This document shows, in pieces, positions 1-64,000 of a stretch of DNA of 64,000 nt. Each line of letters starts with the position of its first letter. Position 1 is the stretch's first letter. The DNA is from Candidatus Methylacidiphilales bacterium. Its GTDB lineage: Bacteria; Verrucomicrobiota; Verrucomicrobiia; Methylacidiphilales; Verrucolacustridaceae. A program made the position numbers and the translations under genes. The notes under the pieces were generated by a model. That model was not told the DNA's origin. It did no database searches and was given only the letters and a program-made list of their open reading frames with translations. The stretch is taken from positions 78,680 to 142,679 of the forward strand of contig JBBAWB010000005.1 in the NCBI GenBank assembly GCA_040397385.1, written 5' to 3'.

Positions 1-1358
1 ATCCAAACTGCTTTCTTCGGAAGATTGGATTGAAGCCGAATTTTACCATCGGCTATGAGGCGTTTCAGATAAAGGATCGAACTGTCGACACACTCCCTCA
101 AGTCCGTGGATATCTGTTGGGTGGGCACATTACGCAACAAGGCCCGCATCTTCTCAATTGTCCTACTTACCCTTCTTGAGTCCTCCACCATGCTACGTAG
201 CGTGCCTCGCAGACTGCTGGGTAGCTGCGGGTACGATTCGGCCTGCTGAAGGGCCAACTGACTCTTTATCAGGATTTCGCTTAGGGGTTGATTAACCTCG
301 TGAGCCACCGCAGAAGCCACCACACTGGTCTGCAGCTTTTGCTGCAACCTTTGCGCCTCTTCGCGGCCTAATCTCTTTATGCTTTCCTCAGCAACCCGCA
401 GATCCGCCTGGACCTGACGAACATCGGTCAGATCCGTGGAGAGCGCAAAAAACCCGCGGGCCATCTTAAAGCCGGTCCAGAGCATATGCTTCACACTTCT
501 GTCCTTGCACCGCATCTGAAATTCCATGGGAGGCAGGATGTCGCCAACATTCTTCAGCCTGGCGAGCTGGCCAAAAAACTTGTCGTGCATCGTTTTCCGG
601 TAAACAGGATCCGGATAGGCTCTTATCATCCAAGCCTCCACATTCGGAAGTTCTTTCTTTGTGTAGCCAAACACCCGGTGAACGGCCTGATTGGTGAAAA
701 AAACTGGGTTTTTCCCATAGTCTTTGTAGCCAAGATCTACGTGAGCAGCGGGGGTAGGCATCTTCTCAAAGATCATCCGGAATAAGGACTCGCTTTCGGC
801 CAGCTGCTGTTCAGTCCTGACCCGTTTGGTGAGATCAGTAAATGTGCTCAGAAGATAGTCGCCGAGGATTACCCCCCCAACCTCCACCACCAGCTCCCGC
901 CCATCTTTCGTCCGCACGCGGTCTTCGACGATCGGCATGACTCCTCCGTTTCGGCGGGCGCAGCGGATATCCTGCTTCCATTTGTGCATGGTTTTTTTTC
1001 GATGCTGTATGTCGGGAAACGCGCGACGAAACCAGTCGTTTAGATTCCTGGTTTCCTTCAGCTTGTATCCAAACAACTTTCTGAATGAATCTTTGATTTG
1101 AAGACAGATTTCAGGTCCACGACTTTGATGAATATCATAGATGGTCATCGGAATGGGAGACTTCTCAAAGAACCTGCGGAAAGGTTTATCGTCCCAACCT
1201 AAACCGCCTGTGGATACACGGTGGGGACCAAGCTTTCGAATTCTGGCTGGTCTACCTTTTATGCAATCACTCAATACCTTCATGTTTATGAGGCTCTTAT
1301 ATATCAAAGAATACCCACCATTAGGTATGGATAATTCGCCTTTTTCACGCATAGACAT
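1..1358 (-). CDS. PAS-domain sensor histidine kinase, N-terminal part only (the 3' end runs off the left edge)
   Basis: Absent from the ORF track because it has no stop in the window. My minus-strand translation is open from 1358 down to position 1. It gives two PAS-like segments, a coiled coil, then the HisKA phospho-acceptor block 'VAHEVNQPLSEI'. The start is ambiguous (ATG at 1358, 1352 or 1283). Confidence 0.75.
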   Translation of the reverse strand, partial: MSMREKGELSIPNGGYSLIYKSLINMKVLSDCIKGRPARIRKLGPHRVSTGGLGWDDKPFRRFFEKSPIPMTIYDIHQSRGPEICLQIKDSFRKLFGYKLKETRNLNDWFRRAFPDIQHRKKTMHKWKQDIRCARRNGGVMPIVEDRVRTKDGRELVVEVGGVILGDYLLSTFTDLTKRVRTEQQLAESESLFRMIFEKMPTPAAHVDLGYKDYGKNPVFFTNQAVHRVFGYTKKELPNVEAWMIRAYPDPVYRKTMHDKFFGQLARLKNVGDILPPMEFQMRCKDRSVKHMLWTGFKMARGFFALSTDLTDVRQVQADLRVAEESIKRLGREEAQRLQQKLQTSVVASAVAHEVNQPLSEILIKSQLALQQAESYPQLPSSLRGTLRSMVEDSRRVSRTIEKMRALLRNVPTQQISTDLRECVDSSILYLKRLIADGKIRLQSNLPKKAVW

Positions 1359-1364
1359 TTAATA

Positions 1365-1826
1365 ATGTTTGGAACTAAACCTGACCCTCAAGTACTCAAT
1401 TCCGGCGGAGTTTTCCCTGCGCCCCCATCCCCTTACTCCAAGCCTAATTATCAGGGCGGGGCCATCATCACCGATCAGGTCGAGTTAAGAGGCTCCCTCG
1501 CCTTCGACGGGAATCTTGAATTTAATGGCCTCTTTGAGGGTGAAATCGTCTCGGGTGGAACCCTCTTGATCGGCCCCAATGCCATCCTTAAGTGCGATAT
1601 TCAGGCCAATAAGGTAATCCTTCACGGCAAGATGCATGGAAACATTTCCGCCACGGAATCTGTCGAAGTCTGTAATCAGGCCCAATTTTTCGGAGATGTG
1701 CGCACCGGAAAGTTTATCGTCGCCGAAGGTGCAAGCTTCTGCGGTCTCTCTGAGTCCCTTGATGGCAAAGCCAGCTCCCCTGACTTCCTCACCACCTTCC
1801 GCCACTTGAATTCAAAATCGGCCTAA
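1365..1826 (+). CDS. bactofilin-family cytoskeletal protein (DUF583)
   Basis: 153-aa ORF. The core 'LRGSLAFDGNLEFNGLFEGEIVSGGTLLIGPNAILKCDIQANKVILHGKMHGNISATESVEVCNQAQFFGDVRTGKFIVAEGASFCG' shows the repetitive Gly/hydrophobic beta-helix pattern typical of bactofilins. The N- and C-terminal tails are Pro/Ser-rich. Confidence 0.8.
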   Translation: MFGTKPDPQVLNSGGVFPAPPSPYSKPNYQGGAIITDQVELRGSLAFDGNLEFNGLFEGEIVSGGTLLIGPNAILKCDIQANKVILHGKMHGNISATESVEVCNQAQFFGDVRTGKFIVAEGASFCGLSESLDGKASSPDFLTTFRHLNSKSA

Positions 1827-1843
1827 AGGGATCCCTCCCTCGA

Positions 1844-2095
1844 TTAGTTCTGGCCTGTCCAAAAAACGTTAGTTGAATCTGCAGAAATATCGCTCCTCTT
1901 TCGCATTTCCACATGGGCATCCACAAAACAGATATTCACTGAGGAGGATGAATCATTCACTTTCCGAGTAGGTGGATGACAGCAGTAGGGCATGAGAGTG
2001 GAATCCCTCCCCGAGCTCTCGGACAGTAGGAAGGGGCGCACTGGAATCCCAGTTCTTATCTCTAAGCAGGCGAAGGAGATTTCTTTCAGCTTCAC
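1844..2095 (-). pseudogene. possible remnant of a prepilin-like H-X9-DG (DUF1559-type) gene
   Basis: The C-terminal 'VNICFVDAHVEMRKRSDI' closely resembles 'YNICFLDGHTEWVKFNP' of the intact prepilin-like gene at 30250-30936, with DG changed to DA. There is no N-terminal FTLIELL methylation motif. It overlaps, in another frame, a 68-aa ORF (1953-2159) with a GntR-like 'PLPTVRELGEGF' segment. Confidence 0.25.
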
Positions 2096-2354
2096 GCGTT
2101 CGAAGAGCGGGGCGTTTGGGGATGTGGATACGATGGAGATGCATGTTATTTTGCAACAATATTTTATGTTGGTTTTTTATTTGTTAATCTATACTCAACA
2201 CATGTCGATGTTGGTCTTAGGAGAAGCTCCCAAATCAGAAAGGATTACTTCCATGATAGAAAAAGCAGTCAATCAAACCGATGTTGGCGCAAGGGATAGC
2301 AATCTCAAGAAAGTTTCCCTGGTTCGAGGTGACTTAACGTGAAGATAAGCCCTT

Positions 2355-2370
2355 GATGAGTCGATTCATC
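2355..2370. promoter_or_regulatory. imperfect 16-bp palindrome upstream of nagB (candidate operator)
   Basis: GATGAGTCGATTCATC has 14 of 16 positions self-complementary. It lies 64 nt upstream of the nagB ATG. No regulator can be assigned. Confidence 0.2.
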
Positions 2371-2433
2371 GCCCACTTCCCTGATAAGGTTGTCACGAAA
2401 TTACAACAACAACTGGGAGTATAAAGAAACGCC

Positions 2434-3219
2434 ATGGAAGTTATTATTTTACCGACAGCCGCAGAAGCCAGCGAAGTGGCCGCCCGATTGGTAACCCGTC
2501 AGCTCAGAGAAAAGCCCAGCTCAGTCCTAGGCCTGGCAACGGGCAGCACCCCCTGCAATTTGTATCAACTGCTAGCCCGGATGCACCGGGAGGATGGACT
2601 CGATTTTAGTAAGGCGACCACCTTCAACCTAGACGAGTACGTCAACCTCAACCCCACCCATCCGGCTTCCTACCACCAGTTCATGGAGGAGAACTTCTTC
2701 TCCCATGTGAACCTCGTGCGTAAGAATATTCACATCCCCGACGGCATGGTTGCCGATGTGCCCGCGCACTGTGCTGAATATGAAAGAGCCATTCGTAAAG
2801 CCGGCGGGATTGACCTGCAGATCCTCGGACTCGGCTCAGACGGACACCTCGGTTTCAATGAACCTGGCTCTTCGCTGGCTTCCCGCACTCGAATCAAGAC
2901 CTTAACGGAACGCACCCGCAGCGATAACGCTCGGTTTTTTACGGGTGCTCAGGAGGTTCCGCACCACGTGATCACGATGGGTCTTGGCACCATCATGGAA
3001 AGCCGGATGTGCCTGCTCCTCGCCTTTGGAAAAGCCAAGGCAGAGGCCGTGGCGGCAAGTGTCGAAGGCCCGGTGACGGCCTCGGTGCCCGGATCACTGC
3101 TCCAGTTCCATCCCCAGGTAAAGGTGCTCCTTGATGCTGAGTCGGCGTCATCACTCACTCGCGCCGAATATTACCAAGGCGTCTATCAAAACAAACCATC
3201 ATGGCAAACCGACCTTTAA
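2434..3219 (+). CDS. nagB: glucosamine-6-phosphate deaminase
   Basis: 261 aa with canonical NagB blocks: 'LGLATGSTP', 'TFNLDEY', 'GIDLQILGLGSDGHLGFNEPGSS', 'VITMGLGTI'. Confidence 0.93.
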   Translation: MEVIILPTAAEASEVAARLVTRQLREKPSSVLGLATGSTPCNLYQLLARMHREDGLDFSKATTFNLDEYVNLNPTHPASYHQFMEENFFSHVNLVRKNIHIPDGMVADVPAHCAEYERAIRKAGGIDLQILGLGSDGHLGFNEPGSSLASRTRIKTLTERTRSDNARFFTGAQEVPHHVITMGLGTIMESRMCLLLAFGKAKAEAVAASVEGPVTASVPGSLLQFHPQVKVLLDAESASSLTRAEYYQGVYQNKPSWQTDL

Positions 3220-3371
3220 CTTTGAACCGCAAGGCAATTGTTATCCCGTCTGTATCTGCCTTGAGTATGTGTGGATCGAATCGGAAGGTTGCAATCGGAC
3301 GGATAATGTTGCGAAAACCGTTCTTCTCCGCGATCTTCTTCGGTTAGGCTAGACTCGCGTTATTATCTAAT

Positions 3372-4127
3372 ATGAATCAACCGAAACCAGACTGGAAAGA
3401 ACAAGTCGCCGTGATCAGCGGCGGAGCGGACGGACTGGGTCTGGCCGTGGCCCGTCGCCTCTCCTTGCGCGGGGTTCGTCTAGTCCTGCTCGACCTCAAC
3501 GACGACGCCCTCGCCAAGGCCAAGCAGGAGCTTGGCCCGCGCACGCTGGCCCTTCGCGTGGACGTCACCGACCCGTCGGCTATGCGCAAAACTATTGATC
3601 AGGCCGCCGCCGAAACCGGTCGGTTGGATATTCTCATCAACTGCGCCGGCATCACCGGAAAAACAAATCTGAAGAGCCATGAGGTGGATCCTGCCGACTT
3701 CGACCGCGTCATGAAGGTCAACGTCAACGGCTGCCTCAACACTTTTCAGGCGGTCGTTCCCCACATGCTCAAGCGGAACTATGGCCGGGTGCTCCACTTT
3801 GCTTCGGTATCTGGCAAGGAGGGCAACGCCGGGATGCTCGCCTATTCCACTTCCAAGGCCGCCGTTATCGGTATGACCAAGGTGCAGGGCAAGGAGTACG
3901 CCCAAATGGGTATAACCGTGAATGCGCTGGCCCCGGCGGTCATCTTCACGGAGATGGTCGCGGCCCTGCCACCGGAACAGGTGAAATATATGACCGACAA
4001 GATCCCGATGGGCCGATGCGGCACCAAGGATGAAATCGCCGCCTTATGCGAATTCATCGTTTCGCCGGAAAACTCCTTCACCACTGCCTTCACCTACGAT
4101 TTGACCGGCGGACGCGCCACCTACTAA
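3372..4127 (+). CDS. short-chain dehydrogenase/reductase (candidate sugar or 2-keto-3-deoxy-sugar-acid dehydrogenase)
   Basis: 251 aa. Rossmann motif 'VISGGADGLGLAVARRL', 'NCAGI', and catalytic 'YSTSKAAV' (YxxxK). Confidence 0.9.
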   Translation: MNQPKPDWKEQVAVISGGADGLGLAVARRLSLRGVRLVLLDLNDDALAKAKQELGPRTLALRVDVTDPSAMRKTIDQAAAETGRLDILINCAGITGKTNLKSHEVDPADFDRVMKVNVNGCLNTFQAVVPHMLKRNYGRVLHFASVSGKEGNAGMLAYSTSKAAVIGMTKVQGKEYAQMGITVNALAPAVIFTEMVAALPPEQVKYMTDKIPMGRCGTKDEIAALCEFIVSPENSFTTAFTYDLTGGRATY

Positions 4128-4136
4128 GGAAAAACC

Positions 4137-4940
4137 ATGCACATCATCCGTTATCAGGACCCTCAAGAAAACATCCACTACGGCTCCCAGAATTCCCATG
4201 GTTCGGCCGTCCGCTGCACCGGCGATCTCTACGCCGGCCTGAAAGAAACCAAGGAGCCGGCCCGCATCGCCAAACTCCTGGCCCCGCTGGTCCCCTCGCA
4301 GATTCTCTGCATCGGGCTCAACTACCGCCACCATGCCGCGGAGTCGGGCATGAAGCCGCCGGAACGCCCCATCCTCTTCACTAAGGGCATCAACACGCTC
4401 CAGAACCCAGGCGATCCCATCGAGATTCCTGTCAAGGCCGCCAGCACCGAGGTCGACTACGAGTGCGAGCTTGCCGTGGTGATTGGCAAAGCGTGTAAGA
4501 ACGCCACTCCCGCAAACGCCCTTTCCCATGTGCTGGGTTATACCTGCGGAAATGATGTCTCCGCCCGCGACTGGCAGCTCAAGTGGGGCGGCGGGCAATG
4601 GTGCCGAGGAAAAACTTTCGACACCTTTTCCCCGCTGGGCCCCTGCCTCGTCACCGCCGACGAGATTCCCGACCCGCAAACCCTCGGTATTCGTACGATC
4701 CTGAACGGCGAGAAGGTTCAAGACTGGAACACGAATGATATGATCTTCAATGTGGCCGAGATCATCGCCTTCCTAAGCGGCAGCAACACCCTTCCGCCGG
4801 GCACGGTCATCCTGACCGGAACCCCGCACGGCGTCGGCATGGCCGCCAAACCGCCCCGCTGGTTAAAGGCAGGGGATCAAGTGACTATCGAGATCGACCG
4901 TATCGGCCAACTGACCAATCCCGTTGCCTTGGAGCGCTGA
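4137..4940 (+). CDS. fumarylacetoacetate hydrolase (FAH) family protein; candidate 2,4-diketo-3-deoxy-6-deoxyhexonate hydrolase
   Basis: 267 aa with FAH-family blocks 'ILCIGLNYRHHAAE', 'VDYECELAVVIGK', 'GYTCGNDVSARDWQ', 'GKTFDTFSPLGP', 'GTVILTGTPHGVG'. It starts 9 nt after the SDR stop. Confidence 0.88.
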   Translation: MHIIRYQDPQENIHYGSQNSHGSAVRCTGDLYAGLKETKEPARIAKLLAPLVPSQILCIGLNYRHHAAESGMKPPERPILFTKGINTLQNPGDPIEIPVKAASTEVDYECELAVVIGKACKNATPANALSHVLGYTCGNDVSARDWQLKWGGGQWCRGKTFDTFSPLGPCLVTADEIPDPQTLGIRTILNGEKVQDWNTNDMIFNVAEIIAFLSGSNTLPPGTVILTGTPHGVGMAAKPPRWLKAGDQVTIEIDRIGQLTNPVALER

Positions 4941-5018
4941 CCCGCCCTTTCCTTCTGCTTTCCCCGTGAACCTTGTTTTCGGCTACGGCAACTACCTTGG
5001 TGGTTGTTCGGCCGGACA

Positions 5019-5897
5019 TTAATCCATTTTATTTTTTGGTTGTTGTGGCTGATTGGAAAACGGGGCGTGGCGGAAGATACCGCCCGAATGCGGATGGGCT
5101 GCGAGCGCAGCCTCGGCTAGGCCTAGCCTTGATGTCGTGATGTAGAGGTGCCCTTCCCCAGAGAAGCAGCACGAGCTGGTGTGTGGGCAACCAGTATCCA
5201 CCCGCTGGAGGAGGAGGCCTGATTTCGGGCACCATTGGCAAACGCAGCCCGCGCCCCAGTGGGCGACCCAGAGTGTGTCGTCGCGTCCGACATCCATGCC
5301 ATCGGGAACCCCAAGGCCGTCGGGCACTCTGACCACAGTGCGCCAGTTGCGGATCGAAGAATCGGAGGAGTCGAAATCGAACGCCCAGATTTCCCGTGTC
5401 GGGGAATCGATGAAATACATCGTTTTGGAGTCGCGGGACCAACCCATGCCGTTGGAGATCGTGAGGTTGTCGAGCACGCGGGTGAGTTTGCCGCCGTCGA
5501 GCCGATAGAGTGACCCTGCGCCTTCGACGGAGCCGTCGTTCGACATCGTGCCGATCCAGAAGCGTCCGGACGGGTCTCGCTTGCCATCGTTGCAACGGTT
5601 CTCGGAGATCTCCGGCTCGACCTGGACGATTTCCCGGATGTCGCCGGTGGTCAGATCGACCGAGGCGAGACGCTTGGCAAAGGCGACGAGGTGGCGGCCA
5701 TTACCTGCGGGAACGACGACGCAAGGCAGTTCCTCGAACGGATGGCTGACGACACTGCCCCTGACGGGGTCGAAGCTGTTGATTTTGCAGCCCATCATGT
5801 CCACCCAGAGGAGGCGCTGTAGCTCGGCGTCCCAGCAGGGCCCTTCCCCGTGGGTGCTGCGGGTGTCGGCAACGAGGGTGGCGGTGGCGGTTTTCAT
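5019..5897 (-). CDS. SMP-30/gluconolactonase/LRE-like sugar lactonase
   Basis: 292 aa with 'GEGPCWD...LLWVD', 'NDGKRDPSGRFWIGTM' and 'SNGMGWS...MYFIDS', typical of the six-bladed propeller lactonases. A 12-nt gap separates it from the upstream dehydratase. Confidence 0.88.
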   Translation of the reverse strand: MKTATATLVADTRSTHGEGPCWDAELQRLLWVDMMGCKINSFDPVRGSVVSHPFEELPCVVVPAGNGRHLVAFAKRLASVDLTTGDIREIVQVEPEISENRCNDGKRDPSGRFWIGTMSNDGSVEGAGSLYRLDGGKLTRVLDNLTISNGMGWSRDSKTMYFIDSPTREIWAFDFDSSDSSIRNWRTVVRVPDGLGVPDGMDVGRDDTLWVAHWGAGCVCQWCPKSGLLLQRVDTGCPHTSSCCFSGEGHLYITTSRLGLAEAALAAHPHSGGIFRHAPFSNQPQQPKNKMD

Positions 5898-5909
5898 AAG
5901 AGTTCGGGC

Positions 5910-7088
5910 TTACCAGTCGGTGACCGCTCCGTCCGGCGTGAAACTGCGGCGCAGGATTTCCTGCTCGAACGGGTGCTTGCGCACCTCACCCTCGTTGATC
6001 TCGATGCCGAGTCCCGGCTTGTCGCTCGGGCGGACGATCTGGCCCTTCGGCTCGATGGTGAAGCCGGACCGGACGATGTCGTCGCGCCAAGGCACGTCGT
6101 TCTTGACGGATTCACAAATGAGATAGCTCGGCGTGGCGAAGCCAAACTCGAGCGAGGCCGCCGTGCTCACCGGCCCTTGCGGATTGTGCGGCGCAATGGA
6201 GACGCGATAGGCCTCGGCCAGCGCGGCGATGCGGCGCGCCTCGGTGAGCCCACCGCAATGGGTGATGTCGGGCTGGAGGATGCTGGCGGCGCGCTTTTGG
6301 AGGAGGTCGCGGAAGCCGTGGATGCCGGTGATACGTTCGCCGCTAGCAATGGGCGTGCCCACCGCGCGCTGGATGTCGGCCATGTCGTCGAGCACCTCGG
6401 GCCAGCAGACTTCCTCGAGAAAATAGAGGCCGTAGGGTTCCAGGGCGCGTGCAAACTGCATCCCCATGGCTGGTGAGGGGCGGGCGTGGCAGTCAACCAT
6501 CACGTCAATGTCCGGCCCCACAGCCTCGCGGATCGCCTCAACACAAGAGACAGCGTAATTGATTGGTCGGAGCCCCTCGATGGGCGCGGTCTCCGGAACA
6601 GCCATGCATTTGAAAGCGGTGTAGCCGTTTGCCACCGTCTCCTGCGCGAGCTCGGCGAAGCGTTTTGCATCGCCCGGCGCGGTGAGATAAAAATCCTCCA
6701 TTTTTCCTCCGCCGAGATGGCTGTAGGTCCGGATGTAGTCGCGCACCGGGCCACCCCACAGCCGATGACAGGGGACGTTGTGAACCTTGCCCATGATGTC
6801 CCAGAGCGCGAGGTCAATGCCCGCAATCGCCGTGGCGCGGACGATACCATTGCCGTGCCAGAAATGCTGGCGGAACATCATCTGCCAGAGGTGCTCCACG
6901 CGCGTGGGATCCTCGCCGATGATGAGTTGGGAAAGATCCTCGATGGCCCCGATCACTGAGCGCGTGTGCCATTCCAGCGTCGCCTCACCCCAACCGTAAA
7001 GCCCGGGCTGGTCGGTCAGGACTTTGACAAAGATCCAGTTTCGCATGCGGGCGTTGCAGATAAGCGTTTCGATTTTTGTGATTTTCAT
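5910..7088 (-). CDS. enolase-superfamily sugar-acid dehydratase (D-galactonate dehydratase-like)
   Basis: 392 aa. 'MKITKIETL...[22 protein letters not shown]' and '[14 protein letters not shown]...[10 protein letters not shown]' align by eye with E. coli DgoD along the full length. Confidence 0.9.
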
Positions 7089-7124
7089 AGTTGGTAAGAC
7101 GCCGAATGGGCAGGTTGGGTTTTG

Positions 7125-7934
7125 CTATTTGCCTACGATGGGTTTGGACGCATAGGGCTCGCGGCTGACGAGCAGGCTGGTCATTCCGAGGTCGGCAAAA
7201 ATGTTGGCCCCCGTGATGCACGACGAATCATCGCTCAGAAGAAAAATGCAACATTTGGCGACTTCTTCGGGAGTGATCAGGCGGTTACCCGGGATGTTGG
7301 CATTCCAGTAGTCGAGGCACTCCTTTTCGCTGGGTGCAGCAGCGATGTGGTCCTTCCAGATTTCAGTTTCGCAGAGGCCGGGGGAAAGGATGTTCACCCG
7401 GATGCCGAAAGGTGCGAGCTCCACGGCGGCGGCTTTGCTGAAGCCGACCATCCCGTGCTTGGCAGCGTCGTAAGGCGCGGCCCCGGCCACCGCAGCATGG
7501 GTGTGGACACTGGCGATCTGGACGATCGAGCCAACATGCCCGGCCTTATGCATTGTGCGCGCGCAAAGTTGGGTGAGTAGAAACGAACCGGTGAGATCGA
7601 CGTCGAGCACGCGCTGCCATTCGACCAGATTAATTTCGAGGAACGGCTTCACGTAGTCAACGCCCGCGTTGTTGATCAGCCCGTCGATGCGTCCGAACCG
7701 TTTGACCGAACGTTGGACGAGGGCCTCCAATTGCGACGGATTGCTCATGTCGGTCACAACAACCTCGGCCTCACCGCCCGTGGCGGCAATGCGGGTTGCG
7801 ACGGAATCGAGTTCCGGCTTCGAGCGGGCGGCCAGAACGACTTTCGCGCCTTCGCGGGAACAGGTTTCAGCCATGGAAACACCAAGGCCCTTGCTGGCTC
7901 CGGTGATGATGATGACTTTGTTTTGTAGTTTCAT
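7125..7934 (-). CDS. short-chain dehydrogenase/reductase
   Basis: I trimmed the track ORF (7125-8045) to the ATG giving 'MKLQNKVIIITGASKGLG'. That ATG overlaps the upstream stop as ATGA (7931-7934). It has 'NNAGV' and the catalytic 'YDAAKHGM'. Confidence 0.88.
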   Translation of the reverse strand: MKLQNKVIIITGASKGLGVSMAETCSREGAKVVLAARSKPELDSVATRIAATGGEAEVVVTDMSNPSQLEALVQRSVKRFGRIDGLINNAGVDYVKPFLEINLVEWQRVLDVDLTGSFLLTQLCARTMHKAGHVGSIVQIASVHTHAAVAGAAPYDAAKHGMVGFSKAAAVELAPFGIRVNILSPGLCETEIWKDHIAAAPSEKECLDYWNANIPGNRLITPEEVAKCCIFLLSDDSSCITGANIFADLGMTSLLVSREPYASKPIVGK

Positions 7935-8887
7935 AGGGAGGAGGTGTTGATCCATTGGTTTTTCCAGTCGGAGAATTCGCAGTCCGACAAAAGCATGAGC
8001 CGCGTGGTGGCGACTTCCGTAAAGCTTTGCGGTCCGATGCCGCAACGCAGCGCAGGCGAGCGGTGTTCGAGTTCGCCGAAGCCGCCAAAACTGCCATCGT
8101 CGCAGAAGAATTGGAGCGCATCGCCCTGGGTATCGAGGGCATGGAGCGGAGAGTCGCAGTAAAACAAATCCGGATAAACCGGAAAGAAACGCTCAAGGAC
8201 CAGTTGGCCGCCCGGCACTGGCCGTGCGTAGGCGACGCGCCCGGCCGAGTGCGCGGCAGAGATGCCAAGTTTGAACATCGATGAGCAGCGGATTTGGATC
8301 TCCGTGTAAGTCGGGCACACCGAGAATTCGCTGGCGGGAGTGGGGCTGAAGTAATCGCGCGGCACCGCGTGACCGACGCTCGGAATCAGCAGGCTGCCGC
8401 CGGGGCGGATTTGGATCAGCGACCAGAAGTCCACCGGCTGGCCGGGCGTGCCATCGAGAATCTCCATGCCAGTGCAAGTGCGCAGACCAATGCCTGATCT
8501 GGGCGCGCCAAGATTCTCCACCGACAGCAATTCGACGGAGCGCGCCAAGCGGACTTTCACATTCGCGTCCCGGTGCGCCGAGTTAACGGTTATGTCCACC
8601 GAGCCCGCAAAGAATCCGTCGCGTGATTGATCGACCGTCCAGATGTCCAGGTCGAGAGCGGGCGGCACTTTGTAATGGGCGAAGTCCAGCTTGTCGAGAC
8701 TCTGCCAGTGCCAGTCGGCCTCGGGACCAATCCAGAGGCGCTCGCCCCCAAGATTCCACGAGGCGGTCCCTTCCGGTGGCGACCAGAGGGATTGGTATCC
8801 GGCGACCTCGATGCCGAGCACGCGTCCGCGTTCGGGAAGCACGCGAATGCTGCCGACTTCTGTTTTCCAATTAATGGGAGTGTCCAT
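7931..8887 (-). CDS. conserved hypothetical, possibly galactose-mutarotase-like (DUF4380-like)
   Basis: First gene of the minus-strand operon. I trimmed it to the ATG at 8887 ('MDTPINWKTEV'). The motif 'NLGGERLWIGPEADW' resembles the GG-x-R-x-W-x-x-PE block I associate with DUF4380/aldose-epimerase-like proteins. The coding call is strong; the function call is weak. Confidence 0.6.
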   Translation of the reverse strand: MDTPINWKTEVGSIRVLPERGRVLGIEVAGYQSLWSPPEGTASWNLGGERLWIGPEADWHWQSLDKLDFAHYKVPPALDLDIWTVDQSRDGFFAGSVDITVNSAHRDANVKVRLARSVELLSVENLGAPRSGIGLRTCTGMEILDGTPGQPVDFWSLIQIRPGGSLLIPSVGHAVPRDYFSPTPASEFSVCPTYTEIQIRCSSMFKLGISAAHSAGRVAYARPVPGGQLVLERFFPVYPDLFYCDSPLHALDTQGDALQFFCDDGSFGGFGELEHRSPALRCGIGPQSFTEVATTRLMLLSDCEFSDWKNQWINTSSL

Positions 8888-9166
8888 AAGTTTGATCAAA
8901 TCGTGGCAATGGATTTTATACCACAACAGAAGCCATCCATTCGTCTCCGGTGAGTCTCGTGCCGAGTGCGAGGGAAAAATACGTGGCCTCGCCGTCGGGA
9001 TCGGCGAACTCCGTAAAATACAATGGGCCTCGGGTGCAAACGCAGCGAGCAAAGTAGACCTCGGTTTGTGCCAGCCAGAGATGGCCTTAGCGCCAGATCA
9101 TTGGCGTGTGATTTACGGGACGAATGCACAATGCATCCCCCATTTCGACCAGTCATAAAACCAACT

Positions 9167-9180
9167 ACTCATACGTATGA
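9167..9180. promoter_or_regulatory. perfect 14-bp palindrome with central CG (candidate LacI-family operator)
   Basis: CTCATACGTATGAG is exactly self-complementary. It lies in the divergent intergenic region between the 8887 operon start and the lacI-family ATG at 9209. Confidence 0.35.
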
Positions 9181-9208
9181 GATTGACGTATTGAACCGTG
9201 ATTACAAG

Positions 9209-10216
9209 ATGCTTTCCATGCACGATTTGTCGGCTCCGACCCAAAAGCAAATGGCGACGCGCCTCGGGGTCTCGCAGTCGCTGGTTTCTCGCGCTCTTTC
9301 GGGGCGTGCCAGAGAAATCGGGGCATCTCGGGAGACGGTTGAAATGATCCGCCGCACGGCCGTGAAATGGAACTATCAGCCGAGCGCAACGGCACTCGCC
9401 TTGCTTGGTGCGCCGACGCGCACAATCGGCGTCGTGGTGAAACATTTTGATGACCCCTATTTCGGGCGACTCATTGGTGCGTTACAGATCCTGGCCTGTG
9501 AGAACGGCAACTCTCTTCTGCTCACCGGAGGCACCCAGGCGGATCTCGCCGGGCTACAAAAGCACCGGGTGGACGGCGTGATTTTGGCTGGCAGCGATTT
9601 CCAGCCGGAGGGCCTGCGGAGCTTTGCGCACGGAGGACTACCAGTGGTTCAGATCGGAACGGGTTCTTCTTTTTCGGGAACCATGCAGATTCACATGGAT
9701 GAAGAGGCGGGCATCGAAGAACTGGTAGGATATCTCGCGAGTTTAGGACATCGGGACATCGGGTTTGTCGCGGGGAGGACGGGATCGAACAGACGTCGTG
9801 GCGAAATCGTGCGGCGCAGACTGCGGGCACGAGGATTTTCCGTTAGACCCAAAGCGTTTATTTTTTCGGAGGGATCCGATGGTGAGGTTGCTGAACATGC
9901 GGTCGATGCGCTTCTCGGCTTGGGCCGGATGCCGACGGCAATGATTGCCGCGGAAGATTCCTTGGCGATCGCACTCCTGTGCTACCTTTACAAAAAAGGG
10001 ATTAGCGTACCGCGGGAGATTTCTATTGCAGGCATCGACGATATCGCTGTATCTGCGCATGCCACCCCTCCGCTTACGACGCTCCGACAACCCATTCCCG
10101 AAATGGCAGCTACTGCCTTTCGTGCACTCACTTTATCCGGCGGAAAAAGGAGGCCCGTGTCGGTCCCCGGGACCCTGATACTCCGCGATTCGTGCGCTCC
10201 ACTTGCTTCGCTCTAA
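9209..10216 (+). CDS. LacI-family transcriptional regulator
   Basis: I trimmed it to the ATG at 9209. The N-terminal HTH is '[22 protein letters not shown]', followed by a periplasmic-binding-protein-like sugar-sensor core ('IGVVV..FDDPYF', 'VDGVILAG', 'ISIAGIDD'). Confidence 0.9.
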
Positions 10217-10236
10217 CACAATCCACAAACTCCATA

Positions 10237-10971
10237 ATGAAAATCACCATTGCAAAAACAAAACAGGAGTCAGGTGCCGCGGCGGCTGTGCTCGGCGCAA
10301 AACTCATCCGGGAAGCACTCCGCAAGAACGGAAAGGCCAACATCATCGTGGCCACCGGCGCATCGCAATTTGAAACAATCGGAAAGCTCGTGAGAGAACA
10401 GCGGATCGACTGGACGCGCGTCACAGCCTTTCATCTGGACGAGTACGTCGGAACGCCGATCACGCATCCCGCTTCGTTTCGGAAATATCTTTGGGAACGC
10501 TTTGTCAGCCAGCTTCCGCTCCCTCTCGCGGCATTCCATTACATCAATGGTGAAGGCGATGCCCAGGCCGAATGCCAACGCGTCAACGCGATCATTGCGA
10601 AGCATCCGATTGATGTTTGTTTCGCCGGGATTGGCGAGAACGGACATCTGGCCTTCAACGATCCGCCCGCCGATTTTAAAACTCATGCTCCCTATCTAGT
10701 TGTCCAACTCGATCAGGCATGTCGTCGCCAACAAATGGGTGAAGGCTGGTTTAAAACGTTGGCCCAGGTGCCACGTCGGGCCATCTCAATGTCCATCCAA
10801 CAAATCCTGAAATCAAAAGCCATCATCTGCACAGTGCCGGATCGGCGTAAAGCCAAGGCTGTGCGGGATTGCCTGCAGGGACAAATCTCCCCCCTTCACC
10901 CCTCCTCCATCTTACAAAAGCATCCTGCCACTTGGTGCTTTCTCGACCGAGCCTCCGCCTCCCTGCTCTAG
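10237..10971 (+). CDS. NagB/6-phosphogluconolactonase-family sugar-phosphate deaminase/isomerase (divergent second paralog)
   Basis: I trimmed it to '[11 protein letters not shown]'. Blocks: 'IIVATGASQ', 'AFHLDEYVG', '[19 protein letters not shown]'. It is clearly the same fold as nagB at 2434 but divergent. It starts 21 nt after the lacI-family stop. Confidence 0.85.
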
Positions 10972-10984
10972 GAGCTTTCTTTCG

Positions 10985-12232
10985 ATGACGCTTGAAAGAT
11001 TTTCCCTCGGACTGGGCGACCGCTTTGGAAAACAAGGCGTAGCCCAACTCGCCGCCCTGCAACAAGCCGCCTCCAAGGGCTTTGCCATCACCCCCGTTTG
11101 GAATAAATCCAACCGGGAACACAGTCTGATTGGCACTGGACCCGCCGATACCCAGCTGGCCGCTCAAAAGGCGGTGCAAACCGCGGGATGGACTCGCCCT
11201 TATCACCTCGATGCAGACCACATTGGCCTCAAGACAGTGGACCGCTTCCTACCCCACTGCGATTTTTACACGATCGACGTTGCCGATTTTATCCGGCAAC
11301 CAGCAACTCCCGAGGATACGAATGCCGTGCGAACCTACCTTCAGTCCATCGTGGGCCGAAAAATTCCTGAATTGGGGAAGACAGAAGCGATCCGCCAGAG
11401 TGAGATCGATACTTTCCTTTCGGTTTACGCCTCCGCCATTCGCGAGGCTGGCCGTATCTACCTCCACATCGCCAAAGCCAAAGGAGAAGAGAACTTCATC
11501 GCGGAAGTTTCCACAGATGAAGCGGAGACTCCTCAATCTCCCTTCGATCTTTACCTCATTCTCGGAGCCCTTGCCGGAGAAGGCGTACGCCTTCAAACTA
11601 TCGCCCCAAAATTCAGCGGGCACTTTAATAAAGGAGTGGATTACGTGGGAAATGTTAATCAATTCACCCGCGAATTTGCGCAGGACCTCACCGCGATCCG
11701 CATGGGCGTGACCGACTTCGGCTTGCCCTCCAATCTAAAAATCAGCGTGCACTCTGGAAGCGATAAGTTCTCGCTCTACCGCCCAATCCATACCCTTTTG
11801 GCCAAGCACGACGCGGGTCTCCATTTAAAAACGGCGGGGACCACCTGGCTGGAGGAGTTGATTGGTCTCTCTTTAGCGGGCGGGGATGGCCTTTCCGTGG
11901 CCCGGGAAATTTACAGCAAAGCTTTGGCTCGAATCGATGAACTCAGCCAACCCTATGCGACGGTCATCGATATCGATCGCTCGAAACTCCCCCAGCCAGC
12001 AGAGGTCAAACAATGGGATGGCCAAACTTTCGCCGACACCCTTGCCCATGATTCATCCCAACCGCGATTTAACCCCTCTTTCCGCCAACTTCTTCACGTC
12101 AGCTTTAAGGTTGCCGCCGAAATGGGAGACCGTTACCAGAACGCCTTGGATCAGGCTCAGGCCAAGATTTCGGCCTGCGTCACCACCAATCTTTTTCAGC
12201 GACATATCCAACCCCTGTTTTTTGGGCAATGA
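10985..12232 (+). CDS. UxaE-family (tagaturonate/fructuronate epimerase-like) sugar epimerase
   Basis: 415 aa. The blocks 'YHLDADHIG', 'EVSTDEAETPQSP', 'KISVHSGSDKFSLY', 'HLKTAGTTWLEE' and 'RQLLHVSF' match the conserved blocks I recall from Thermotoga UxaE (ADADHV / EVSVDETETPTSP / ISLHSGSDKFSVY / HVKTAGTSYLEA / RQLIHVTYG). Confidence 0.8.
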   Translation: MTLERFSLGLGDRFGKQGVAQLAALQQAASKGFAITPVWNKSNREHSLIGTGPADTQLAAQKAVQTAGWTRPYHLDADHIGLKTVDRFLPHCDFYTIDVADFIRQPATPEDTNAVRTYLQSIVGRKIPELGKTEAIRQSEIDTFLSVYASAIREAGRIYLHIAKAKGEENFIAEVSTDEAETPQSPFDLYLILGALAGEGVRLQTIAPKFSGHFNKGVDYVGNVNQFTREFAQDLTAIRMGVTDFGLPSNLKISVHSGSDKFSLYRPIHTLLAKHDAGLHLKTAGTTWLEELIGLSLAGGDGLSVAREIYSKALARIDELSQPYATVIDIDRSKLPQPAEVKQWDGQTFADTLAHDSSQPRFNPSFRQLLHVSFKVAAEMGDRYQNALDQAQAKISACVTTNLFQRHIQPLFFGQ

Positions 12233-13158
12233 AATCCTGTCTTTTTGATATTCAGGTCAATGGGTTTGCGGGGGTCGACTTTCAGCAGCCGGGCTTGACC
12301 GCCACGGATCTTACTCGTGCGGTCGAGGGGCTGGCCTCCCACGAAACCCAGCGTTTTTTTCTTACCCTAATCACAGACTCCATCCCCTCTTTATGCAGTA
12401 AGTTGGAAAATTTTGAATCCATCCGAGCCAAGAACCCGATCCTTTCCGCAGCGATCTGCGGCTATCACATTGAGGGCCCATGGCTTTCTCCAGAACCTGG
12501 ATATAGCGGTGCCCATGATCCCCGCTTCATGGGTCCTCCTAATTTGGCAGATTTGGAACGACTTCAGAAGGCAGCTCATGGCCACATCAAGCTCATCACC
12601 TTGGCGCCAGAGTGGCCAAAAAGCGCCTCCTTCATCCAGCTGGCTCGTGCGCAAGGCATCCATATCTCTTTGGGACACACCAACGCATCGGAAAATGATA
12701 TCGATGTAGCAATCTCCGCTGGCGCACTTTTTTGCACCCACCTGGGAAACGGTACTCCCGCAGATCTGCCGAAACACGACAACATCATCCAGCGCCTGCT
12801 CTGTCGGGATGAATTGACCGCTTTTTTTATTCCCGACGGTATTCATATTCGGCCCGCAACCTTGAAGAGTTATTTCCGAGCCAAACCCCACGGCCAAGCC
12901 TTGTTCACCACCGACTGCATGGCGGCAGCAGGAGCTCCTCCTGGTCGCTTTCGTATTGCCCACCACGAAGTGGAAGTAGGCCCAGATCGGGTTGTCCGCT
13001 CTCCCATTACGGGCACCTTGGCAGGGTCTGCCCTAGCCCCAGACGAGGGAGTCAGGAACATCTGCCGCTGGGTTGGACTAGACGAAACCGAGGCGCGACG
13101 CCTGTTCTCGACTTCCATTTCCGCTGCCTTCAACGTCGTTCTTCCGACCCTAAAATGA
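12229..13158 (+). CDS. N-acetylhexosamine-6-phosphate deacetylase family (NagA/AgaA-like), short form
   Basis: 309 aa with 'DIQVNGFAGVDF', 'GYHIEGPW', 'ISLGHTNAS', 'CTHLGNG', 'IPDGIHI', 'LFTTDCMAAAG'. It lacks the usual ~50-aa N-terminal beta-sandwich. Its ATG overlaps the uxaE-like stop (ATGA). Confidence 0.8.
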   Translation: MKSCLFDIQVNGFAGVDFQQPGLTATDLTRAVEGLASHETQRFFLTLITDSIPSLCSKLENFESIRAKNPILSAAICGYHIEGPWLSPEPGYSGAHDPRFMGPPNLADLERLQKAAHGHIKLITLAPEWPKSASFIQLARAQGIHISLGHTNASENDIDVAISAGALFCTHLGNGTPADLPKHDNIIQRLLCRDELTAFFIPDGIHIRPATLKSYFRAKPHGQALFTTDCMAAAGAPPGRFRIAHHEVEVGPDRVVRSPITGTLAGSALAPDEGVRNICRWVGLDETEARRLFSTSISAAFNVVLPTLK

Positions 13159-13249
13159 CGACGGAAATTCTTCGGCCCAGATTAGGAGTTCACATTGGAT
13201 TCTAGGCTGCTGCCGGGAGCAGGGATATTTGAGATGTAAAAATGCACCC

Positions 13250-14002
13250 ATGAAAAAGAAAACATGTCTTGTTACGGGTGGGGGAACGGGAATCGGCCGT
13301 GCGGTAGCGCAGCGGTTCTCTGAAGAAGGTGCCGAAGTGTGGGTGGTTGGCCGATCGCAGAAAACCCTGGACGAGACCGTGTCGATTATCGGCGACCGTT
13401 GCATCTCACGGGTCTGTGATGTTACCGATGCCGCAGGACTTGAGGATATCATCGAATCGATGCCCGCGCTGGACGTGCTGGTGAGCAACGCGGCGGTCAG
13501 CTTTGCCATTGCCCCGCTTGAGGATCCCATCGAGCAGTGGCGCAAGATGATCGAGGTGAACATGTGGGGGACGGTCAATGCCTGCCGAGCCGCCGGGAGG
13601 AGAATGATCCGTGACGGCCGAGGTGGGCGGATTGTCATTGTCAGCTCGGTCCACCACCAGCTTGCCGAACCGGGCAACACGCCCTACGGAATGGCGAAGG
13701 CGGCCATCAACCAGCTGGCCCGGGGTCTGGCCTGTGAATGGGCGGCCCATGGAATTCTTGTGAATGTTGTCGCGCCCGGATTTGTGCTGACCCCGATGAG
13801 TTTTGCCTCGGGTGTGAATGAACTCGAAAGCGACTGGTGCAAGCTGTTCTTCTTCAATCCGGATGGCCCACGGGTTCCATTGCTTAGGGCGGGCAAGCCG
13901 GAGGAGATCGCCGAGGCGGTTCTGTTCTTTGCCAATCCGCGCAACACCTATTGCACCGGCAGCACTCTCACGGTGGATGGAGGGCTAAGCATTAAGTTCT
14001 GA
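13250..14002 (+). CDS. short-chain dehydrogenase/reductase
   Basis: I trimmed it to 'MKKKTCLVTGGGTGIGRAVA'. It has 'SNAAV' and the catalytic 'YGMAKAAI'. Confidence 0.88.
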   Translation: MKKKTCLVTGGGTGIGRAVAQRFSEEGAEVWVVGRSQKTLDETVSIIGDRCISRVCDVTDAAGLEDIIESMPALDVLVSNAAVSFAIAPLEDPIEQWRKMIEVNMWGTVNACRAAGRRMIRDGRGGRIVIVSSVHHQLAEPGNTPYGMAKAAINQLARGLACEWAAHGILVNVVAPGFVLTPMSFASGVNELESDWCKLFFFNPDGPRVPLLRAGKPEEIAEAVLFFANPRNTYCTGSTLTVDGGLSIKF

Positions 14003-14107
14003 ACTCTTCAGGCCTTGGCTTCTATGCCGGCAAGATGGGAATGCTCCTCTTGCCTGAATGACCGGGCTGCTAACCAAAATGAGAATAATTCAAACCAATC
14101 AACAACT

Positions 14108-15286
14108 ATGAAAATTGAGTGTGTGGATCTTTTTTACCTTTCGATGCCCGAGGTGCTAAACATCGGCGACGGTAGCCAGGACGCCCTGCTTGTACGCGTC
14201 GAGGCCGGTGGACTTGTCGGATGGGGGGAGTGCGAAACCTCGCCGCTGACCTCAATCGCATCGGCGGTGGCCCCAATGTCGCACAGCGCCTGTAAGCCTG
14301 TTCTTGCTTCGGTGCTTGGCGAAGCCCTCGACGGCCCGTCTGATATTGCACGCATCGGTGACCTGGTGCGGGCCAACAGCTTCGACCAGCTCCAGATGGA
14401 CCACACCCTCTCTGGAATCGACATCGCACTTTGGGACTTGATGGGAAAAAAGCTCGGAGAGCCCGCCTGGCGGCTGGTCGGTTATGATGAATCCTACCGC
14501 AAACGGCCTTATGCCTCGGTGCTCTTCGGAGATTCCCCGGCGGAAACCCACGCCAAGGTTGCTCGCATCCGGCAAGCCGGGTTTTCGGCGGTGAAGCTGG
14601 GATGGGGACCGTTTGGGCGGAGTGCGGCCAAGGACGACGCCACGCAGGTGCATGCGGCACGCGAGGCCCTGGGGGCAGATGGCATCCTCCTTATTGATGC
14701 GGGCACGGTTTTTTCAGAAAATTTGACACGTGCCTCTGAGAGGCTCCCGGCTTTGTCGAAAGCAAAGGTCCATTGGTTCGAGGAGCCCTTTCACAACTAC
14801 GCTCTGGATGCTTATGGAGAGTTGGCCAAAACTTCTCCGCGAGTCCCCCTTGCCGGCGGGGAGGGCTCGCACAACGCCCATCAGGCTGTGCAGATGATGC
14901 GGCAAGGCGGGGTCAGATTCATCCAGGTGGACACGGGCCGCATCGGAGGCATTAGCTCCGCCAAGCAGGTGGCCGATCAGGCTGTCGTGCTCGGAGTGAC
15001 CTATGTGAACCATACATTTACCTCAGGGCTGGCGCTGGCCGCCTCTCTTGTTCCCTTCGCCGGCCTCGAAAATCATGTCATTTGCGAATACCCGGTCGAA
15101 CCGAAACCCCTGGCAAGCGAACTGGCCGGAAATCCTTTTCCTCTCGATAGTGATGGCATGATCTCTATCAGCGATGCCCCGGGCCTGGGCGTGGAAGTCG
15201 ATGTGGCCGCGCTGCAGAAATACCTGGTTCCCGTTGAAATCCGCGTCGGAGGCAAGTTGATTTACGAGACCCCCAAACTGAGATGA
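14108..15286 (+). CDS. enolase-superfamily (mandelate racemase/muconate lactonizing) enzyme, probable acid-sugar dehydratase
   Basis: I trimmed it to 'MKIECVDLFYLSMP'. It has 'GWGECE', 'SGIDIALWDLMGKKLGEP', 'LLIDAG', 'WFEEP' and 'FIQVDTGRIGGIS'. Confidence 0.88.
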   Translation: MKIECVDLFYLSMPEVLNIGDGSQDALLVRVEAGGLVGWGECETSPLTSIASAVAPMSHSACKPVLASVLGEALDGPSDIARIGDLVRANSFDQLQMDHTLSGIDIALWDLMGKKLGEPAWRLVGYDESYRKRPYASVLFGDSPAETHAKVARIRQAGFSAVKLGWGPFGRSAAKDDATQVHAAREALGADGILLIDAGTVFSENLTRASERLPALSKAKVHWFEEPFHNYALDAYGELAKTSPRVPLAGGEGSHNAHQAVQMMRQGGVRFIQVDTGRIGGISSAKQVADQAVVLGVTYVNHTFTSGLALAASLVPFAGLENHVICEYPVEPKPLASELAGNPFPLDSDGMISISDAPGLGVEVDVAALQKYLVPVEIRVGGKLIYETPKLR

Positions 15287-15290
15287 GCTG

Positions 15291-16067
15291 ATGCAAAAAA
15301 CCGTTTTAGCTATTGGGGCGCATCCCGACGATATCGAGTTCCTCTATTCCGGCACCCTTCTCCTTCTGAAGCAGCGGGGATGGGCAATTCACATGTGGAA
15401 TCTTGCCGATGGAAGCGCCGGATCCAAGACGCTGTCCTCCGGGGTGATCGCAGCCAAACGCTGGGAAGAATCTCTGGCTTCGGCCCGGATTCTAGGAGCC
15501 ACTCTGCATCCACCGATTTTCAAGGATCTCGGCATCTTTTACGATGCCCCCTCGTTGGCCCTAGTTTCCTCCGCGGTGCGAGCCATCGATCCCTCGATCA
15601 TCCTGACGCATCCTCCCTCCGACTATATGGCGGACCATGAGAACACTTGCCGTTTAGTTGTGACTGCTGCGATAGCCAAAGGGATCCCAAACTATCCGGT
15701 TGTTCCGCCCCACGAGGCGAAAGACGGCCCAGTGGCATTGTATCATGCCCCGCCATTAGGCTGTCGGACGGGTTTGAATGAACCTGTCATCCCGAGACTG
15801 TTTGTGGACATCGGCTCCGTGTTGCAGGACAAAGTCCGGATGCTGCTGGCTCATGAAAGCCAAATGGAATGGCTCCGGCAAACGCAGACGATGACCAGCT
15901 TGGAAGATGTTGTGCTTACCGAGTCGAGAAATGTTGGGAAACTGAGCGGTGTGTTCCAGTGCGCGGAGGCCTTCACGCCCCACGATAACCGTGGCTACTG
16001 CCCGGGAAACTTCAAGCCGTTGGAGGAGGCTCTCGGCGCGAATGCTTTTTGCAAGCCACGGCCATGA
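15291..16067 (+). CDS. PIG-L/LmbE-family N-acetylsugar deacetylase
   Basis: 258 aa. The N-terminal 'VLAIGAHPDDIEF' and later 'HPPSDYMADHENT' are the metal-binding motifs of this family. Confidence 0.85.
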   Translation: MQKTVLAIGAHPDDIEFLYSGTLLLLKQRGWAIHMWNLADGSAGSKTLSSGVIAAKRWEESLASARILGATLHPPIFKDLGIFYDAPSLALVSSAVRAIDPSIILTHPPSDYMADHENTCRLVVTAAIAKGIPNYPVVPPHEAKDGPVALYHAPPLGCRTGLNEPVIPRLFVDIGSVLQDKVRMLLAHESQMEWLRQTQTMTSLEDVVLTESRNVGKLSGVFQCAEAFTPHDNRGYCPGNFKPLEEALGANAFCKPRP

Positions 16068-16187
16068 TGGCAATTTTGTAATGGGTAGCCACCGGACAGT
16101 TCTGGCGCCTTATCCCAAAGTCGGAGATGCGGAGCAGGGTTCCTTCACCGATCGTACCAATATCCCATCCGGATTGAGCGCGAACAC

Positions 16188-17570
16188 CTAACGGCGCGAT
16201 TCCCTATGAAACCGGACATAGAGTATTCCGCTAAATACCAAAGCCAACCCGTAGCAAAACGCCGGTAGAAGCAAAGATAGCCGGTAGTTATTGCCGGAAA
16301 CATCGATCAACTTTCCACCGATCGGACTGATGATCGCGGCTCCCAAAGCGCCGACAATCGCGCCCGCAGAAGCAAATTGCCCGTATTGCGCCCTCGGATA
16401 CATGTCCACCGTCCACTTGCCCAAAGCAAGAAAGATCAGGAATCCGGGAATACTGAGGAGAAATCCGAGAAGGAATGCGGTGGTCCGATCCTGAATGAAG
16501 AAAAAGCACATCAAGAACAAAACGATTCCACTCGCCAAACCGATCATCAGCGCTTTTTGGCTGTCCAGCCGGTCGATTAAAGCGCCAAAAGGCGCCGAAA
16601 GCAGAAGGTTTGCCCCAAGGGTAAATGTTGTCAGGCGCCCGAACTCCTCTTCACTCAGGCCGATCTGGTCGCGATAGAAAAAAAGATAAAACACTCCGAT
16701 CGCACTGCCCCATTGAATCGAGCCGTAGACCAGAAATATCAGCCAGTTTCTGGAACTTCCAAAGCACCGAATAAAATAATTTCTTACTGGCGAGAACCAC
16801 TCGCCTTTTTCCTCAATCACCTCGGGGTATCCACCTTCCTTTACTTTCAGACACATAAAAACAAACGAAATGCCGTAAAGAGCCGCGAAGATCGCAAAGA
16901 GCAAACGCATATGCTGGTGTGCATATCCAAAAATGAACCAATTAAAAACAATTCCCGCCAGAATTCCGAAAACACGAAACCATCCATAGAACCGGCCGAT
17001 GAATGGCTCGGGCACCGTATCGGGAATCAAATAGTAATAGATGGTGCTGATGAACATGTTGAAAATCTGGAAAGCGAGAATCAATAGGCCGAAAACGAAA
17101 ACCAGTGGAGCGAATGGAAGGATCTCGAGAGCGGCCCGGACCGGAGCGAACTTTTGCAATGCGGAGCAAATCTGCGGCGACCAGGGAATAAGAATCAGAA
17201 AGATAACGACGAACGGTGTCGCAAACAACAGGAAGGGCCGCCTACGCCCCCATCTGCCGCGGTAGCGATCCGAATAACTGCTGATGACAGGATTTAGTGC
17301 AATGTTGCAGAGCTGAAAGATTGTGGTGGTGAGGACGGCAATTGCCTGATTGCTCATTCCGTGGTCCTTCATTTGCATGTTCAGCAGCGAAGGCATGGAT
17401 TCCATCAGGGAAAAGGTAAAATCGCCCCAAAGCAACCAGGCAAACAGCGTGATCAGGCCTGCGGGCGTATAGTGGAGAGTTCCACAAGTATATTTCTCCC
17501 TCTGACTGCCGGATGCCTCCTCATTTTTGCGCATCCACCAGCTCTTTAACTTAATGCTCAATGCATTCAT
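16188..17570 (-). CDS. MFS-type sugar transporter (glycoside-pentoside-hexuronide-like)
   Basis: 460 aa and about 12 hydrophobic helices. The loop 'SDRYRGRWGRRRPF' after TM2 is the typical MFS/GPH signature. Confidence 0.85.
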   Translation of the reverse strand: MNALSIKLKSWWMRKNEEASGSQREKYTCGTLHYTPAGLITLFAWLLWGDFTFSLMESMPSLLNMQMKDHGMSNQAIAVLTTTIFQLCNIALNPVISSYSDRYRGRWGRRRPFLLFATPFVVIFLILIPWSPQICSALQKFAPVRAALEILPFAPLVFVFGLLILAFQIFNMFISTIYYYLIPDTVPEPFIGRFYGWFRVFGILAGIVFNWFIFGYAHQHMRLLFAIFAALYGISFVFMCLKVKEGGYPEVIEEKGEWFSPVRNYFIRCFGSSRNWLIFLVYGSIQWGSAIGVFYLFFYRDQIGLSEEEFGRLTTFTLGANLLLSAPFGALIDRLDSQKALMIGLASGIVLFLMCFFFIQDRTTAFLLGFLLSIPGFLIFLALGKWTVDMYPRAQYGQFASAGAIVGALGAAIISPIGGKLIDVSGNNYRLSLLLPAFCYGLALVFSGILYVRFHRESRR

Positions 17571-17596
17571 GATCTGGCCGGATAGACGAGCACTTA

Positions 17597-18922
17597 TCAG
17601 ATCAGTTCGCTCAAACGGTCAGCCGTCGGCTTGAGGGGCAGAAGATCATTGATGACAACCGGCTGCCCTGTGGCGATCGAAAGATTTCCGGCTGCTCCAA
17701 TCAAGAGCGAGGCTGTGCCTTGCTCATGGCCGGCACTACGGTTGAGTGGATCAAACGGCGGGGAGGCAGAAAACATTTGTTCCTGAATTAAAGGATCTCC
17801 TCCGCCGTGCCCTCCCTCTGCTGCCGGAACCTCCACAACCACGGGTTCCGAAAATAGCTTCTGAACCTGGAGGCGAGTGGAATATGCCTCCCGTTCCGCT
17901 TTAATTTTCGGGTCACCGGTGATGATGTGCGAGGAGTGATTTTCCACATATTCTATGCGTCCGGCATCGCCGGAAATCGAAGCGCGAAAGCCTTCTGCCG
18001 GGCAGTAAGCGTTAAGAGAATAGGTGACCATTTCGCCTCTGCGATATTTGATGAGCAAGCTCATGGAGTCCTCGATATCTATATCCTCGCGGAAGACATT
18101 CTGGTCCCTGATATAGCCAGTCTCGGCCTCCGCATTGTAGTAAAGGCCGCGCATCGCGGGGTCGCTATCAACATCCAGCCGGAACGGATCGCCCTTGGAA
18201 GCTGGAACTCCAGTATAGCGATCATATCGCGTCCAGGCCTCGTTGCCGCGACTCATGGCATTCTTTTTTCCATAAAAAACCAACCCGCCCAGTCCGTATA
18301 CCAGCGCAGGAATCCCATCAAGCCACCAATTGATAAGATCAAAATGATGAGTGGACTTGTGAACGAGCAAGCCTCCGCTGCAGTTCTTCCGGCTATGCCA
18401 ACGCCGAAAGTAATCCGCGCCGTGGGAAGTATTCAACATATACTCGAAATCAATGTGTCGGACCCGGCCTATACTTCCTTGGGCGATCAGTTCTCTCACT
18501 TTGCCGACACCAGGTGACCAACGCATGTTGAAGATAGTTCGCACGCGACGGCCCGTTCGTTCCACCGCGGCAAAGATGAGCCGAGCCTTGTCGGCATCGG
18601 TGGTCAGTGGTTTCTCAGAGATCACATCCGCTCCGTAGTCCAGGCTCTTCACAATATACTCGTGATGGAGAAAGTCGGGGGTGCAAACAATAACGGTGTC
18701 GGGCCTTGTCTCCCGCAGCATTTGATCAAAGTCCGCATAAGTTGGAACCGGGGCGATCCCATAGTCACGAACAAGCCGCTGCTGGTGGTAAGAGCATCGC
18801 GTTGCGCTTGTGTCACACAAGCCGACCAGTTCACAGTCGTTGCGGTATTTCCCAACAATGGGATCGATGAACATCGGGATGCGTCCCCCGGTTCCCACGG
18901 CGGCAAATTTTCGTTTACTCAT
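17597..18922 (-). CDS. Gfo/Idh/MocA-family NAD(P)-dependent oxidoreductase
   Basis: 441 aa. N-terminal Rossmann 'KFAAVGTGGR', then 'VIVCTPDFLHHEY', 'DVISEKPL' (EKP motif), and the C-terminal alpha/beta domain. Confidence 0.88.
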   Translation of the reverse strand: MSKRKFAAVGTGGRIPMFIDPIVGKYRNDCELVGLCDTSATRCSYHQQRLVRDYGIAPVPTYADFDQMLRETRPDTVIVCTPDFLHHEYIVKSLDYGADVISEKPLTTDADKARLIFAAVERTGRRVRTIFNMRWSPGVGKVRELIAQGSIGRVRHIDFEYMLNTSHGADYFRRWHSRKNCSGGLLVHKSTHHFDLINWWLDGIPALVYGLGGLVFYGKKNAMSRGNEAWTRYDRYTGVPASKGDPFRLDVDSDPAMRGLYYNAEAETGYIRDQNVFREDIDIEDSMSLLIKYRRGEMVTYSLNAYCPAEGFRASISGDAGRIEYVENHSSHIITGDPKIKAEREAYSTRLQVQKLFSEPVVVEVPAAEGGHGGGDPLIQEQMFSASPPFDPLNRSAGHEQGTASLLIGAAGNLSIATGQPVVINDLLPLKPTADRLSELI

Positions 18923-18995
18923 TGATTTGTCTGATCGGCGAATCGGGGAGCTGCCACTTCCGGGTTCATTTCCTATTCTTCACGGCTGCCATCGG

Positions 18996-20057
18996 TCAGT
19001 GAGCCCGGGTGGTGAGGTAGCGAGTGCAAAATGACTCCGATTTGTTTCCGGCCCAGGCATGTCCCCCGGGAAACAAATCCAGATGCAGGCGATCTTCCGC
19101 ACGGGCGGCGCCATAAATGGTTTTGACCCGCTCATAGCACTGAAGGGCGTTGGCTGGCTGAAAGCACTCGTCGTAGGCTCCTATGTTCACCAGCAAGGGG
19201 AGCGGAGCGAGGAGACCCTGCAGGTCAGGCAAATCGACCAATTTGAATAATCCCGGTGTCACTTGCGATCCGCAGTAGTTGATATCACGAATCCCAAAAA
19301 GGGCCCAGAGATCACTGTAACAGATGATTTCCGCCGCCTTGAACCGTGGATCGGTCAGCGCTGTCCACAAAGTCATCGTCCCTCCCCCGCTCATACCCAT
19401 GACTCCAAGACGTTCCGGATCAACCTCCGCCAAAGTGCTCACAAAATCAGTCGCAACGCGTCCATGCGCCAGATTGATCGAGAGAGGGGTCATGCCAAGC
19501 ATAGTAGCGTGCAAATAATATAAATTACACCAATCCCGGTCTCCGGCCGTGGAAAGAAAGTGAGGCTTCAGCCGATCATTGCGCTCACCGCAGCCCATCC
19601 AATCAATAGCGAAAGTCACGAACCCCTTTACCGCCATTTGGTGGCCGTAGTCATAGTTGCATCGCTTGATTTCCGAGGCTATCTCACCGCTTGCCGAATC
19701 CCCCATGACCGGGGCTTTGCCGAACATCCCATGACCATGCCAGCAAAAAAGAGCGGCGCGTTTTTCCCCTGGCTGCAAGTTGCCTGGGATATTGACTCGC
19801 AACACGGCAGAGATATGCGGGCCGACATCAATCAAATACCGCCGCTTTCGAACTCCGCGGTCCTCCCATTCCAACGTCAACTCTGGATTCATTGGAACGG
19901 ATTCCGGAACACCACCCAAAGTCTCGAGGACTTTCGGCAGTGCAGAAGCCTTCCACGTGTCGAAACTTTCCGAAAAGCGTTCAAAGCGAAACTCCGGCAG
20001 ATGACCCTGCGCTATCCGGATAAACATCTCTTGGGGACTGAGGTTACGTGGTTTCAT
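18996..20057 (-). CDS. alpha/beta hydrolase, probable carbohydrate esterase
   Basis: 353 aa with 'ALFCWHGHG', nucleophile elbow 'GMSGGG' and a distal 'GGHAW'. No signal peptide is evident. Confidence 0.75.
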   Translation of the reverse strand: MKPRNLSPQEMFIRIAQGHLPEFRFERFSESFDTWKASALPKVLETLGGVPESVPMNPELTLEWEDRGVRKRRYLIDVGPHISAVLRVNIPGNLQPGEKRAALFCWHGHGMFGKAPVMGDSASGEIASEIKRCNYDYGHQMAVKGFVTFAIDWMGCGERNDRLKPHFLSTAGDRDWCNLYYLHATMLGMTPLSINLAHGRVATDFVSTLAEVDPERLGVMGMSGGGTMTLWTALTDPRFKAAEIICYSDLWALFGIRDINYCGSQVTPGLFKLVDLPDLQGLLAPLPLLVNIGAYDECFQPANALQCYERVKTIYGAARAEDRLHLDLFPGGHAWAGNKSESFCTRYLTTRAH

Positions 20058-20222
20058 GGACGTCAGAACTCTATGATCTAGGCAGGCTCCCGCACAGAAG
20101 TAAGAACTGAGGCGGAATGAGAATTGGCAGCAGGGATCCTGAACCAGTCACCCAGTTGGCTTGGCCTTCCAGCATAAGATATTGTCCCGCGTTTGGAACG
20201 CCCACGAAGAAATGTTGTCACT

Positions 20223-22769
20223 TCACTTCACCGAAGTCACCGATTGAGATAATCGGACAAACGCGGCCTCTTGCGGGTTCAAGTTCAGTTTTATGACTCG
20301 ACCGGACTTCGTCACCACATTTTTGGATCGGTCCTGATTATCATAGAGGACAACTGCCGCGTCTGGCATTTTATCCGTCAGAGTCACCTCCAGATTCGTT
20401 GACTTACCCGAATAGTTAATCGCGCCGATGAGCACCTCCCCTTTGAGCTGATACACCTTTGCGACACAGTCCCCACCGGGCAACGCCCCATCTATTCGAA
20501 CATCTTTTGTCACATCGGCACCATCGAGAACCATATCCTCGATCCCAGCCGCCAAATGAGATACGCGGGTGATTTTATCCCAATACATCGCATCCCAGGA
20601 GGCGAATCCAATAAAATAGCCGTATCCATCGGCACCCGCCAGCAGGCAGGCCAGCGCATTCAACTCGCATTGTGTGGGTGTGAACTGGTTGACGCCGACA
20701 CCCCAACCTGATCCCAGCAATGGCACCACGGGCTTTTGCAATACGCCGACCGTTTCCTGAATGTCCCGGAAGCAGGTTGCACCATTATAGTAGATCATCG
20801 GCCAATGCTCATCGACCACTGAATCCCAAAGTCGGGGATCCGAACCGCTATGTTCGATATAGCTTTTTGCCGATTCGGCGCCGAATGGAACGTGCCCGCT
20901 ACAAAGAATCACTTTGGCAGTCGGGGACTTATCCCTGATCACAGCAACCCAGTTCTTGACCATCTGCGCAATTTGCCCAAGACGAAATGTCTTGAACTCC
21001 TCATTATGTTCGCTGCGAATCACCTCGCCGTTCCATTCCGTGACGATGACCCCCAGATGCTCCTTGAACGCCTGCTGACAGCGCGGGCAGTCATATCCCA
21101 GGGTCAGGACAGAATTCATCTCGAAATCCGACACGAGACCGTTGGGGGCATAATATTCGTTGGCGTGCTGATAGAATGGATAGAGCGCTTCGGCATACTT
21201 ATCGCCGTTCTGCGCGCAATAGGTCAAACACGCGAGCCCCCACTTGTTGGGCTTGCCGTCGAAATATTCCCACAACGACTTGTCGCCCGGTTTGGTGGAA
21301 TATGTTGACGCGTAGATTCCAGTCTGCCCGCCGATGTAAACATTGATCCCCTGGCCCTTCAACATTTCCTGCCATCTTTTGATGCGCGGGGAAATCCAGC
21401 CCGAACTTGTGTAGGAATTGAATCCAGCGGTTTTGAATAGTGAAATAGCTTCCTTCCAAACGCCCTCGTATCCAAGTTCCCCGCCGCAAAACACCAAAGT
21501 CTTTAAGCGCTTTGGAGACGGACCTTTCGGAAGTTCGGGCATCACCTCGTACGCGACAGATTGCCAATCGAGCCCGATGGCTTCACATCGCCAGTATAAG
21601 TTTCCATTCCTTCGTGCGCCCTCTTGATTAGAGACAAATACATCCAGGCCGCTTGTAAATGCCCCATCGAGGGTGTCACGCAGATTGGTCTCCGCCTCAG
21701 CGCGCCTAAGTGGAATGCTATAACGAATGTAATCCACGCCGTCACGCGTGGTTGGTTTTGAAGATATGTCGAGCTTCCTGTCCTGCCAATCCTCCATCTG
21801 GGGAGCGAATCCCCAATAATTTAATGGAGTCTTCGGCAGTATTTTACTCCACCCGGTCAAATAACCGTTTACGCCCTTGAACAACATTTTTGATGGGATC
21901 TCAATTTCAAAAACGTACTGTTCGGGCAAAGCCTTGACTGCGTCCTTGCTGGCCGACACTGCAATATGCAGCCAAGTTGGATAATCTTGTAAGATATATG
22001 CCCGATTATATGGCATATACTGACCTGGAAATATCTTACTTTGGGTCTTGATGGCCTGTTCCTTGGCCGTGGCGTGCATTCCGGCAAAGGAAAACGTATA
22101 GGGCAGTGAGGCGTTGACCTCATCGTTGAGGAGATTAAACCCGATACCCACGGCTTTAATTTTACTCACATCAAGGCTGGCATATGAGCCGAAGTCTTTC
22201 TTCAGCGAGAGCGTCACCTGTTGCCAGGTTCCAAACTCATGAAAAATATCAGGGCTTTGGATATATGCGTAAGAGCTCTTCCCCGCCTCATCGAACAAGA
22301 TAACGTGCATATTCCCGTCGTCGCTGCCGGGAACAAACAATTGCTCCCATTTGCAGGACTCGCTTCCTATGAGATCGAATTTCACCCAAAGTTTGATGGA
22401 ATTATATCCGCTGAAGTCACGCATTCCAGATGGCAGTTCATACGCGACTGTTTGATCGGAGATGCCTTTCCCAACCCAAAATACCACCACCTTCCCAGCG
22501 AAGGGCAGATCATAATGCCGTTCGATATCGCTTTCCACTAAGTATCGATTGCCCGGATCCAAGAATGCCCAATCCGATCCCCTTGGAGATATTTCCAGGA
22601 CTTTATCCTGCGCATGCGCGAAAGTTTGCAACGCTGCTGAGACACAAAGTGCCAGAGAAGCGATCGCGTGCCCCGCATGCCTTATGGAATTTCTCGCGCT
22701 GCGAACCGGGCATTTTTGTACCCTCAAGGCTTTGTCCGAATTGGAATCTGGTTTCGTGCGGTTTTTCAT
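20223..22769 (-). CDS. large secreted protein of unknown function (putative glycan-active)
   Basis: I trimmed it to 'MKNRTKP...' so that its ATG overlaps the upstream stop (ATGA at 22766-22769). The signal peptide is 'IASLALCVSAALQTFAHAQ'. I recognise no family motif. The Cys pair 'GYDCPRCQQAF' is reminiscent of DUF4838-type proteins. Confidence 0.7.
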   Translation of the reverse strand: MKNRTKPDSNSDKALRVQKCPVRSARNSIRHAGHAIASLALCVSAALQTFAHAQDKVLEISPRGSDWAFLDPGNRYLVESDIERHYDLPFAGKVVVFWVGKGISDQTVAYELPSGMRDFSGYNSIKLWVKFDLIGSESCKWEQLFVPGSDDGNMHVILFDEAGKSSYAYIQSPDIFHEFGTWQQVTLSLKKDFGSYASLDVSKIKAVGIGFNLLNDEVNASLPYTFSFAGMHATAKEQAIKTQSKIFPGQYMPYNRAYILQDYPTWLHIAVSASKDAVKALPEQYVFEIEIPSKMLFKGVNGYLTGWSKILPKTPLNYWGFAPQMEDWQDRKLDISSKPTTRDGVDYIRYSIPLRRAEAETNLRDTLDGAFTSGLDVFVSNQEGARRNGNLYWRCEAIGLDWQSVAYEVMPELPKGPSPKRLKTLVFCGGELGYEGVWKEAISLFKTAGFNSYTSSGWISPRIKRWQEMLKGQGINVYIGGQTGIYASTYSTKPGDKSLWEYFDGKPNKWGLACLTYCAQNGDKYAEALYPFYQHANEYYAPNGLVSDFEMNSVLTLGYDCPRCQQAFKEHLGVIVTEWNGEVIRSEHNEEFKTFRLGQIAQMVKNWVAVIRDKSPTAKVILCSGHVPFGAESAKSYIEHSGSDPRLWDSVVDEHWPMIYYNGATCFRDIQETVGVLQKPVVPLLGSGWGVGVNQFTPTQCELNALACLLAGADGYGYFIGFASWDAMYWDKITRVSHLAAGIEDMVLDGADVTKDVRIDGALPGGDCVAKVYQLKGEVLIGAINYSGKSTNLEVTLTDKMPDAAVVLYDNQDRSKNVVTKSGRVIKLNLNPQEAAFVRLSQSVTSVK

Positions 22770-24490
22770 TTTTCCTTTGATAGTCTTTTGTGCCACTCCC
22801 GCAGCACTTGTGCGGTGCGCCATTCATCGTGGGGTTGACGTTTTTCCCACGCAGTGGCCAGCTTCAACATATCCGGCAGGATCTTCTCCATGCACTTGCG
22901 GTCGGGAATCTCGCGATTTATTTTATTCGCCCTGAAGTGATAGTAGTGAACCATTGCTTCTAGGAGCAGTGCGGCGGCTTCGGCATAGGAGACAAAATCT
23001 TCAAAATGGCAAAGGATGAACCGGCGAGATTCAACGGGCAGCGATTCAGTGGCACGTTCCGCGCGGTCCAGCAGATCGCGGACATCACGGAGTGCCTCCT
23101 GCTTTTCCCGGATGAGGGCGTGGGGGCCGGGTGAATGGCCTGTGGAAAAAGGCCAGCCAATAAAATAGGACTCTTTCCCCCACTCCGCGCAATCGCCAGG
23201 AATTGGTAATGGCAATATCTCTCCGGCCCGTGTGACAAACTGGGCATCACAACCAAAGAAGTCGGCGATTTCCTTTGGCGGCAGAACGGACTGGGCGCCG
23301 AAGTAATTTTGGCCAGCATAGAATACCCGGCCACCCACAGACTCCGTATCCAAAAACACTTTTGCCAGATCCAAAAGATCCTGCCCAAACTCGTTCTTAA
23401 GGAATTCGCTCACAACCTCCAGCGGGTTGGTTGACGGATCGCGGGCATACCGGCAAAAGAACTCGGCATTGAATCCGCCAAGAGTATCGAAGCAACAGAC
23501 CTCAAGCCCCTTCGGGATCGGATCTTCGGCACGCAAACCTTCAAGTTCCGGATAAGAACTCCTTCGACTCGGAAGAATGTTCGCGTAAGGCACCCTAGCG
23601 TCGACAAAAGCCATAACACGCCCGTTGACACAACTCGCTCCCAGTGCCCGGGCCTCATTCAGATGGCTGGCATACTGAGCCAGAGCACAGGTCGGGTAAA
23701 TGTTCCGCCCCCAATACTCCCCGCTCACATCGAAATGAACCTGGACCGGGTTCGTTACGGCCGCCCGCCAAAGATGCTGGTTGAAGGGAAGCAACAGGTG
23801 GAGGTCCCCAATGGTGTCATCGGCGCTGACGATGATGTCCGGACGCTTTCGGGATGAGGCCAGAATGGCTTCAACAGTAGGCCGGTGTCCTCCGCCCACA
23901 TGAAGGTCGATGTCGAATTTCAGACCGCGCTGCAAACATTTGGCATGCACGGTTTCCACGATCCGCTCCACAATCTCCCCGATCGTCAGGGATTGGTGTT
24001 TAAGCCGTGAAACCGGCGTATCCGCACCTTCCTCGATCCACAATTCTATTCCGGTCAACTCAGGCGTATTTTCCAGGAGTTCATCAATCTGATCGCATAT
24101 CAGTTGGTAGATTCTGGGATTCGCCATGTCCGGCTCTCCCTCCGGAGTGAATAGGTCCGGGGCAATATCGCGCCACGCATCTGCGTTGGGAATCATCAAA
24201 ACAACGTAATAAAACCAGAACTCCATACCCGCACCCGTGGTCAATCGGGCCGCATTCGTCAGATTATTCCAGTAAGTCCGGCGTTGCCGCTTTTCCTCCT
24301 CCTTTAATAGGGACGGATACTTTGGAAAAACCCAGGGCACGTAGTCATACGGAGCGTAAACAAGACGCTCAATATGGTGGGTGCGTGCAAACTCCACTAG
24401 CCTCGCGACATGGCGGGGCGAACCCCAGTAGGTTGTAAGGCCCAGTTTCATTGGCGGAACACCCGTCACCTCGCATGGCATTGGCTTCAA
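22766..24490 (-). CDS. large cytoplasmic protein of unknown function (TIM-barrel-like by alternating pattern, speculative)
   Basis: 574-aa ORF with no signal peptide. The track start is TTG; ATG alternatives are at 24481 and 24451. The long uninterrupted ORF and operon context support coding. No family is recognised. Confidence 0.7.
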   Translation of the reverse strand: MKPMPCEVTGVPPMKLGLTTYWGSPRHVARLVEFARTHHIERLVYAPYDYVPWVFPKYPSLLKEEEKRQRRTYWNNLTNAARLTTGAGMEFWFYYVVLMIPNADAWRDIAPDLFTPEGEPDMANPRIYQLICDQIDELLENTPELTGIELWIEEGADTPVSRLKHQSLTIGEIVERIVETVHAKCLQRGLKFDIDLHVGGGHRPTVEAILASSRKRPDIIVSADDTIGDLHLLLPFNQHLWRAAVTNPVQVHFDVSGEYWGRNIYPTCALAQYASHLNEARALGASCVNGRVMAFVDARVPYANILPSRRSSYPELEGLRAEDPIPKGLEVCCFDTLGGFNAEFFCRYARDPSTNPLEVVSEFLKNEFGQDLLDLAKVFLDTESVGGRVFYAGQNYFGAQSVLPPKEIADFFGCDAQFVTRAGEILPLPIPGDCAEWGKESYFIGWPFSTGHSPGPHALIREKQEALRDVRDLLDRAERATESLPVESRRFILCHFEDFVSYAEAAALLLEAMVHYYHFRANKINREIPDRKCMEKILPDMLKLATAWEKRQPHDEWRTAQVLREWHKRLSKEK

Positions 24491-24552
24491 AGCATCTTTG
24501 CTGAGTTTAGCTGGGTTTCCCGTCGGAGCGGGGGTGAGTTTGGATTGAGGTT

Positions 24553-25170
24553 TTATTTTTTAGAAGGCTTCTGCGCCGTTGTAATTTGCACTTTGGTGAT
24601 GAAGGATGATACGTCGGAAATCATCAGGCCGGTGAAACTCAGCGTGTGCGCACTGGCCGTCGCGGAAAATGCCTTGCTGGTGTATAAAGTCCACTTGTCA
24701 CTTGCGGGCGTGATCGTGCTGTCGGCCCCAAACGTGAGAGTCTTGTCATCCACCTTCACCTCCACTGTTTGTGGGCCGTAAGGTTCGGGACGACTACTGG
24801 AGTAGAAGCTGACCACATAGCTCTCTCCGGCCTTGAACCCGCTGATCGTTTGAGAAAAGGTGCCCCGCCCGGAGACGAACGCCGCGTTGTGACCATCGGG
24901 GAATGGTGAGAAAGCCTGAAGACCTCCGGTGTTACCGGGCGAAGTGCCGGCTGTCACCAACCCAGAAAAATTTGGAGGAACCGCTGTGAACGTCCAGTTA
25001 GGAACAGTATCGATATCGGAGCCGACAGAATAATTATTAGCCCAAGGCAAATCGGTCGCTTCGAAGCTGCTGTTGAGTACGACCACATCCGCGATTGCCG
25101 GCGTCGAGCCCCCAATGACCACGGTTCCCAGCGCGACCACTGCCAGTCTGAGCATCTGCTTCCATTTCAT
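24553..25170 (-). CDS. secreted carbohydrate-binding-like protein, anchor-less paralog of the PEP-CTERM protein at 30986-31654
   Basis: 205 aa with signal peptide 'LAVVALGTVVIGGSTPAIA'. Shared blocks with the paralog: 'VVV.N.SFEA', 'P.WTFT', 'GNTGGLQA.SPFPDG', 'FSQ..SGF.A', 'VSFY.SSRP', 'TITP.S..WTLYTS.AF.AT'. It ends 'ITTAQKPSKK' without a PEP-CTERM. Confidence 0.7.
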   Translation of the reverse strand: MKWKQMLRLAVVALGTVVIGGSTPAIADVVVLNSSFEATDLPWANNYSVGSDIDTVPNWTFTAVPPNFSGLVTAGTSPGNTGGLQAFSPFPDGHNAAFVSGRGTFSQTISGFKAGESYVVSFYSSSRPEPYGPQTVEVKVDDKTLTFGADSTITPASDKWTLYTSKAFSATASAHTLSFTGLMISDVSSFITKVQITTAQKPSKK

Positions 25171-25337
25171 ATTCGGATTTCTTTCTGATTTGATGGTTAA
25201 ATTAAACTTTGGTGCTCCTTAATTCACTGTGCACTCCGTTGGGCCTGGCAAAAAGAAACATCTCTTGCATTTTCTCGCAGATTTTTGTTTTTTCAAGCAG
25301 GCGGAGGCAAGGCATAGAAACGCGCAGACTTCGTCAG

Positions 25338-27707
25338 TCAGGTGTCGATGGGAGTCAACGTGAATGTCACTGCAGAACAATCCTTCATGGGCTCAAAGAA
25401 GTTTCCCCCAAGCTCACGAATGGCGTGGCTTGGGGTGCGGACTTTAAAATGATCCGGGATACGGATGTTCCGCGGCATGGCCCCTGCGGAATCCGCGCTG
25501 AGCAGCAATTCGCAAGCGCCGTCATCCCGCATTTTGGCTTCGATATCAACCGACCCGCGTGCGGTGTGCAGATTGTGCAGCGCCGTTATTCCATTGCCCC
25601 GGAGCCAGGCGAACGGGATTCCGGCCAGGAGGGTGACCGTGGCCCCATGCTCGAAATAGAATGATTTGAGGATCATATCCATCACCTTTCCATTGCCACT
25701 GCCGTTGGGTTGCCACGGAAAGAACGCAGGATCGGTGATGCTGAACCGCTCCTGAACCTGATGCGTATCTGGAGTCATTCCGTATTTGAGATTCACCTGC
25801 ACGGCGACGAACGCCTTTTTCCATTCGCCCAGCCGCAGATAGATGTCCTGCCACGCCCATTCGCCAATACCCATGTACATGATCTCACGATCCATCTTTG
25901 AGGTGAAAGCGCCGTGGGCCATGTGTTTCTCGAAATAGTTCACATACTTTTGAAAGGCGGGCGATGCCACATCGAGCGCGCCGCTGAAGGCTAGGTGGAA
26001 CGCGCCGATGAGGTTATCGAACTGGCGGCAGATGACCTCGTCCTTGTCCCCGGTGACAATCTTGCGCTCGATGAATCCGTCGGACCGCGTCAGGCCTTCA
26101 ACGGCAGCGGAGATGTCGGAGCGATAGCACTCCAACTCCCGGCGATATTCCTGCGCTTGGGCGTGGTTCAAATCCTCCAGCAAATCGACCGCTTTGGAGA
26201 AGCCCCAAAACGTGTAGGCGTCGGTGAAGGCGACGCCGTAACCCTCGTCGCCGTCCGTCGCGCAGCCGAACGGCATCAAGCCATGCGTGAGCGGACGCGT
26301 GCCGTCGGGGTTAAGCTTTCGGGTGGCGCGCAACTCGCCCACAATCCAATTCAAGGCTTTCTGAATCTTGGGCAGATAGACCTCGAGAAAGTCTTTGTCA
26401 CGGGAATATCGGTAGTAATCGCTTGCCAGGGCCAGCGCCGCCCCTGTGGTGTTCATCCATTTCGGGCCGGTTGTGCCAATTGCACCGGCGGTGGACGTCA
26501 GCCTGCCTTTCGGAGGACAACCGGCATCCTGCAAACTGAAAATATAGTCAAGCGATTCCCGGACAGGCTGGAACCGACCCAGTCGCAGCAGCGGCATCAG
26601 CATGCAGACCGCTTCCCAGACCCAGACGAAATGCCGTTCCGACGACCCCCCCTGCGTGGGCACAAGTTCGGAAGATCCGGGAAACCTGATCAGCAACTGC
26701 AGCGTCGAGATCGCCTGATGTTTCAAGATCTCGTCCCAACGTCCAGCAGGACAGACCAGTTCCGCGACGTCCCCGGGGGTTAAGGATTGGAAGTGAGAGA
26801 GCGAGGAGGCGCGACCGCCAACCACGTCGGTGGCTTCCAAGGCTTCCAGATGCGCCGGAGTGATCTGCTCGTAGTTGGTGAAGAGGGCCATTTGAAACCG
26901 CTTCGTCTCGCCCGGAGACAACTCCGCGTGAAAATGAATAGCATCGCGCACGCTCCTGTAGCGAAGCGCCGTAGGAATAAAGAAAATGTCACCTTTGTAG
27001 CCTTGTTCGCTGAATTCCCGCTCTTTCTCCCACTCGAAGGCAAACCCGCTAGGCACGACTTTCCCGATGACACAATCTTCGCGCAAGATCAACCGACCGC
27101 GCAGGCTCACCTTGTCGCAGGGCGGATATTTGGTCGCGTCCCAATAGAACGGGACGTAGTGGTAATTGAAGATGTCCTCTTCGGGCGGGTAAGCGAGCTT
27201 GGCTCTCACATGCGCCTGGACGGGGACGTCGGCATCGCTTGTGACGGCGCAGTTGATCCACAGCAGGTTCTGGCGCGGGCCTGGAAGCGGCGAACAGAAA
27301 TACTCGAATTCAAAGTGTAGGCCGTTAACCAGCGCATATTTGGGCGGAGCGACCGCGTATGTACAGTGGCTGATGCGTGCGAGGGGATATCGTCCTTGCT
27401 CAATCGAGAGCTGGCTGCGGCGAAAGTCGGGCACGGTGGGCGGGTCGCCAAGCGCGAACTCGACAAGCATCGCCTCGTTCCGCCGCGCTGCGCTGTAGGC
27501 CGCCGTGTCCTCGCACTTGAGGCCGGGCACGATGCGCCGACGGCACACGGTTAACGAGCCGTTGACGTGGATGATATCCGGCGAGTGGGCCGGCTGAATC
27601 GGCAGGTTTATCGTCAGCGGCGGTTGGTATCCGCCCCAATCTTCGGTGAGCAGATCGCTCCAGGATTGGTCAGAGATTTTCGAGTAGGAAGTCAGTTTGG
27701 TGGTCAT
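25338..27707 (-). CDS. large cytoplasmic protein of unknown function, possibly (alpha/alpha)6 six-hairpin glycosidase-like
   Basis: 789-aa ORF with an ATG start and no signal peptide. The central helical region ('TTGAALALASDYYRYSRDKDFLEVYLPKIQKALNWIV', 'FGCATDGDEGYG', 'YTFWGF') looks like six-hairpin glycosidases. That is a weak, pattern-based call. Confidence 0.65.
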   Translation of the reverse strand: MTTKLTSYSKISDQSWSDLLTEDWGGYQPPLTINLPIQPAHSPDIIHVNGSLTVCRRRIVPGLKCEDTAAYSAARRNEAMLVEFALGDPPTVPDFRRSQLSIEQGRYPLARISHCTYAVAPPKYALVNGLHFEFEYFCSPLPGPRQNLLWINCAVTSDADVPVQAHVRAKLAYPPEEDIFNYHYVPFYWDATKYPPCDKVSLRGRLILREDCVIGKVVPSGFAFEWEKEREFSEQGYKGDIFFIPTALRYRSVRDAIHFHAELSPGETKRFQMALFTNYEQITPAHLEALEATDVVGGRASSLSHFQSLTPGDVAELVCPAGRWDEILKHQAISTLQLLIRFPGSSELVPTQGGSSERHFVWVWEAVCMLMPLLRLGRFQPVRESLDYIFSLQDAGCPPKGRLTSTAGAIGTTGPKWMNTTGAALALASDYYRYSRDKDFLEVYLPKIQKALNWIVGELRATRKLNPDGTRPLTHGLMPFGCATDGDEGYGVAFTDAYTFWGFSKAVDLLEDLNHAQAQEYRRELECYRSDISAAVEGLTRSDGFIERKIVTGDKDEVICRQFDNLIGAFHLAFSGALDVASPAFQKYVNYFEKHMAHGAFTSKMDREIMYMGIGEWAWQDIYLRLGEWKKAFVAVQVNLKYGMTPDTHQVQERFSITDPAFFPWQPNGSGNGKVMDMILKSFYFEHGATVTLLAGIPFAWLRGNGITALHNLHTARGSVDIEAKMRDDGACELLLSADSAGAMPRNIRIPDHFKVRTPSHAIRELGGNFFEPMKDCSAVTFTLTPIDT

Positions 27708-27842
27708 ATTGCTGTTAAAGATGTCTAGCTATAAGATGGTTGCTGCTGGCCTGAGCCACCAGGCGCCGCGATTCGCAAAGAAGATGGGGAAATTCCATCC
27801 AAAGCGGCGATTCGGGTTGAGGTCTTTGCATGGTTCCGTTCC

Positions 27843-30119
27843 TTACCGGGCGATGATCGCCACCGGGCGCAAAAGGCCTCCCGTGCCGAGTTCGTTGGCA
27901 GAGCCGCCCTTCGTGTAGTTGACAATCCGCAAAGTGACGGTGTGTTGAGCGCGAGCCGGGTCGAGGGTCGGAATCTCGAACAGCAGCGGGCCAAAGTTGG
28001 ATGCGTCCTGCTCGCCGACCAGCTGGCCGTCGACCCAGGCCTGAGTCTGGCAGTCCGCACCGGCGATGAGCAGCGCGGCTTTTTTGCCGGCGGGAACGCG
28101 CAGTGGGGGAAAGGTCTGACGATACCAGATCGGCCCGCGGTATCGCTCCCAGCCCTGCTCGGCGAGGCACGCGGAGTAGGTCTTCAACTTCATGAAACCG
28201 AACAGCGGCGTCTCATCGCCCATCGCTCCTTCGAGTTCGCCTGTGTCGGTGAAATCGAAATAGGCCGGCCACTCATCGGGAAAACGATGCAGAATCGTCG
28301 CGTCGCGCATCCACCCAGCGACGGTTGCCACATGGTCGCCGTAGTAGGGATTATACCAAGCCTTCTTCAGAAACTCGCTGGTCGTCAGCGGGTCGTAAAC
28401 AAGCGCCTCATCCCACGAGTGGAGGATTTCCTCATTGAGCCGCTGCGCTGCCGCGAAATCGAACCGGTTGATTGCCTCGCGCATCGCCATGAAGCGTTCG
28501 CCCTGGGCCAGCACGCGCTCGAACAAACCCACACGATGGGCGAGAATCTTGTCCGTCTTGGCAAGCGCGACGGCCCTGTTCATAAGTTTCCGCAAGCTCG
28601 CGAGCCGTTGTGAAGTGAAGACCGTCCCGACGAACTCCTTATTACCGGCAGAGAAGGGCACCGCCTGGTAGGCTGCACTGAGTTCATCCAGATAAGCGTG
28701 CATCGGTTGTGTCGCCGCCCCGAAATAGCGCGGATAGAACTCGTCGAGGAGGGCACGCTGGTCGGTATTCACATTCCAGAGCAGTTTCGCCATCAGAAAA
28801 TAATCCGGCAGGTAGTTCGGCCAGTTCTTGGCCGTCTCGATTACATAATACCGGCAACCCTTGGCATAAAGCTTGGGCAAATCGCTGCCAACCATGTGGA
28901 GCCGGGTGAAGGGCATCAGCGAGTCCGGACACAAGAACGAATAATCATACCAGCCGAAAGTCATACCCTGGCTGGCCACGCGGTCCACTGTGCGCTCCAG
29001 CATCGAGCGGGTCGGACTGCGCGGGTCGCCCACTGCGTGGTATCGATCGAAGTTCAATGGCGCAAAGACCGGCAGAAGATTGTGAGACAACTTTACCTTT
29101 CGGGGGCCGGCCTGGTGATTGGAATAAACGTAGACGCTGAGCCGGACGTTGGGATATTCAGCGGTTACTTTATCTTGCACCGCACTGCAGAACTGGAGCA
29201 CAAGATCGCTCACATCGGGCAGCTGGGAGAATGTCAGATCGTTTCTGGATATGAACTCCCGGCTTGCGGGACTTTCATCGCGCACCAGACCGTCGTCCGG
29301 CGAGATGGAGAGCAGGGCTCTCACGTCATGCGGTTTGCCAGCAAGCTTCTCCCGGTAGTGTTTAGCAAACAGATCGACGACCGCCGGATGGGTGAGATTG
29401 AGTTGATTTTGCACGCGCTGCCCATTCACCAGACCAAACCAATCGGGATGTTCTGCGAACAACTTGGCCCGGCCACCACTTGCGGCCAGAACGGATTCCC
29501 ACGCGTGACCAGAATAGAGAATGACATCTCCCCCGACCTTGTTGCGAAGGCACCAGAGATCGAATTCCTTTTTGTCCGTAACCGTGTTGCCGGCCGGCTG
29601 GCCGCCGTTGTACCCGGGGTTGCGAGCGAGAAAGGACGGGACCTGTCGCACCGGCGCATCCGGCAGCCACAAGGTATCGCGTCGCGGCACATCCTCTCCG
29701 AATGGCCCGGGCGTGAACCAGCGCACCCCCTGCCGTTCAAGAAAATCGGCGACCGCGAAATGCGTGGCCGCGCTGCTCTCTCCGGCCATCCGCACGAGTT
29801 TGCCGCTGACATCATAGGCAAATCCGTCCACTCCGTATTCAGTGGCCGGCACGCTCAACCCCGACGCAATCGCGAGCTCTCCAAGCACGAAGGAGGGCAC
29901 GTCGACGGGGATACCAGTTGTGTCGGCCACGGATTTTACGGTCAGGGTGTCGCCCGTCAGCTTCTGCAGGTAATCGCGCAAATCGGCGGCCGCCTGTTGG
30001 AGTCCCGGCGAGGCGTTGATGGGCAGATAGATCGCGGCACCTTGAAAATTAGTGGAGGCTCGAGCATGCGTCGTCGCTAGCAGTAAGGCTGCACTCAGAA
30101 TCGTGGCAATGAATTTCAT
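27843..30119 (-). CDS. secreted DUF4838-like putative glycoside hydrolase with a C-terminal galactose-binding-like domain
   Basis: 758 aa with signal peptide 'MKFIATILSAALLLATTHARA'. 'GHAWESVL...FAEHPDWFGLVNGQRV..QLNLTHPAVVDL...ISPDDG' follows the DUF4838 pattern as I recall it. The C-terminal 'ALLIAGADCQTQAWVDGQLVGEQ' resembles GH2-type sugar-binding jelly rolls. Confidence 0.7.
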   Translation of the reverse strand: MKFIATILSAALLLATTHARASTNFQGAAIYLPINASPGLQQAAADLRDYLQKLTGDTLTVKSVADTTGIPVDVPSFVLGELAIASGLSVPATEYGVDGFAYDVSGKLVRMAGESSAATHFAVADFLERQGVRWFTPGPFGEDVPRRDTLWLPDAPVRQVPSFLARNPGYNGGQPAGNTVTDKKEFDLWCLRNKVGGDVILYSGHAWESVLAASGGRAKLFAEHPDWFGLVNGQRVQNQLNLTHPAVVDLFAKHYREKLAGKPHDVRALLSISPDDGLVRDESPASREFISRNDLTFSQLPDVSDLVLQFCSAVQDKVTAEYPNVRLSVYVYSNHQAGPRKVKLSHNLLPVFAPLNFDRYHAVGDPRSPTRSMLERTVDRVASQGMTFGWYDYSFLCPDSLMPFTRLHMVGSDLPKLYAKGCRYYVIETAKNWPNYLPDYFLMAKLLWNVNTDQRALLDEFYPRYFGAATQPMHAYLDELSAAYQAVPFSAGNKEFVGTVFTSQRLASLRKLMNRAVALAKTDKILAHRVGLFERVLAQGERFMAMREAINRFDFAAAQRLNEEILHSWDEALVYDPLTTSEFLKKAWYNPYYGDHVATVAGWMRDATILHRFPDEWPAYFDFTDTGELEGAMGDETPLFGFMKLKTYSACLAEQGWERYRGPIWYRQTFPPLRVPAGKKAALLIAGADCQTQAWVDGQLVGEQDASNFGPLLFEIPTLDPARAQHTVTLRIVNYTKGGSANELGTGGLLRPVAIIAR

Positions 30120-30249
30120 GGTTCGGGAGTTATAATCAGCTCAATGAGGGGACTAGTCTAACGGGTCCGTTCGCTCCGCCACGCTAAGGGTCGCACCCTT
30201 CTGCGAATAAAGGCATTCCAACCACCTTGGATGCGGATATCCCGGGGAT

Positions 30250-30936
30250 TTAATACGGCTTCCATTGGAACTGAGAGTAATCGCCCGCACCGTTCCCCTT
30301 AAATTGCCCTGTGGGGTTGAACTTCACCCACTCCGTATGTCCGTCAAGGAAGCAGATATTGTACCCGCCCTTATGCGCCGCGTAGAGGTGGTAATACCAT
30401 GGCGAGCCACCATCGAAACAGTAGCCGCCCCATGCGCTGCCGCCGAGGGCGCTTTCGTTGTCGTAGAAAAGCGGGGTTTTGGACGGCTGCGGGATTTGTG
30501 CGATTCTGGCCGGGTTCCTGAAGCCTTCCTGGGATTGTGCTCCCGCGATTCCGGAAGCGCTGCTAAAGTACAGGTTCATTCCATAGCCGGTATGAAACGA
30601 AGCCGAAGCCCATTTGTATGTGCGCGTAAATGTCGGGCATCGCAGCGCATAATTGGCTGCCGAGCCCTTGCCAAGGTACGGCAAAAGGGTTGAATACCAA
30701 CCACCCCCGCTGGATTCGGGTGGAGCGATGAAGCCTGGGTTATCCACGGTGTATAGGCTGGCAGCAGCCCCGTACTGCCGCATGTTACTCATGCATTGAC
30801 TTGAGTGAGCGGATTCAAGGGCGCGTATCAGCCCTTGGCTTCCCAGGGCCGCGAGAATTGCGATGATCGTAATCACCGCAAGAAGCTCGATCAGCGTGAA
30901 TGCCTTCTCTCGCTTTATGATTTGGGGAAATTTCAC
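30250..30936 (-). CDS. prepilin-type N-terminal cleavage/methylation protein with H-X9-DG motif (DUF1559-like pseudopilin)
   Basis: 'KREKAFTLIELLAVITIIAILAAL' is a class III signal/methylation motif. The C-terminal 'HKGGYNICFLDGHTEWV' is the H-X9-DG motif. The track start is TTG at 30966; I prefer GTG at 30936/30939. Confidence 0.85.
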   Translation of the reverse strand: MKFPQIIKREKAFTLIELLAVITIIAILAALGSQGLIRALESAHSSQCMSNMRQYGAAASLYTVDNPGFIAPPESSGGGWYSTLLPYLGKGSAANYALRCPTFTRTYKWASASFHTGYGMNLYFSSASGIAGAQSQEGFRNPARIAQIPQPSKTPLFYDNESALGGSAWGGYCFDGGSPWYYHLYAAHKGGYNICFLDGHTEWVKFNPTGQFKGNGAGDYSQFQWKPY

Positions 30937-30985
30937 CACGACGTCGACAGAGCAACGGGGTGGCAACCCTTGCAGTTCGGAATGG

Positions 30986-31654
30986 TTAAACTTTCGATGA
31001 CTTTCGCTTGCGCAGCACCAGCATCAATCCACTCAGTCCAAGAAGCGACATAGTGGCAGGTTCGGGAATCTGGGTGATGTTCACCACGTCGATGAAGGAA
31101 GCCCCGTCCGAACCTCCTCCTGAGGTGGATGTGAATGCGAGTGTATTTATGCCGGGAGTGGCGATAAACGCGTCGCTGGTGTATAAAGTCCAACCGCTTG
31201 AGTCGGGCGTGATGGTGTCGAGGAGGCTAAATTTCAGCGCAGTACCGCCGAGCGTCACCCCGAAGATCGAGAGATGTCCAGGACGACTGGAGGCATAGAA
31301 GCTAACCGTGGTGCTCAAGGCTTCAAAACCGCTGACCGATTGGGAGAACGAGGCAGAACGCCCATAGATCCATGCCGCTTGGGTGCCATCGGGGAATGGG
31401 GACCAAGCCTGCAAGCCCCCGGTATTTCCGGGATTGCCGTAGGATGTGTCGATTCCACCATACGACCCCGTGCCCAGAGTAAAAGTCCATCCAGGGACGC
31501 CCCCGGGGAGGTTTGCGGCATCGTAGTTGGTCTGAGGGTTCAAGCCGGTATTGGCTTCGAAGCTGTTGTTTACTACGACCACAGCGGCGATTGCAGGCGT
31601 CGTGCTCCCAGCGACCAATGCGACCGCTAGAAATGTGAGATATTTAATTTTCAT
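30986..31654 (-). CDS. PEP-CTERM-anchored secreted carbohydrate-binding-like protein
   Basis: I trimmed it to 'MKIKYLTFLAVALVAGSTTPAIA'. The C-terminus 'IPEPATMSLLGLSGLMLVLRKRK' is PEP + TM helix + basic tail. It is a paralog of 24553-25170. Confidence 0.85.
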   Translation of the reverse strand: MKIKYLTFLAVALVAGSTTPAIAAVVVVNNSFEANTGLNPQTNYDAANLPGGVPGWTFTLGTGSYGGIDTSYGNPGNTGGLQAWSPFPDGTQAAWIYGRSASFSQSVSGFEALSTTVSFYASSRPGHLSIFGVTLGGTALKFSLLDTITPDSSGWTLYTSDAFIATPGINTLAFTSTSGGGSDGASFIDVVNITQIPEPATMSLLGLSGLMLVLRKRKSSKV

Positions 31655-31886
31655 ATAGTTGTATCCTTTTCTTGGGTTTGCTTGAGGTTTGTTTATTAAT
31701 TTCACTTTTTTTTCTTTTCTTCTGTTCGCAACATAATCCAACACCTGGGTTTCGCAAGGTTTTCGTCTAGCACATTCAAGCAAATCACTTGAACAAATTG
31801 GTATTATCCTTTCCCTAACAAATAAGCATTATCCTGTCTCTCTTTTTTCCTGTATCGCATTCGGCACCGCGAGCTAACCTCACCGC

Positions 31887-32771
31887 GTGAAGGCGGCACC
31901 AACTACCTTGGCTCTGACCAATCCGTTTCCGCACGCCCACGCGAAAGGCTACGATTTGGACTTTGCTTCCGTTCATTCGAGCGTCGTTCCTGTCACGGAA
32001 TGGAGAGCTCCCCGGTTTCACTTTTGGGTAATTGATGTCGCCAGTGATCGGCCGATGCGCCAGCGGATCGGCGGAAAGGAAACCATCCGTCCGCCCGAGT
32101 CGGTGTCGCTTTATGCGCCGAACGTGACTTACGAGGAGTTCCACGAAAAAGGAAGTCTGATGCGCCAGGCGTGGCTGATGTTTCGCGTAGCGGATCATCG
32201 CTCGCCTCTCTACAAGTTGGTTAAGCCCGACGGGTATTGCATCTTCGAGGACCCCGGCTCTCTGGTTCGTACGCTTATCGGGCACATTGCCTCGTACTTC
32301 CTCAACCCCAATCCGGGTGCCGACTGGTTTGCCCGAAGCGCCTTCTACCAGATCCTGGCGCTGTTGCGATCCGCCAAGGGAGAGCCCATGCGGCGCATTT
32401 GCCTGCCCAGCCTGCAGCTTGCCCGCGAAGACAAATCGCTGCGCAGCCAGGTGGAGAACTATCTCCACGCTCACCCCGAGGGGCGCGTGACAGCGAATGA
32501 AATGGCCGTGCATCTGGGACTGGGGAGATCGTCGTTCACCCACCGCTACCGCGAAGAAGCTGGGGAAACATTCATCCAGACAAAGTCCCGGGTCCGCATT
32601 GAAAGGGCCAAGTTGATGCTTGTTTCCGAACGGATGCCCGTGAAACAGATCGCCGCCGAGTTAGGGTTCTCAGACGCCGCCCATTTTTCACGTGTCTTCC
32701 ATCAGATCGTGGGAATTTCGCCCGCCATCTTCAAAAGGCAGGTGATGCCACAAACAAGACTGGGTATGTGA
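31887..32771 (+). CDS. AraC-family transcriptional regulator
   Basis: 294 aa with a GTG start. The C-terminal double HTH is 'ANEMAVHLGLGRSSFTHRYREEAGETF...VKQIAAELGFSDAAHFSRVFHQIVGISP'. Confidence 0.88.
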   Translation: MKAAPTTLALTNPFPHAHAKGYDLDFASVHSSVVPVTEWRAPRFHFWVIDVASDRPMRQRIGGKETIRPPESVSLYAPNVTYEEFHEKGSLMRQAWLMFRVADHRSPLYKLVKPDGYCIFEDPGSLVRTLIGHIASYFLNPNPGADWFARSAFYQILALLRSAKGEPMRRICLPSLQLAREDKSLRSQVENYLHAHPEGRVTANEMAVHLGLGRSSFTHRYREEAGETFIQTKSRVRIERAKLMLVSERMPVKQIAAELGFSDAAHFSRVFHQIVGISPAIFKRQVMPQTRLGM

Positions 32772-32909
32772 CGATGACCCGTTGCCTGGTCATTAGAAAA
32801 AGGACAAACTCTGCCAGGAATCGGTGATTCTTTCGCCGTGTTCCATCTGATTAGACCGGACGGGATGGTCTTCCTGCTGCGGTGACCTTCCTCAGTTACA
32901 AACAATCCC

Positions 32910-33308
32910 ATGACTCCATCCACACGTTCCCCATGGAATATGGAAACGCTCTCGTTGGCACCGCGTGCCGAAGAGGATCCAGATCGGGGCATTGAAGGTG
33001 TTAATGCGATCTTCTACCAGGGTTTGCCCTGGAAGGGCCGGCCTCCCCTCATTTTTGCCTATTACGTTTTGCCGTCAGTCCAGCTGAGCGGAAAAGTTCC
33101 CGCCATGGTGCTCGTGCCTGGCGGCGGCGGAGACGCCTTCATCCCGTGGGTCCGGCTATGGTTGGGTCGTGGATACGCCGTCATTGCCATGGACACCTGC
33201 GGCTGCATTAGCAGTGGCGGACAAGGAAACCATTCCCGCCATCTAGACGGAGGACCTGCCGGTTGGGATGGGTTTGATCCAATCGACGAACCGATGGAGG
33301 ATCCATGA
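32910..33308 (+). pseudogene. N-terminal fragment of an acetylxylan-esterase-like alpha/beta hydrolase (truncated before the nucleophile)
   Basis: 132 aa with 'VPAMVLVPGGGGDAFIPWVRLWLGRGYAVIAMDTCG...GGPAGWDGFDPIDEPMEDP'. This is the usual first third of ~380-aa esterases of this type. The ORF stops at a TGA overlapping the ABC exporter ATG, and no GxSxG follows. Confidence 0.5.
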
Positions 33309-35125
33309 ATACGATAAAAACAGCCAGCCCCGATACAGCTAGTGTGGGGGTAAAAATCTCTCCCCTGCGACGTCTTTGGGATATCCTGCGCTTTGAGTCC
33401 GGTGGCTTGGGAGTCGCAGCCACATTCCAAATTCTTCAGCCCCTGACTTACCTGCCCTTCTTCGCCGGCGTGGGCATTCTTGTAGATGACATTTTGCAGA
33501 ATCCAGCACTCACGACTGAGCAACGATACCGCTATATTGTATTTTACGCGCTGGCCAATCTAGCCTTATGGCCGCTGCACGCGTGGTGCACGGTGAATGC
33601 CTTTAAACACAGCCAGCGATTGGTTCGCGCGGCGGTGGCCCAACTGCGGCGTTTGATTGTGGACAAGCTGCAACGCCTGTCTTTGAGCTTCTTCACCCGG
33701 CGCGGTTCTGGAGCGCTGGCCAACCAGGTTACGGTCGATCTCGGACGTCTTGAATCATTTCTCACGAATGCGGTCGGCAGCTTTTTCATCCAATTGGTTC
33801 AGGCGGTTGGCGCGTTGGCTTATCTGGTATGGCTCAGCCCCTTGCTTGCCGGATTGATGATGCTGGCCATACCGCTGCAGTTGTTTGTGGTGAACCGGAT
33901 GCGGAAGAAGCTGGAACAACTCAATCAGCAGGTTCAGCAGAGCAGTGAAAACATTTCCGACCGGGTCGTGGAATTTATCGGCGGGATGCGGGTGACCAAG
34001 AGTCTGGGCAACGAGGAGCGCGTCGCCAATGAACTCGCTGAGGTGATCGAGCGGGTGCGCGGTGCCGGGCTCGAGGCCAGTGTCACCATGCGGTGGGTTG
34101 CCGTCGGCATCCAGATGATTGGCGAATTTATCGGGGTGCTGGTTTGGTGTGTGGGCGGCTATTTATATTTGTTGGGACAAATGCCCATCGGTTCGTTGGT
34201 GGTTTTCTCTGGGATCTTCGGATTTGTGCGGGGTGGTTTTCAAGCCTTCATGGGTGCCTACGACGCTTGGATGCAAGCCAAGCCCGGACTGGTAGCCGTG
34301 CTGGCCATCCTCGACTCTGAAGAGTTGGAAGATTGCCGCCACTTGCACGGTGCTGTTCGCCATCAACTCAAAGGGGAACTGCAACTAGAAAACATATCCT
34401 TCCGCTACCCTGGACTGGAAGGGGCGCCCACCCTGAGCGATCTGAACCTGCATATTCCAGCCGGTCAGCGAATCGGATTGGTCGGTGAAACGGGCGCTGG
34501 CAAGAGCACGTTGCTGGATCTGATTCTCGGATTTTATCCGCCCGATAAAGGGGAAATTCTTTACGACGGCCAGAGGATCGAAAAAGTTGGTCTACTCGAA
34601 CTGAGGCGCAACGTCGCCATCATGGGGCAAGATACTTTCCTCTGGAACACCACCGTGCGGGAAAACATCCGTTACGGCCGTCCCACGGCGACGGATACGG
34701 AGGTGGAAGTCGCTGCCGCCAAAGCCCAGGCCGACGGCTTTATTCGTTCATTGGAACGTGGCTACGAAACAATTTGTGGCGAACGAGGCGGCAGGCTGTC
34801 CGGCGGACAACGCCAACGCATCGCGCTGGCCCGGGTGTTTCTACGTAATCCCAGCATTGTCATCCTGGATGAGCCGACCAGCGCCCTTGATCTGCAAACC
34901 GAAGCTAACCTGCAAGACGATCTGGATGTGCTTTGTAAAGGGCGGACCACCTTCATCGTTGCCCATCGCCTGTCCACTTTACGGAACGTGAATCGGGTGT
35001 TGGTTTTTCATCGCGGTCGGATAGTTGAGGACGGCAGCATGCAGGAATTATTGGCCAAGACCGGTGGGCATTTTTCAACGCTGATGGAATTACAGACACG
35101 CGGTCTACCGAAACAGATGGTTTGA
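33305..35125 (+). CDS. ABC exporter, fused permease/ATPase (MsbA-like type I exporter)
   Basis: 606 aa: six N-terminal TM helices, Walker A 'GETGAGKST', signature 'LSGGQRQRIALAR', Walker B 'IVILDEPTSALD', H-loop 'FIVAHR'. Confidence 0.92.
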   Translation: MNTIKTASPDTASVGVKISPLRRLWDILRFESGGLGVAATFQILQPLTYLPFFAGVGILVDDILQNPALTTEQRYRYIVFYALANLALWPLHAWCTVNAFKHSQRLVRAAVAQLRRLIVDKLQRLSLSFFTRRGSGALANQVTVDLGRLESFLTNAVGSFFIQLVQAVGALAYLVWLSPLLAGLMMLAIPLQLFVVNRMRKKLEQLNQQVQQSSENISDRVVEFIGGMRVTKSLGNEERVANELAEVIERVRGAGLEASVTMRWVAVGIQMIGEFIGVLVWCVGGYLYLLGQMPIGSLVVFSGIFGFVRGGFQAFMGAYDAWMQAKPGLVAVLAILDSEELEDCRHLHGAVRHQLKGELQLENISFRYPGLEGAPTLSDLNLHIPAGQRIGLVGETGAGKSTLLDLILGFYPPDKGEILYDGQRIEKVGLLELRRNVAIMGQDTFLWNTTVRENIRYGRPTATDTEVEVAAAKAQADGFIRSLERGYETICGERGGRLSGGQRQRIALARVFLRNPSIVILDEPTSALDLQTEANLQDDLDVLCKGRTTFIVAHRLSTLRNVNRVLVFHRGRIVEDGSMQELLAKTGGHFSTLMELQTRGLPKQMV

Positions 35126-35130
35126 GTGGC

Positions 35131-35289
35131 ATAATAACCATCATTTTCTCACTCCCCCAGCTGGGGGAAGCTATCGCCCAAACCCCCGAATGCCAAAAGT
35201 GGTGGCAACACATGAGCGATGTCATGCCTTCCAACTCCGACCACTCCCCCAAGGCCATGGATTTGCGCGAAGTTTTCCATCTCTCTTAG
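35131..35289 (+). pseudogene. rhaM: C-terminal remnant of L-rhamnose mutarotase
   Basis: Not in the track (no start codon). My translation '..TIIFSLPQLGEAIAQTPECQKWWQHMSDVMPSNSDHSPKAMDLREVFHLS*' aligns with the C-terminal half of E. coli RhaM ('..[32 protein letters not shown]'). The N-terminal ~50 codons are missing, and the frame runs straight out of the ABC gene's 3' end. Confidence 0.75.
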
Positions 35290-35456
35290 AATTAAATTTG
35301 CGGATGGCGTAATCTCATACCACAGTTGGCTTTACACCCAAGCATCCCTGTAGGATCCCGATGCCAATCCCGATCCCTTGAGTCTCTAGACTTTAAATTC
35401 CCGCGCGAAGTATCTCTGTTCTTTCATATTTTTATCGTACTTTTACTATTTCCCAA

Positions 35457-36536
35457 ATGTCGTGCCTTTTCGCTCCCCTTCAACTGGGACCCCTGCACAT
35501 TCCCCATCGGGTCTTGATGGCCCCACTTACGCGATGCCGATCCTCACCAGGGAACATTCCCAATGATCTCAACGCCGAATATTACCGCCAACGCGCTTCC
35601 GCTGGACTGATCATTGGCGAAGCTACCTCCGTCTCCCCTTTCGGCTACGGCTATCCCAACACTCCAGGGATCCACACCCCAGAACAGGTCGCAGGATGGA
35701 AGAAAGTTGTCCAAGCCGTTCACTCCGCTGGAGGCCAGATCTTTCTTCAGCTCTGGCACGTCGGACGAATCTCCCATCCCTGCTTTCAACCCAACGGCAT
35801 TCTACCCATCGCACCCTCCGCCATCCGACCCAAAGGACAGATCTTTACCGGAAAAGAGATGGTGGATTATGTCACCCCTCGTGCCCTGGCAATCTCCGAG
35901 CTCCCTGGGATCGTTGCCGAATACGTCCACGGGGCCAAACTCGCTAAGGAAGCTGGCTTCGATGGCGTGGAGATTCACAACGCTAATGGGTATCTTCTCG
36001 ACCAGTTTCTACGTAGTGGCACCAATCATCGAACCGACTCCTATGGTGGGTCCGTTTCGAATCGTTGCCGTCTCACCCTCGAAGTCGCTCAAGCCGTCAT
36101 TCAGGTTTGGGGTGCCGATCGTGTCGGCATCCGCATCTCTCCCTGTGGAGTTTTTAATGAGATGCACGATGACAACCCCATCGAAACCTTCAGCCACCTT
36201 CTGCAGGAACTAAGCAAACTCAAGATTCTCTATGCTCACATTACCTGTCTCACCGAGCAAGATATCCGACATGGAGCTAAAGCAGGTGTCGGCCCAAAAG
36301 AACTCCGTAAGTTTTTCCAAGGATCCGTGATCACGGCAGGCGGATTTACCAGACAATCTGGCGAGGAGGCGATTACCGAAGGCTGGGCTGATGCGATCTG
36401 TTACGGGGTTCCCTTCTTAGCCAACCCCGATCTTCCAGAACGACTCTGGATGAACGCCCCCCTCAATCCACCAGACCAGACAACCTTCTACGCCTCAGGC
36501 CCCAAAGGCTACACCGACTACCCCACCCTTTCCTGA
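35457..36536 (+). CDS. nemA: Old Yellow Enzyme-family NAD(P)H:flavin oxidoreductase (N-ethylmaleimide reductase-like)
   Basis: 359 aa, collinear by eye with E. coli NemA: 'MAPLTRCRS', 'EYYRQRASAGLIIGEAT', 'LQLWHVGRISH', 'HNANGYLLDQFL', 'NHRTDSYGGSV', ending 'GYTDYPTLS'. Confidence 0.92.
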   Translation: MSCLFAPLQLGPLHIPHRVLMAPLTRCRSSPGNIPNDLNAEYYRQRASAGLIIGEATSVSPFGYGYPNTPGIHTPEQVAGWKKVVQAVHSAGGQIFLQLWHVGRISHPCFQPNGILPIAPSAIRPKGQIFTGKEMVDYVTPRALAISELPGIVAEYVHGAKLAKEAGFDGVEIHNANGYLLDQFLRSGTNHRTDSYGGSVSNRCRLTLEVAQAVIQVWGADRVGIRISPCGVFNEMHDDNPIETFSHLLQELSKLKILYAHITCLTEQDIRHGAKAGVGPKELRKFFQGSVITAGGFTRQSGEEAITEGWADAICYGVPFLANPDLPERLWMNAPLNPPDQTTFYASGPKGYTDYPTLS

Positions 36537-36560
36537 TTTCTCCTCTTTCTCTATCCACCC

Positions 36561-36574
36561 CCCGCAATTGCGGG
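36561..36574 (+). terminator. small GC hairpin after nemA (weak terminator candidate)
   Basis: CCCGCAATTGCGGG is perfectly self-complementary (5-bp GC stem, AATT loop). It lies 25 nt after the nemA stop, and no T-tract follows. Confidence 0.25.
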
Positions 36575-36763
36575 ACTCAAACCACAAAACCTAGGTAGGG
36601 CGGGCTGTCCCTAGCACGCCTGCGCTCAATTCTGTGTGCCCAATCGCCCAGCTAGGCGGCCTCGGAGATGCCGCCGCTACCTAGACCTCCAACTTTAAAA
36701 CCACCCGCCCGTCCCGGGCGCCCTTCGAAGTAACGCGTCTGCGGAACGTAGTAGGGTTCGCGT

Positions 36764-36907
36764 CCTTTCCGTCCTTAGCGGCCTTGGCGTGAGCAATCTC
36801 TTCTCAATCAAAAATTAAACATTCAAAATTAAAAATCATCCCCTTTCCGACCTTAGCGGCCTTGGCGTGAGCTCTCTCCAATTCCCCTTTGCGGGCTTGG
36901 CGTGAGG
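36764..36907 (+). repeat. three copies of a short direct repeat (core GGC(C)TTGGCGTGAG) in the nemA-uvrA intergenic region
   Basis: Copy 1 at 36764-36794 is CCTTTCCGTCCTTAGCGGCCTTGGCGTGAGC. Copy 2 at 36842-36872 is identical except for one base (T to A). Copy 3 at 36886-36907 is the degenerate CCTTTGCGGGCTTGGCGTGAG. An AT-rich spacer (AAAAATTAAACATTCAAAATTAAAAATC) lies between copies 1 and 2. Confidence 0.6.
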
Positions 36908-36956
36908 AATTTCTGTTATTTGTGCTCAGCCCACTTCGGGCTAGCTTTCCCACCCC

Positions 36957-39900
36957 ATGCAATCCTCAGGTTCCATCCGCATCGAAGGAGCCCGCCAGAA
37001 TAATTTAAAAAATCTAACCTTCGATCTCCCCCTAGGCGTCTTTCACGTACTCACCGGCCCATCAGGATCAGGTAAATCCTCCCTCGCCTTCGATACTCTT
37101 TACGCCGAAGGCCAACGCCGCTACGCCGAAACCTTCAGCCCCTATACCCGCCAGTTCCTCGAACGCATGGACCGCCCCCGCGTCGATCGAATCGAGGGTA
37201 TCCCCCCAGCCATTGCCCTCAGCCAAGGTAACCCTGTCCGCTCCTCCCGCAGCACCATCGGTACCGTCACCGAAATCGCCGACCACCTCAAACTTATCTT
37301 TCCCCGCCTCGCTAAACTCACCTGCCCCGACTGCTCCCAACCCATCCGCCCCTGGACCCCCCAATCCATTCTTCAAGACCTTCTTTCCCAATACGCCGAT
37401 CAAGAGGCCTGGTTTCTTTTTCGCATTCCTTTTCCTCAAAAAACTCCCCCCGACGAAGCCGCCGCCTTCCTCACCCGCCAAGGTTTCCGTCGCATTCTCC
37501 TTCAAAGCCAGCCCCATCGCCTCGACGAAGCCACAGGCCTCGAAGCCCTCGCCCAGGCTTTCGCCTCAACCCCCACCGACAAGAACCTCCTCGTCCTCGT
37601 CATCCAAGATCGTCTCACCCTCTCCACCTCCGCCAAACCTCGGCTCACCGAAGCCATCACCTCCTGCCTTCGCTACGGCAAAGGAGTCCTCGCCATCGCC
37701 CTCACCCGCACTCCAACTCATCCCCATCTCTACTCCGACCGCTACTTCTGCCCACGCGATGAGCGCGATTTCCATGAACCCATCCCCGCCTTATTCTCCT
37801 TCAACCATCCCCTCGGCGCCTGCCCCGCCTGCCGGGGCTTTGGTCGGATTATTGAAATCGATGAGTCCCTCGCCCTCCCCGACCGCCAACTCACCATCGC
37901 AGGAGGCGTGGTCAAACCTTGGCAAACCAACGCCTACGAAGAATGCCAGCAGTCCCTCGAAAAAGCCTGCCGCCGACGCGAAATCCCGCTCGAAGTTCCT
38001 TTCGACGAACTCACCCCCGACCAACAATCCTTTGTCATCGAAGGAGAGGGAGGCAGCACCCGCGCCCTGCCCGAACTCTGGGATTCTGGCGACTGGTACG
38101 GAGTCCGCGGCTTCTTCCGCTGGCTCGAAACCAAAACCTACAAAATGCACGTCCGCATGCTTCTCTCCCGCTACCGCGCTTACCGCATCTGCCCCGACTG
38201 TTCGGGCCATCGCTACCGCCCCGAGACCGGTTACTGGCACCTCGCAGGCAAAACCATGCCCGAACTCAATTCTCTCTCTCTGGCCGAACTCTCTGATCTC
38301 CTCCAAAAAGTAAAAACAAAAGATGCCTCCGTCCAAGCCCCTCTCACCAATATTCGTCACCGCCTCCGCTACCTGATCAGTGTGGGCCTCGGCTACCTCA
38401 CGCTTGACCGACCCACCCGCACTCTCTCAGGTGGCGAACTTCAACGCGTCAACCTCACCGACTGCCTCGGCACCGGTCTCACCGGTACTCTCTTCGTCCT
38501 CGATGAACCCAGTATCGGCCTCCATCCTCGCGATACGGGTCGCCTCCTCGACCTCCTTCGCGAACTCCGCGCTGCTGGTAATACCGTCCTCGTCGTAGAA
38601 CACGACGAAACCGTCATTCGCTCCGCCGAAAATATTCTCGAACTGGGCCCAGGCGCGGGCGCCGAAGGTGGCCACCTCCTCTACTCAGGCCCCCCATCAG
38701 GATTAGCGCAAATCGCAAACTCGCCCACCGGCGCCTACCTCGCAGGTCGACGCTCCATCCCTGTGCCCAATCCACGCCGGCCCTGCCCAGAAAAAGATCA
38801 CCCGTGGATCCACGTCAAAGGCGCCACCTGCCACAACATAAATAATCTCTCAGCCGCTTTCCCCCTCCGCCGACTCGTCGCCGTCTCTGGCGTCAGCGGG
38901 TCAGGTAAAAGCACCTTCGTCCACGAAATCATCCACAAAACTCTCCTCCACCGCATGGGCCGTGCTGTCGAAAATCCCCCCTCTATTAAATCGCTCAAAG
39001 GCGCCGATGAAATTTCCGATGTCGTCTTAGTCGACCAATCCCCTCTCACCCAAACCCCACGCTCCACCCCCCTTCTCTACCTCGACATCTACGACCTCGT
39101 CCGCGAACTCTACGCCTCCACCGAAGAAGCCCAAAGCGCAGGCCTCCCCGCATCCGCCTTCTCCTTCAACGCAGGCGCAGGTCGTTGCGAGCGATGCGGA
39201 GGCATGGGCTACGAAAAGATTTCTATGCAGTTTCTCTCTGACGTTTTCGTCACATGCCCCGCTTGCGAAGGTCAACGCTTTCAACCCCACGTCCTCCTCG
39301 CCCGCTACCTCGACAAATCGATTCATGAACTCCTCGAAATGACCGCTTCTCAAGCCCTACTTCATTTCGCCCCACGCGATAACCTCACCCCCCGCGCCCG
39401 CGAGTGCCATGAGAAAATCGTCACTTCCCTCATTCTCCTCGCTGAAGTCGGTCTTGGGTACCTTCGTTGTGGCCAACCTCTCAGCCAACTCTCAGGCGGA
39501 GAAGCCCAACGACTTAAACTTGTCGCCCATCTGGCCCCCCAGAAAAAAGAGAAAGAAACTCCCAAAAAAGGCCGCGACAAAAACTCTGCCACACCCACCA
39601 ACACTTCCCCTCTTCTCATCCTCGATGAACCTACCACCGGTCTTCACCTCGATGATGTCGCCCTCCTTATTACTCTACTCCACCGACTAGTCGACCAAGG
39701 TGCCTCCCTTCTTGTCATCGAGCACCATCTCGATGTTATCAAAAATGCCGACTGGGTCCTCGATCTCGGCCCAGAAGCAGGAGCGGAAGGCGGAAAACTC
39801 ATCGCCTCTGGCCCACCCGAAACTATTGCTGCCTGCCGCACCAGCCCCACCGCAACCTATCTCGCTCCGCTCCTGAGCAAAACTCCCACCCGCTCTCTTC

Positions 39901-42578
39901 GACTCCACGAAGAACCTGCCCCGCATCACCCCAAGAAAAATGGACATGCTCCTTTAGAAATTTCCGTCCGCGGCGCTCGCCATCACAATCTAAAGAATTT
40001 CGACCTTCAAGTTCCCCGCAATCAAATGGTCGTCGTCACCGGCCTTTCTGGTTCCGGCAAAAGCACCCTCGCCTTCGATCTTCTCTTCAGCGAAGGCCAG
40101 CGTCGCTACCTCGATTGCCTCAACACCTATGCTCGCCAGTTCGTCGAACAACTCGAGAAACCGGATGTAGATTCCATCACCGGACTTCCTCCCGCCGTCG
40201 CTATCGAACAGCGCACCACCCGCGGCGGTCGTAAATCAACCGTCGCCACCGTCACTGAGCTCTACCAGTTCCTTCGCCTTCTCTACGCTAAACTTGGAGC
40301 CCAACACGATCCTAAGACTGGAGAAGTTGCTGTTCGCCAAACCTCCGCCGATATCGTCCTTCGCATCCGCCGCCAACTCCGCTCCTCCAAACGCCTCGAT
40401 CTCCTTGCCCCTCTTATTCGTGGACGAAAAGGCTTCCATACCGAAGTCGCACGCTGGGCCGTAAAAAAAGGCTTTAAACTTCTTCGCGTCGACGGGAAGT
40501 GGATCGATCCCGCAAAGTTCGAACCGCTCGACCGCTATAAAGAGCACCAAATCGAACTGCTTGTCGCCCAACTCGCCCCAGGTCGCCAAGATATCCCGGC
40601 CCTCGTCTCTCAAACTCTCACCCTCGGCAAAGGCACTCTCTACGCCATTGATTCCTCAGGGAAGTCCACCATCTACAGCCACCACCTCTTCTGCCCCGGC
40701 TCAGGTCGCTCCTTCGACGAGCTCGATCCCCGTCTCTTCTCCTTCAATAGCCCACACGGTTGGTGCGTCACCTGCCAAGGCTACGGCTCTCTCCTTTCCA
40801 AACCACCAGAACTCGACTCCCACGACGAAGCTGAAAATGAGCAGCAACTGGAACTCGCTCGGGAAGCTCTCGAAGAACGCGACCTCTTGCCCTGCCCTGA
40901 CTGCCACGGCGCCCGCCTCAATCCTATCGCGCGTGCGGTTCGTTTCGGCGGAAAACCCATTCCAGAAATTAACTCTCTTTCCGTTCACGATTTTCAGGAG
41001 TTTTTCTCTCAACTCAAATTCACCGGCCGGGAAGCTGCCATTGTCCGTGATATTCAACCCGAAATCCTCCAACGCCTAACCTTCCTCCGCGAAGTCGGTC
41101 TCGAATACCTCAATCTCGACCGTTCTGCCCCCACTCTTTCAGGAGGCGAATCCCAACGGATCCGCCTCGCCTCGCAACTCGGTTCGAATCTCCAAGGCGT
41201 ACTCTACGTCCTCGATGAACCAACCATCGGTCTCCACCCTCGCGACAATCAAAAGCTTCTCGGTATCCTCCGTGGCCTTCGTGACCGAGGTAACTCCCTC
41301 CTTGTCGTCGAACATGACGAAGACACCATGCGCGCTGCCGACCATATCATCGATCTCGGTCCAGGCGCAGGGGTCCATGGGGGAGAAATTGTCGCTCAAG
41401 GAACTTGGCAACAGATCGGCTCCTCCGAAACCTCTGCCACTACCCGCCTCCTAGGAGAACCTATCCACCATCCTGCCCGCGGAAAGCGTCGCCCTATCGA
41501 TACCTCGGTTACGTGGTTGACCGTCAAGAGTGCCAAGGCCCGCAATATTCATGGGATCGATGTGGCCATCCCCATGCACCGCTTGACCGCCCTCTCGGGC
41601 GTCAGCGGTTCAGGCAAAAGCACTTTCGTCCGCGAAATCATCGTTCCTGCCACCTCCCCCGAGCGAAAAAAGAAAGACCCTCGCTGGAGTTCCGTCCATG
41701 GCGCCGAGACGATCGATCGAGTAGTGGAAGTCGACCAATCACCTATTGGAAAAACCTCACGCTCCACCGTTGCCACCTACCTCGGTCTGATGGACGACCT
41801 TCGTACCCTTTACGCCAACCTTCCCGCGGCCAAGCAGGCGGGCTTCACCGCTTCCCACTTCTCTCATAATGCGGGGCCAGGACGCTGCGCCGCTTGTGAC
41901 GGTGCAGGAATGGTTCGCGTGCAAATGAGCTTCCTCCCACCCGCCGATGTTCGGTGCGAAGAGTGTAACGGCCTGCGTTGGAAGCCAGAGATTCTTGCGA
42001 TGCACTATCGGGATATCTCCATCCAACAAGCCCTCGCCCTTTCCGCTGAGCAAGCCGCCGAATTCTTTGCTCCACACCCTCGCATCGCTACTCCCTGTCG
42101 GCTCATGTCCGAAACAGGCCTCGGCTACCTTCAGCTAGGCCAAACCAGCCCGACTCTTTCAGGGGGCGAAGCCCAACGCCTAAAACTTGTCACCGAGCTT
42201 GCGGCCGCCCAGATCGCCGCCGATCACGCCCATATGAAAGGCCGGGCTCGCCGCCCTGCCCACCATCTCTTTCTTTTGGAAGAACCCACCGTGGGGCTCC
42301 ACCTCGCCGATGTCCGCCGACTACTCGACCTGATGCATCGACTGGTCGATTCAGGACACAGCGTTGTCGTCATCGAACATCATCTCGATGTCTTAGCGGA
42401 AGCGGACTACCTCATCGATATCGGCCCAGAAAGTGGTGAAGACGGAGGAACCATCATGTCCCAAGGAACCCCCGAGCACGTCGCTTCATCCAAAACCTCC
42501 CGCACTGCCCCCTTCCTCCGCACTCATCTTGACCGCTCCAGCAAACATAAAACGAAAAAAGTCCTAGAACCCGCTTAA
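36957..42578 (+). CDS. uvrA: tandem-duplicated (fused double) UvrA excinuclease ATPase, 1873 aa
   Basis: It is two complete UvrA-like modules in one ORF. Module 1 (about aa 1-960): 'GPSGSGKSSLAFDTLYAEGQRRY', 'LSGGELQRVNL', 'LDEPSIGLH', second ATPase 'GVSGSGKST', 'LSGGEAQRLKL', 'LDEPTTGLH'. Module 2 (about aa 1000-1873): 'GLSGSGKSTLAFDLLFSEGQRRY', 'LSGGESQRIRLA', 'LDEPTIGLH', 'GVSGSGKST', 'LSGGEAQRLKLV', 'LEEPTVGLH'. Both modules carry CxxC zinc modules. Confidence 0.93.
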   Translation: MQSSGSIRIEGARQNNLKNLTFDLPLGVFHVLTGPSGSGKSSLAFDTLYAEGQRRYAETFSPYTRQFLERMDRPRVDRIEGIPPAIALSQGNPVRSSRSTIGTVTEIADHLKLIFPRLAKLTCPDCSQPIRPWTPQSILQDLLSQYADQEAWFLFRIPFPQKTPPDEAAAFLTRQGFRRILLQSQPHRLDEATGLEALAQAFASTPTDKNLLVLVIQDRLTLSTSAKPRLTEAITSCLRYGKGVLAIALTRTPTHPHLYSDRYFCPRDERDFHEPIPALFSFNHPLGACPACRGFGRIIEIDESLALPDRQLTIAGGVVKPWQTNAYEECQQSLEKACRRREIPLEVPFDELTPDQQSFVIEGEGGSTRALPELWDSGDWYGVRGFFRWLETKTYKMHVRMLLSRYRAYRICPDCSGHRYRPETGYWHLAGKTMPELNSLSLAELSDLLQKVKTKDASVQAPLTNIRHRLRYLISVGLGYLTLDRPTRTLSGGELQRVNLTDCLGTGLTGTLFVLDEPSIGLHPRDTGRLLDLLRELRAAGNTVLVVEHDETVIRSAENILELGPGAGAEGGHLLYSGPPSGLAQIANSPTGAYLAGRRSIPVPNPRRPCPEKDHPWIHVKGATCHNINNLSAAFPLRRLVAVSGVSGSGKSTFVHEIIHKTLLHRMGRAVENPPSIKSLKGADEISDVVLVDQSPLTQTPRSTPLLYLDIYDLVRELYASTEEAQSAGLPASAFSFNAGAGRCERCGGMGYEKISMQFLSDVFVTCPACEGQRFQPHVLLARYLDKSIHELLEMTASQALLHFAPRDNLTPRARECHEKIVTSLILLAEVGLGYLRCGQPLSQLSGGEAQRLKLVAHLAPQKKEKETPKKGRDKNSATPTNTSPLLILDEPTTGLHLDDVALLITLLHRLVDQGASLLVIEHHLDVIKNADWVLDLGPEAGAEGGKLIASGPPETIAACRTSPTATYLAPLLSKTPTRSLRLHEEPAPHHPKKNGHAPLEISVRGARHHNLKNFDLQVPRNQMVVVTGLSGSGKSTLAFDLLFSEGQRRYLDCLNTYARQFVEQLEKPDVDSITGLPPAVAIEQRTTRGGRKSTVATVTELYQFLRLLYAKLGAQHDPKTGEVAVRQTSADIVLRIRRQLRSSKRLDLLAPLIRGRKGFHTEVARWAVKKGFKLLRVDGKWIDPAKFEPLDRYKEHQIELLVAQLAPGRQDIPALVSQTLTLGKGTLYAIDSSGKSTIYSHHLFCPGSGRSFDELDPRLFSFNSPHGWCVTCQGYGSLLSKPPELDSHDEAENEQQLELAREALEERDLLPCPDCHGARLNPIARAVRFGGKPIPEINSLSVHDFQEFFSQLKFTGREAAIVRDIQPEILQRLTFLREVGLEYLNLDRSAPTLSGGESQRIRLASQLGSNLQGVLYVLDEPTIGLHPRDNQKLLGILRGLRDRGNSLLVVEHDEDTMRAADHIIDLGPGAGVHGGEIVAQGTWQQIGSSETSATTRLLGEPIHHPARGKRRPIDTSVTWLTVKSAKARNIHGIDVAIPMHRLTALSGVSGSGKSTFVREIIVPATSPERKKKDPRWSSVHGAETIDRVVEVDQSPIGKTSRSTVATYLGLMDDLRTLYANLPAAKQAGFTASHFSHNAGPGRCAACDGAGMVRVQMSFLPPADVRCEECNGLRWKPEILAMHYRDISIQQALALSAEQAAEFFAPHPRIATPCRLMSETGLGYLQLGQTSPTLSGGEAQRLKLVTELAAAQIAADHAHMKGRARRPAHHLFLLEEPTVGLHLADVRRLLDLMHRLVDSGHSVVVIEHHLDVLAEADYLIDIGPESGEDGGTIMSQGTPEHVASSKTSRTAPFLRTHLDRSSKHKTKKVLEPA

Positions 42579-42600
42579 CTTCCACCCAAACAGGCTGAAC

Positions 42601-42624
42601 ATTTCCTCAGCCTGAACTTCATCT
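42601..42624. terminator. hairpin between convergent uvrA and the UPF0104 gene (candidate bidirectional terminator)
   Basis: CAGGCTGA-ACATTTCC-TCAGCCTG forms a perfect 8-bp stem with an 8-nt loop, 23 nt after the uvrA stop. The T-tract is poor on the plus strand; TTT follows on the minus strand. Confidence 0.3.
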
Positions 42625-42662
42625 TCAAATCTACCCGCACCTCCTTGTCTCCAAACCTGACA

Positions 42663-43682
42663 TCACTTTCGCCCCACTCCCGCCACCAGATAAACCACTC
42701 CCCCTAAAAGATTCCACGCCAGAATCATGGCAAACCCGCCCAGAGAGATCGCCACCGCCTGCGGTGCGGCAATCGATAAAGTCCCCAAAAATGTCACGAA
42801 GGCCGCCTCCCGTAATCCCAACCCGTTCCACGTAATCGGCAGCACCGTTACCATCGCCACCATCGGTAAAACCGAAGCCAACGGCCAAAATTCCAATCCC
42901 GTCCCCACCGCACGCGAGACCGAATAAAAAAGCCCCACCAAGGCCAATTGCGCCAGCACACTCAGGAGCAATCCCACCCCTGCACCCACTGGATGGGTTA
43001 AACAGACATGACATGCCTCAGCTCCCTCTCCCGCCGCCTTTCTCCAATCTTCCCGACTCTTCCCACTTAAAATCTTTCCCGAAGCGGGATGAGCTAAAAT
43101 AGTCAGCAAAACAAAAAGAATTCCCGCAACCACCAAGAAAGCATAGGCCCCCGCCCGCGTCACTGGATGCATCATCAAATCGTTCCAGTGGGGCAGAATC
43201 AAAGCCGCCCCCACTGTAACCGTTGCCGTCAGGCCCAAGACCCTCTCCATCAAAATCGAAACTACTGCGGCGGGTCGCGCCAGCGGCGCATCTTTCGCCG
43301 CCCAGTAGGCCCGCATCACATCCCCTCCCATCACCCCAGGGAGAACACTGTTAAAAAATAGACCCGCCAACGAAAGTTGGGCTGTTCGCCCCCAGCCCAC
43401 CGCCACTCCCGCCACTTCTAAAAGTAGATGCCACCGCACAATCGAAATAATCACCACACATCCATAAGCCAAGAAGGCCATCCCCGCCCAAAGCCCATCG
43501 GCTCCCCGAACGATCTGCCCAAACTCTCTCCAGTTCAGCTTGTTTGCCAAAAACCATAGTGCTCCCGCCGTGAACAGCCCTCTCCCTATCCAACCCAGCC
43601 ATGCTTTCGTCATCTCCTTCATTTCCTTTGAACCTATGGATACTCCGCAAAAAACCAAGCTACTCGAGCACCCCTTCGACAA
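42663..43682 (-). CDS. UPF0104/flippase-like (lysylphosphatidylglycerol-synthase TM-domain family) membrane protein
   Basis: 339 aa and multi-TM. 'RWHLLL...LSLAGLFFNSVLPGVMGGDVMRAYW' is the family's conserved block. Start alternatives are at 43622 and 43613. Confidence 0.75.
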   Translation of the reverse strand: MSKGCSSSLVFCGVSIGSKEMKEMTKAWLGWIGRGLFTAGALWFLANKLNWREFGQIVRGADGLWAGMAFLAYGCVVIISIVRWHLLLEVAGVAVGWGRTAQLSLAGLFFNSVLPGVMGGDVMRAYWAAKDAPLARPAAVVSILMERVLGLTATVTVGAALILPHWNDLMMHPVTRAGAYAFLVVAGILFVLLTILAHPASGKILSGKSREDWRKAAGEGAEACHVCLTHPVGAGVGLLLSVLAQLALVGLFYSVSRAVGTGLEFWPLASVLPMVAMVTVLPITWNGLGLREAAFVTFLGTLSIAAPQAVAISLGGFAMILAWNLLGGVVYLVAGVGRK

Positions 43683-43746
43683 AGAAACCGCACAGATTCC
43701 ACTATTTTCCTCGAAGAAACCAACTTTACCTCCAATCTTAAGCTTG

Positions 43747-44163
43747 ATGCGTCACGCCCACTCCCCCGATGCCGACCCGCTCCGCCAAGCAGGTCTTAAA
43801 TCCACTCCAGGTCGCCGAACCGTCCTCAGCCTTCTCGAAAAAACCAGTACCCCTCTATCCCCCGACCAGATCTACGCCAAAGCCGGCTTCGCCACCTGCG
43901 ATCGCGCCACCGTCTACCGGATCCTCGACTCGCTCAGCGAGGCTGGCCTCGTCCAACGAGTCTCTCTCAAAGGAAAAACTTTCTACCTGCCCGAACAGTC
44001 CAACCACCATCATCACCACATCATTTGCCGAGAGTGCCGCTCCACCGTCTGCCTCGATCAGTGTCTAATCTCCCCCCTAGAAAAAAAAGCCCGCCAGCTC
44101 GGCTTCCACAACATCCGTCACACCCTGCAACTCACCGGTCTCTGCTCCAAGTGCTCGAGCTGA
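43747..44163 (+). CDS. Fur-family metalloregulator (Fur/Zur/PerR type not resolved)
   Basis: I trimmed it to the ATG at 43747 (138 aa). It has 'GLKSTPGRRTVLSLL', a winged helix 'ATVYRILDSLSEAGLV', a His run 'NHHHHHIICRECRS', and a second CxxC 'CSKC'. Confidence 0.85.
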   Translation: MRHAHSPDADPLRQAGLKSTPGRRTVLSLLEKTSTPLSPDQIYAKAGFATCDRATVYRILDSLSEAGLVQRVSLKGKTFYLPEQSNHHHHHIICRECRSTVCLDQCLISPLEKKARQLGFHNIRHTLQLTGLCSKCSS

Positions 44164-44208
44164 CACATTTCCGCTTCAGGCTCAGAGGTTGAAATTCGTT
44201 TCCGTCGT

Positions 44209-44730
44209 CTAGAGCAGTCCGTGCTTACGCAAATCACGCACATGCTCTCCGCCCGAAGCCAACACCATATCCAGGGAAAACTTAAGCAGACACACCTCCC
44301 ACCCATCATCTACTCCAGTTAAAACCGCCGCCAACGGATCCCCTTTGGCCTCAACCTCCGCCCGCACCTTATCCGCCACCTCCGCCAGTGCCCCCGTCAC
44401 ATCATATCTCCGCGTTTCATCTTTCCGAAAAGTAAAACCATACTTCAAGATCGCAATTTGCGAGGCAAACTCACTCACCGCATCCGCGTACTTTTCCGCC
44501 TTCTCGCCGAAACCATCCAGCATCAACTTGGCAAAATGATCAGGCGTGACCAACTCTGGCTTCTGCGCATGAATCCGACCCTCCCGCACCCGCATCCGAT
44601 TCACCGCATCCATCTCCTCCGTGATTAAATGATAATTCAACACCGTCGTCCCAAAAGTTTCTAAACGCCTTTGAGGAGCATGAATCACCTTGGTATTTTC
44701 CAAGGCATAATGAAAGTCATCGGGATTCAT
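44209..44730 (-). CDS. conserved hypothetical protein
   Basis: 173-aa ORF. Its G-ending codon usage fits minus-strand genes of this region. No family is recognised. Confidence 0.6.
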   Translation of the reverse strand: MNPDDFHYALENTKVIHAPQRRLETFGTTVLNYHLITEEMDAVNRMRVREGRIHAQKPELVTPDHFAKLMLDGFGEKAEKYADAVSEFASQIAILKYGFTFRKDETRRYDVTGALAEVADKVRAEVEAKGDPLAAVLTGVDDGWEVCLLKFSLDMVLASGGEHVRDLRKHGLL

Positions 44731-44834
44731 CGCACTGCTTAAGCTCCACTAGTTCCTGCATAAATCAACTGGTAGCATCTCTTCCCGACTAAATCCCCTC
44801 GCTTCAAATCTCCTCTTTCTGCTAACCCTAACTC

Positions 44835-45071
44835 ATGGCCACCTATATCTATGAGACCATTCCCTCCAAACCGTCCGAGCAACCCATCCAGTTCGAAATT
44901 CAGCACTCCATGAAAGATTCTGCTCTGACCCACCATCCTCAAACAGGCCAACCCATCCGCCGACTGATCACTGGCGGCCTCGGCATTATGGGCTTTTCCT
45001 CCGAAACTTCCCCCTCGGCCTCTTCCTCTGCGGGCCACGGATGCGGTTCTGGCTCCTGCGGTTGCCACTAA
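44835..45071 (+). CDS. FmdB-like small protein lacking the zinc-ribbon cysteines, with a Cys/His-rich tail
   Basis: 78 aa. 'MATYIYE...QFEIQHSMKDSALTHHPQTGQPIRRLITG' parallels the FmdB/CxxC_CxxC_SSSS layout (MPxYEYxCxxCG..FE......L..CPxCG..L.RLIS) but has no Cys there. A Ser-rich linker follows, then the C-terminal 'GHGCGSGSCGCH'. Confidence 0.55.
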   Translation: MATYIYETIPSKPSEQPIQFEIQHSMKDSALTHHPQTGQPIRRLITGGLGIMGFSSETSPSASSSAGHGCGSGSCGCH

Positions 45072-45086
45072 CCCACCGATAAAAAC

Positions 45087-45103
45087 CAAGGCCAATGGCC
45101 TTG
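45087..45103. terminator. hairpin between convergent genes (candidate terminator)
   Basis: CAAGGCC-AAT-GGCCTTG forms a 7-bp stem, 16 nt after the 44835-45071 stop and 21 nt after the GPP34 stop on the other strand. Confidence 0.3.
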
Positions 45104-45123
45104 CGGAATAATTAGGACCGAAA

Positions 45124-45774
45124 CTAAACCGAGTAGAGAACCGCTCGCATTACCGCCTCTTGTACCTCGGCCACCGACTTGGAGACCGCCCGCCCAATGA
45201 GATCCATCTTGGAAACTTCCGCCACTCTTGCACTGTACTTCAGTAGCTCCGCATCTGAGAAAACCGTCAACAACAACTGACACGCGCTCGCTAGACTGAT
45301 TAAAACCACATCTCTTGGATTTGGCACCTCACCCTCCACAATGACCGCTTCAATCCGCTTCCGAACTTCCCGCTCCTCTTGATCGTTGACCATTGGATAG
45401 CGCCTCCCGGGAATTACCCATAGAATCTTCTTCTCCTCTTTCTTCAGTACCCCGCGAGCCACCAACTTTGCTAGTGCCGCTTCGCGTAACTTTTCGCCAT
45501 CCGCAGAAAAAACTCCCACCCAATACTTTGCATCCTTCTTGTCCGTCGCCGCTACAACCTGCGCTAAGAGCGGATCCAGCATTTTGTCTCCCGTAGGCTT
45601 CTCGCTGACCAAGGTCAAATGAGTTAAATCCGTGTCGATTCGGCTTTGAAAGGCCAGCTCCAAAAGCGCCGCTCCGGCTAAAGCCTGATCCAATGCCAAG
45701 GGCGGTAGATCAAAAAACTTTCCACTCTTATCATCCAAAGCCAACAAAACGATCTCTTCCATGAAAGTAAGCAC
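45124..45774 (-). CDS. GPP34/GOLPH3-family protein
   Basis: 216 aa (GTG start; ATG alternative at 45762). 'EEIVLLALDDKSGKF....LDQALAGAALLELAFQSRI' and the overall helical layout match bacterial GPP34 (PF05719-type) proteins as I recall them. Confidence 0.8.
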   Translation of the reverse strand: MLTFMEEIVLLALDDKSGKFFDLPPLALDQALAGAALLELAFQSRIDTDLTHLTLVSEKPTGDKMLDPLLAQVVAATDKKDAKYWVGVFSADGEKLREAALAKLVARGVLKKEEKKILWVIPGRRYPMVNDQEEREVRKRIEAVIVEGEVPNPRDVVLISLASACQLLLTVFSDAELLKYSARVAEVSKMDLIGRAVSKSVAEVQEAVMRAVLYSV

Positions 45775-45857
45775 CCCACTACTATTCTCCGAACCTTTGG
45801 CGGGACAAGAACTCTCTTCCCAACTTGACCCCGCCCATTTTGCTCTAACTTAGTCCT

Positions 45858-47390
45858 ATGCGCTTAATCTGGATCCTTGGAGACCAACTCCTCCCCTCCC
45901 ACCCCCTCCTCCCATCCCCCGCCCCAGATCTTCTCGTCGGTATGATCGAATCTGCTCCGCGCGGTTCCCACATCCGCTACCACCAGCAAAAACTCACCCT
46001 TCTCTACTCCGCGATGCGCCACTACGCCGCCGATCTAAAAAAACGTAAATTCAACACCCTCTATCACCACCTCAGCGACTCCTCCGATCAGGCCGACTAC
46101 AGCACAGTTCTTGCTACTTGGGTCAAACAGCACCGAATCCAAGAAATCCATCTCCTCGACCCCAACGAGTTCGACACCCTGCACTCTCTCCCCACGCTTT
46201 CAAAAAAACTAGGAATTCCCGTCCAACGACATTCAAGTCCTCAGTTTCTCGTGTCTCGAGAAGAGTTTCAATCGTGGGCTCAAGGAAAGAAGCACCTCCT
46301 TATGGAGACCCACTACCGCCGGCTCCGAACCGAAAGGAACATCCTCCTCGATTCCCAAGGCAAACCCGAGGGCGGTGATTGGAATCTCGACGACCAGAAC
46401 CGCCGCACCTTCCGCGAATTCGCAAAGGAAAAACCAAAAGTTCCTCCCTTGCCCCGTCCCGTGAAGGACCCGATCGTTCAGGAGGTAGCAGCCCAAGTAG
46501 GTAAACTTTTTCCCCATCATCCTGGCAAAGCAGCCGACCTATGGGTTCCCACCACCCGCGAAGGGGCCTTGGATTGGCTTAAACTTTTTATTCGTCAACG
46601 ACTGGAAAAGTTTGGCTCATGGGAGGACACGATGGTGGATGGCGAACCCATACTCTTCCACTCCGTTCTCTCGCCTCTCTTGAATCTGGGTCTACTCACT
46701 CCACTTGAGTGCATCCAAGCAGCCGAAAAAGCCTACCGCGACGGTAAAGCCCCGCTCAACTCGGTGGAGGGTTTCATTCGACAAATCCTTGGCTGGCGGG
46801 AGTTCATTCACGGAATCTACTGGCTGAAAATGCCTGAGTATCGTGAGGTTAACTTCCTTGGGGCTAATCGCCCTTTGCCACGATGGGCCTATACGGGCGA
46901 GACCGAGATGCGCTGCGTATCCCAAGCCATCCATGGCGCAATCGATCACGCCTACAACCACCACATTCAACGACTGATGGTCCTGGGCAACTTTTTCCTC
47001 CTTGGCGGATACGAGCCCAAAGCGGTTCTCCGCTGGTACAGTGAAATGTATCTCGATGCCTACGACTGGGTCATGGTGCCTAACGTCCTCGGCATGATCC
47101 TCTTTGCCGACGGGGGCTTCTTTGCCACCAAACCCTACGCCGCAGGCGCCGCTTATCAGGATAAAATGGGCAACCACTGTGCCTCCTGCCAGTTCGACCC
47201 CAAACAGCGTGAAGGCCCCCAAGCTTGCCCCTTCCACTCCCTCTACTGGAACTTCTTTGGGCAGCACGCAAAGCTTTTTGGCAAAAACCCCCGAATCGGT
47301 ATGATGGTGAAGTTATGGGAGAAAAAGTCACCCGCCGATCAAACCCAGATCCGTCAAAACGCTCAGCGCTTCCTCAGCCAACAAGCGTAA
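45858..47390 (+). CDS. FeS-containing bacterial cryptochrome/photolyase family protein (PhrB/CryB-like, COG3046)
   Basis: 510 aa with 'MRLIWILGDQL', 'HHIQRLMVLGNF', 'YDWVMVPNVLGM' and the C-terminal Cys cluster 'CASCQFD....CPFHSLYW'. Confidence 0.9.
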   Translation: MRLIWILGDQLLPSHPLLPSPAPDLLVGMIESAPRGSHIRYHQQKLTLLYSAMRHYAADLKKRKFNTLYHHLSDSSDQADYSTVLATWVKQHRIQEIHLLDPNEFDTLHSLPTLSKKLGIPVQRHSSPQFLVSREEFQSWAQGKKHLLMETHYRRLRTERNILLDSQGKPEGGDWNLDDQNRRTFREFAKEKPKVPPLPRPVKDPIVQEVAAQVGKLFPHHPGKAADLWVPTTREGALDWLKLFIRQRLEKFGSWEDTMVDGEPILFHSVLSPLLNLGLLTPLECIQAAEKAYRDGKAPLNSVEGFIRQILGWREFIHGIYWLKMPEYREVNFLGANRPLPRWAYTGETEMRCVSQAIHGAIDHAYNHHIQRLMVLGNFFLLGGYEPKAVLRWYSEMYLDAYDWVMVPNVLGMILFADGGFFATKPYAAGAAYQDKMGNHCASCQFDPKQREGPQACPFHSLYWNFFGQHAKLFGKNPRIGMMVKLWEKKSPADQTQIRQNAQRFLSQQA

Positions 47391-48787
47391 AGTCTTCCTT
47401 CTCTAGTTTACTTCTGCCCACTGCCCTTTTTCTCGGTTTCCTTCTCGGTACCTTTTTTGGCCGTCCCCTCCTCTTCTCGCCCTCTTCCGAATCTTCTTCC
47501 TCTCCCCAGACCCCCACCTCCTCCGACTCCAATCCGAAAAAGCCAACTATCCCTCCCACCCAAATCGTCAGTTCCGGAAAAAAAGAAAAGGGCTGGGACG
47601 AAAAAACCATACAATCTCTTTCCCTTTCTGAGATTCGCACACGGCTCTCACAACTATCCACCTGGTCTCCTGGACCTGGCGCCGACCAAGCCGAACGGTG
47701 GCTCATCCAGCGGTGGGCCACCCTCGAGCCCGCCGCCGCCTGCCAATACGCCTACACCGCTGTCCTGCAAGGCGCAGAGGAGGGTCTTCTCATGGACGCT
47801 TTAGCGATCTGGGCCAACGCAAAACCTTCCGAAGCTGCCCGCTGGGCGGGAAACTTAGGCTCCCCCTCCCTTCGCGACTCAGCCATCCGCACCGTCTACG
47901 CCGTCTGGGCTAAAAAAGATTCCACCGCCGCCGCCCAAAGTATCTCCTCACTCCGCCCCGCCTCCGCCCGCGGAATCGCCAGCGCCGCCACCGCCCCGCC
48001 TCATGCGGGAAAGAATTTCGCCAGCGCCATGCTCTGGGCAAGGGCTTTGCCAGGACCTCTTCGTGAAAAAACCCTCGATGCCATTCTCGGCGAGTGGACC
48101 CGCCGAGATCCAGCTGGAGCCGCCAGCTGGCTGATCGGTCAACCTGGAGACGTCCAGTGGGCCCTCATTGCAAAATTAGCCGCAGATTGGGTAAGAAAAG
48201 ACCCCTCCGCCGCCCTCTCCTGGGGATTAGGCCAATCCACCGAAATCAGCCTTGGCTCGAAATTGGCAGTCGGTCCTATTCAACGAAAGTTTTTCGAGGC
48301 GGCCTTAGGCACCTTGATCGGAACCGATCCACAAGGTGCCGCCAACTGGCTGGCCAGTCCCACGGGACAACCTTTCTTTACCAGCCGCATCGGTTCAGTC
48401 GCAGGACGCTGGACCTCAATGGATCCACAAGAAGCCGTTAACTGGTCCCTCTCCCTACCAAAAGAGTCGGACCGTGACTCCGCCATCCGTGCAGTCGCAA
48501 CAACTTGGGCCAGAACGGACCCCCAAGCCGCAGGTCAGTGGGTTCGAAGTTTGACTAGTCCAGCCCTGCGCGACACCGCCCTCAACGCCTACTGCGGCTC
48601 TCTCTCCCCTTACGATGCAGCGTCTGCCGCCCAATGGGCGGTAGAAATCACCAGCCCCAATCTCAGAAATGGTGCCGTGGAATCGGCTGTTAATCGCTGG
48701 ATGCAGTACGATCCCGCCGCGGCTCGCCAATTTATTCTCAGCACCACTGCACTGGATCAAGCCAGCAAGGAAAGACTTTTACGCTAA
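47315..48787 (+). CDS. membrane-anchored helical-repeat protein of unknown function
   Basis: It has an N-terminal TM ('LLLPTALFLGFLLGTFF'), a Ser/Pro linker, then about eight repeats of a ~37-aa unit with W..(K/R/T)DP..A..W. The start is uncertain: it overlaps the photolyase 3' end by 76 nt if ATG 47315 is used. Confidence 0.65.
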   Translation: MGEKVTRRSNPDPSKRSALPQPTSVKSSFSSLLLPTALFLGFLLGTFFGRPLLFSPSSESSSSPQTPTSSDSNPKKPTIPPTQIVSSGKKEKGWDEKTIQSLSLSEIRTRLSQLSTWSPGPGADQAERWLIQRWATLEPAAACQYAYTAVLQGAEEGLLMDALAIWANAKPSEAARWAGNLGSPSLRDSAIRTVYAVWAKKDSTAAAQSISSLRPASARGIASAATAPPHAGKNFASAMLWARALPGPLREKTLDAILGEWTRRDPAGAASWLIGQPGDVQWALIAKLAADWVRKDPSAALSWGLGQSTEISLGSKLAVGPIQRKFFEAALGTLIGTDPQGAANWLASPTGQPFFTSRIGSVAGRWTSMDPQEAVNWSLSLPKESDRDSAIRAVATTWARTDPQAAGQWVRSLTSPALRDTALNAYCGSLSPYDAASAAQWAVEITSPNLRNGAVESAVNRWMQYDPAAARQFILSTTALDQASKERLLR

Positions 48788-48812
48788 GAGATCAGATTTT
48801 GCGCCCTACGAC

Positions 48813-49343
48813 TCACCTTTGATTCCATGGCATCTTCGCCAAAAACAATCCCATCCCACACCAATCGGTTATTCCTGAGAAAATCAAACCCGCCCCGACA
48901 AAGCCGCTAAGAAAAAACCAGAGCGGATCGACCCATGAACCCAGCACTACCCCAAGTAGTGCCATAGATCCCGCCCCGATCCTCACCTGACGCTCGATCG
49001 AAATCACTCCTTTACCCCGCACCACAGACAAACCAGCCGCTTCCCAAGCCTTGGTGCCACCCTCCACTACCAGACAGTGGGGAATTCCCTCAGCCAGAAA
49101 TTTCTCCGCCGCCCTCCGTGCTCGCGTTCCACCCGCACACAGAAATACCGCTGGAGATTGGGCACTGATCCCTAAATCGATCGCGATTTTTTTAGGCTGA
49201 AGTCCATCTAAGGGATAAAGCAAAGCCCCTGTGACATGTACCTGCTGAAACTCTCCAGAAGATCGAACATCCATAAAGTGCATTCGCTCCCCTGCCAACC
49301 GCCGAGCCTCCACCTGCTCGGGCTTCATGACCACTATCTCCAT
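48813..49343 (-). CDS. rhodanese-domain protein with C-terminal DUF2892 membrane domain (YgaP-like)
   Basis: I trimmed it to 'MEIVVMKPEQ'. The rhodanese part is 'FMDVRSSGEF...FLCAGGTRARRAA' (active-site Cys loop). The C-terminus 'ERQVRIGAG...GITDWCGM' is DUF2892-like. Confidence 0.8.
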   Translation of the reverse strand: MEIVVMKPEQVEARRLAGERMHFMDVRSSGEFQQVHVTGALLYPLDGLQPKKIAIDLGISAQSPAVFLCAGGTRARRAAEKFLAEGIPHCLVVEGGTKAWEAAGLSVVRGKGVISIERQVRIGAGSMALLGVVLGSWVDPLWFFLSGFVGAGLIFSGITDWCGMGLFLAKMPWNQR

Positions 49344-49487
49344 ACGCCCCACCTTACGCCTCCACCCAACCCAACTCAAACCATCCCAATCCATCAACAA
49401 CCTATAGCTGTTGCAATTGTAACACGTATAGGGAGACCTTTTTTTAGGCCTCACTCCTGAAATAAAGTTGTTAGGATCTCCTCCGCT

Positions 49488-50054
49488 GTGCTCCTCGCCT
49501 TTCACAAACCCTATGGGGTGATTTCCCAATTCACCCCAGATGGCTCACCCAACCGCACCCTGGCTGAATTTGGGTTCCCAAAAGATGTTTACCCCCTTGG
49601 TCGACTTGATGCGGATTCGGAAGGCCTCCTCCTTCTCAGCGACGAACCAAGCCTCAACACCCGTCTCCTCGATCCCCAACACGCCCATCCCCGCCGCTAC
49701 TGGGCCCAAGTCGAAGGAGTTCCTGCTTCTTCCTCAATCGAAAAACTGTCGCACGGCGTTTCCATGGGAGAGCACCAAGCTCTTCCCTGCCGTGTTTGGC
49801 TCCTCGATCCCCAGCCCAACCTTCCGCCCCGCGATCCTCCCATCCGAATCAGAAAAACCGTTCCCGATTCTTGGATCGCCCTTGAATTGATCGAAGGCAA
49901 AAACCGACAAGTCCGTAAGATGACCGCCACCATTGGCCATCCCACCCTGCGGTTGCTTCGTGTCCAGATTGGCAGTTTCCAACTAGGAAACCTCCCTCCT
50001 AGCCAGTGGAAGGAACTTACCCCTCCCGAACGGGACCAGGTTTTTTCGAAATAA
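49488..50054 (+). CDS. rluE: 23S rRNA pseudouridine synthase RluE-like
   Basis: 188 aa with a GTG start. '[11 protein letters not shown]', catalytic '[13 protein letters not shown]', '[40 protein letters not shown]' align closely by eye with E. coli RluE. Confidence 0.88.
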
Positions 50055-50199
50055 CATTACGCCGACACGCGTCACTGCAGTACTTCACCTCAACCCAATC
50101 CCGCTCCCACTTTTTCCTCCAAGAAAAAGGTCGCCCGCACCTTAGGCAAATTTTTTGCGGTAAATCCTGTTTAGAGACACTCTTTCCGTCTCGTCGCAC
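50017..50199 (-). CDS. DUF2256 zinc-ribbon protein
   Basis: 60 aa with a GTG start, 2 nt downstream of the yebC stop. '[32 protein letters not shown]' matches the DUF2256 signature. It overlaps the rluE 3' end convergently by 38 nt. Confidence 0.7.
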
Positions 50200-50201
50200 G
50201 A

Positions 50202-50930
50202 TTAACGGACCGCTGCCCAGATGCGGTGCACGTCATCGTGGTCTTCGAGCGATTGTAAAAAAGTCCCCACTTCTGCACGACTCTCATCCCCTAACTCTGG
50301 ATAATTCTTCGGCACGTAGCCCAACTCGCTCGTCACCACGGTCCAACCATTCGCCTTGAGCCACTGGGCGACCGAATGGACCGCCGAGCGCTCGGTTAAA
50401 AATCTCGCCCCGCAAGTGCCTGCTGGAACTTCATCGTTTTGTTCGTGGGAGAGCGCCTCCACCTCGTTTGCCCCCGCCTCTATCCCCGCCTCCTCGCAAT
50501 CTTTTGCACTATCGGGATGATGCCCTTCCACGATGCCCACTTGTTCAAAGAGAAACCGATTACTGCCCGAAGCTCCCAGATGGCCCGCTTTAAATAGAAA
50601 ACGAATTTCAGGAGCCGTGCGATTATGATTATCTGTGTAGACCTCGAGAATCAGAGGCACCTTGTGCGGGGCATACCCCTCGAAAACCATGTGCTCAAGA
50701 CTATCTTTGCCCCCCTCTGTTCCTGAACCCTTCTGCACCGCTCTCTCGATAATGTCCCTCGAGACGCTTTCTTTTCTCGCCCGTTCCAAAGCCGCCGCCA
50801 AACGGGAATTCAAGGTAGGATCCGCCCCCAGACGGGCCGCTAAAGTAATTTCGCGAACAAACTTGCTCGTTGTCTTGGATTTTTTGAGTGAGGCCACCTC
50901 CCTCTTCGCATGCAACCACTGTCTTCCCAT
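50202..50930 (-). CDS. yebC: YebC/PmpR-family transcriptional/translational regulator
   Basis: 242 aa with '[38 protein letters not shown]', typical of YebC/TACO1. Confidence 0.92.
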
Positions 50931-50962
50931 GGAAATATCCTAAACGAACACCCCTGCCCGAC

Positions 50963-51775
50963 TCAACCCCGCAGGATGGCTTTCGCCACGTTTCCCTCTC
51001 CCTTGGTATTCAAGGCACCTGCTTTTACTGCAGTTTGCAAGGTTCTCTCCATCGTCCATTTTTGAATCTCTCCATAAAGAATCGTAGCCGTCACCACATC
51101 GCCAGATCCTGTCGCATCTAAAACTCTGACCCGAGGTGCAGAAAAAAAGATTCGCCCACTATTCAACTTGGCCGCCAGTCCATCTTTTCCCAAGGTCACC
51201 ACCACACCATTCGTTTCATTTCCCTTTAGACTTCGGATGCAACGATCGACCCCCTTCAAACCTGTCGTCTCCTCTGCCTCCGCAAGATTGCATTTGATCC
51301 AGTCCACCCCTGCCTCCACCGCTTCCCGTAAAAGCGCCCCTCGGCTATCCACCAAAACGGATACTCCCTTTTTTTGTAAATCGCTGATCAATTTCTTCCA
51401 CCAACCTTTGGGCCACCCCGTTGCCGAACTCCCCGCTACCACCCACCAGTCCCCTTTTCGCAAAACTTGCCTCCAATATTTTCCAATCTTAGCCCAGCCC
51501 GTGAGGTTAATTTCTGGATCCATCGTAAAAAAATCGATCCTCTCCTCCCCCTCCCTCACCAAAGCCCATCCCGTCCTTTCTTTGGGGTCTGACCCTACGT
51601 CTGACCCCGAAACCAAGGAGTCGAAGATGGTTTTTGAAATCGCAAGAATTCCCCACGCCCGAAGCTGACGAGCTACATTCCGGCCTTTCCCCCCATCCGA
51701 TACCTCCACCCGCCCCGAACCCACAACAAACTTTCTCTCCCGAACCGGGTTGGGTGTAAAACACCACACCCTCAT
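50963..51775 (-). CDS. PfkB-family sugar(-phosphate) kinase
   Basis: I trimmed it to the ATG at 51775, which removes the overlap with fbaB. It has 'GGKGRNVARQL' and the C-terminal 'DATGSGDVVTA' (PfkB signature 2). Confidence 0.8.
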   Translation of the reverse strand: MRVWCFTPNPVRERKFVVGSGRVEVSDGGKGRNVARQLRAWGILAISKTIFDSLVSGSDVGSDPKERTGWALVREGEERIDFFTMDPEINLTGWAKIGKYWRQVLRKGDWWVVAGSSATGWPKGWWKKLISDLQKKGVSVLVDSRGALLREAVEAGVDWIKCNLAEAEETTGLKGVDRCIRSLKGNETNGVVVTLGKDGLAAKLNSGRIFFSAPRVRVLDATGSGDVVTATILYGEIQKWTMERTLQTAVKAGALNTKGEGNVAKAILRG

Positions 51776-51788
51776 AACCCCGTATACC

Positions 51789-52871
51789 TCAAGCGATGTC
51801 GATCTCCTTGGCCAGATAAACGTCTTGCACCGCATTCAGAAGTTCCACCCCCTCCTTCAGAGGCTTTTGGAACGCCTTGCGACCCGAAATCAGCCCCATT
51901 CCACCCGCACGCTTGTTGATCACCGCCGTTTTAATCGCCTCCTCTACATCATGCTTACCCGAGGCTCCACCCGAGTTGATTAAACCTGCCCGACCCGCAA
52001 AGCAGTTCAAAACCTGATACCGGCAAAGATCAATCGGGTGGTCCGATGAAAGTTCACTATAAATTCGAGGATCACTTTTCCCGTAGTCACTTCCTCCCAT
52101 TCGTAACGCCGTGTAACCCCCATTATTCTCAGGCAGCTTCTGCTTAATAATATCCGCCTGAATCGTCGAACCGATATGATTCGCTTGGCCCGTCAAATCT
52201 GCCGAAAGATGAAAATCCTTATCGTTCGTCTTAAAGGCAGGATTGCGCAGATAACACCAGAGCACAGTGTACATACCTAATTCATGCGCCACCGCAAAAG
52301 AGCGCGATATCTCCTCGATCTGCCGACCCGACTCTGGCGAGCCGAAGTAAATCGTCGCCCCCACACCCACCGCCCCCATGTCAAAAGCCTGCTTCACTCC
52401 CGCAAAAAGTTTCTCATCCGCTACATTCGGATAGGTCAACAACTCGTTATGGTTGATCTTAAGGATAAAAGGAATCTGATGGGCATACTTCCGAGCCACA
52501 GCTCCCAGAACTCCCAAAGTCGAAGCAACCGCGTTGCACCCTCCCTCGATCGCCAGCTTCACAATATTTTCTGGATCAAAATAATCAGGATTCGGTGCGA
52601 AGGAAGCCCCCGCCGAGTGCTCAATCCCTTGGTCTACTGGCAAAATCGATAAATATCCCGTCCCACCCAAACGACCGTGACTCAGGGTGTTTTGTAAGTT
52701 TCGTAGAACAGAAATCGATCGATCACTATCTCGCCAAACACGATTAATAAAATCTGGCCCAGGCAAGTGGAGTCGTGCCTTGGGCACAGTCCGACAAGTG
52801 TGGCCCAAGAGATTCTTGGCTTCCCCACCAAGATGCTTTTCCAGATCAGAAAATTTCACAATCCAATACAC
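51789..52871 (-). CDS. fbaB: class I fructose-bisphosphate aldolase (FbaB/DhnA type)
   Basis: 360 aa, near-collinear with E. coli FbaB: '[31 protein letters not shown]', '[13 protein letters not shown]', 'ADLTGQANH', '[18 protein letters not shown]'. Confidence 0.93.
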
Positions 52872-52953
52872 TCCCTTTTTCCACCCTCCGGGTCAATCCT
52901 TCGCCTTGGCGTCCCCTCTTGCTCGTTTGCTTCGCCTCCCTACAATTAAACTG

Positions 52954-53151
52954 ATGACCCGTTGGCTGCTTTTGGTGGTTCTCGGACTTTTCCTTAACGG
53001 AAGTGGGCTTTCTCTGCTTGGCTGGGCCGCCTACCAAAAGTTCGCCGCCTGCGGGGAGTGGTTTTGGTCAGGCACCCTAGCCCTCGTTCTTTGTAATGCC
53101 GGTATCTGCTGCCTTGTCGGAGCTAAAAAACCCGAAAGTTCCTCAGACTGA
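52954..53151 (+). CDS. small two-TM membrane protein (possibly the N-terminal part of the next ORF)
   Basis: 65 aa from the ATG at 52954: 'MTRWLLLVVLGLFLNGSGLSLLGWAAY...GTLALVLCNAGICCLVGAKK'. The C-rich third positions fit plus-strand genes here. Confidence 0.4.
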   Translation: MTRWLLLVVLGLFLNGSGLSLLGWAAYQKFAACGEWFWSGTLALVLCNAGICCLVGAKKPESSSD

Positions 53152-54038
53152 ACTCACACTCCCATCCTCAACCCGCTCCCGAGCTCCCCGATTACGGAAA
53201 GGTCAGCCTCGTCCGCTACGATGACCACGACTACCTCCGCTGGTCTGAAGGTTTTGCCTTCCGCCGCCGACAAGAACGACAACGCTCGGGAAAAAAGCGA
53301 ATCGAGCCTGCCGCCCTCTCCGTTATCAGCTTCGCCGCAGAGTTCGGTATCCGCTCCATCCTTTCCCGCCACTTTCAATTAGGGGAACACCGCATTATTC
53401 GATATCAAGATCCCGAACATGGGGACCAACTTCGCGGCCGTAGCCGATTCCGCGAGCTGGATGCGGTCGCCTTCTCTGGCGGTAAAGCAACCACCGTGTT
53501 CGAGTTCAAACTCAGTGGCCTTGGCTCGGCTTCCGCGGTTTCCCGTGCCTCAAAACAGCTCCGCTCCGCCGCTGAAATGATCCGCCAAGGCTACGGCCAC
53601 ACCCCTAATATCGCCGTTGTCCTAATTCATGCAGGAGTTGGCCATCCCGATCTAGGGAAGCCAGGGGGTCGCTATGGAGTCCGTACCATGCCCTTAGAAA
53701 GAACCCGCCAAGACCGCTGGCCCGATCAGCCCATTCCCTGTTTTGTCTTCACCATGAAAGAGGCCATCGACGAAGCCCGCCGCATCGGCCACGAAGTAGA
53801 CCATGAACTAGAACGACGTGCCGCCCGCGAGGGCAAGCACGGCCTCAGCCAAGCCAAAGGCAAAGGAATCACCCTGCCCCGTCTTCCCATCGGCGAACTA
53901 TTGGCCGCCGTCAGTTGGCTGGCTCGCGGCCTCGTCAAGGGCGTCGCCCTAGTCGCCCGCAAAGTCACCCGCCGACGAACGGCCAGCCACGCTCCCTACC
54001 GCCGACGTCGTCGCGGTGGACGCGGCCGCCGCCACTAA
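53127..54038 (+). CDS. PD-(D/E)xK-like (restriction-endonuclease-fold) protein with an Arg-rich tail; start unresolved
   Basis: The frame is open from 53127. The track only calls 53496-54038 (GTG), but the upstream 123 codons have the same C-ending codon usage and contain no ATG/GTG/TTG. Motifs: 'ISFAAEFG', 'RELDAVAF', 'TTVFEFKLSG', 'SKQL' (E / D / ExK / Q order). The C-terminus is 'RRRTASHAPYRRRRRGGRGRRH'. Confidence 0.5.
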   Translation, partial: KTRKFLRLNSHSHPQPAPELPDYGKVSLVRYDDHDYLRWSEGFAFRRRQERQRSGKKRIEPAALSVISFAAEFGIRSILSRHFQLGEHRIIRYQDPEHGDQLRGRSRFRELDAVAFSGGKATTVFEFKLSGLGSASAVSRASKQLRSAAEMIRQGYGHTPNIAVVLIHAGVGHPDLGKPGGRYGVRTMPLERTRQDRWPDQPIPCFVFTMKEAIDEARRIGHEVDHELERRAAREGKHGLSQAKGKGITLPRLPIGELLAAVSWLARGLVKGVALVARKVTRRRTASHAPYRRRRRGGRGRRH

Positions 54039-54050
54039 ACTCAATCGGAT

Positions 54051-54308
54051 CTACTTGGTGTTGACGTTCGTCACCGGAATCCCTTGCCGCTTGAAAGAAT
54101 TCGCTTCCACTGAATTGATGTCCTCCTGACTGACCAAGCCAAGTTTTTCACCCCCAACAGAAACGATATCAACCTTGGTCGGTCCATCTGCGTGAGCCGA
54201 GTTGGAAGCCCATGGGGTAAAGGCATGCCACCAAAGGCCAGCCGCCACCAAGGCTAGGAGAAGTTTCGTTATCGGGTCCGTCCGTAGGGTCAGAGTTTTA
54301 TGTTTCAT
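54051..54308 (-). CDS. small secreted/membrane-anchored protein
   Basis: 85 aa with the hydrophobic N-terminal segment 'LLLALVAAGLWWHAF'. No family is recognised. Confidence 0.45.
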   Translation of the reverse strand: MKHKTLTLRTDPITKLLLALVAAGLWWHAFTPWASNSAHADGPTKVDIVSVGGEKLGLVSQEDINSVEANSFKRQGIPVTNVNTK

Positions 54309-54373
54309 TCCTCTGGCATAAACCCTTTCCGCCTAAAATCACGACTCGATTCTTCGCAATAACTGGATACTCT

Positions 54374-54799
54374 ATGGGTATGAGCCATATCTCCCTTCTT
54401 GCCTTAACTCTCGCCCTTTTCACCCACCCCCTCCTCGCCCAAGATACCAACCCCCCAGCGGGTCGGTTGCCCGCCACCGCCCCCGCCCCCGTCACCACAA
54501 CCAATCCACCCGTCACCAAATCCAACGAAGAGATTGTCCTGAATCAAGGAATCAAGATTTGGAAGAAAGGCACTCCGACCAACGGGTTTACTACGATTGG
54601 CTATGAAACTCTTATGCGTCAGCGCGGATTTCAGAACGCCGCCAATAATATCGCTCGCGGGGTCCTCGCTCGCAAAGGCAACGCCGCCATTGTCTCCTCC
54701 ATCATCAATTCCCAACGGCTGAACTTCGACATGAACACCCAAGACGAACGCCTCGATGGCATCGATGTCCGCTACCAGATCATTTATATCAAGCCGTAA
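54374..54799 (+). CDS. secreted hypothetical protein
   Basis: 141 aa. Signal peptide 'ISLLALTLALFTHPLLAQ', a Pro/Thr-rich linker, then a globular domain. Confidence 0.6.
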   Translation: MGMSHISLLALTLALFTHPLLAQDTNPPAGRLPATAPAPVTTTNPPVTKSNEEIVLNQGIKIWKKGTPTNGFTTIGYETLMRQRGFQNAANNIARGVLARKGNAAIVSSIINSQRLNFDMNTQDERLDGIDVRYQIIYIKP

Positions 54800-55259
54800 C
54801 TCACGGCAGGCCTCCGTCGGTCTCCTGCTTCTTTTGCTCATGGCACCCTTTCTTTGCCTAGCTCAGGTTGTCCCCGTCCAAGCCAACCTCGACGCTCAAG
54901 CCCAACGCAGAATTCAGGAACAGTCCGAACGGGTTCGCCGCCAAAGGCAGATCGATGCCAATCTCGAGAAGATCGCTACCGCCCTTTCCTCAAAAAATCT
55001 CACCAGCCCAGAGGGTCCCGTCTTCACCCGGCGCGCCCTCGCCGCACTTTTTGATCTCCAGTCCGAGGGATGGAGTCCCGAGAAGAGCCTCCGAGAAGCT
55101 ACCCGCCTTCCATCGACCGCTGAGACCCCAAAAGCCACTTCAATCGCTTACCTCACGAAATGTTGGCAAGAGTTCTCCCCAAGCATCACGCCTATCGTCG
55201 CCACCACTTTACGCGCAGGATTGTCCCCAGCTTTTTCCATTCCACCCTACGTCCCATGA
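54765..55259 (+). CDS. secreted hypothetical protein (shares a motif with 62415-62834)
   Basis: The signal-like 'VGLLLLLLMAPFLCLAQ' requires a start at 54756/54765, overlapping the previous gene by about 35 nt. Its stop overlaps the kdkA ATG (ATGA). Confidence 0.55.
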   Translation: MSATRSFISSRNSRQASVGLLLLLLMAPFLCLAQVVPVQANLDAQAQRRIQEQSERVRRQRQIDANLEKIATALSSKNLTSPEGPVFTRRALAALFDLQSEGWSPEKSLREATRLPSTAETPKATSIAYLTKCWQEFSPSITPIVATTLRAGLSPAFSIPPYVP

Positions 55260-56026
55260 AAACATTTTCTCCTCCCTCTGGGTTTGTCCTTGTCCAGCTA
55301 CTCACCGGCCCCGCCTGGCTCCGCCCGAAATCCAAAGAGGCAATTCTGCACCTTTTGGAGAAACTCAATCCAAAGCTCCCGCTACGGATTGTCGCCTCCC
55401 GTCATCCCCAACGCCGCCTCTACCCAGGGCGCGCTCCCGTCACCGCCCTGCCTTGCTCAGGTCTAGGGGAAATTATCGTTCGACCCTGTCTCCATGGCGG
55501 GTTCTGGGGGAAATTAGCCCAAGATCTTTACTGCGGATCCCAACGAGCTCGCCGCGAAATCAATCTCGCCCAGAAACTCCACCAAGAAAAAGTTCCTACC
55601 CCATACATCTTGGCTGCCTTCTTTTACCCCGCAGGTCCCTTCTACCGAATCGATGTGGTGACCTCGTTTGTTCCCGATAGTCGCGACCTTGCCTCTTTCC
55701 TTGCTACACGGCCTAGCCCTCTCCAGCGCCGCCGGGCCTTCGTCGCCGTTCGCAAACTTCTCCACCATTGCACTCAACACGGCATCCACCACCCCGATCT
55801 CAACGCCCGCAACATTCTAATTTCAGGCCTCAGTACTCAACCTATTTCCGCCTGGCTCCTCGATGTCGATGCCATCCAGCAGGAGTTAGACCCTGCCTCA
55901 AACCTAGCTGCTGCCAACCGAAACCGCCTCCTCCGCTCCCTCCTCAAGAGAGCTCGCCTGGGTGACCTCGGCTATTCTGAAAAAGAGATTCCCAAACTCT
56001 GGCGAGAAATCTTTCCTACCAAGTGA
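55256..56026 (+). CDS. kdkA: 3-deoxy-D-manno-octulosonic acid (Kdo) kinase family / LPS kinase
   Basis: I trimmed it to 'MKTFSPPSG'. The catalytic loop 'HHPDLNARNILI' and 'LLDVD' match the Kdo/WaaP kinase family. Confidence 0.78.
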   Translation: MKTFSPPSGFVLVQLLTGPAWLRPKSKEAILHLLEKLNPKLPLRIVASRHPQRRLYPGRAPVTALPCSGLGEIIVRPCLHGGFWGKLAQDLYCGSQRARREINLAQKLHQEKVPTPYILAAFFYPAGPFYRIDVVTSFVPDSRDLASFLATRPSPLQRRRAFVAVRKLLHHCTQHGIHHPDLNARNILISGLSTQPISAWLLDVDAIQQELDPASNLAAANRNRLLRSLLKRARLGDLGYSEKEIPKLWREIFPTK

Positions 56027-57057
56027 ATCTTCCTGCCTCACCTCGGATTTGCATCGTCTTGCTCAGTGCGGTCGGCGATGTCGTTCATGCCCTGCCCTTG
56101 GTCTGCGCCATCAAACGCCATCGCCCCAAAGCCCATATCACCTGGCTCCTCCAAGAGGCGGGCGCCTCCTTGATCCAAGGTCACTCTGCGGTGGATGAGA
56201 TTCTTATCTTCCAACGCAAAGCGGGGCTGGCTGGATTTATTAAAATGGGAATGGAACTTTCCCAACGTCCCTTTGATCTTGTGCTCGATCTGCAGTGCTA
56301 CTTCAAAGCCACCCTGCTCACCGCTCTTTGCCAGGCTCCGATCAAGATCGGTTTCGATCGAGCCCGAGCCCGCGAGTTCAACTGGCTCGCCACCAATACA
56401 AAAATCACCCCCCGCCCTCTCGGCCATGTGCAGAACCATTTTCTCGAGTTTCTTGATGTCATCGGCGTCCGCCCTGAACCTATCGAATGGAATCTCGGCC
56501 CCTGGCCCAACGAGTTGGCCTGGCAGAAAGATTTTTTTGAAAATCTGCCCTCTCCTCGCGTCGCCCTTGTCGCAGGCACCAGCAATCCCCGCAAAGACTG
56601 GCTCCCCGATTCGTGGGTCCGCTTGAACGATGCCCTCCACAAACAATTTGGCCTCACCACCATCCTCGTCGGAGCACTCTCCCCGAGAGAGACCGCCCTC
56701 GGACAGAAAATGCAGCGCGAATGCCTTCATCCTCCCACCCCAGCCCTCGGATGCGGCCTGCGCCGGCTGGTCGCCATTCTTGAAGGATGTGATTTGGTCA
56801 TCTCTCCAGATACCGGCCCACTTCACCTTGCCGGGGCAGTCGGTCGACCTGTCATTGGCCTTTATGGATATAACAGCCCTGCACGTGTTGGCCCTTGGCG
56901 ACAAGATTCCCGGCTCCTCATCGACGCCTTTCATAATCCTGGAGAGGAACCGAAAATGACTTTCCAACACCGACAAGGTCGAATGAACCGAATCACCGTA
57001 GAAGATATTCTCGCAAAAGTGGAAATCTGGCAGAAGAAGCAAACTCAGAATCGATAA
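56023..57057 (+). CDS. glycosyltransferase family 9 (LPS heptosyltransferase)
   Basis: 344 aa. The GTG start overlaps the kdkA stop (GTGA). It has 'RICIVLLSAVGDVVHALPL', 'ITWL', and the C-terminal 'ISPDTGPLHLAGAVGRPVIGLYG'. Confidence 0.9.
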   Translation: MNLPASPRICIVLLSAVGDVVHALPLVCAIKRHRPKAHITWLLQEAGASLIQGHSAVDEILIFQRKAGLAGFIKMGMELSQRPFDLVLDLQCYFKATLLTALCQAPIKIGFDRARAREFNWLATNTKITPRPLGHVQNHFLEFLDVIGVRPEPIEWNLGPWPNELAWQKDFFENLPSPRVALVAGTSNPRKDWLPDSWVRLNDALHKQFGLTTILVGALSPRETALGQKMQRECLHPPTPALGCGLRRLVAILEGCDLVISPDTGPLHLAGAVGRPVIGLYGYNSPARVGPWRQDSRLLIDAFHNPGEEPKMTFQHRQGRMNRITVEDILAKVEIWQKKQTQNR

Positions 57058-58274
57058 TAAATTTCCGTCGCCGCAGTCCAAAGGCCCGACGCCTTGGGAT
57101 TCATTAGCTCCGCCCCCCAGGCAAACCTTCCCTCCCCTCGCCAGACTAAACCCTCCGTGATCTTCACCCCCAAGGTTAGGGTGTAGTCGTAGTAGTCTCC
57201 ACCACTCAGACGAGAACTTCCCGTGAACGCATTATTGTTGGTATGCACGTACTCCACCCTTCCATTGAGCGTGACTGGATCAGACAAACTCCACATGGAA
57301 TAAAGTGCTCCCGTCACAAAAGTCGTTGGCGATTCTTGAATGTTTTCCGAGGGATCCCCTGTCCCCGATCCGCCCGTGGTGTTAAAAGCCAACTTCCACT
57401 TGTCGTTTGCCAAAAGGGGAGACCACTCTCCGAGAAGGTTCCAGTTATAGTACAGATTTTGGTCGATACTAATACGAGCGTTCGATCCGTGAGATCCAGA
57501 CGGCGTGGCGTAAAATCCAGGCTGAACGAAAGCATTTTTGTTCGGACTACTAATCCTTGCATAAGACATCAACGCATACTCGTCTCCATTCCCGCTAGCA
57601 CCCAGGTCATTCGACTGGCCCGAACATCCGCCTACCCCCACCCCAATATCAAAAAGGTCATCAGGAGAAAAAATGGCCAGCACTCCAGTATTATCTTGGG
57701 GCATGAAAACATCCGCAATTCCAAAAGTGATACAGGGATTGTCCGGACGCCAAATGGTTTCATAACCAATCACCGATTGAAACTTACCTACCCACATTTC
57801 CATCTGTACCTCAGGGACCCAAATTTTCGCCATCGCCTCCCCCACATAAATGGTACTACTGTCTGGACCTGATGGGCTTGTGTTGGTATCCGCCGAAGCG
57901 TAGTACGTTGCATCCTCCCCGATCATCACCCCACAGACAAAACCCGCCTCAGGCGAATTCCCACGAGCCAACTCTTTCTCGAGGCGAACCCAAAACGCGC
58001 TTAGATTAAAATCCCCCCGGGGGGCGTTATCTGCCGGAAAGTTAAGTGGGTTGGTCGAGTCCCCAGGGCCAAAGTTATACAGGTAGGTGGCATCGACATA
58101 CCCTGTCAGTTTCAGGCTTGCTTCGTTGGCTGGTTGCTCAGCGGCTTCCTCCTCCATCCGATCCCGCTCAGGTGCAACTTCCGACTCCCGCTCAGGAACT
58201 TGTGCACAACCACAGCTCCCCAAAGCGGCGAATATCAAAACCACCAAAAGGCAAAGCTGGACGCCGAGGCCCAT
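57045..58274 (-). CDS. outer-membrane beta-barrel protein (OmpL/porin-like)
   Basis: The start is at 58274 ('MGLGVQLCLLVVLIFAALGSCGC') or 58304. It shows an alternating beta-strand pattern throughout and a C-terminal 'EIYYRF' aromatic terminus typical of OMPs. Confidence 0.7.
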   Translation of the reverse strand: MGLGVQLCLLVVLIFAALGSCGCAQVPERESEVAPERDRMEEEAAEQPANEASLKLTGYVDATYLYNFGPGDSTNPLNFPADNAPRGDFNLSAFWVRLEKELARGNSPEAGFVCGVMIGEDATYYASADTNTSPSGPDSSTIYVGEAMAKIWVPEVQMEMWVGKFQSVIGYETIWRPDNPCITFGIADVFMPQDNTGVLAIFSPDDLFDIGVGVGGCSGQSNDLGASGNGDEYALMSYARISSPNKNAFVQPGFYATPSGSHGSNARISIDQNLYYNWNLLGEWSPLLANDKWKLAFNTTGGSGTGDPSENIQESPTTFVTGALYSMWSLSDPVTLNGRVEYVHTNNNAFTGSSRLSGGDYYDYTLTLGVKITEGLVWRGEGRFAWGAELMNPKASGLWTAATEIYYRF

Positions 58275-58292
58275 TCTTTTTACTTTAAATGC

Positions 58293-58598
58293 GTGAAGAC
58301 TCATCTCTTTTTTTTATCTCTTCTCCTATCTTGCGTCACGCTTCATGCGGGTCCTGCCACCGAAAAAGTCGCTTTTGAATCCGACACCCGCTGCATGACC
58401 AAAGAGGAGGTCAAGGAGTACATGGGTCGCGGACCTGACGTCAGCATCACCCCTCATCTCTGGCGGTACTCAGGAAATTGGACTAGTACCAAGTTTGGCG
58501 AAGGGATGGACAGCTACAACACAGTCGATATCTCTTTTGGAATGCTCACCGATTCACATAAGTATGGTGTAATGGAGTATACTTGGAGCACTCAGTAA
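58293..58598 (+). CDS. small secreted protein
   Basis: The GTG at 58293 gives 'VKTHLFFLSLLLSCVTLHAGP...' (101 aa) with a signal peptide. The longer track ORF (58134) would run through the porin promoter/start. Confidence 0.45.
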   Translation: MKTHLFFLSLLLSCVTLHAGPATEKVAFESDTRCMTKEEVKEYMGRGPDVSITPHLWRYSGNWTSTKFGEGMDSYNTVDISFGMLTDSHKYGVMEYTWSTQ

Positions 58599-58735
58599 TT
58601 TTTGTCTCCCCGTTTTCTACACATGGCTTTTAAAAAATCTCGCTCCTCTTGCCTGCGCGAGGGCCGTCAATCACCAGCTGCAACTATAAATAATTTATCC
58701 CGCCAAAGCACGCAAACCCAACCCTGCTGAGTTTC

Positions 58736-59629
58736 TCAAACCTTGGCTAACTGCTTCCGAGCTGCCCGTAAAGCAGCTCTTTCGTTTTTCGGTAGGGTCG
58801 GGGTGCGCAACCCCAAATCTTGGATAGCCTTAACCACAAATTCTGCCACCAGCACGTGCGCCACATGCTTATCATCCGCAGGGATCACGTGCCAAGGGGC
58901 GTGCTTAGTACTCGTCTCCGTCAAGGCATCCTCAAATGCTCTTTGGTACTGCTTCCAGTAAGCACGCTCCGCCATATCCGCCGAGGAATACTTCCAGTTT
59001 TTGGCTGGATCGGTTAATCGCTCCAGAAATCTCTTTTTCTGCTCTTTCTTGGAAAGATGAAGAAAGAACTTAAGAATAAGCGTCCCATTCCGATAAAGAT
59101 GTTTCTCGAAGTTGTTAATGTCCTCATACCGATTCGCCCAAAACTTTTTTCCTGGTTTCTCAGGCAGACGCGCATCCACCCGATCCGGATGAACCTTTGC
59201 CACTAAAACATCCTCATAGTAACTGCGGTTGAAAATGCCGATCCGCCCACGCTCGGGCAGACTTTTCGAACAGCGCCAAAGGAAATTATGCTTCAACTCC
59301 TCTTCGGAAGGCCTCTTAAAGCTAAAAACCTGACACCCCTGAGGGTTGACGCCCGACATCACATGGCGAATCGTCCCATCTTTTCCCCCCGCGTCCATCG
59401 CCTGAAAAATCAAAAGAACAGCGTACGTTCCGTTGGCATAAAGCAGTTCCTGCGCAGAACTCAACTCCCCTCTTCGTTTCCCTAAGATTTCTAGGGCCCT
59501 ATTCTTTAGTGCCTCTTCCCCCAGAGGGGTTCCTGAGAAGCCCGCCACATGATCCGTGGGATACTTTCTCAGCTTAACCCGCCGACCTGGAGTCACCCGC
59601 AGTCGTTTAAGAATTTTAGAAGGAATCAT
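58736..59629 (-). CDS. ppk2: polyphosphate kinase 2 family (polyphosphate:nucleotide phosphotransferase)
   Basis: 297 aa with the Walker A-like 'FQAMDAGGKDGTI', 'FLWRCSKSLPERGRIGIFNRSYYEDVL' and 'DPAKNWK'. Confidence 0.92.
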   Translation of the reverse strand: MIPSKILKRLRVTPGRRVKLRKYPTDHVAGFSGTPLGEEALKNRALEILGKRRGELSSAQELLYANGTYAVLLIFQAMDAGGKDGTIRHVMSGVNPQGCQVFSFKRPSEEELKHNFLWRCSKSLPERGRIGIFNRSYYEDVLVAKVHPDRVDARLPEKPGKKFWANRYEDINNFEKHLYRNGTLILKFFLHLSKKEQKKRFLERLTDPAKNWKYSSADMAERAYWKQYQRAFEDALTETSTKHAPWHVIPADDKHVAHVLVAEFVVKAIQDLGLRTPTLPKNERAALRAARKQLAKV

Positions 59630-59687
59630 AAGGGACCCAGAATCGTAGCATTTCCAAGTTATATTTATCAGCTTTTTTATCGAATCA

Positions 59688-59891
59688 CTATGGCATCAGC
59701 TCTTTGGTTTTCTCTGGTTCGGTAGCACACTTCTTAATGCAAGGGCAGGGCTTGCCGTGCAGAGTGCAGGGACAACGGCAATCGGGGCCCGTTATACAGG
59801 GCTCCACCATGGGAGAAAGATCCTGCGAGCGAAGACTCCACCACAATCCAAAGAACAGCAGCGCCATCAAGCCGCTAAGATTAAATCTCAT
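59688..59891 (-). CDS. small secreted cysteine-rich peptide
   Basis: 67 aa. Signal 'LMALLFFGLWWSL', then 'EPCITGPDCRCPCTLHGKPCPCIKKC' (7 Cys in 26 residues). Its ATG overlaps the upstream stop (ATGA at 59888-59891). Confidence 0.5.
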   Translation of the reverse strand: MRFNLSGLMALLFFGLWWSLRSQDLSPMVEPCITGPDCRCPCTLHGKPCPCIKKCATEPEKTKELMP

Positions 59892-60355
59892 CGGGAGTGG
59901 GCCGTGGCATTCGTCCTAAAGAAGACGATTCGGTTTTTCCCCTTCGCTTCAAAATAGTGAGCTGGAGTCGACTCATGATCCATCGGGTCAGTGTGGTATT
60001 TCACTTCGGTAAAGTCGTCGAAGCCATCCCCATCCGAGTCCATTAACTCCCCTTCTGATTGGGCTGGCCCGAGGACTTGGCCTTGCCGAACCCAATGTCC
60101 ACCCACCCAGTAGGTTTTCTGCTCAACAAAACGTCGATTCAAAGCCACATCCTTGGCTTCGTCAAAAACCCTTTCTCTTCGAGCTGCTGTAGCCTCAGGG
60201 CTTTCGATTCCATCCGATGGAACCACGAAAATAACCTCACTCCGATTGACCTCATCCCAGAAGTCTGCGACAGGATCAGCGGCTTGGACCAGCGGGGTCA
60301 CGAACACGGAAAGGACCGCGAGGCAGAGGTACCCTTGAGGGCAACTACTTAGCAT
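59888..60355 (-). CDS. secreted hypothetical protein with a Ca-binding-like DxDxDG motif
   Basis: 155 aa with the signal 'LCLAVLSVFVTPLVQA'. 'DSDGDGFDDFTE' resembles thrombospondin-type-3/EF-like calcium-binding loops. Confidence 0.6.
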   Translation of the reverse strand: MLSSCPQGYLCLAVLSVFVTPLVQAADPVADFWDEVNRSEVIFVVPSDGIESPEATAARRERVFDEAKDVALNRRFVEQKTYWVGGHWVRQGQVLGPAQSEGELMDSDGDGFDDFTEVKYHTDPMDHESTPAHYFEAKGKNRIVFFRTNATAHSR

Positions 60356-60450
60356 TAACCTATCCTGAGAGGGGGATTTGGCTCACCAAGCTTTAAAAGG
60401 GCTTTCCAAATACCGCCACAACTAACCTCCGCTCCCACAACTCTCAATTC

Positions 60451-61302
60451 CTAGTCCCCCCGCGTCATCTCGTTTCGCTCCTCCCTGAGTTGGCGAGCAC
60501 TTTGCGAAGATAGCTTCTTGGTTTTAGGAATCGGCACCTTGCTTGGTTCCCGAAAAAGAATCTTGGACACACTTATGGGATTTTCGTCGATGGGGAGATG
60601 ACAGACATTAGGCAGTACATGGACGCTCACTTGGGGAAGAATGCCCTTCCAAACCTCCACCGATTTAACCACCGTCGAAAAGCTTTTTTCTCCAACCAGA
60701 ATCTCAACTGGGAGATTGAGCCCTCGAAAGGCGGCGGGTGAACCACACTCATACATCACCTTTAGAAAGCGCCAGGTGGCACGGTGATTCGCTTGGGCAA
60801 AGGTTTCTGTTAGATGAGTATCCTTAGTGCGTTTTCCTTGTAAGCAAAGGTTGAGTAAGGATCGGCCGATCGGATTGGCAAAAGTTACTAGATAAATCCA
60901 CCAACCCAAAGGACCCAGGGCAGGATGGACGAAGATTTCTAGATACCAAGGGCAGTAGGCAAACGGATCAATCATCATCAACCGTCCCACCACATCCCCT
61001 CGCCCCATCTCCCTTAATTCCCGTATGGCGAAAAGCGCCAAAAGCGCCCCGCTACAGTTTCCCGCCAGTGTTAAATGAACATGATCCAAAGCAATCAACT
61101 CCTTGGCCAACTCGCGCCCTAAGCTTTTCATCTCCCACTCTTTCGGCTCGGGGGATTTGCCGCATCCTGGTAAATCAACCGTAAAGAAAGTGCTCTCAGG
61201 ATTTAGGTACGGCAACAAAGGATCGAAGGTTGTGTGATCCCCGCTCCAACCATGGAGACCCACTACTCCATGCCGACCCTTCCCGTGCCGAACAATGTAC
61301 AT
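60451..61302 (-). CDS. alpha/beta hydrolase with a Cys in the nucleophile elbow
   Basis: 283 aa with 'VVGLHGWSGDH' and the nucleophile elbow 'LAGNCSGA' (G-x-C-x-G instead of G-x-S-x-G). Confidence 0.8.
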   Translation of the reverse strand: MYIVRHGKGRHGVVGLHGWSGDHTTFDPLLPYLNPESTFFTVDLPGCGKSPEPKEWEMKSLGRELAKELIALDHVHLTLAGNCSGALLALFAIRELREMGRGDVVGRLMMIDPFAYCPWYLEIFVHPALGPLGWWIYLVTFANPIGRSLLNLCLQGKRTKDTHLTETFAQANHRATWRFLKVMYECGSPAAFRGLNLPVEILVGEKSFSTVVKSVEVWKGILPQVSVHVLPNVCHLPIDENPISVSKILFREPSKVPIPKTKKLSSQSARQLREERNEMTRGD

Positions 61303-61377
61303 AACAGATCCTCGCTAATCCTTGCGGGAGAACAATCCAGACTTCACACCCAGTCCCCAATGCCTTAACTACTCTGT

Positions 61378-61494
61378 ATGTCTAAGATACCCGAAAAAAC
61401 CTCCTGGCTTTTCCCCATCCTCGTCACTCTTGGCATGCTGGCCTTCACCATCGCGGTTTTTGTTCTGAGCGTAGCTAAGTTACGGACTCCGTAA
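61378..61494 (+). CDS. candidate 38-aa single-TM small protein (below the track cutoff)
   Basis: My translation is 'MSKIPEKTSWLFPILVTLGMLAFTIAVFVLSVAKLRTP*'. The C-ending codon usage fits plus-strand genes of this region. Confidence 0.35.
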   Translation: MSKIPEKTSWLFPILVTLGMLAFTIAVFVLSVAKLRTP

Positions 61495-61499
61495 GCAAT

Positions 61500-62093
61500 C
61501 TACTCTGGTTCCAACTTAGCCAGCGCCTTTAAGGATGGCCCATAGTTCTGCTCGCCCGCCTTGCGATACCACTGGATCGCCTGCACCACACTTCTCTGCA
61601 CTCCTTGCCCATTAAAATAACAGTTCCCCAAGCGATGCTGCGCCGCCGCATAGTTCTGATCCGCTGCCTTTCGATACCACCGCACCCCCTCCTCTTCGTT
61701 CTGCGCAAAGCCCCGACCAAAAACATAGGCATCCCCAATGCTGATCTCGGCTGGGGGATAATCTTGTCCTGCCGCTTTCCTCCACCAGGAGATCGCTTCT
61801 GTCAGACTAGGCTCTGTCCCTAGCCCTTCATGCAAGCATCCGCCTAAATTAAATTGAGCCTTCATCTGCCCTTGCTCCGCAGCCTTTCGGTACCAGGCCA
61901 CCCCTTCTCGCTGATCTTTCTTCACTCCCAATCCAAAGAAATAGCAGTCTCCTAGTTGGAATTGTGCATCCTCGTCCCCCTTGTCCGCTTGAGCTTGAAG
62001 TTCTGCACTATACTTCGCAGGCAAATTCGGATCCTCAGCCCATGCAATAAAGGAAGCCAACCCTATCCAAAGAAAAAGAAGGTTTTTCATCAT
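61500..62093 (-). CDS. Sel1-like repeat (SLR/TPR-type) secreted protein
   Basis: I trimmed it to 'MMKNLLFLWIGLASFIAWA'. It has five repeats of the Sel1 pattern, for example 'AQFQLGDCYFFGLGVKKDQREGVAWYRKAAEQG'. Confidence 0.88.
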   Translation of the reverse strand: MMKNLLFLWIGLASFIAWAEDPNLPAKYSAELQAQADKGDEDAQFQLGDCYFFGLGVKKDQREGVAWYRKAAEQGQMKAQFNLGGCLHEGLGTEPSLTEAISWWRKAAGQDYPPAEISIGDAYVFGRGFAQNEEEGVRWYRKAADQNYAAAQHRLGNCYFNGQGVQRSVVQAIQWYRKAGEQNYGPSLKALAKLEPE

Positions 62094-62184
62094 CCTCAAG
62101 CTGGTCACACCTCGAGGGCGGGCAAGACTGTTTTCATTCCGTGACAAAGTTTGACGAAGAGAGATTCCTGATTATGGTTTGTTA

Positions 62185-62367
62185 ATGAAAATATTCTTCT
62201 GTCTTTTCCTTGGTTTGATCTTGCCCCTTTCTCTTCTACGGGCTGAAGACGACAAGGAAGATCAGGACGACCAGAAATCCAGTAGCCTCACAATGAACGC
62301 TCCCCGCCCGACCAACATGGCAAATCCAGAAAAGCCAGGTTGGCTTCCCCAACGGCACGGAAAGTAG
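62185..62367 (+). CDS. small secreted acidic peptide (hypothetical)
   Basis: 'MKIFFCLFLGLILPLSLLRAEDDKEDQDDQK...'. There is a signal peptide but no recognisable family. Confidence 0.35.
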   Translation: MKIFFCLFLGLILPLSLLRAEDDKEDQDDQKSSSLTMNAPRPTNMANPEKPGWLPQRHGK

Positions 62368-62414
62368 CCTCGCCGGCAGCTATCCGTGCGACAGGCGAAG
62401 CTTTCTTTTATCTC

Positions 62415-62834
62415 TTACGGGCGCTTTAAACCGGGGCTAGGCATCTTCCCACTGCGCAGAGCTGCCAGCGTGGCAGACTCCGTCATCCGATCTACATTCA
62501 ACGTCCACATCTCCATCAGCATGGTACTTGCCTTTTCCACCTTCGAACCACTCAAGCTTCCCGAGGTCTTAGCTTGCGCCAGCGCCTGCTCTGGGGTCGT
62601 CCCCGCCTGATTCAGATCAGCCAAAGCCGCCAGCCCCATCCGAAACCGCTCCGTCCGATCTCCCTCCGCATCACGATTAATCGCCGCCGCCACCTTCTTC
62701 AGTAAACCATCCTTGTCCACTGCCGGCACTGCCGCCGAGGGAGCAGCCGCCGCGTCGGGCGTCTGAGCCAGAACTTGAAAAGAAACTATTCCTAAGCAGA
62801 CCCCAATCATTATGCTGAGCTTTGTAATATTCAT
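62415..62834 (-). CDS. secreted hypothetical protein (shares a motif with 54765-55259)
   Basis: I trimmed it to 'MNITKLSIMIGVCLGIVSFQVLAQ'. 'RMGLAALADLNQAGTTPEQALAQA' parallels 'RRALAALFDLQSEGWSPEKSLREA' in the other protein. Confidence 0.6.
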   Translation of the reverse strand: MNITKLSIMIGVCLGIVSFQVLAQTPDAAAAPSAAVPAVDKDGLLKKVAAAINRDAEGDRTERFRMGLAALADLNQAGTTPEQALAQAKTSGSLSGSKVEKASTMLMEMWTLNVDRMTESATLAALRSGKMPSPGLKRP

Positions 62835-62987
62835 GGCTACATGTTGAGATCTAAGCCGCCCCTCGTCGAGTAGGAAACACACCTACTCCTGTGGCATCGC
62901 TGTGGCATTGCCTTTTCATCCGCGCCTTTCCCGCGTAGCCTGAACGTTCCATTGAAACTCATTCACCTCACCCCAAAACTCACCGAA

Positions 62988-63254
62988 ATGCCCGCCCTAG
63001 TCCGCACCACCCCTGCGATGTTCCGTGATCTCTTTGCCCGTCGATATCGCCAACTCCCCGCCGCCACTATCGTAGGCGGCATTCTCGGCCTAGCTTATCT
63101 GATCAATCCCTTCGATCTCATCCCAGACATTCTCCCCATCGTCGGCATCGTGGACGACACTCTCATCGTGGGAATTTTCCTGACTCTTCTTGGGCGGGAT
63201 GTTAAAAAATATCTGCTTTGGAAAACTTTATATGAGCCAAAACCCAAAAAATAA
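62988..63254 (+). CDS. DUF1232 (YkvA-like) membrane protein
   Basis: 'YLINPFDLIPDILPIVGIVDDTLIV' is the DUF1232 signature. The start is ATG 62988 or TTG 62952. Confidence 0.75.
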   Translation: MPALVRTTPAMFRDLFARRYRQLPAATIVGGILGLAYLINPFDLIPDILPIVGIVDDTLIVGIFLTLLGRDVKKYLLWKTLYEPKPKK

Positions 63255-63360
63255 ACCTGATACCTGCATTCCAAACTGGCTCCTCTACCTAGGAATCACC
63301 CTAGCCGTTTCCTTAGGGGCAGCTAAAATTCTTTGGGGCCTCTTCCAGATCTATCACTAA
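63232..63360 (+). CDS. candidate 42-aa single-TM small protein (below the track cutoff)
   Basis: My translation is 'MSQNPKNKPDTCIPNWLLYLGITLAVSLGAAKILWGLFQIYH*'. It overlaps the DUF1232 3' end by 23 nt in another frame and has C-ending codons. Confidence 0.3.
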   Translation: MSQNPKNKPDTCIPNWLLYLGITLAVSLGAAKILWGLFQIYH

Positions 63361-63362
63361 CC

Positions 63363-64000
63363 CTAATCTTCCAGCCAGTCACTGACTGGGTGAAAATCAG
63401 CATCCTTCACCCTAACCTCGACTCGCTTATGCGGCGATGGCTCGAAGGGTAGAATAGCCCACGCAATTTCCCCATTTCGCTTTCCCCGAATCACTACCCG
63501 CAAGGTATTCGGAGCCGCCTCAGCCATTTTTCCCTTCACCATGATCTCAGCTATATCTGCGTCTAAGGGAATTCGCTGACAGAGAAAGGCGTCAGGAATC
63601 GCCGCGACATCTTCCTCGAAAGGCCCCTTGGCCAAAGCCTCCTTCGCCCGCAACTCTTTCAACCGTTCCTCGTAGCCCGCCACCTCCTGTTGAATCGCCA
63701 GGGCATCCCCACGGAATTTCTCTAACTCCTTAGCTTGAATCCCCACACGCTCCTTTTTCTCGTCTAGGCTTGTACTCGCGGGACTCCTCAACTGTTTTGC
63801 CTTCGTACCCAATCCCTTGTAACGAGCATTCCAATCCTTTTCAAATTTTCGCCAATCGATCAGCTTCTTCTCAATCCAACCGAACTGGTCAGGCATCTTA
63901 ATACTCGGAGGTGCACGATAAAGTGCCAGACGGTACTCATTGGCCGCGATCTCAGGTTGCTGGAGATCTTCATCCTCTTCTGGATGATAAAATAACCCCA
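63363..64000 (-). CDS. hypothetical protein (coiled-coil N-terminal part); may extend beyond the right edge
   Basis: The track gives 63363-63896. The same frame stays open with no stop from 63897 to the window end ('..EIAANEYRLALYRAPPSIK-MPDQ..'), so the true start may lie outside the window. Confidence 0.55.
   Translation of the reverse strand, partial: GLFYHPEEDEDLQQPEIAANEYRLALYRAPPSIKMPDQFGWIEKKLIDWRKFEKDWNARYKGLGTKAKQLRSPASTSLDEKKERVGIQAKELEKFRGDALAIQQEVAGYEERLKELRAKEALAKGPFEEDVAAIPDAFLCQRIPLDADIAEIMVKGKMAEAAPNTLRVVIRGKRNGEIAWAILPFEPSPHKRVEVRVKDADFHPVSDWLED

Follow-up and report, generated by a model that had tools for sequence, protein, structure and literature searches.

A 33-kb block of sugar-breakdown genes in an uncultured freshwater (lake) verrucomicrobium, affiliated with subdivision 6 / Methylacidiphilales-like MAGs, is probably a foreign-derived, flexible metabolic genomic island. 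The stretch of DNA analyzed here, hereafter the window, comprises 64,000 nucleotides. In the reading that we favor, the very strong strand bias of the host is missing from the block because the block is an exchangeable island, put together from pieces that other bacteria share. Its composition is foreign, it is present in some relatives and absent from another, its modules are shared with other contigs, and its junctions are real. Lack of host skew in such a block is an ordinary phenomenon, of which this is a well-documented case.

The initial annotation, made by reading codons, reported a strong strand-specific codon bias to the right of the block and its breakdown within the block, and both observations are confirmed by computation. 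Bulk GC skew in 2-kb windows ranges from −0.14 to +0.08 at 2-35 kb and from −0.11 to −0.38 at 35-64 kb. The plus strand, at four-fold degenerate sites, has a GC skew of −0.013 within the block (pooled counts G 1888 / C 1938) against −0.605 across the right flank (G 544 / C 2208). Right-flank genes show plus-strand GC3 skews of −0.4 to −0.7 in either orientation, with GCC/GCG and AAA/AAG counts of 233/31 and 150/45 in plus genes and of 62/157 and 70/131 in minus genes. Codon counts in the block reveal no such split by strand for either codon pair; per-gene plus-strand GC3 skew lies between −0.34 and +0.39 there, its sign tracking gene orientation. Gene-strand GC3 skew was regressed per gene as c + r × orientation, where r is the orientation-independent strand component. 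This yields r = +0.005 [−0.05, 0.06] and c = −0.115 for the block, compared with r = −0.455 [−0.52, −0.40] and c = −0.075 for the right flank. The coding-strand component is thus similar in both, while the strand component differs (Mann-Whitney p = 2.6e-8), amounting at four-fold sites to −0.53 in the flank and about 0 in the block. All that the block retains is the mild preference for C3 usual on coding strands, without the orientation-independent skew of the host. Two genes that had been singled out as G3-rich, 13250-14002 (here called 13229-14002) and 33305-35125, turn out to be balanced (+0.03 and −0.00).

The maximum likelihood change point in composition is position 35130, the base after the stop codon region of the ABC exporter gene, and coincides with a structural junction at 35166/35170. 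On the left, both genes at 1-1.8 kb had been said to share the flank polarity. This holds for the bactofilin gene, with host-like skews of −0.49 (GC3) and −0.72 (four-fold), but not for the histidine kinase gene (plus-strand GC3 −0.10, four-fold +0.07), and the left edge is therefore set by synteny rather than by composition.

The window opens with the 5' part of this histidine kinase gene (1..1352, minus strand), which runs off the window and is conserved, and weakly skewed, in relatives. It is followed by the left host anchor, bactofilin (1365..1826, plus strand; Pfam PF04519), with 96.7% amino acid identity to the protein of L004, a relative's contig. The right host anchor encodes a nemA-like reductase of the Old-yellow-enzyme family (35457..36536, plus strand; PF00724; GC3 skew −0.50). 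Beyond it, mostly housekeeping genes (36957..64000; double-length UvrA, Fur, YebC, a DeoC-family aldolase, Kdo kinase, GT9 and others) display a strong C excess on the plus strand regardless of gene orientation. Of the gene remnants previously noted at the block edges, two are upheld. One encodes the C-terminal 47 amino acids of a pseudopilin-like DUF1559 protein, presumably of the HX9DG type judging from its C-terminal motif (1844..1990, minus strand; 49% amino acid identity to the C-terminus of L102 7137-7805). The other encodes the C-terminal 40 amino acids of RhaM (35170..35289, plus strand), 36 of which are identical in the intact gene of the relative L005, whose homology to the window begins here. 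It is uncertain whether the third, orf132 (32910..33308, plus strand), is a remnant at all. This ORF, which stops at the start of the ABC module, is possibly an alpha/beta hydrolase fragment, with only a weak match to the S15 peptidase family (PF02129, E = 0.003), and three other assemblies (L001, L002 and L112) have the same 132-aa ORF call.

Within the block, the biochemical roles given here are those predicted from Pfam and NCBIfam matches. A first NagB / 6-phosphogluconolactonase family gene (2434..3219, plus strand; PF01182), the sole member of its 90%-identity cluster, precedes module A (3242..7939; GC3 0.71-0.79). Next come genes for a DUF6786 protein (minus strand) and a LacI-type regulator (plus strand; together 7931..10216), and module B (10291..13053, plus strand) with a second NagB-like gene, a UxaE-like epimerase and a NagA-like deacetylase. 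The segment 13229..20057 encodes an SDR, a second enolase-superfamily dehydratase, a PIG-L deacetylase, an MFS sugar transporter, a GFO/IDH/MocA oxidoreductase and an alpha/beta hydrolase. On the minus strand, 20223..30119 encodes large proteins (866, 574 and 789 aa) to which no family could be assigned, together with a DUF642/CBM and a DUF4838 protein; these proteins probably act on polysaccharide. An N-methyl/DUF1559 pseudopilin-like protein, a PEP-CTERM protein and an AraC regulator (30250..32771) follow, and a single-gene module, a fused ABC exporter (33322..35166, plus strand), closes the foreign DNA on the right.

Module A looks like an oxidative, non-phosphorylative pathway of the 6-deoxyhexose/galactose type. 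Non-phosphorylative catabolism of L-rhamnose and L-fucose proceeds through sugar acids, and module A resembles the corresponding gene clusters in having an SDR dehydrogenase, an SGL lactonase, an enolase-superfamily sugar-acid dehydratase, a second SDR and an FAH-family hydrolase. Moreover, on other contigs it adjoins RhaA, RhaT, rhaM and GH78 rhamnosidases. However, the rhamnonate-pathway models of NCBIfam stay below cutoff in module A: L-rhamnose 1-dehydrogenase scores 175 against 400 bits, L-rhamnonate dehydratase 140 against 393, and 2,4-didehydro-3-deoxy-L-rhamnonate hydrolase 215 against 500. Assignment as an L-rhamnose cluster at equivalog level was rejected on these three scores. The dehydratase passes the galactonate dehydratase model only (330 bits, cutoff 311), and the substrate is putative.

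That the block was acquired, as initially proposed, is supported by its modules, its signature and its distribution. Module A is 90-93% identical in nucleotide sequence to L096-L103 and module B 91.2% identical to L104-L106, in both cases with unrelated flanks. The ABC module is 95.6% identical to L107-L111, whose neighbouring genes are likewise unrelated and where it lies beside GH78 rhamnosidases, and similarity stops exactly at 33322 and 35166. A porin-region match between L103 and the window is only 67% identical. The contigs carrying modules A and ABC are weakly skewed (−0.14 to +0.16) and those carrying module B have skews of −0.07 to −0.20; each is known over 17-21 kb, which again encodes sugar utilisation and could be an island in a skewed genome. 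Strand-symmetrised tetranucleotide signatures of block segments correlate at 0.81-0.90 with the rest of the block and at 0.56-0.77 with the flank. L096-L103 and L107 correlate with the block at 0.91-0.96 (shared modules included) and relatives with the flank at 0.90-0.96. The block signature fits the contig sets of modules A and ABC, not the host.

In L004, about 95% identical in nucleotide sequence, bactofilin is joined directly to nemA and window positions 1877..35371 (33.5 kb) are missing: by blastn, L004 732-2560 matches window 1-1829, 2702-2739 matches 1839-1876, and 2749-11026 matches 35372-43663. Because 38 bp of the left edge remnant (1839-1876) are retained, this empty site is a secondary deletion rather than a pristine pre-insertion site. 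L005 carries VapBC-like toxin-antitoxin genes and an intact rhaM at the same site, and in a relative further removed the site holds a gene for a giant Ig-like protein. The closest relatives, JGI strains at 98% identity, do carry the block in the same place, an outcome that the initial annotation had named as counting against its inference, and a collinear copy at 95% identity occurs in other samples (13229..20057, for example, is collinear in L113/L114). A 1738-bp segment of the window containing orf574 (22759..24496) is absent from the 95%-identical copies, as located by blastn breakpoints in L113, L114 and L116. Judged from these sequences, the block predates the split of the 98% strains and is not very young.

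A chimeric assembly, in which DNA of two organisms would have been joined near 1.9 kb and near 35.1 kb, had been named as the alternative. The sharp shift at 35130 would fit, as would the breaks of relatives' contigs nearby (L004 begins 2.8 kb and L005 1.2 kb upstream of nemA, and the ABC gene of L116 is cut off by the contig end). Yet both junctions recur on one 191,857-bp contig of JGI sample 3300057305 at 98% identity, the left spanned by one HSP (21,248 bp, 98.1%) and the right by another; a second independent sample, 3300057098, spans the right junction, and Logan contigs of run SRR11430614 span both at 100%. With at least three assemblies against it, and remnants of host derivation abutting foreign DNA, a chimera is refuted for practical purposes. 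No more credible is a native origin, with recent inversions or rearrangements mixing the DNA until its skew cancelled out, a course of events that the words "heavily rearranged" had left room for. Bulk sub-blocks do alternate in sign (+0.07 at 5-10 kb, −0.13 at 10-13 kb), but this alternation tracks gene orientation and reflects the coding-strand C3 preference (c = −0.115). Inversion would keep a strong, sign-flipped skew, with absolute four-fold values of about 0.5-0.7. Block genes, almost devoid of a strand component, mostly deviate from zero by no more than 0.1 after correction for the coding effect, and none with a strong reversed-sign skew was seen among them. Furthermore, the tetranucleotide signature differs even when strand-symmetrised, and closer relatives of the modules lie on other contigs. 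It is equally far-fetched that the right flank is the anomaly, for instance through local hypermutation, and the block the normal genome. In bacteria, bulk skews as strong as −0.3 are unusual, and the left flank (histidine kinase, response regulator) is weakly skewed. Against this, L004 and L005 are strongly skewed in the same genes as the window flank, the complete 2.05-Mb chromosome OZ239145.1 (L006) in a different region, and L084-L092 (L084, L086 and L088 among them) in DNA on both sides of histidine kinase-bactofilin, and the flank consists of housekeeping genes in both orientations. Strong skew thus recurs in relatives, and therefore the block, not the flank, is anomalous.

The remaining alternative, which we consider unlikely but worth keeping in view, is a long-resident flexible region: sugar-utilisation DNA would have occupied the site since before these lineages split, zero skew being maintained by continual recombination with a shared pool or representing a gene-specific equilibrium near zero. 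Older island gene remnants lie at both edges, one of them common to L004, and the VapBC/rhaM genes of L005 also lack skew. The HK-RR-TPR genes adjoining the block are weakly skewed in all relatives, down to 65% amino acid identity (the histidine kinase also in L004 and L084-L089), as is orf118. Weak skew alone is therefore no proof of recency in the lineage, and residence time may not be the sole determinant of skew. The window and the JGI strain have diverged more in the block (2.3%) than in the flank (1.0%), in a mosaic of 0.2-7% per kb, and gains of G versus C at four-fold sites number 25:28 for the block against 4:20 for the flank (Fisher p = 0.012; small counts). On the other hand, recombination mosaicism is equally visible in the flank, and the nearest module copies differ by 4-10%, so that continuous exchange with those partners is not shown. 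A foreign or pooled origin is required here as well, the difference from an acquired island being one of timing only. Compared with the foreign copies, the window modules show no shift towards C, and polarised four-fold substitutions give a net G-C change of −11/174 (p = 0.39), with no detectable drift towards host skew. Of the proposal that the block is recently acquired and not yet ameliorated, acquisition stands, while recency is only partly borne out in view of the 98% strains, the 95% copy, the deletion in L004 and the weakly skewed HK-RR genes.

For the acquired island that we prefer, the following history may be proposed. The host chromosome has an exceptionally strong replication-type strand bias, interrupted between bactofilin (ending at 1826) and the nemA-like gene (starting at 35457) by a mosaic that combines an amino-sugar module and an oxidative pathway for deoxy-sugars / sugar acids with transporters, an ABC exporter and large secreted proteins, which probably act on glycans. 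Such modules would circulate among freshwater Verrucomicrobia, and the island DNA may have come together within, or arrived from, weakly strand-biased genomes or a gene pool of that kind. Incoming DNA would have replaced earlier island content at the site, leaving truncated genes at both edges. The missing skew may reflect residence time, with too little time spent on the replichore, or repeated overwriting by recombination with outside copies. ARAGORN found no tRNA in the 64-kb window, k-mer comparison found no direct or inverted repeat of at least 10 bp shared by the border regions on either strand and none of at least 11 bp shared by module borders, and Pfam searches of the 29 block ORFs (five without significant match, orf132 with a weak one only) found no integrase, transposase, conjugation or phage families. 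The proposed mechanism of insertion, homologous or illegitimate recombination as opposed to site-specific integration, accordingly stays putative.

Genomic islands span 10-200 kb, and tRNA insertion, flanking direct repeats of 16-20 bp and mobility genes are among their criteria (Juhas et al. 2009, PMC2704930). The block is a discrete segment in this size range, found by comparing close relatives (present in the JGI strains, absent in L004), and carries accessory fitness genes, here for sugar catabolism. Likewise, its cumulative GC skew, tetranucleotides and codon usage deviate from the chromosome, as represented by the 29-kb right flank and relatives' loci. It differs from a classical site-specific island, ICE or prophage in having no tRNA target, 16-20 bp direct repeats, integrase, or conjugation and phage genes. 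Replacement-type flexible islands hold different gene clusters of similar function at the same location across lineages (Lopez-Perez et al. 2014, PMC4033161), typically cell-surface glycosylation clusters (PMC4033161; freshwater/marine Methylophilaceae, PMC10872708). The block content, by contrast, is catabolic, and L004, L005 and L091 hold different content at the same location with functions that are not similar, a comparison resting on few, incomplete MAG contigs. The additive type (PMC4033161) is not matched, given the lack of integrase, transposase and module-border repeats of at least 11 bp. Since it varies by gain and loss of cassettes without integrases, neither definition fits cleanly. 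What the block does share with aquatic flexible islands (PMC4033161, PMC10872708) is a fixed site between conserved genes, borders free of mobility genes, content that varies by lineage, and strain divergence in the form of a recombination mosaic.

The sugar-utilisation block that separates the bactofilin gene (1365-1826, plus strand) from the nemA-like gene (starting at 35457) differs in strand composition from the mostly housekeeping DNA to its right. In 2-kb sliding windows, GC skew ranges from -0.14 to +0.08 between 2 and 35 kb and from -0.11 to -0.38 between 35 and 64 kb, and the best single change point in composition falls at 35130. Skew at third and four-fold degenerate positions was determined for 55 curated genes with Pfam support. 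Plus-strand GC3 skew in the right flank is -0.4 to -0.7 for genes of both orientations, whereas in the block it varies from -0.34 to +0.39, its sign following gene orientation. Gene-strand GC3 skew was modelled as c + r × orientation, r being the strand component and c the coding component. This yielded r = +0.005 (interval -0.05 to 0.06) and c = -0.115 for the block, against r = -0.455 (-0.52 to -0.40) and c = -0.075 for the right flank (block versus flank skew, Mann-Whitney p = 2.6e-8). Pooled plus-strand four-fold sites carry 1888 G and 1938 C in the block, compared with 544 G and 2208 C in the right flank. The flank's pooled four-fold GC skew thus reaches -0.605 with genes of both orientations included, at a bulk GC skew of -0.2 to -0.38. 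The claim of the initial annotation that the block departs from the strand-specific codon bias of its flanks is therefore correct, far beyond chance, and codon counts reproduced its codon description.

Two details of that description required correction. The histidine kinase gene at the left end (1-1352, minus strand), which had been said to fit the flank polarity, has a four-fold skew of +0.07 and is not host-like, and two plus-strand block genes described as G3-rich are in fact balanced. Within the right flank, three genes are nearly devoid of strand skew (44739-45095 and 59888-61302), encoding orf118, a TSP3-repeat protein and an alpha/beta hydrolase. The flank also holds a uvrA gene (36957-42578) of about twice the usual length (1873 aa), with internal repeats of ∼67% nucleotide identity (e.g., 38382-38659 versus 41094-41371); it looks like a tandem UvrA-UvrA fusion. 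The double length is kept in L004 and L005 (contigs of close relatives), in the JGI strain contig L001 and in the further assembly L112.

Relatives show which side of the boundary is anomalous. Matches of the nemA-like protein come from verrucomicrobial MAGs of freshwater origin that carry the label subdivision 6 or Methylacidiphilales, with 96% identity to the window protein in L004 and L005 and 89% in L006, taken from the complete 2.05-Mb chromosome OZ239145.1. Strong negative skew marks the flanks in L004 and L005 that are orthologous to the window's, the surroundings of nemA in L006, where the neighbourhood is unrelated, and either side of the kinase-bactofilin pair in the more distant relatives L084-L092, the left flank beyond -2.2 kb being known from relatives only. 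Recurrence in several independent places makes strong skew the norm of the lineage and the block the exception, and the right flank was accordingly rejected as the anomaly. The polarity does not depend on the orientation of genes and is accompanied by a mild A excess. These features fit a strand bias of the host that is probably replication-associated. Bulk GC skew of this size lies at the extreme end for bacteria; among the papers listed by full-text keyword searches, no title or abstract concerned strand bias of this lineage. A chimeric assembly, which had been put forward initially as the alternative to an acquired island, was likewise rejected. Across both edges, Logan contigs of run SRR11430614 match the window at 100% identity, and the window's proteins are also recorded on a 170,686-bp NCBI contig. 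Moreover, a 191,857-bp contig from the independent sample JGI 3300057305 contains the entire arrangement at 98% identity (alignments covering 988-22224 and 25459-36794), and an alignment from a third sample, JGI 3300057098, spans 25950-45094. Inversion of native DNA was also rejected as the cause of the missing skew.

Comparison with relatives places the edges of the block precisely. In L004, nemA follows ∼280 bp after bactofilin; this contig matches window positions 1-1829, 1839-1876 and then 35372 onward, lacking 1877-35371. The left edge of the block (1844-1990, minus strand) codes for the C-terminal 47 residues of a protein resembling pseudopilins, of which L004 retains the final 38 bp only, so that its seemingly empty site is a secondary deletion. 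In L005, a VapBC-like pair and an intact rhaM lie directly upstream of nemA, and homology to the window begins at 35170, inside rhaM. The pair (L005 2-703) comprises an 81-aa antitoxin-like and a 150-aa PIN-like ORF, both weakly skewed and assigned by eye from their translations. The window retains only the last 40 codons of rhaM, 36 of the 40 being identical to L005. Similarity of the ABC exporter gene (33322-35166) to its foreign copies stops at 35166, four bases ahead of the rhaM homology, which fixes the right junction to a few bases. Roughly the same distance separates the window strain, L004 and L005 from one another (95.3-96% nucleotide identity), and their differing content implies at least three states of the site among near-species-level relatives. 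A different accessory occupant adjoins the same anchor gene in a more distant relative, where the gene after bactofilin encodes a giant Ig-like (Big_13 / Big_6) protein of >3095 aa (L091 6-9293) and has a GC3 of 0.82 and no strand skew. In ∼80%-identical relatives, the ORF after bactofilin lies on the other strand and has a strong skew, and in L084 (7-1521) and L092 (1469-2182) it matches the PMT glycosyltransferase family; this ORF had no match among the compared window proteins (1.3 to 52.9 kb).

Partner contigs, identified from members of 90%-identity protein clusters, show that the block is a mosaic. A cassette that matches module A (3242-7939; SDR, FAH hydrolase, lactonase, dehydratase, SDR) at 90-93% identity occurs on contigs as long as 983 kb, where it has unrelated neighbours (RhaA, RhaT, GH78, sulfatases) and where bulk skew in 2-kb windows is -0.06 to +0.16. 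Module B (10291-13053; NagB-like, UxaE-like, NagA-like) is 91.2% identical to L104-L106, and the ABC exporter, a single gene, is 95.6% identical to copies in L107-L111, which adjoin rhamnosidases there. One module A contig (L103) shows only 67% identity to the porin region of the window. In strand-symmetrised tetranucleotide composition, block segments correlate at 0.81-0.90 with the rest of the block versus 0.56-0.77 with the flank, while relatives correlate with the flank at 0.90-0.96. The module A contigs L096-L103 and the exporter contig L107 correlate with the block at 0.91-0.96, these values being computed with the shared modules included and over 17-21 kb per contig that is itself sugar-utilisation DNA. 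On the same basis (shared module included, 17-21 kb of sugar-utilisation DNA each), the module B contigs L104-L106 are host-like, at 0.89-0.91 to the flank and 0.83-0.86 to the block, with a skew of -0.07 to -0.20.

The predicted functions of the island comprise an oxidative pathway for sugar acids, a module for amino sugars, an MFS transporter, regulators of the LacI and AraC types and large secreted proteins, among them a DUF4838 protein and a CBM-like protein. Gene context in other contigs suggests rhamnose or fucose as the putative substrate of module A; the scores of the window genes against curated rhamnose-pathway models fell below the cutoffs. No tRNA is present in the 64-kb window, a search along the borders of the island and its modules revealed no att-like repeats, and the block ORFs scanned against Pfam include neither an integrase nor a transposase. 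Truncated host-side genes adjoin foreign DNA at both island ends. These edge genes suggest that earlier island content may have been replaced by recombination rather than by site-specific integration.

A collinear copy of 7.8-34.5 kb at ∼95% identity occurs in other samples (L113, L114, L116), one of the contigs being 28,890 bp long with one end inside the ABC gene. All three lack 22759-24496 (1738 bp, orf574, no family match). In L113 (21034-21326), a 1.6-kb deletion corresponding to window 6226-7828 has joined the second SDR's N-terminus to a C-terminal portion of the dehydratase; decay of module A is under way in this lineage. Hence the block predates the 98%-identical strains and is itself gaining and losing pieces. 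Amelioration was not detected: at sites differing between window modules and foreign copies there is no shift towards C on the plus strand, and substitutions polarised with the window, the JGI strain and an outgroup give no significant net G-C change in the block, four-fold events being few. In the flank, codon position confounds the polarised rates over all sites. The window and the JGI strain diverge in a mosaic pattern, by 0.2-7% per kb, in block and flank alike, which indicates frequent homologous recombination in the population and confounds tests for drift towards the host skew. Within 988-46613, compared with L117/L001, the stretch at 36-41 kb diverges by 0.2-0.6% per kb and that at 41-46 kb by 2.5-7% per kb. 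Four-fold substitutions gained C versus G in a ratio of 20:4 in the flank and 28:25 in the block (Fisher p = 0.012; small counts). The excess of C gains in the flank agrees with a bias that keeps the skew in place, and the 28:25 of the block, small as the counts are, fits import of outside alleles.

Weak skew is not confined to the block. The histidine kinase, response regulator and TPR genes (window 1-1352; L003 36-3588; L084, L085, L086, L088, L089) have plus-strand GC3 skews of -0.02 to -0.17 in every relative examined, down to 65% amino acid identity, with neighbours on both sides at -0.35 to -0.86. Similarly, orf118 (44739-45095) is weakly skewed in both the window and L005; it evolves faster, with 85% amino acid identity in L005 versus 95-98% for its neighbours. 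Weak skew can thus be stable in this lineage, and foreign origin is argued from the comparisons between genomes and not from skew alone. The conserved kinase-regulator pair is a reminder that a gene of weak skew need not have arrived recently. A speculative and rather improbable interpretation starts from the zero skew that flexible DNA and a few conserved genes (kinase and regulator, orf118) keep over deep divergence. Skew would then be more than a simple function of residence time, with accessory genes and some regulatory ones belonging to a recombining between-lineage pool decoupled from the replication-associated mutation bias of the host. If so, the skew of each gene would indicate to what extent that gene is 'private' to the chromosome.

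GC-skew anomalies are routinely used to detect genomic islands. The present block offers a clear case study of an accessory island for sugar catabolism in a freshwater verrucomicrobial lineage that is uncultured and has small genomes, with junctions resolved within a few bases, three allelic states known and partner contigs identified for three modules. The strong host bias renders foreign DNA visible gene by gene, and could allow the flexible genome of the group to be mapped by composition alone. This extreme bias and the kinase-regulator puzzle add somewhat to the interest of an otherwise ordinary island. In size, strain variability, deviant composition and carriage of fitness genes, the block agrees with the description of genomic islands, while lacking the features tied to site-specific mobility (PMC2704930). 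Its closest likeness is to flexible genomic islands described from aquatic bacteria (PMC4033161, PMC10872708), neither subtype of which it fits cleanly.

Follow-up and report, generated by a model that had tools for sequence, protein, structure and literature searches.

A 64,000-nt stretch of DNA from a Candidatus Methylacidiphilales bacterium (the window) carries, at 9168–16067, what is probably an operon under LacI control that serves to degrade a 2-acetamido-2-deoxy-hexuronic acid. Sequence and gene context suggest N-acetyl-D-galactosaminuronate (GalNAcA) as the likeliest substrate, which would be broken down via tagaturonate; we give this reading a probability of about 0.6. If it is true, the NagA-like and NagB-like proteins of the unit would together replace UxaC and open the hexuronate pathway to amino-uronic acids. 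In the literature searched, we did not find a pathway of this kind leading from an amino-uronic acid to tagaturonate. The features concerned are the following:

9168–9181, no strand: candidate LacI operator, perfect 14-bp palindrome CTCATACGTATGAG
9209–10216, + strand: LacI-family transcriptional regulator heading the unit (PF13377, PF00532)
10237–10971, + strand: NagB-like gene, ATG 10237 to TAG 10971 (PF01182)
10985–12232, + strand: UxaE-family gene, 415 aa, ATG 10985 to TGA 12232 (PF16257)
12229–13158, + strand: barrel-only NagA-like amidohydrolase, 309 aa, start ATG 12229 (partial match to TIGR00221)
13250–14002, + strand: short-chain dehydrogenase, SDR (PF13561, PF00106)
14108–15286, + strand: enolase-superfamily acid-sugar dehydratase (PF13378, PF02746)
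15291–16067, + strand: PIG-L/LmbE-family N-deacetylase, last of the same-strand run (PF02585)
16188–17570, − strand: MFS/GPH-like sugar transporter, convergent with the operon (PF07690, PF13347)
27843–30119, − strand: DUF4838 protein with a GH163/GH185-type hexosaminidase domain, 15 kb away (PF16126)
2434–3219, + strand: canonical nagB, outside the system and listed for contrast only (TIGR00502, 293 bits, cutoff 237)

Gene layout and regulator

The initial annotation had described a tight three-gene operon directly after a lacI-family gene, and this layout is confirmed: the NagB-like and UxaE genes are separated by 13 nt (10972–10984) containing a GGAG, and the UxaE and NagA-like ORFs share the ATGA at 12229–12232. 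The SDR gene follows 91 nt downstream on the same strand, and a search of 13158–13250 revealed no terminator-like site. The LacI ORF, which likely starts at ATG 9209 and ends at 10216, encodes a protein similar to the RbsR, PurR and GalR models with scores under their cutoffs. The palindrome occurs as a single copy in the window, about 30 nt upstream of the likely LacI start. Orthologues of this regulator (48–71% identity) precede the cassette in at least 15 loci, and the palindrome's CTCAT-N4-ATGAG motif precedes the LacI gene by 45–75 nt in L001, L004, L092, L094, L095, L096, L110, L143, L157, L159, L172, and L173; the cassettes with this motif carry UxaE, UxaA/UxaB, both, or neither.

The cassette in related loci

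We compared about 170 related loci on metagenomic contigs, which are non-independent samples, many of them from the same lakes. The cassette recurs in freshwater Verrucomicrobiota, and the survey of UxaE co-occurrence with NagA/NagB-like genes found the order NagB-like, UxaE, NagA-like on many contigs, with proteins 60–96% identical to those of the window. Among orthologous cassettes, identity is 66–71% for LacI, 83–84% for the NagB-like and 68–73% for the NagA-like protein, and the operator is the same. The three-gene arrangement is no chance juxtaposition, and the view that the three genes work together holds.

The slot between the NagB-like and NagA-like genes holds UxaE in 21 loci. In L094/L099/L105 and L173/L174 it holds UxaB together with a UxaA-type dehydratase, and in L172 all three. 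These enzymes are placed precisely, with overlapping or nearly abutting ORFs, in several lineages; the cassette UxaB genes fall into three (66%, 80%, and >90% identical), and the UxaB of L094 scores 504 bits against the curated NCBIfam tagaturonate reductase model (cutoff 359). D-tagaturonate is the substrate of every slot enzyme, that is, of UxaE and of the pair altronate dehydratase and tagaturonate reductase. UxaB and UxaA-type enzymes take tagaturonate and altronate as free acids; sugar phosphates are not their substrates. The usual source of tagaturonate is UxaC, which forms it from galacturonate. UxaC adjoins 27 of 78 ordinary UxaE genes versus none of 22 cassette loci (Fisher p 0.0007, or 0.015 if about 12 independent lineages are counted). 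GH28 follows the same pattern, and the cassettes contain no GH28 or pectin-related gene.

The recurrent neighbours of the cassette, namely DUF4838, PIG-L, GDSL esterase, and MFS transporter, point to an N-acetylated sugar as the substrate. DUF4838 relatives occur in the cassette loci L086, L088, L091, L092, L095, L117, and L140, versus 0/78 ordinary UxaE loci (Fisher p 7e-5). In a set of 98 neighbour proteins taken from 17 cassette loci, PIG-L is one of the three commonest families, and it is also found in L111, L145, L149, and L171; among solved structures, the window protein is closest to an LmbE-related protein, BshB, and diacetylchitobiose deacetylases. The MFS family is present in 10 cassette loci, and the window member matches the glycoside-pentoside-hexuronide symporter model faintly. 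In L140 a glutamate dehydrogenase gene sits between NagA-like and UxaE, which fits the release of ammonia. Near about 45 cassette loci, no HexNAc kinase, PTS, AgaS, LacC, or KbaY is recurrent; the supposition that neither kinase nor tagatose-bisphosphate aldolase is tied to the cassette was thus borne out. LacC and KbaY are also missing from the window, where the PfkB at 50963–51775, once considered for a tagatose-6-phosphate kinase/aldolase pair, lies beside a class I fructose-bisphosphate aldolase (51789–52871).

Some observations count against the amino-uronate reading: many cassettes have neither UxaE nor UxaA/UxaB, the window contains no UxuA/UxuB, KDG kinase, or KDPG aldolase, and the enolase-superfamily protein falls outside the ManD subgroup. 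The NagA-like and NagB-like proteins could be the ordinary HexNAc-6-phosphate deacetylase and deaminase of this lineage and UxaE or UxaA/UxaB a galacturonate branch sharing no intermediate with them, all co-transcribed merely because a natural glycan contains both HexNAc and galacturonate. This would agree with the cassettes devoid of any tagaturonate enzyme, with the presence or absence of UxaE among strains 99.6% identical upstream, with a UxaE core that is that of an ordinary tagaturonate epimerase (see below), and with the more distant NagA-like/NagB-like pairs, which adjoin GH20, HGSNAT-like, and GFO/IDH/MocA genes typical of HexNAc use. However, such a branch requires UxaC, which never accompanies the cassette, and pectin-related genes are missing; three different tagaturonate enzymes lie precisely between the same two genes in several lineages, the same genome has a canonical nagB, and no HexNAc kinase was found nearby. 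We therefore regard this explanation as unlikely.

The three cassette enzymes

The UxaE-family protein matches PF16257 (E 1e-51), and its nearest solved structures are the UxaEs 6IL9 and 9LHW (TM 0.80), of which about 90 N-terminal and 60 C-terminal residues are missing in the window protein. The catalytic residues Glu126 and Asp159 of Cohnella UxaE correspond in the alignment to E45 and D78. Homologues with 52–57% identity adjoin UxaC, GH28, gluconate-kinase-like, 6PGD, and LarA-like genes, and the UxaC/GH28-linked ones served as a comparison group of context-validated tagaturonate epimerases. The two clades have 100 near-invariant positions in common, including E45 and D78, versus three conserved differences, F115V, T180A, and L253I, all conservative; T180 lies in the loop after strand 5, beside the invariant D178-E179. 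We propose that this gene product is a D-tagaturonate/D-fructuronate epimerase, most likely acting on the ketose made by the NagB-like deaminase.

The NagB-like protein matches PF01182 (E 1e-18), scores 136 bits against TIGR00502 (cutoff 237), and shares 30% identity with the window's canonical NagB; it is indeed a divergent paralogue, as first annotated. A canonical nagB is already in the genome, and therefore the paralogue is free for another substrate. For residue numbering we relied on an E. coli NagB sequence, presumably correct, in which Asp72, Asp141, His143, Glu148, and Lys208 came out at the right positions. The equivalents of Asp72, His143, and Lys208 are present, and Arg172, which we take to be a phosphate ligand of the E. 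coli enzyme, is lost; the same holds for all NagB-like proteins compared, and the canonical NagB retains Arg172. Its counterparts in other cassettes are 71–84% identical to it, whether those cassettes carry UxaE, UxaA/UxaB, or neither. Between the cassette proteins ("C-type") and a G-type group, 21 conserved positions differ, some of them in segments aligning with residues 41–44 and Arg172 of E. coli NagB. The G-type genes adjoin GH20, GFO/IDH/MocA, and HGSNAT-like genes and may serve another substrate; since they too lack Arg172, the argument from this residue is weaker than it looks. The proposed function of the cassette protein is that of a 2-amino-2-deoxy-galacturonate deaminase yielding D-tagaturonate and ammonia, although we know of no NagA or NagB family member with a non-phosphorylated substrate.

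The NagA-like protein scores 165 bits against TIGR00221 (cutoff 226), matching model positions 56–341 of 380 alone, and its AlphaFold model (pLDDT 88) superposes on solved NagA structures in the barrel only (TM 0.83–0.85 query-normalised, 0.68 target-normalised). The absence of the N-terminal beta-sandwich, correctly noted in the initial annotation, is a family trait, shared by proteins of about 309 aa in 86 loci and thousands of database entries. Equivalents of the NagA catalytic and metal residues are kept (Q9, N11, E82, H96, H150, H171, and D229), and those of the C6-anion contacts, N174 and R/K182-H183, are conserved in the family. The C6 group of a NagA substrate must be anionic and may be sulfate instead of phosphate, the mycobacterial enzyme accepting GlcNAc-6-sulfate (PMC6016474). 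We propose that the NagA-like protein is an N-acetylgalactosaminuronate deacetylase, although its Asn and Arg-His contacts would accept phosphate and carboxylate alike.

The initial annotation had placed the cassette in the 6-phosphate series: the NagA-like protein would deacetylate GalNAc-6-phosphate, the NagB-like protein would give tagatose-6-phosphate, and UxaE would be a natural tagatose-6-phosphate/fructose-6-phosphate 4-epimerase, so that GalNAc would reach glycolysis without tagatose-6-phosphate kinase and aldolase. Gene order and coupling, the lack of LacC and KbaY, and the anion-binding residues of the NagA-like protein are compatible with this route. In addition, UxaE and the GatZ-type epimerases both have a class II aldolase-like barrel (TM 0.47 to 2FIQ, 12–14% identity), and two of the three clade-specific changes, F115V and T180A, shrink side chains and could make room for the larger 6-phosphate. 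On the other hand, three lineages have tagaturonate reductase and UxaA-type dehydratase, both free-acid enzymes, in place of UxaE or beside it, the neighbourhoods show no recurrent kinase or PTS, Arg172 is missing, and the UxaE core is essentially unchanged from that of the UxaC/GH28-linked enzymes. The statement that UxaE members have been exploited on the 6-phosphates was imprecise, the uses described in the papers examined being on free fructose/tagatose and not on 6-phosphates; the known tagatose-6-phosphate/fructose-6-phosphate 4-epimerases are members of the GatZ/class II aldolase group. This route is thus quite improbable. The idea of an epimerase acting after the deamination probably stands in its tagato to fructo logic, but at the level of the uronate and not of the 6-phosphate, and the evidence points to the carboxylate series.

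It is also very improbable that no amino sugar is involved and that the cassette is an alternative galacturonate pathway, in which either the NagA-like or the NagB-like protein would interconvert galacturonate and tagaturonate independently of UxaC. The NagB fold does perform aldose-ketose isomerisation, UxaC belongs like NagA to the amidohydrolase superfamily, UxaC is absent from all cassettes despite their tagaturonate enzymes, and both proteins score under the curated cutoffs. Yet the NagA-like protein keeps all deacetylase catalytic residues and the NagB-like protein Asp72 and His143; DUF4838 (whose mechanism needs a 2-acetamido group), PIG-L, and the glutamate dehydrogenase of L140 indicate an N-acetylated, nitrogen-releasing substrate, and one isomerisation would not need two proteins. 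Finally, a 6-O-sulfated HexNAc (for example GalNAc-6-sulfate or GlcNAc-6-sulfate) released by the DUF4838 enzyme and degraded via tagatose-6-sulfate or fructose-6-sulfate, with sulfate as phosphate mimic, is most improbable: the sulfate tolerance of mycobacterial NagA (PMC6016474), the 6-sulfo-GlcNAcase that founded GH185 (PMC10570127), the loss of a single cationic NagB ligand, fitting a singly charged group, and three sulfatase genes after a related UxaE in L084 favour it, but UxaA-type dehydratases need a carboxylate, UxaB is a curated tagaturonate reductase, sulfatase or sulfo-sugar genes are not recurrent in cassette loci, and L084 has no NagA-like or NagB-like gene.

Proposed route

For the preferred substrate GalNAcA, the DUF4838-type hexosaminidase and/or the PIG-L deacetylase would process a glycan or oligosaccharide, and the MFS/GPH transporter would import the product. 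The DUF4838 protein is a candidate for the enzyme releasing the N-acetylated sugar; this domain uses substrate-assisted catalysis, and the founder of GH185 is specific for 6-sulfo-GlcNAc (PMC10570127). The barrel-only NagA-like amidohydrolase would then remove the N-acetyl group, its Asn and Arg-His contacts (phosphate-binding in NagA) recognising the C6 carboxylate, and the NagB-like protein would open the ring, isomerise, and deaminate 2-amino-2-deoxy-galacturonate to D-tagaturonate and ammonia, thus supplying the ketose that UxaC makes from galacturonate. Tagaturonate would be epimerised to fructuronate by the UxaE-family enzyme, whereas sister cassettes would use UxaB and UxaA to reach KDG via altronate. 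The SDR and the enolase-superfamily dehydratase encoded downstream may reduce and dehydrate fructuronate to KDG, which would enter the KDG kinase/KDPG aldolase route, presumably encoded elsewhere. We infer that the SDR is a candidate fructuronate (keto-acid) reductase; an SDR of 79% identity is linked to UxaE and NagA-like genes in L149/L150, in a different gene order. The same two loci have an enolase-superfamily gene (35% identity) adjoining UxaE and NagA-like. The best solved relative of the window dehydratase is 2HZG (485 bits), which has no assigned function; the window protein matches only weakly the models for dehydratases of gluconate, galactonate, arabinonate, and mannonate. Because UxaE is reversible, the gluco and manno epimers GlcNAcA and ManNAcA may also be substrates of the window's own cassette.

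Comparison with known systems

The closest known system is the isomerase (Ashwell-type) hexuronate pathway, which leads to KDG through UxaC, UxaE, and UxuB/UxuA, or through UxaC and UxaB/UxaA; the UxaE shunt is described for Thermotoga maritima. It is also described for Lactobacillus suebicus (PMC6978723). The cassette resembles this pathway in its node D-tagaturonate, in UxaE (PF16257, catalytic Glu/Asp), in the UxaB and UxaA-type dehydratase of the sister cassettes, and in the expected end product KDG; it differs in lacking UxaC, with the NagA-like and NagB-like proteins as the proposed source of tagaturonate, and in the shorter form of UxaE (415 aa).

GalNAc-6-phosphate catabolism proceeds through AgaA and AgaS/AgaI and then LacC/AgaZ and KbaY, that of GlcNAc-6-phosphate through NagA and NagB. 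The cassette shares with them N-deacetylation followed by deamination of the aldose-amine to a ketose, performed by the same two superfamilies with conserved catalytic residues. However, its proteins score under the NagA/NagB cutoffs, the NagA-like protein has no beta-sandwich and the NagB-like protein no Arg172, kinase, PTS, AgaS, LacC, and KbaY are not associated with it, and the partners come from uronate metabolism.

The GatZ/KbaZ-type D-tagatose-6-phosphate 4-epimerases, of which PMC11907403 cites an Agrobacterium tumefaciens example, share with UxaE a metal-dependent class II aldolase-like TIM barrel and the retro-aldol/aldol inversion of C4 in a 2-ketohexose derivative. They are only remote structural relatives, whereas the window protein is a clear UxaE member in a context of tagaturonate and not of tagatose-6-phosphate.

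Finally, the OngB route continues to KDG, and uses a PLP-dependent deaminase and a deacetylase from another family. According to PMC12017989, OngB is the deacetylase that starts GlcNAc1A catabolism in oxidative chitin degradation, so that there too the acetyl group is removed from a carboxylated N-acetyl amino sugar that has not first been phosphorylated. In that case the carboxylate is at C1 (aldonic acid), whereas the cassette substrate would carry it at C6 and keep the aldehyde, and therefore NagB-type chemistry would be possible.

Results

Organization of the operon

The operon and its neighbours in the window are laid out as follows.

Features of the NagB-like/UxaE/NagA-like operon
9168–9181, candidate LacI operator CTCATACGTATGAG upstream of the LacI-family gene, a CTCAT-N4-ATGAG palindrome
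to 10216, plus strand, LacI-family gene
10237–10971, plus strand, NagB-like gene (244 aa)
10985–12232, plus strand, UxaE-family gene (415 aa), starting 13 nt after the NagB-like gene
12229–13158, plus strand, NagA-like gene (309 aa), its ATGA (12229–12232) overlapping the UxaE stop
13250–14002, same strand, downstream of the NagA-like gene, SDR
14108–15286, same strand, downstream, enolase-superfamily dehydratase
15291–16067, same strand, downstream, PIG-L deacetylase

The gene order, spacing and positions reported in the initial annotation (LacI, NagB-like, 13-nt gap, UxaE, ATGA overlap, NagA-like) were confirmed. Pfam and NCBIfam also agree with the families it had named, and both Nag-like proteins score under the curated equivalog cutoffs. 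No terminator-like site was found between the NagA-like gene and the same-strand genes downstream. At two related loci (L149/L150), an SDR and an enolase-superfamily dehydratase again accompany UxaE and NagA-like genes, in a second gene order. Assignment of the dehydratase to the mannonate dehydratase subgroup was tried but found little support: the nearest structure, 2HZG, is itself without assigned function and curated dehydratase models match weakly. The operator, whose copies were sought across the window to define a regulon, occurs there once; KDG kinase and KDPG aldolase were not found within the window. The nearest relatives belong to uncultured Verrucomicrobiota that carry the labels Methylacidiphilales and Terrimicrobiaceae.

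The two Nag-like proteins

The NagB-like protein scores 136 bits against TIGR00502 (curated cutoff 236.9), versus 293 bits for the canonical NagB encoded at 2434–3219, to which it is 30% identical, in line with the divergent paralogy claimed for this pair. In E. coli NagB, Asp72 and His143 are presumably catalytic, and Arg172 and Lys208 presumably phosphate ligands. When aligned with E. coli NagB, the NagB-like protein keeps the equivalents of Asp72, His143 and Lys208 (E. coli numbering) and the canonical NagB of the window keeps Arg172, whereas 15 out of 15 NagB-like proteins examined have another residue in place of this arginine, which one alignment or another gives as Gln or Gly.

The NagA-like protein scores 165 bits against TIGR00221 (curated cutoff 225.65) and 113 bits against NF008371 (cutoff 483), with no Pfam match at the thresholds used. 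It covers only positions 56–341 of the 380 of TIGR00221, and its AlphaFold model (pLDDT 88) fits the barrel of solved NagAs (TM 0.83–0.85 by query, 0.68 by target). NagA has two domains, a TIM barrel and a small beta-sandwich built from both termini; the partial model match and the superposition on the barrel alone indicate that the beta-sandwich is missing, as had been proposed from the sequence. Removal of this domain by engineering rendered the mycobacterial NagA insoluble (PMC6016474), whereas the family studied here consists of the barrel alone and is natural and widespread. Its 309-aa relatives number thousands in databases, where they are named GlcNAc-6-P enzymes or "hypothetical".

With residue roles taken from PMC6016474 and from E. 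coli NagA, the NagA-like protein has the metal and catalytic residues of NagA (QxN or HxH, Glu, two His, Asp) as well as its contacts to the C6 anion (Asn, Arg/His). Invariant in the family are Q9, N11, E82, H96, H150, H171, N174, H183 and D229; position 182, a Lys in the window, is occupied by Arg in 90% or more of the members. NagA needs an anionic group at C6 and tolerates sulfate (PMC6016474), and the conserved Asn and Arg-His contacts are, as far as sequence tells, those expected for any C6 anion. The loop 173–182, aligned with the C6-anion-contact loop of NagA, is the sole low-confidence segment of the model.

The UxaE-family protein

The UxaE-family protein scores 176 bits against PF16257 (cutoff 27), matches 6IL9, 6ILA and 9LHU in phmmer searches (E-values of 1e-21 to 1e-26), and reaches a TM of 0.80 to 9LHW and 6IL9, structures of Cohnella and Thermotogota UxaE, in Foldseek. 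Pfam and NCBIfam give UxaE alone and not GatZ/KbaZ, and the GatZ structure 2FIQ is remote (TM 0.47). E45 (in SNRE) and D78 (in DADH), invariant across 98 family members, align with Glu126 and Asp159, the catalytic acid/base pair of Cohnella UxaE (PMC11194214). Judged by sequence and predicted structure, the protein is a genuine UxaE-family member, in a short form that, compared with the solved UxaEs, is missing some 90 residues at the N-terminus. An exact-sequence look-up gave no match.

A scan for homologues, in which each species was represented by one genome, gave 80 loci. The homologues with 52–57% identity, from Acidobacteriota, Planctomycetota, Bacteroidota and Verrucomicrobiota, have as neighbours the glucuronate isomerase UxaC (24–27 loci), GH28 polygalacturonase (17–19 loci) and further PfkB kinases, gluconate-kinase-like proteins, 6PGD, LarA-like epimerases and SDRs, and none of them adjoins NagA-like or NagB-like genes. 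Their surroundings mark them as ordinary tagaturonate epimerases that serve the breakdown of pectin and hexuronates. A link of the whole 415-aa family to NagA/NagB was considered and rejected, since the scan shows the opposite, with the 52–57% majority accompanying UxaC and GH28.

The UxaE of the window belongs to a separate clade (about 73% identity inside, at most 59% to other UxaEs), which is the one set between NagB-like and NagA-like genes. The context of the family is hexuronate catabolism: UxaC, GH28, PfkB and 6PGD for the relatives, UxaB and UxaA for its own clade at one locus (L172). The two clades have 100 near-invariant positions in common and differ consistently at three only, which we placed on the predicted secondary structure: F115V, on a helix within the insert that separates strands 4 and 5; T180A, in the loop following strand 5, beside the invariant D178-E179; and L253I, in strand 7. 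With so few consistent differences, there is no sign of active-site remodelling. A T181A change was reportedly used in engineering the Thermotoga UxaE into a tagatose 4-epimerase and might correspond to T180A; we did not use it as evidence.

At L140 (8943–11501), a glutamate dehydrogenase lies between the NagA-like gene and a UxaE bearing the "ordinary" F115 and T180, which indicates that the association of UxaE with NagA/NagB arose at least twice. In one lineage (L083, 9220–13504), NagB-like and UxaE genes precede a gene for a bifunctional rhamnulose-1-phosphate aldolase/SDR (RhaEW-type, above the curated cutoff), with no NagA-like gene.

Two types of cassette

A metagenome scan with the NagA-like query yielded 80 more loci. 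Counting those from the look-ups, a barrel-only NagA-like gene is present at 92 loci, which show two operon types. The C-type, to which the window belongs, has the order (LacI)-NagB-like-[insert]-NagA-like, with NagB-like proteins 71–84% identical to that of the window. The insert is absent in about 16 loci and consists of UxaE in 21; five loci (L094, L099, L105, L173 and L174) have instead a UxaA-type dehydratase and a Mannitol_dh-family protein, and L172 has UxaA, UxaB and UxaE together between its NagB-like and NagA-like genes. The Mannitol_dh protein of L094 passes the curated cutoff for tagaturonate reductase (504 bits, cutoff 359). All LacI-bearing cassettes, whatever their insert, have the CTCAT-N4-ATGAG palindrome 45–75 nt upstream of LacI, which argues for a single regulon type with a single effector.

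Loci L101 and L102 are 99.6% identical over 5.97 kb, through the end of the NagB-like gene; beyond it, UxaE is present in L102 and missing from L101, and the NagA-like alleles of the two have a DNA identity of only 84%. Read from the alignment, this difference is a recent module swap, and the presence or absence of UxaE downstream of near-identical sequence marks the insert as a mobile module.

The G-type has the order NagA-like-NagB-like, with NagB-like proteins 36–50% identical to that of the window and likewise without Arg172. It usually continues with two GFO/IDH/MocA oxidoreductases, a xylose-isomerase-like barrel and PIG-L, and has GH20, GH4, HGSNAT-like and MFS genes nearby. UxaE, UxaA and UxaB were not found in any G-type locus; one (L129) carries UxaC and a KdgK-like gene. 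Between the types, the NagA-like proteins show a single conserved difference and the NagB-like proteins 21, including positions 41–42 and 168–171, which align with E. coli NagB 41–44 and with the segment around Arg172. For instance, L170 (9001–12710) and L171 (9001–14326) comprise NagA-like, NagB-like (46–47% identical to that of the window), two GFO/IDH/MocA, AP_endonuc_2 barrel and PIG-L genes and no kinase, an operon that we liken to 3-keto-glycoside routes.

Evidence for the substrate

The slot between deaminase and deacetylase was found to hold only UxaE, UxaB and the UxaA-type dehydratase. UxaE and UxaB use D-tagaturonate, and the UxaA-type dehydratase takes what UxaB produces; the substrates of UxaB and UxaA-type enzymes are free acid sugars. 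UxaC, in turn, adjoins none of 22 cassette loci and 27 of the 78 homologous UxaE loci outside cassettes (Fisher p = 0.0007, or 0.015 counting lineages). The simplest reading of both observations is that deacetylase and deaminase together take the part of UxaC, on an amino analogue of its substrate. The NagA-like protein would convert 2-acetamido-2-deoxy-D-galacturonate to 2-amino-2-deoxy-D-galacturonate, and the NagB-like protein would convert the latter to D-tagaturonate and NH3, given that NagB chemistry turns an aldose amine into a 2-ketose, which with a carboxylate at C6 is the UxaC product. The glutamate dehydrogenase of L140 fits such a release of ammonia, and the canonical nagB already present in the genome was counted in favour of the uronate reading.

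Among 98 neighbour proteins of 17 cassette loci, the recurrent families (25 most frequent listed) include MFS, DUF4838, PIG-L, SDR and GDSL. Nine cassette loci encode DUF4838 proteins, but not one of the 78 ordinary UxaE loci does. The domain is GH20-like, works by substrate-assisted catalysis and is present in GH163 and GH185, and the GH185 founder is specific for 6-anionic GlcNAc (PMC10570127); release of a 6-carboxy HexNAc by the DUF4838 protein is plausible.

Since UxaE is reversible, the cassette of the window could run from GlcNAcA/ManNAcA via fructuronate to tagaturonate, or from GalNAcA via tagaturonate to fructuronate. That some cassettes have UxaB/UxaA and lack UxaE argues for the galacto configuration.

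Hexuronate enzymes set between two HexNAc-type enzymes might also represent a mosaic operon for a glycan holding both HexNAc and galacturonate, which we consider unlikely. More doubtful is the proposal of the initial annotation, in which the UxaE-family enzyme converts tagatose-6-phosphate, formed from GalNAc-6-P, to fructose-6-phosphate. Asp72, His143 and Lys208 of NagB do remain, but the NagB-like family, G-type included, appears to be without Arg172, and the UxaB and UxaA-type enzymes of the slot use free acid sugars. GalNAc kinase, PTS, AgaS, tagatose-6-P kinase and tagatose-bisphosphate aldolase were sought near the cassette within the window, and none was found; nor does any sugar kinase, PTS, AgaS, LacC or KbaY recur among the 25 most frequent families of the 17 cassette loci. 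What stands of the proposal is that the epimerase seems to act on the deaminase product; this would most likely be tagaturonate, given the slot enzymes and the absence of UxaC, and not tagatose-6-phosphate. Overall, these comparisons of sequence and gene context favour the uronate model and make a 6-phosphate model unlikely. The missing UxaC could also point to a UxaC-independent galacturonate isomerase, which is improbable. A 6-sulfo-HexNAc route, although sulfate is tolerated by NagA, has very little likelihood.

The PfkB gene at 50963–51775 had been put forward as part of a possible tagatose-6-P kinase/aldolase pair. This pair (50963–52871, minus strand) was rejected: PfkB and the end of a class I FbaB-type FBP aldolase gene overlap, the aldolase scores 640 bits (cutoff 327), and PfkB itself matches hexose kinase/1-PFK models weakly. 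The pair looks glycolytic rather than of the LacC/LacD type.

Other features of the window

Upstream of the operon lies a further cluster (3372–8045), followed by a DUF6786 gene.

Features of the 3372–8045 cluster and the gene after it
3372–4127, SDR
4137–4940, FAA-hydrolase-family protein
5019–5897, minus strand, SMP-30-type lactonase
5910–7088, minus strand, enolase-superfamily dehydratase
7125–8045, minus strand, second SDR
7931–9052, minus strand, DUF6786 protein

By its gene content, the cluster resembles a non-phosphorylative L-fucose/L-galactose-type pathway. On the minus strand at 20223–31783, large proteins of 866, 574 and 789 aa without family match stand with DUF642/CBM, DUF4838, N-terminal-methylation/DUF1559 and PEP-CTERM proteins, divergent from an AraC regulator at 31887; this run is probably a secreted glycan-degrading apparatus. 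Near 36 kb the plus-strand GC skew falls suddenly, from near 0 to roughly −0.3, and remains negative as far as the window end whatever the gene strand, which may mark a replication-related strand switch or a compositional-domain boundary. Finally, a 1873-aa ORF (36957–42578), in which ABC-ATPase and UvrA interaction/DNA-binding domains are repeated, appears to encode a UvrA-like protein in duplicated form.

Discussion

We propose, with a probability of roughly 55%, that the cassette encodes a catabolic pathway for N-acetyl-hexosaminuronic acids (GalNAcA, possibly GlcNAcA/ManNAcA), in which barrel-only NagA and NagB paralogues would act on non-phosphorylated, C6-carboxylated amino sugars, deliver tagaturonate directly and replace the uronate isomerase, and which would be widespread in freshwater and soil Verrucomicrobiota. 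GalNAcA, GlcNAcA and ManNAcA are common in bacterial capsules, O-antigens and teichuronic acids. If the proposal is correct, it supplies an entry into central metabolism that has been missing, adds new substrate classes to the NagA and NagB families, now annotated wholesale as GlcNAc-6-P enzymes, provides a natural case of a soluble NagA without the beta-sandwich domain, and explains in part how abundant lake Verrucomicrobiota recycle the carbon and nitrogen of bacterial or algal exopolysaccharide. It would also be a clean case of non-orthologous replacement, with deacetylase plus deaminase standing in for UxaC and UxaE alternating with UxaB/UxaA. A natural UxaE-family tagatose-6-P epimerase would be of biotechnological interest, but the evidence presented here makes it unlikely.

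The component families are known; their combination, and any catabolic route for hexosaminuronates, was not found described in the literature searched. The claim that the arrangement lies outside the described GalNAc pathways is in line with this, a 2025 review of amino-sugar metabolism giving only the kinase/aldolase route for GalNAc. The Luteolibacter L-glucose/L-galactose pathway was discarded as an explanation: it also proceeds via tagaturonate, but the epimerase of that pathway, LguG, is a member of the IolO family and not of UxaE. The Aga (GalNAc) pathway differs in that its kinase/PTS, AgaS, tagatose-6-P kinase and aldolase are not associated with the cassette, either near it in the window or among the 25 most frequent neighbour families of the 17 loci. 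Nearest in logic are the Nag/Aga pathways, the UxaE shunt of the hexuronate pathway and the GlcNAc1A catabolism of oxidative chitin degradation (PMC12017989).
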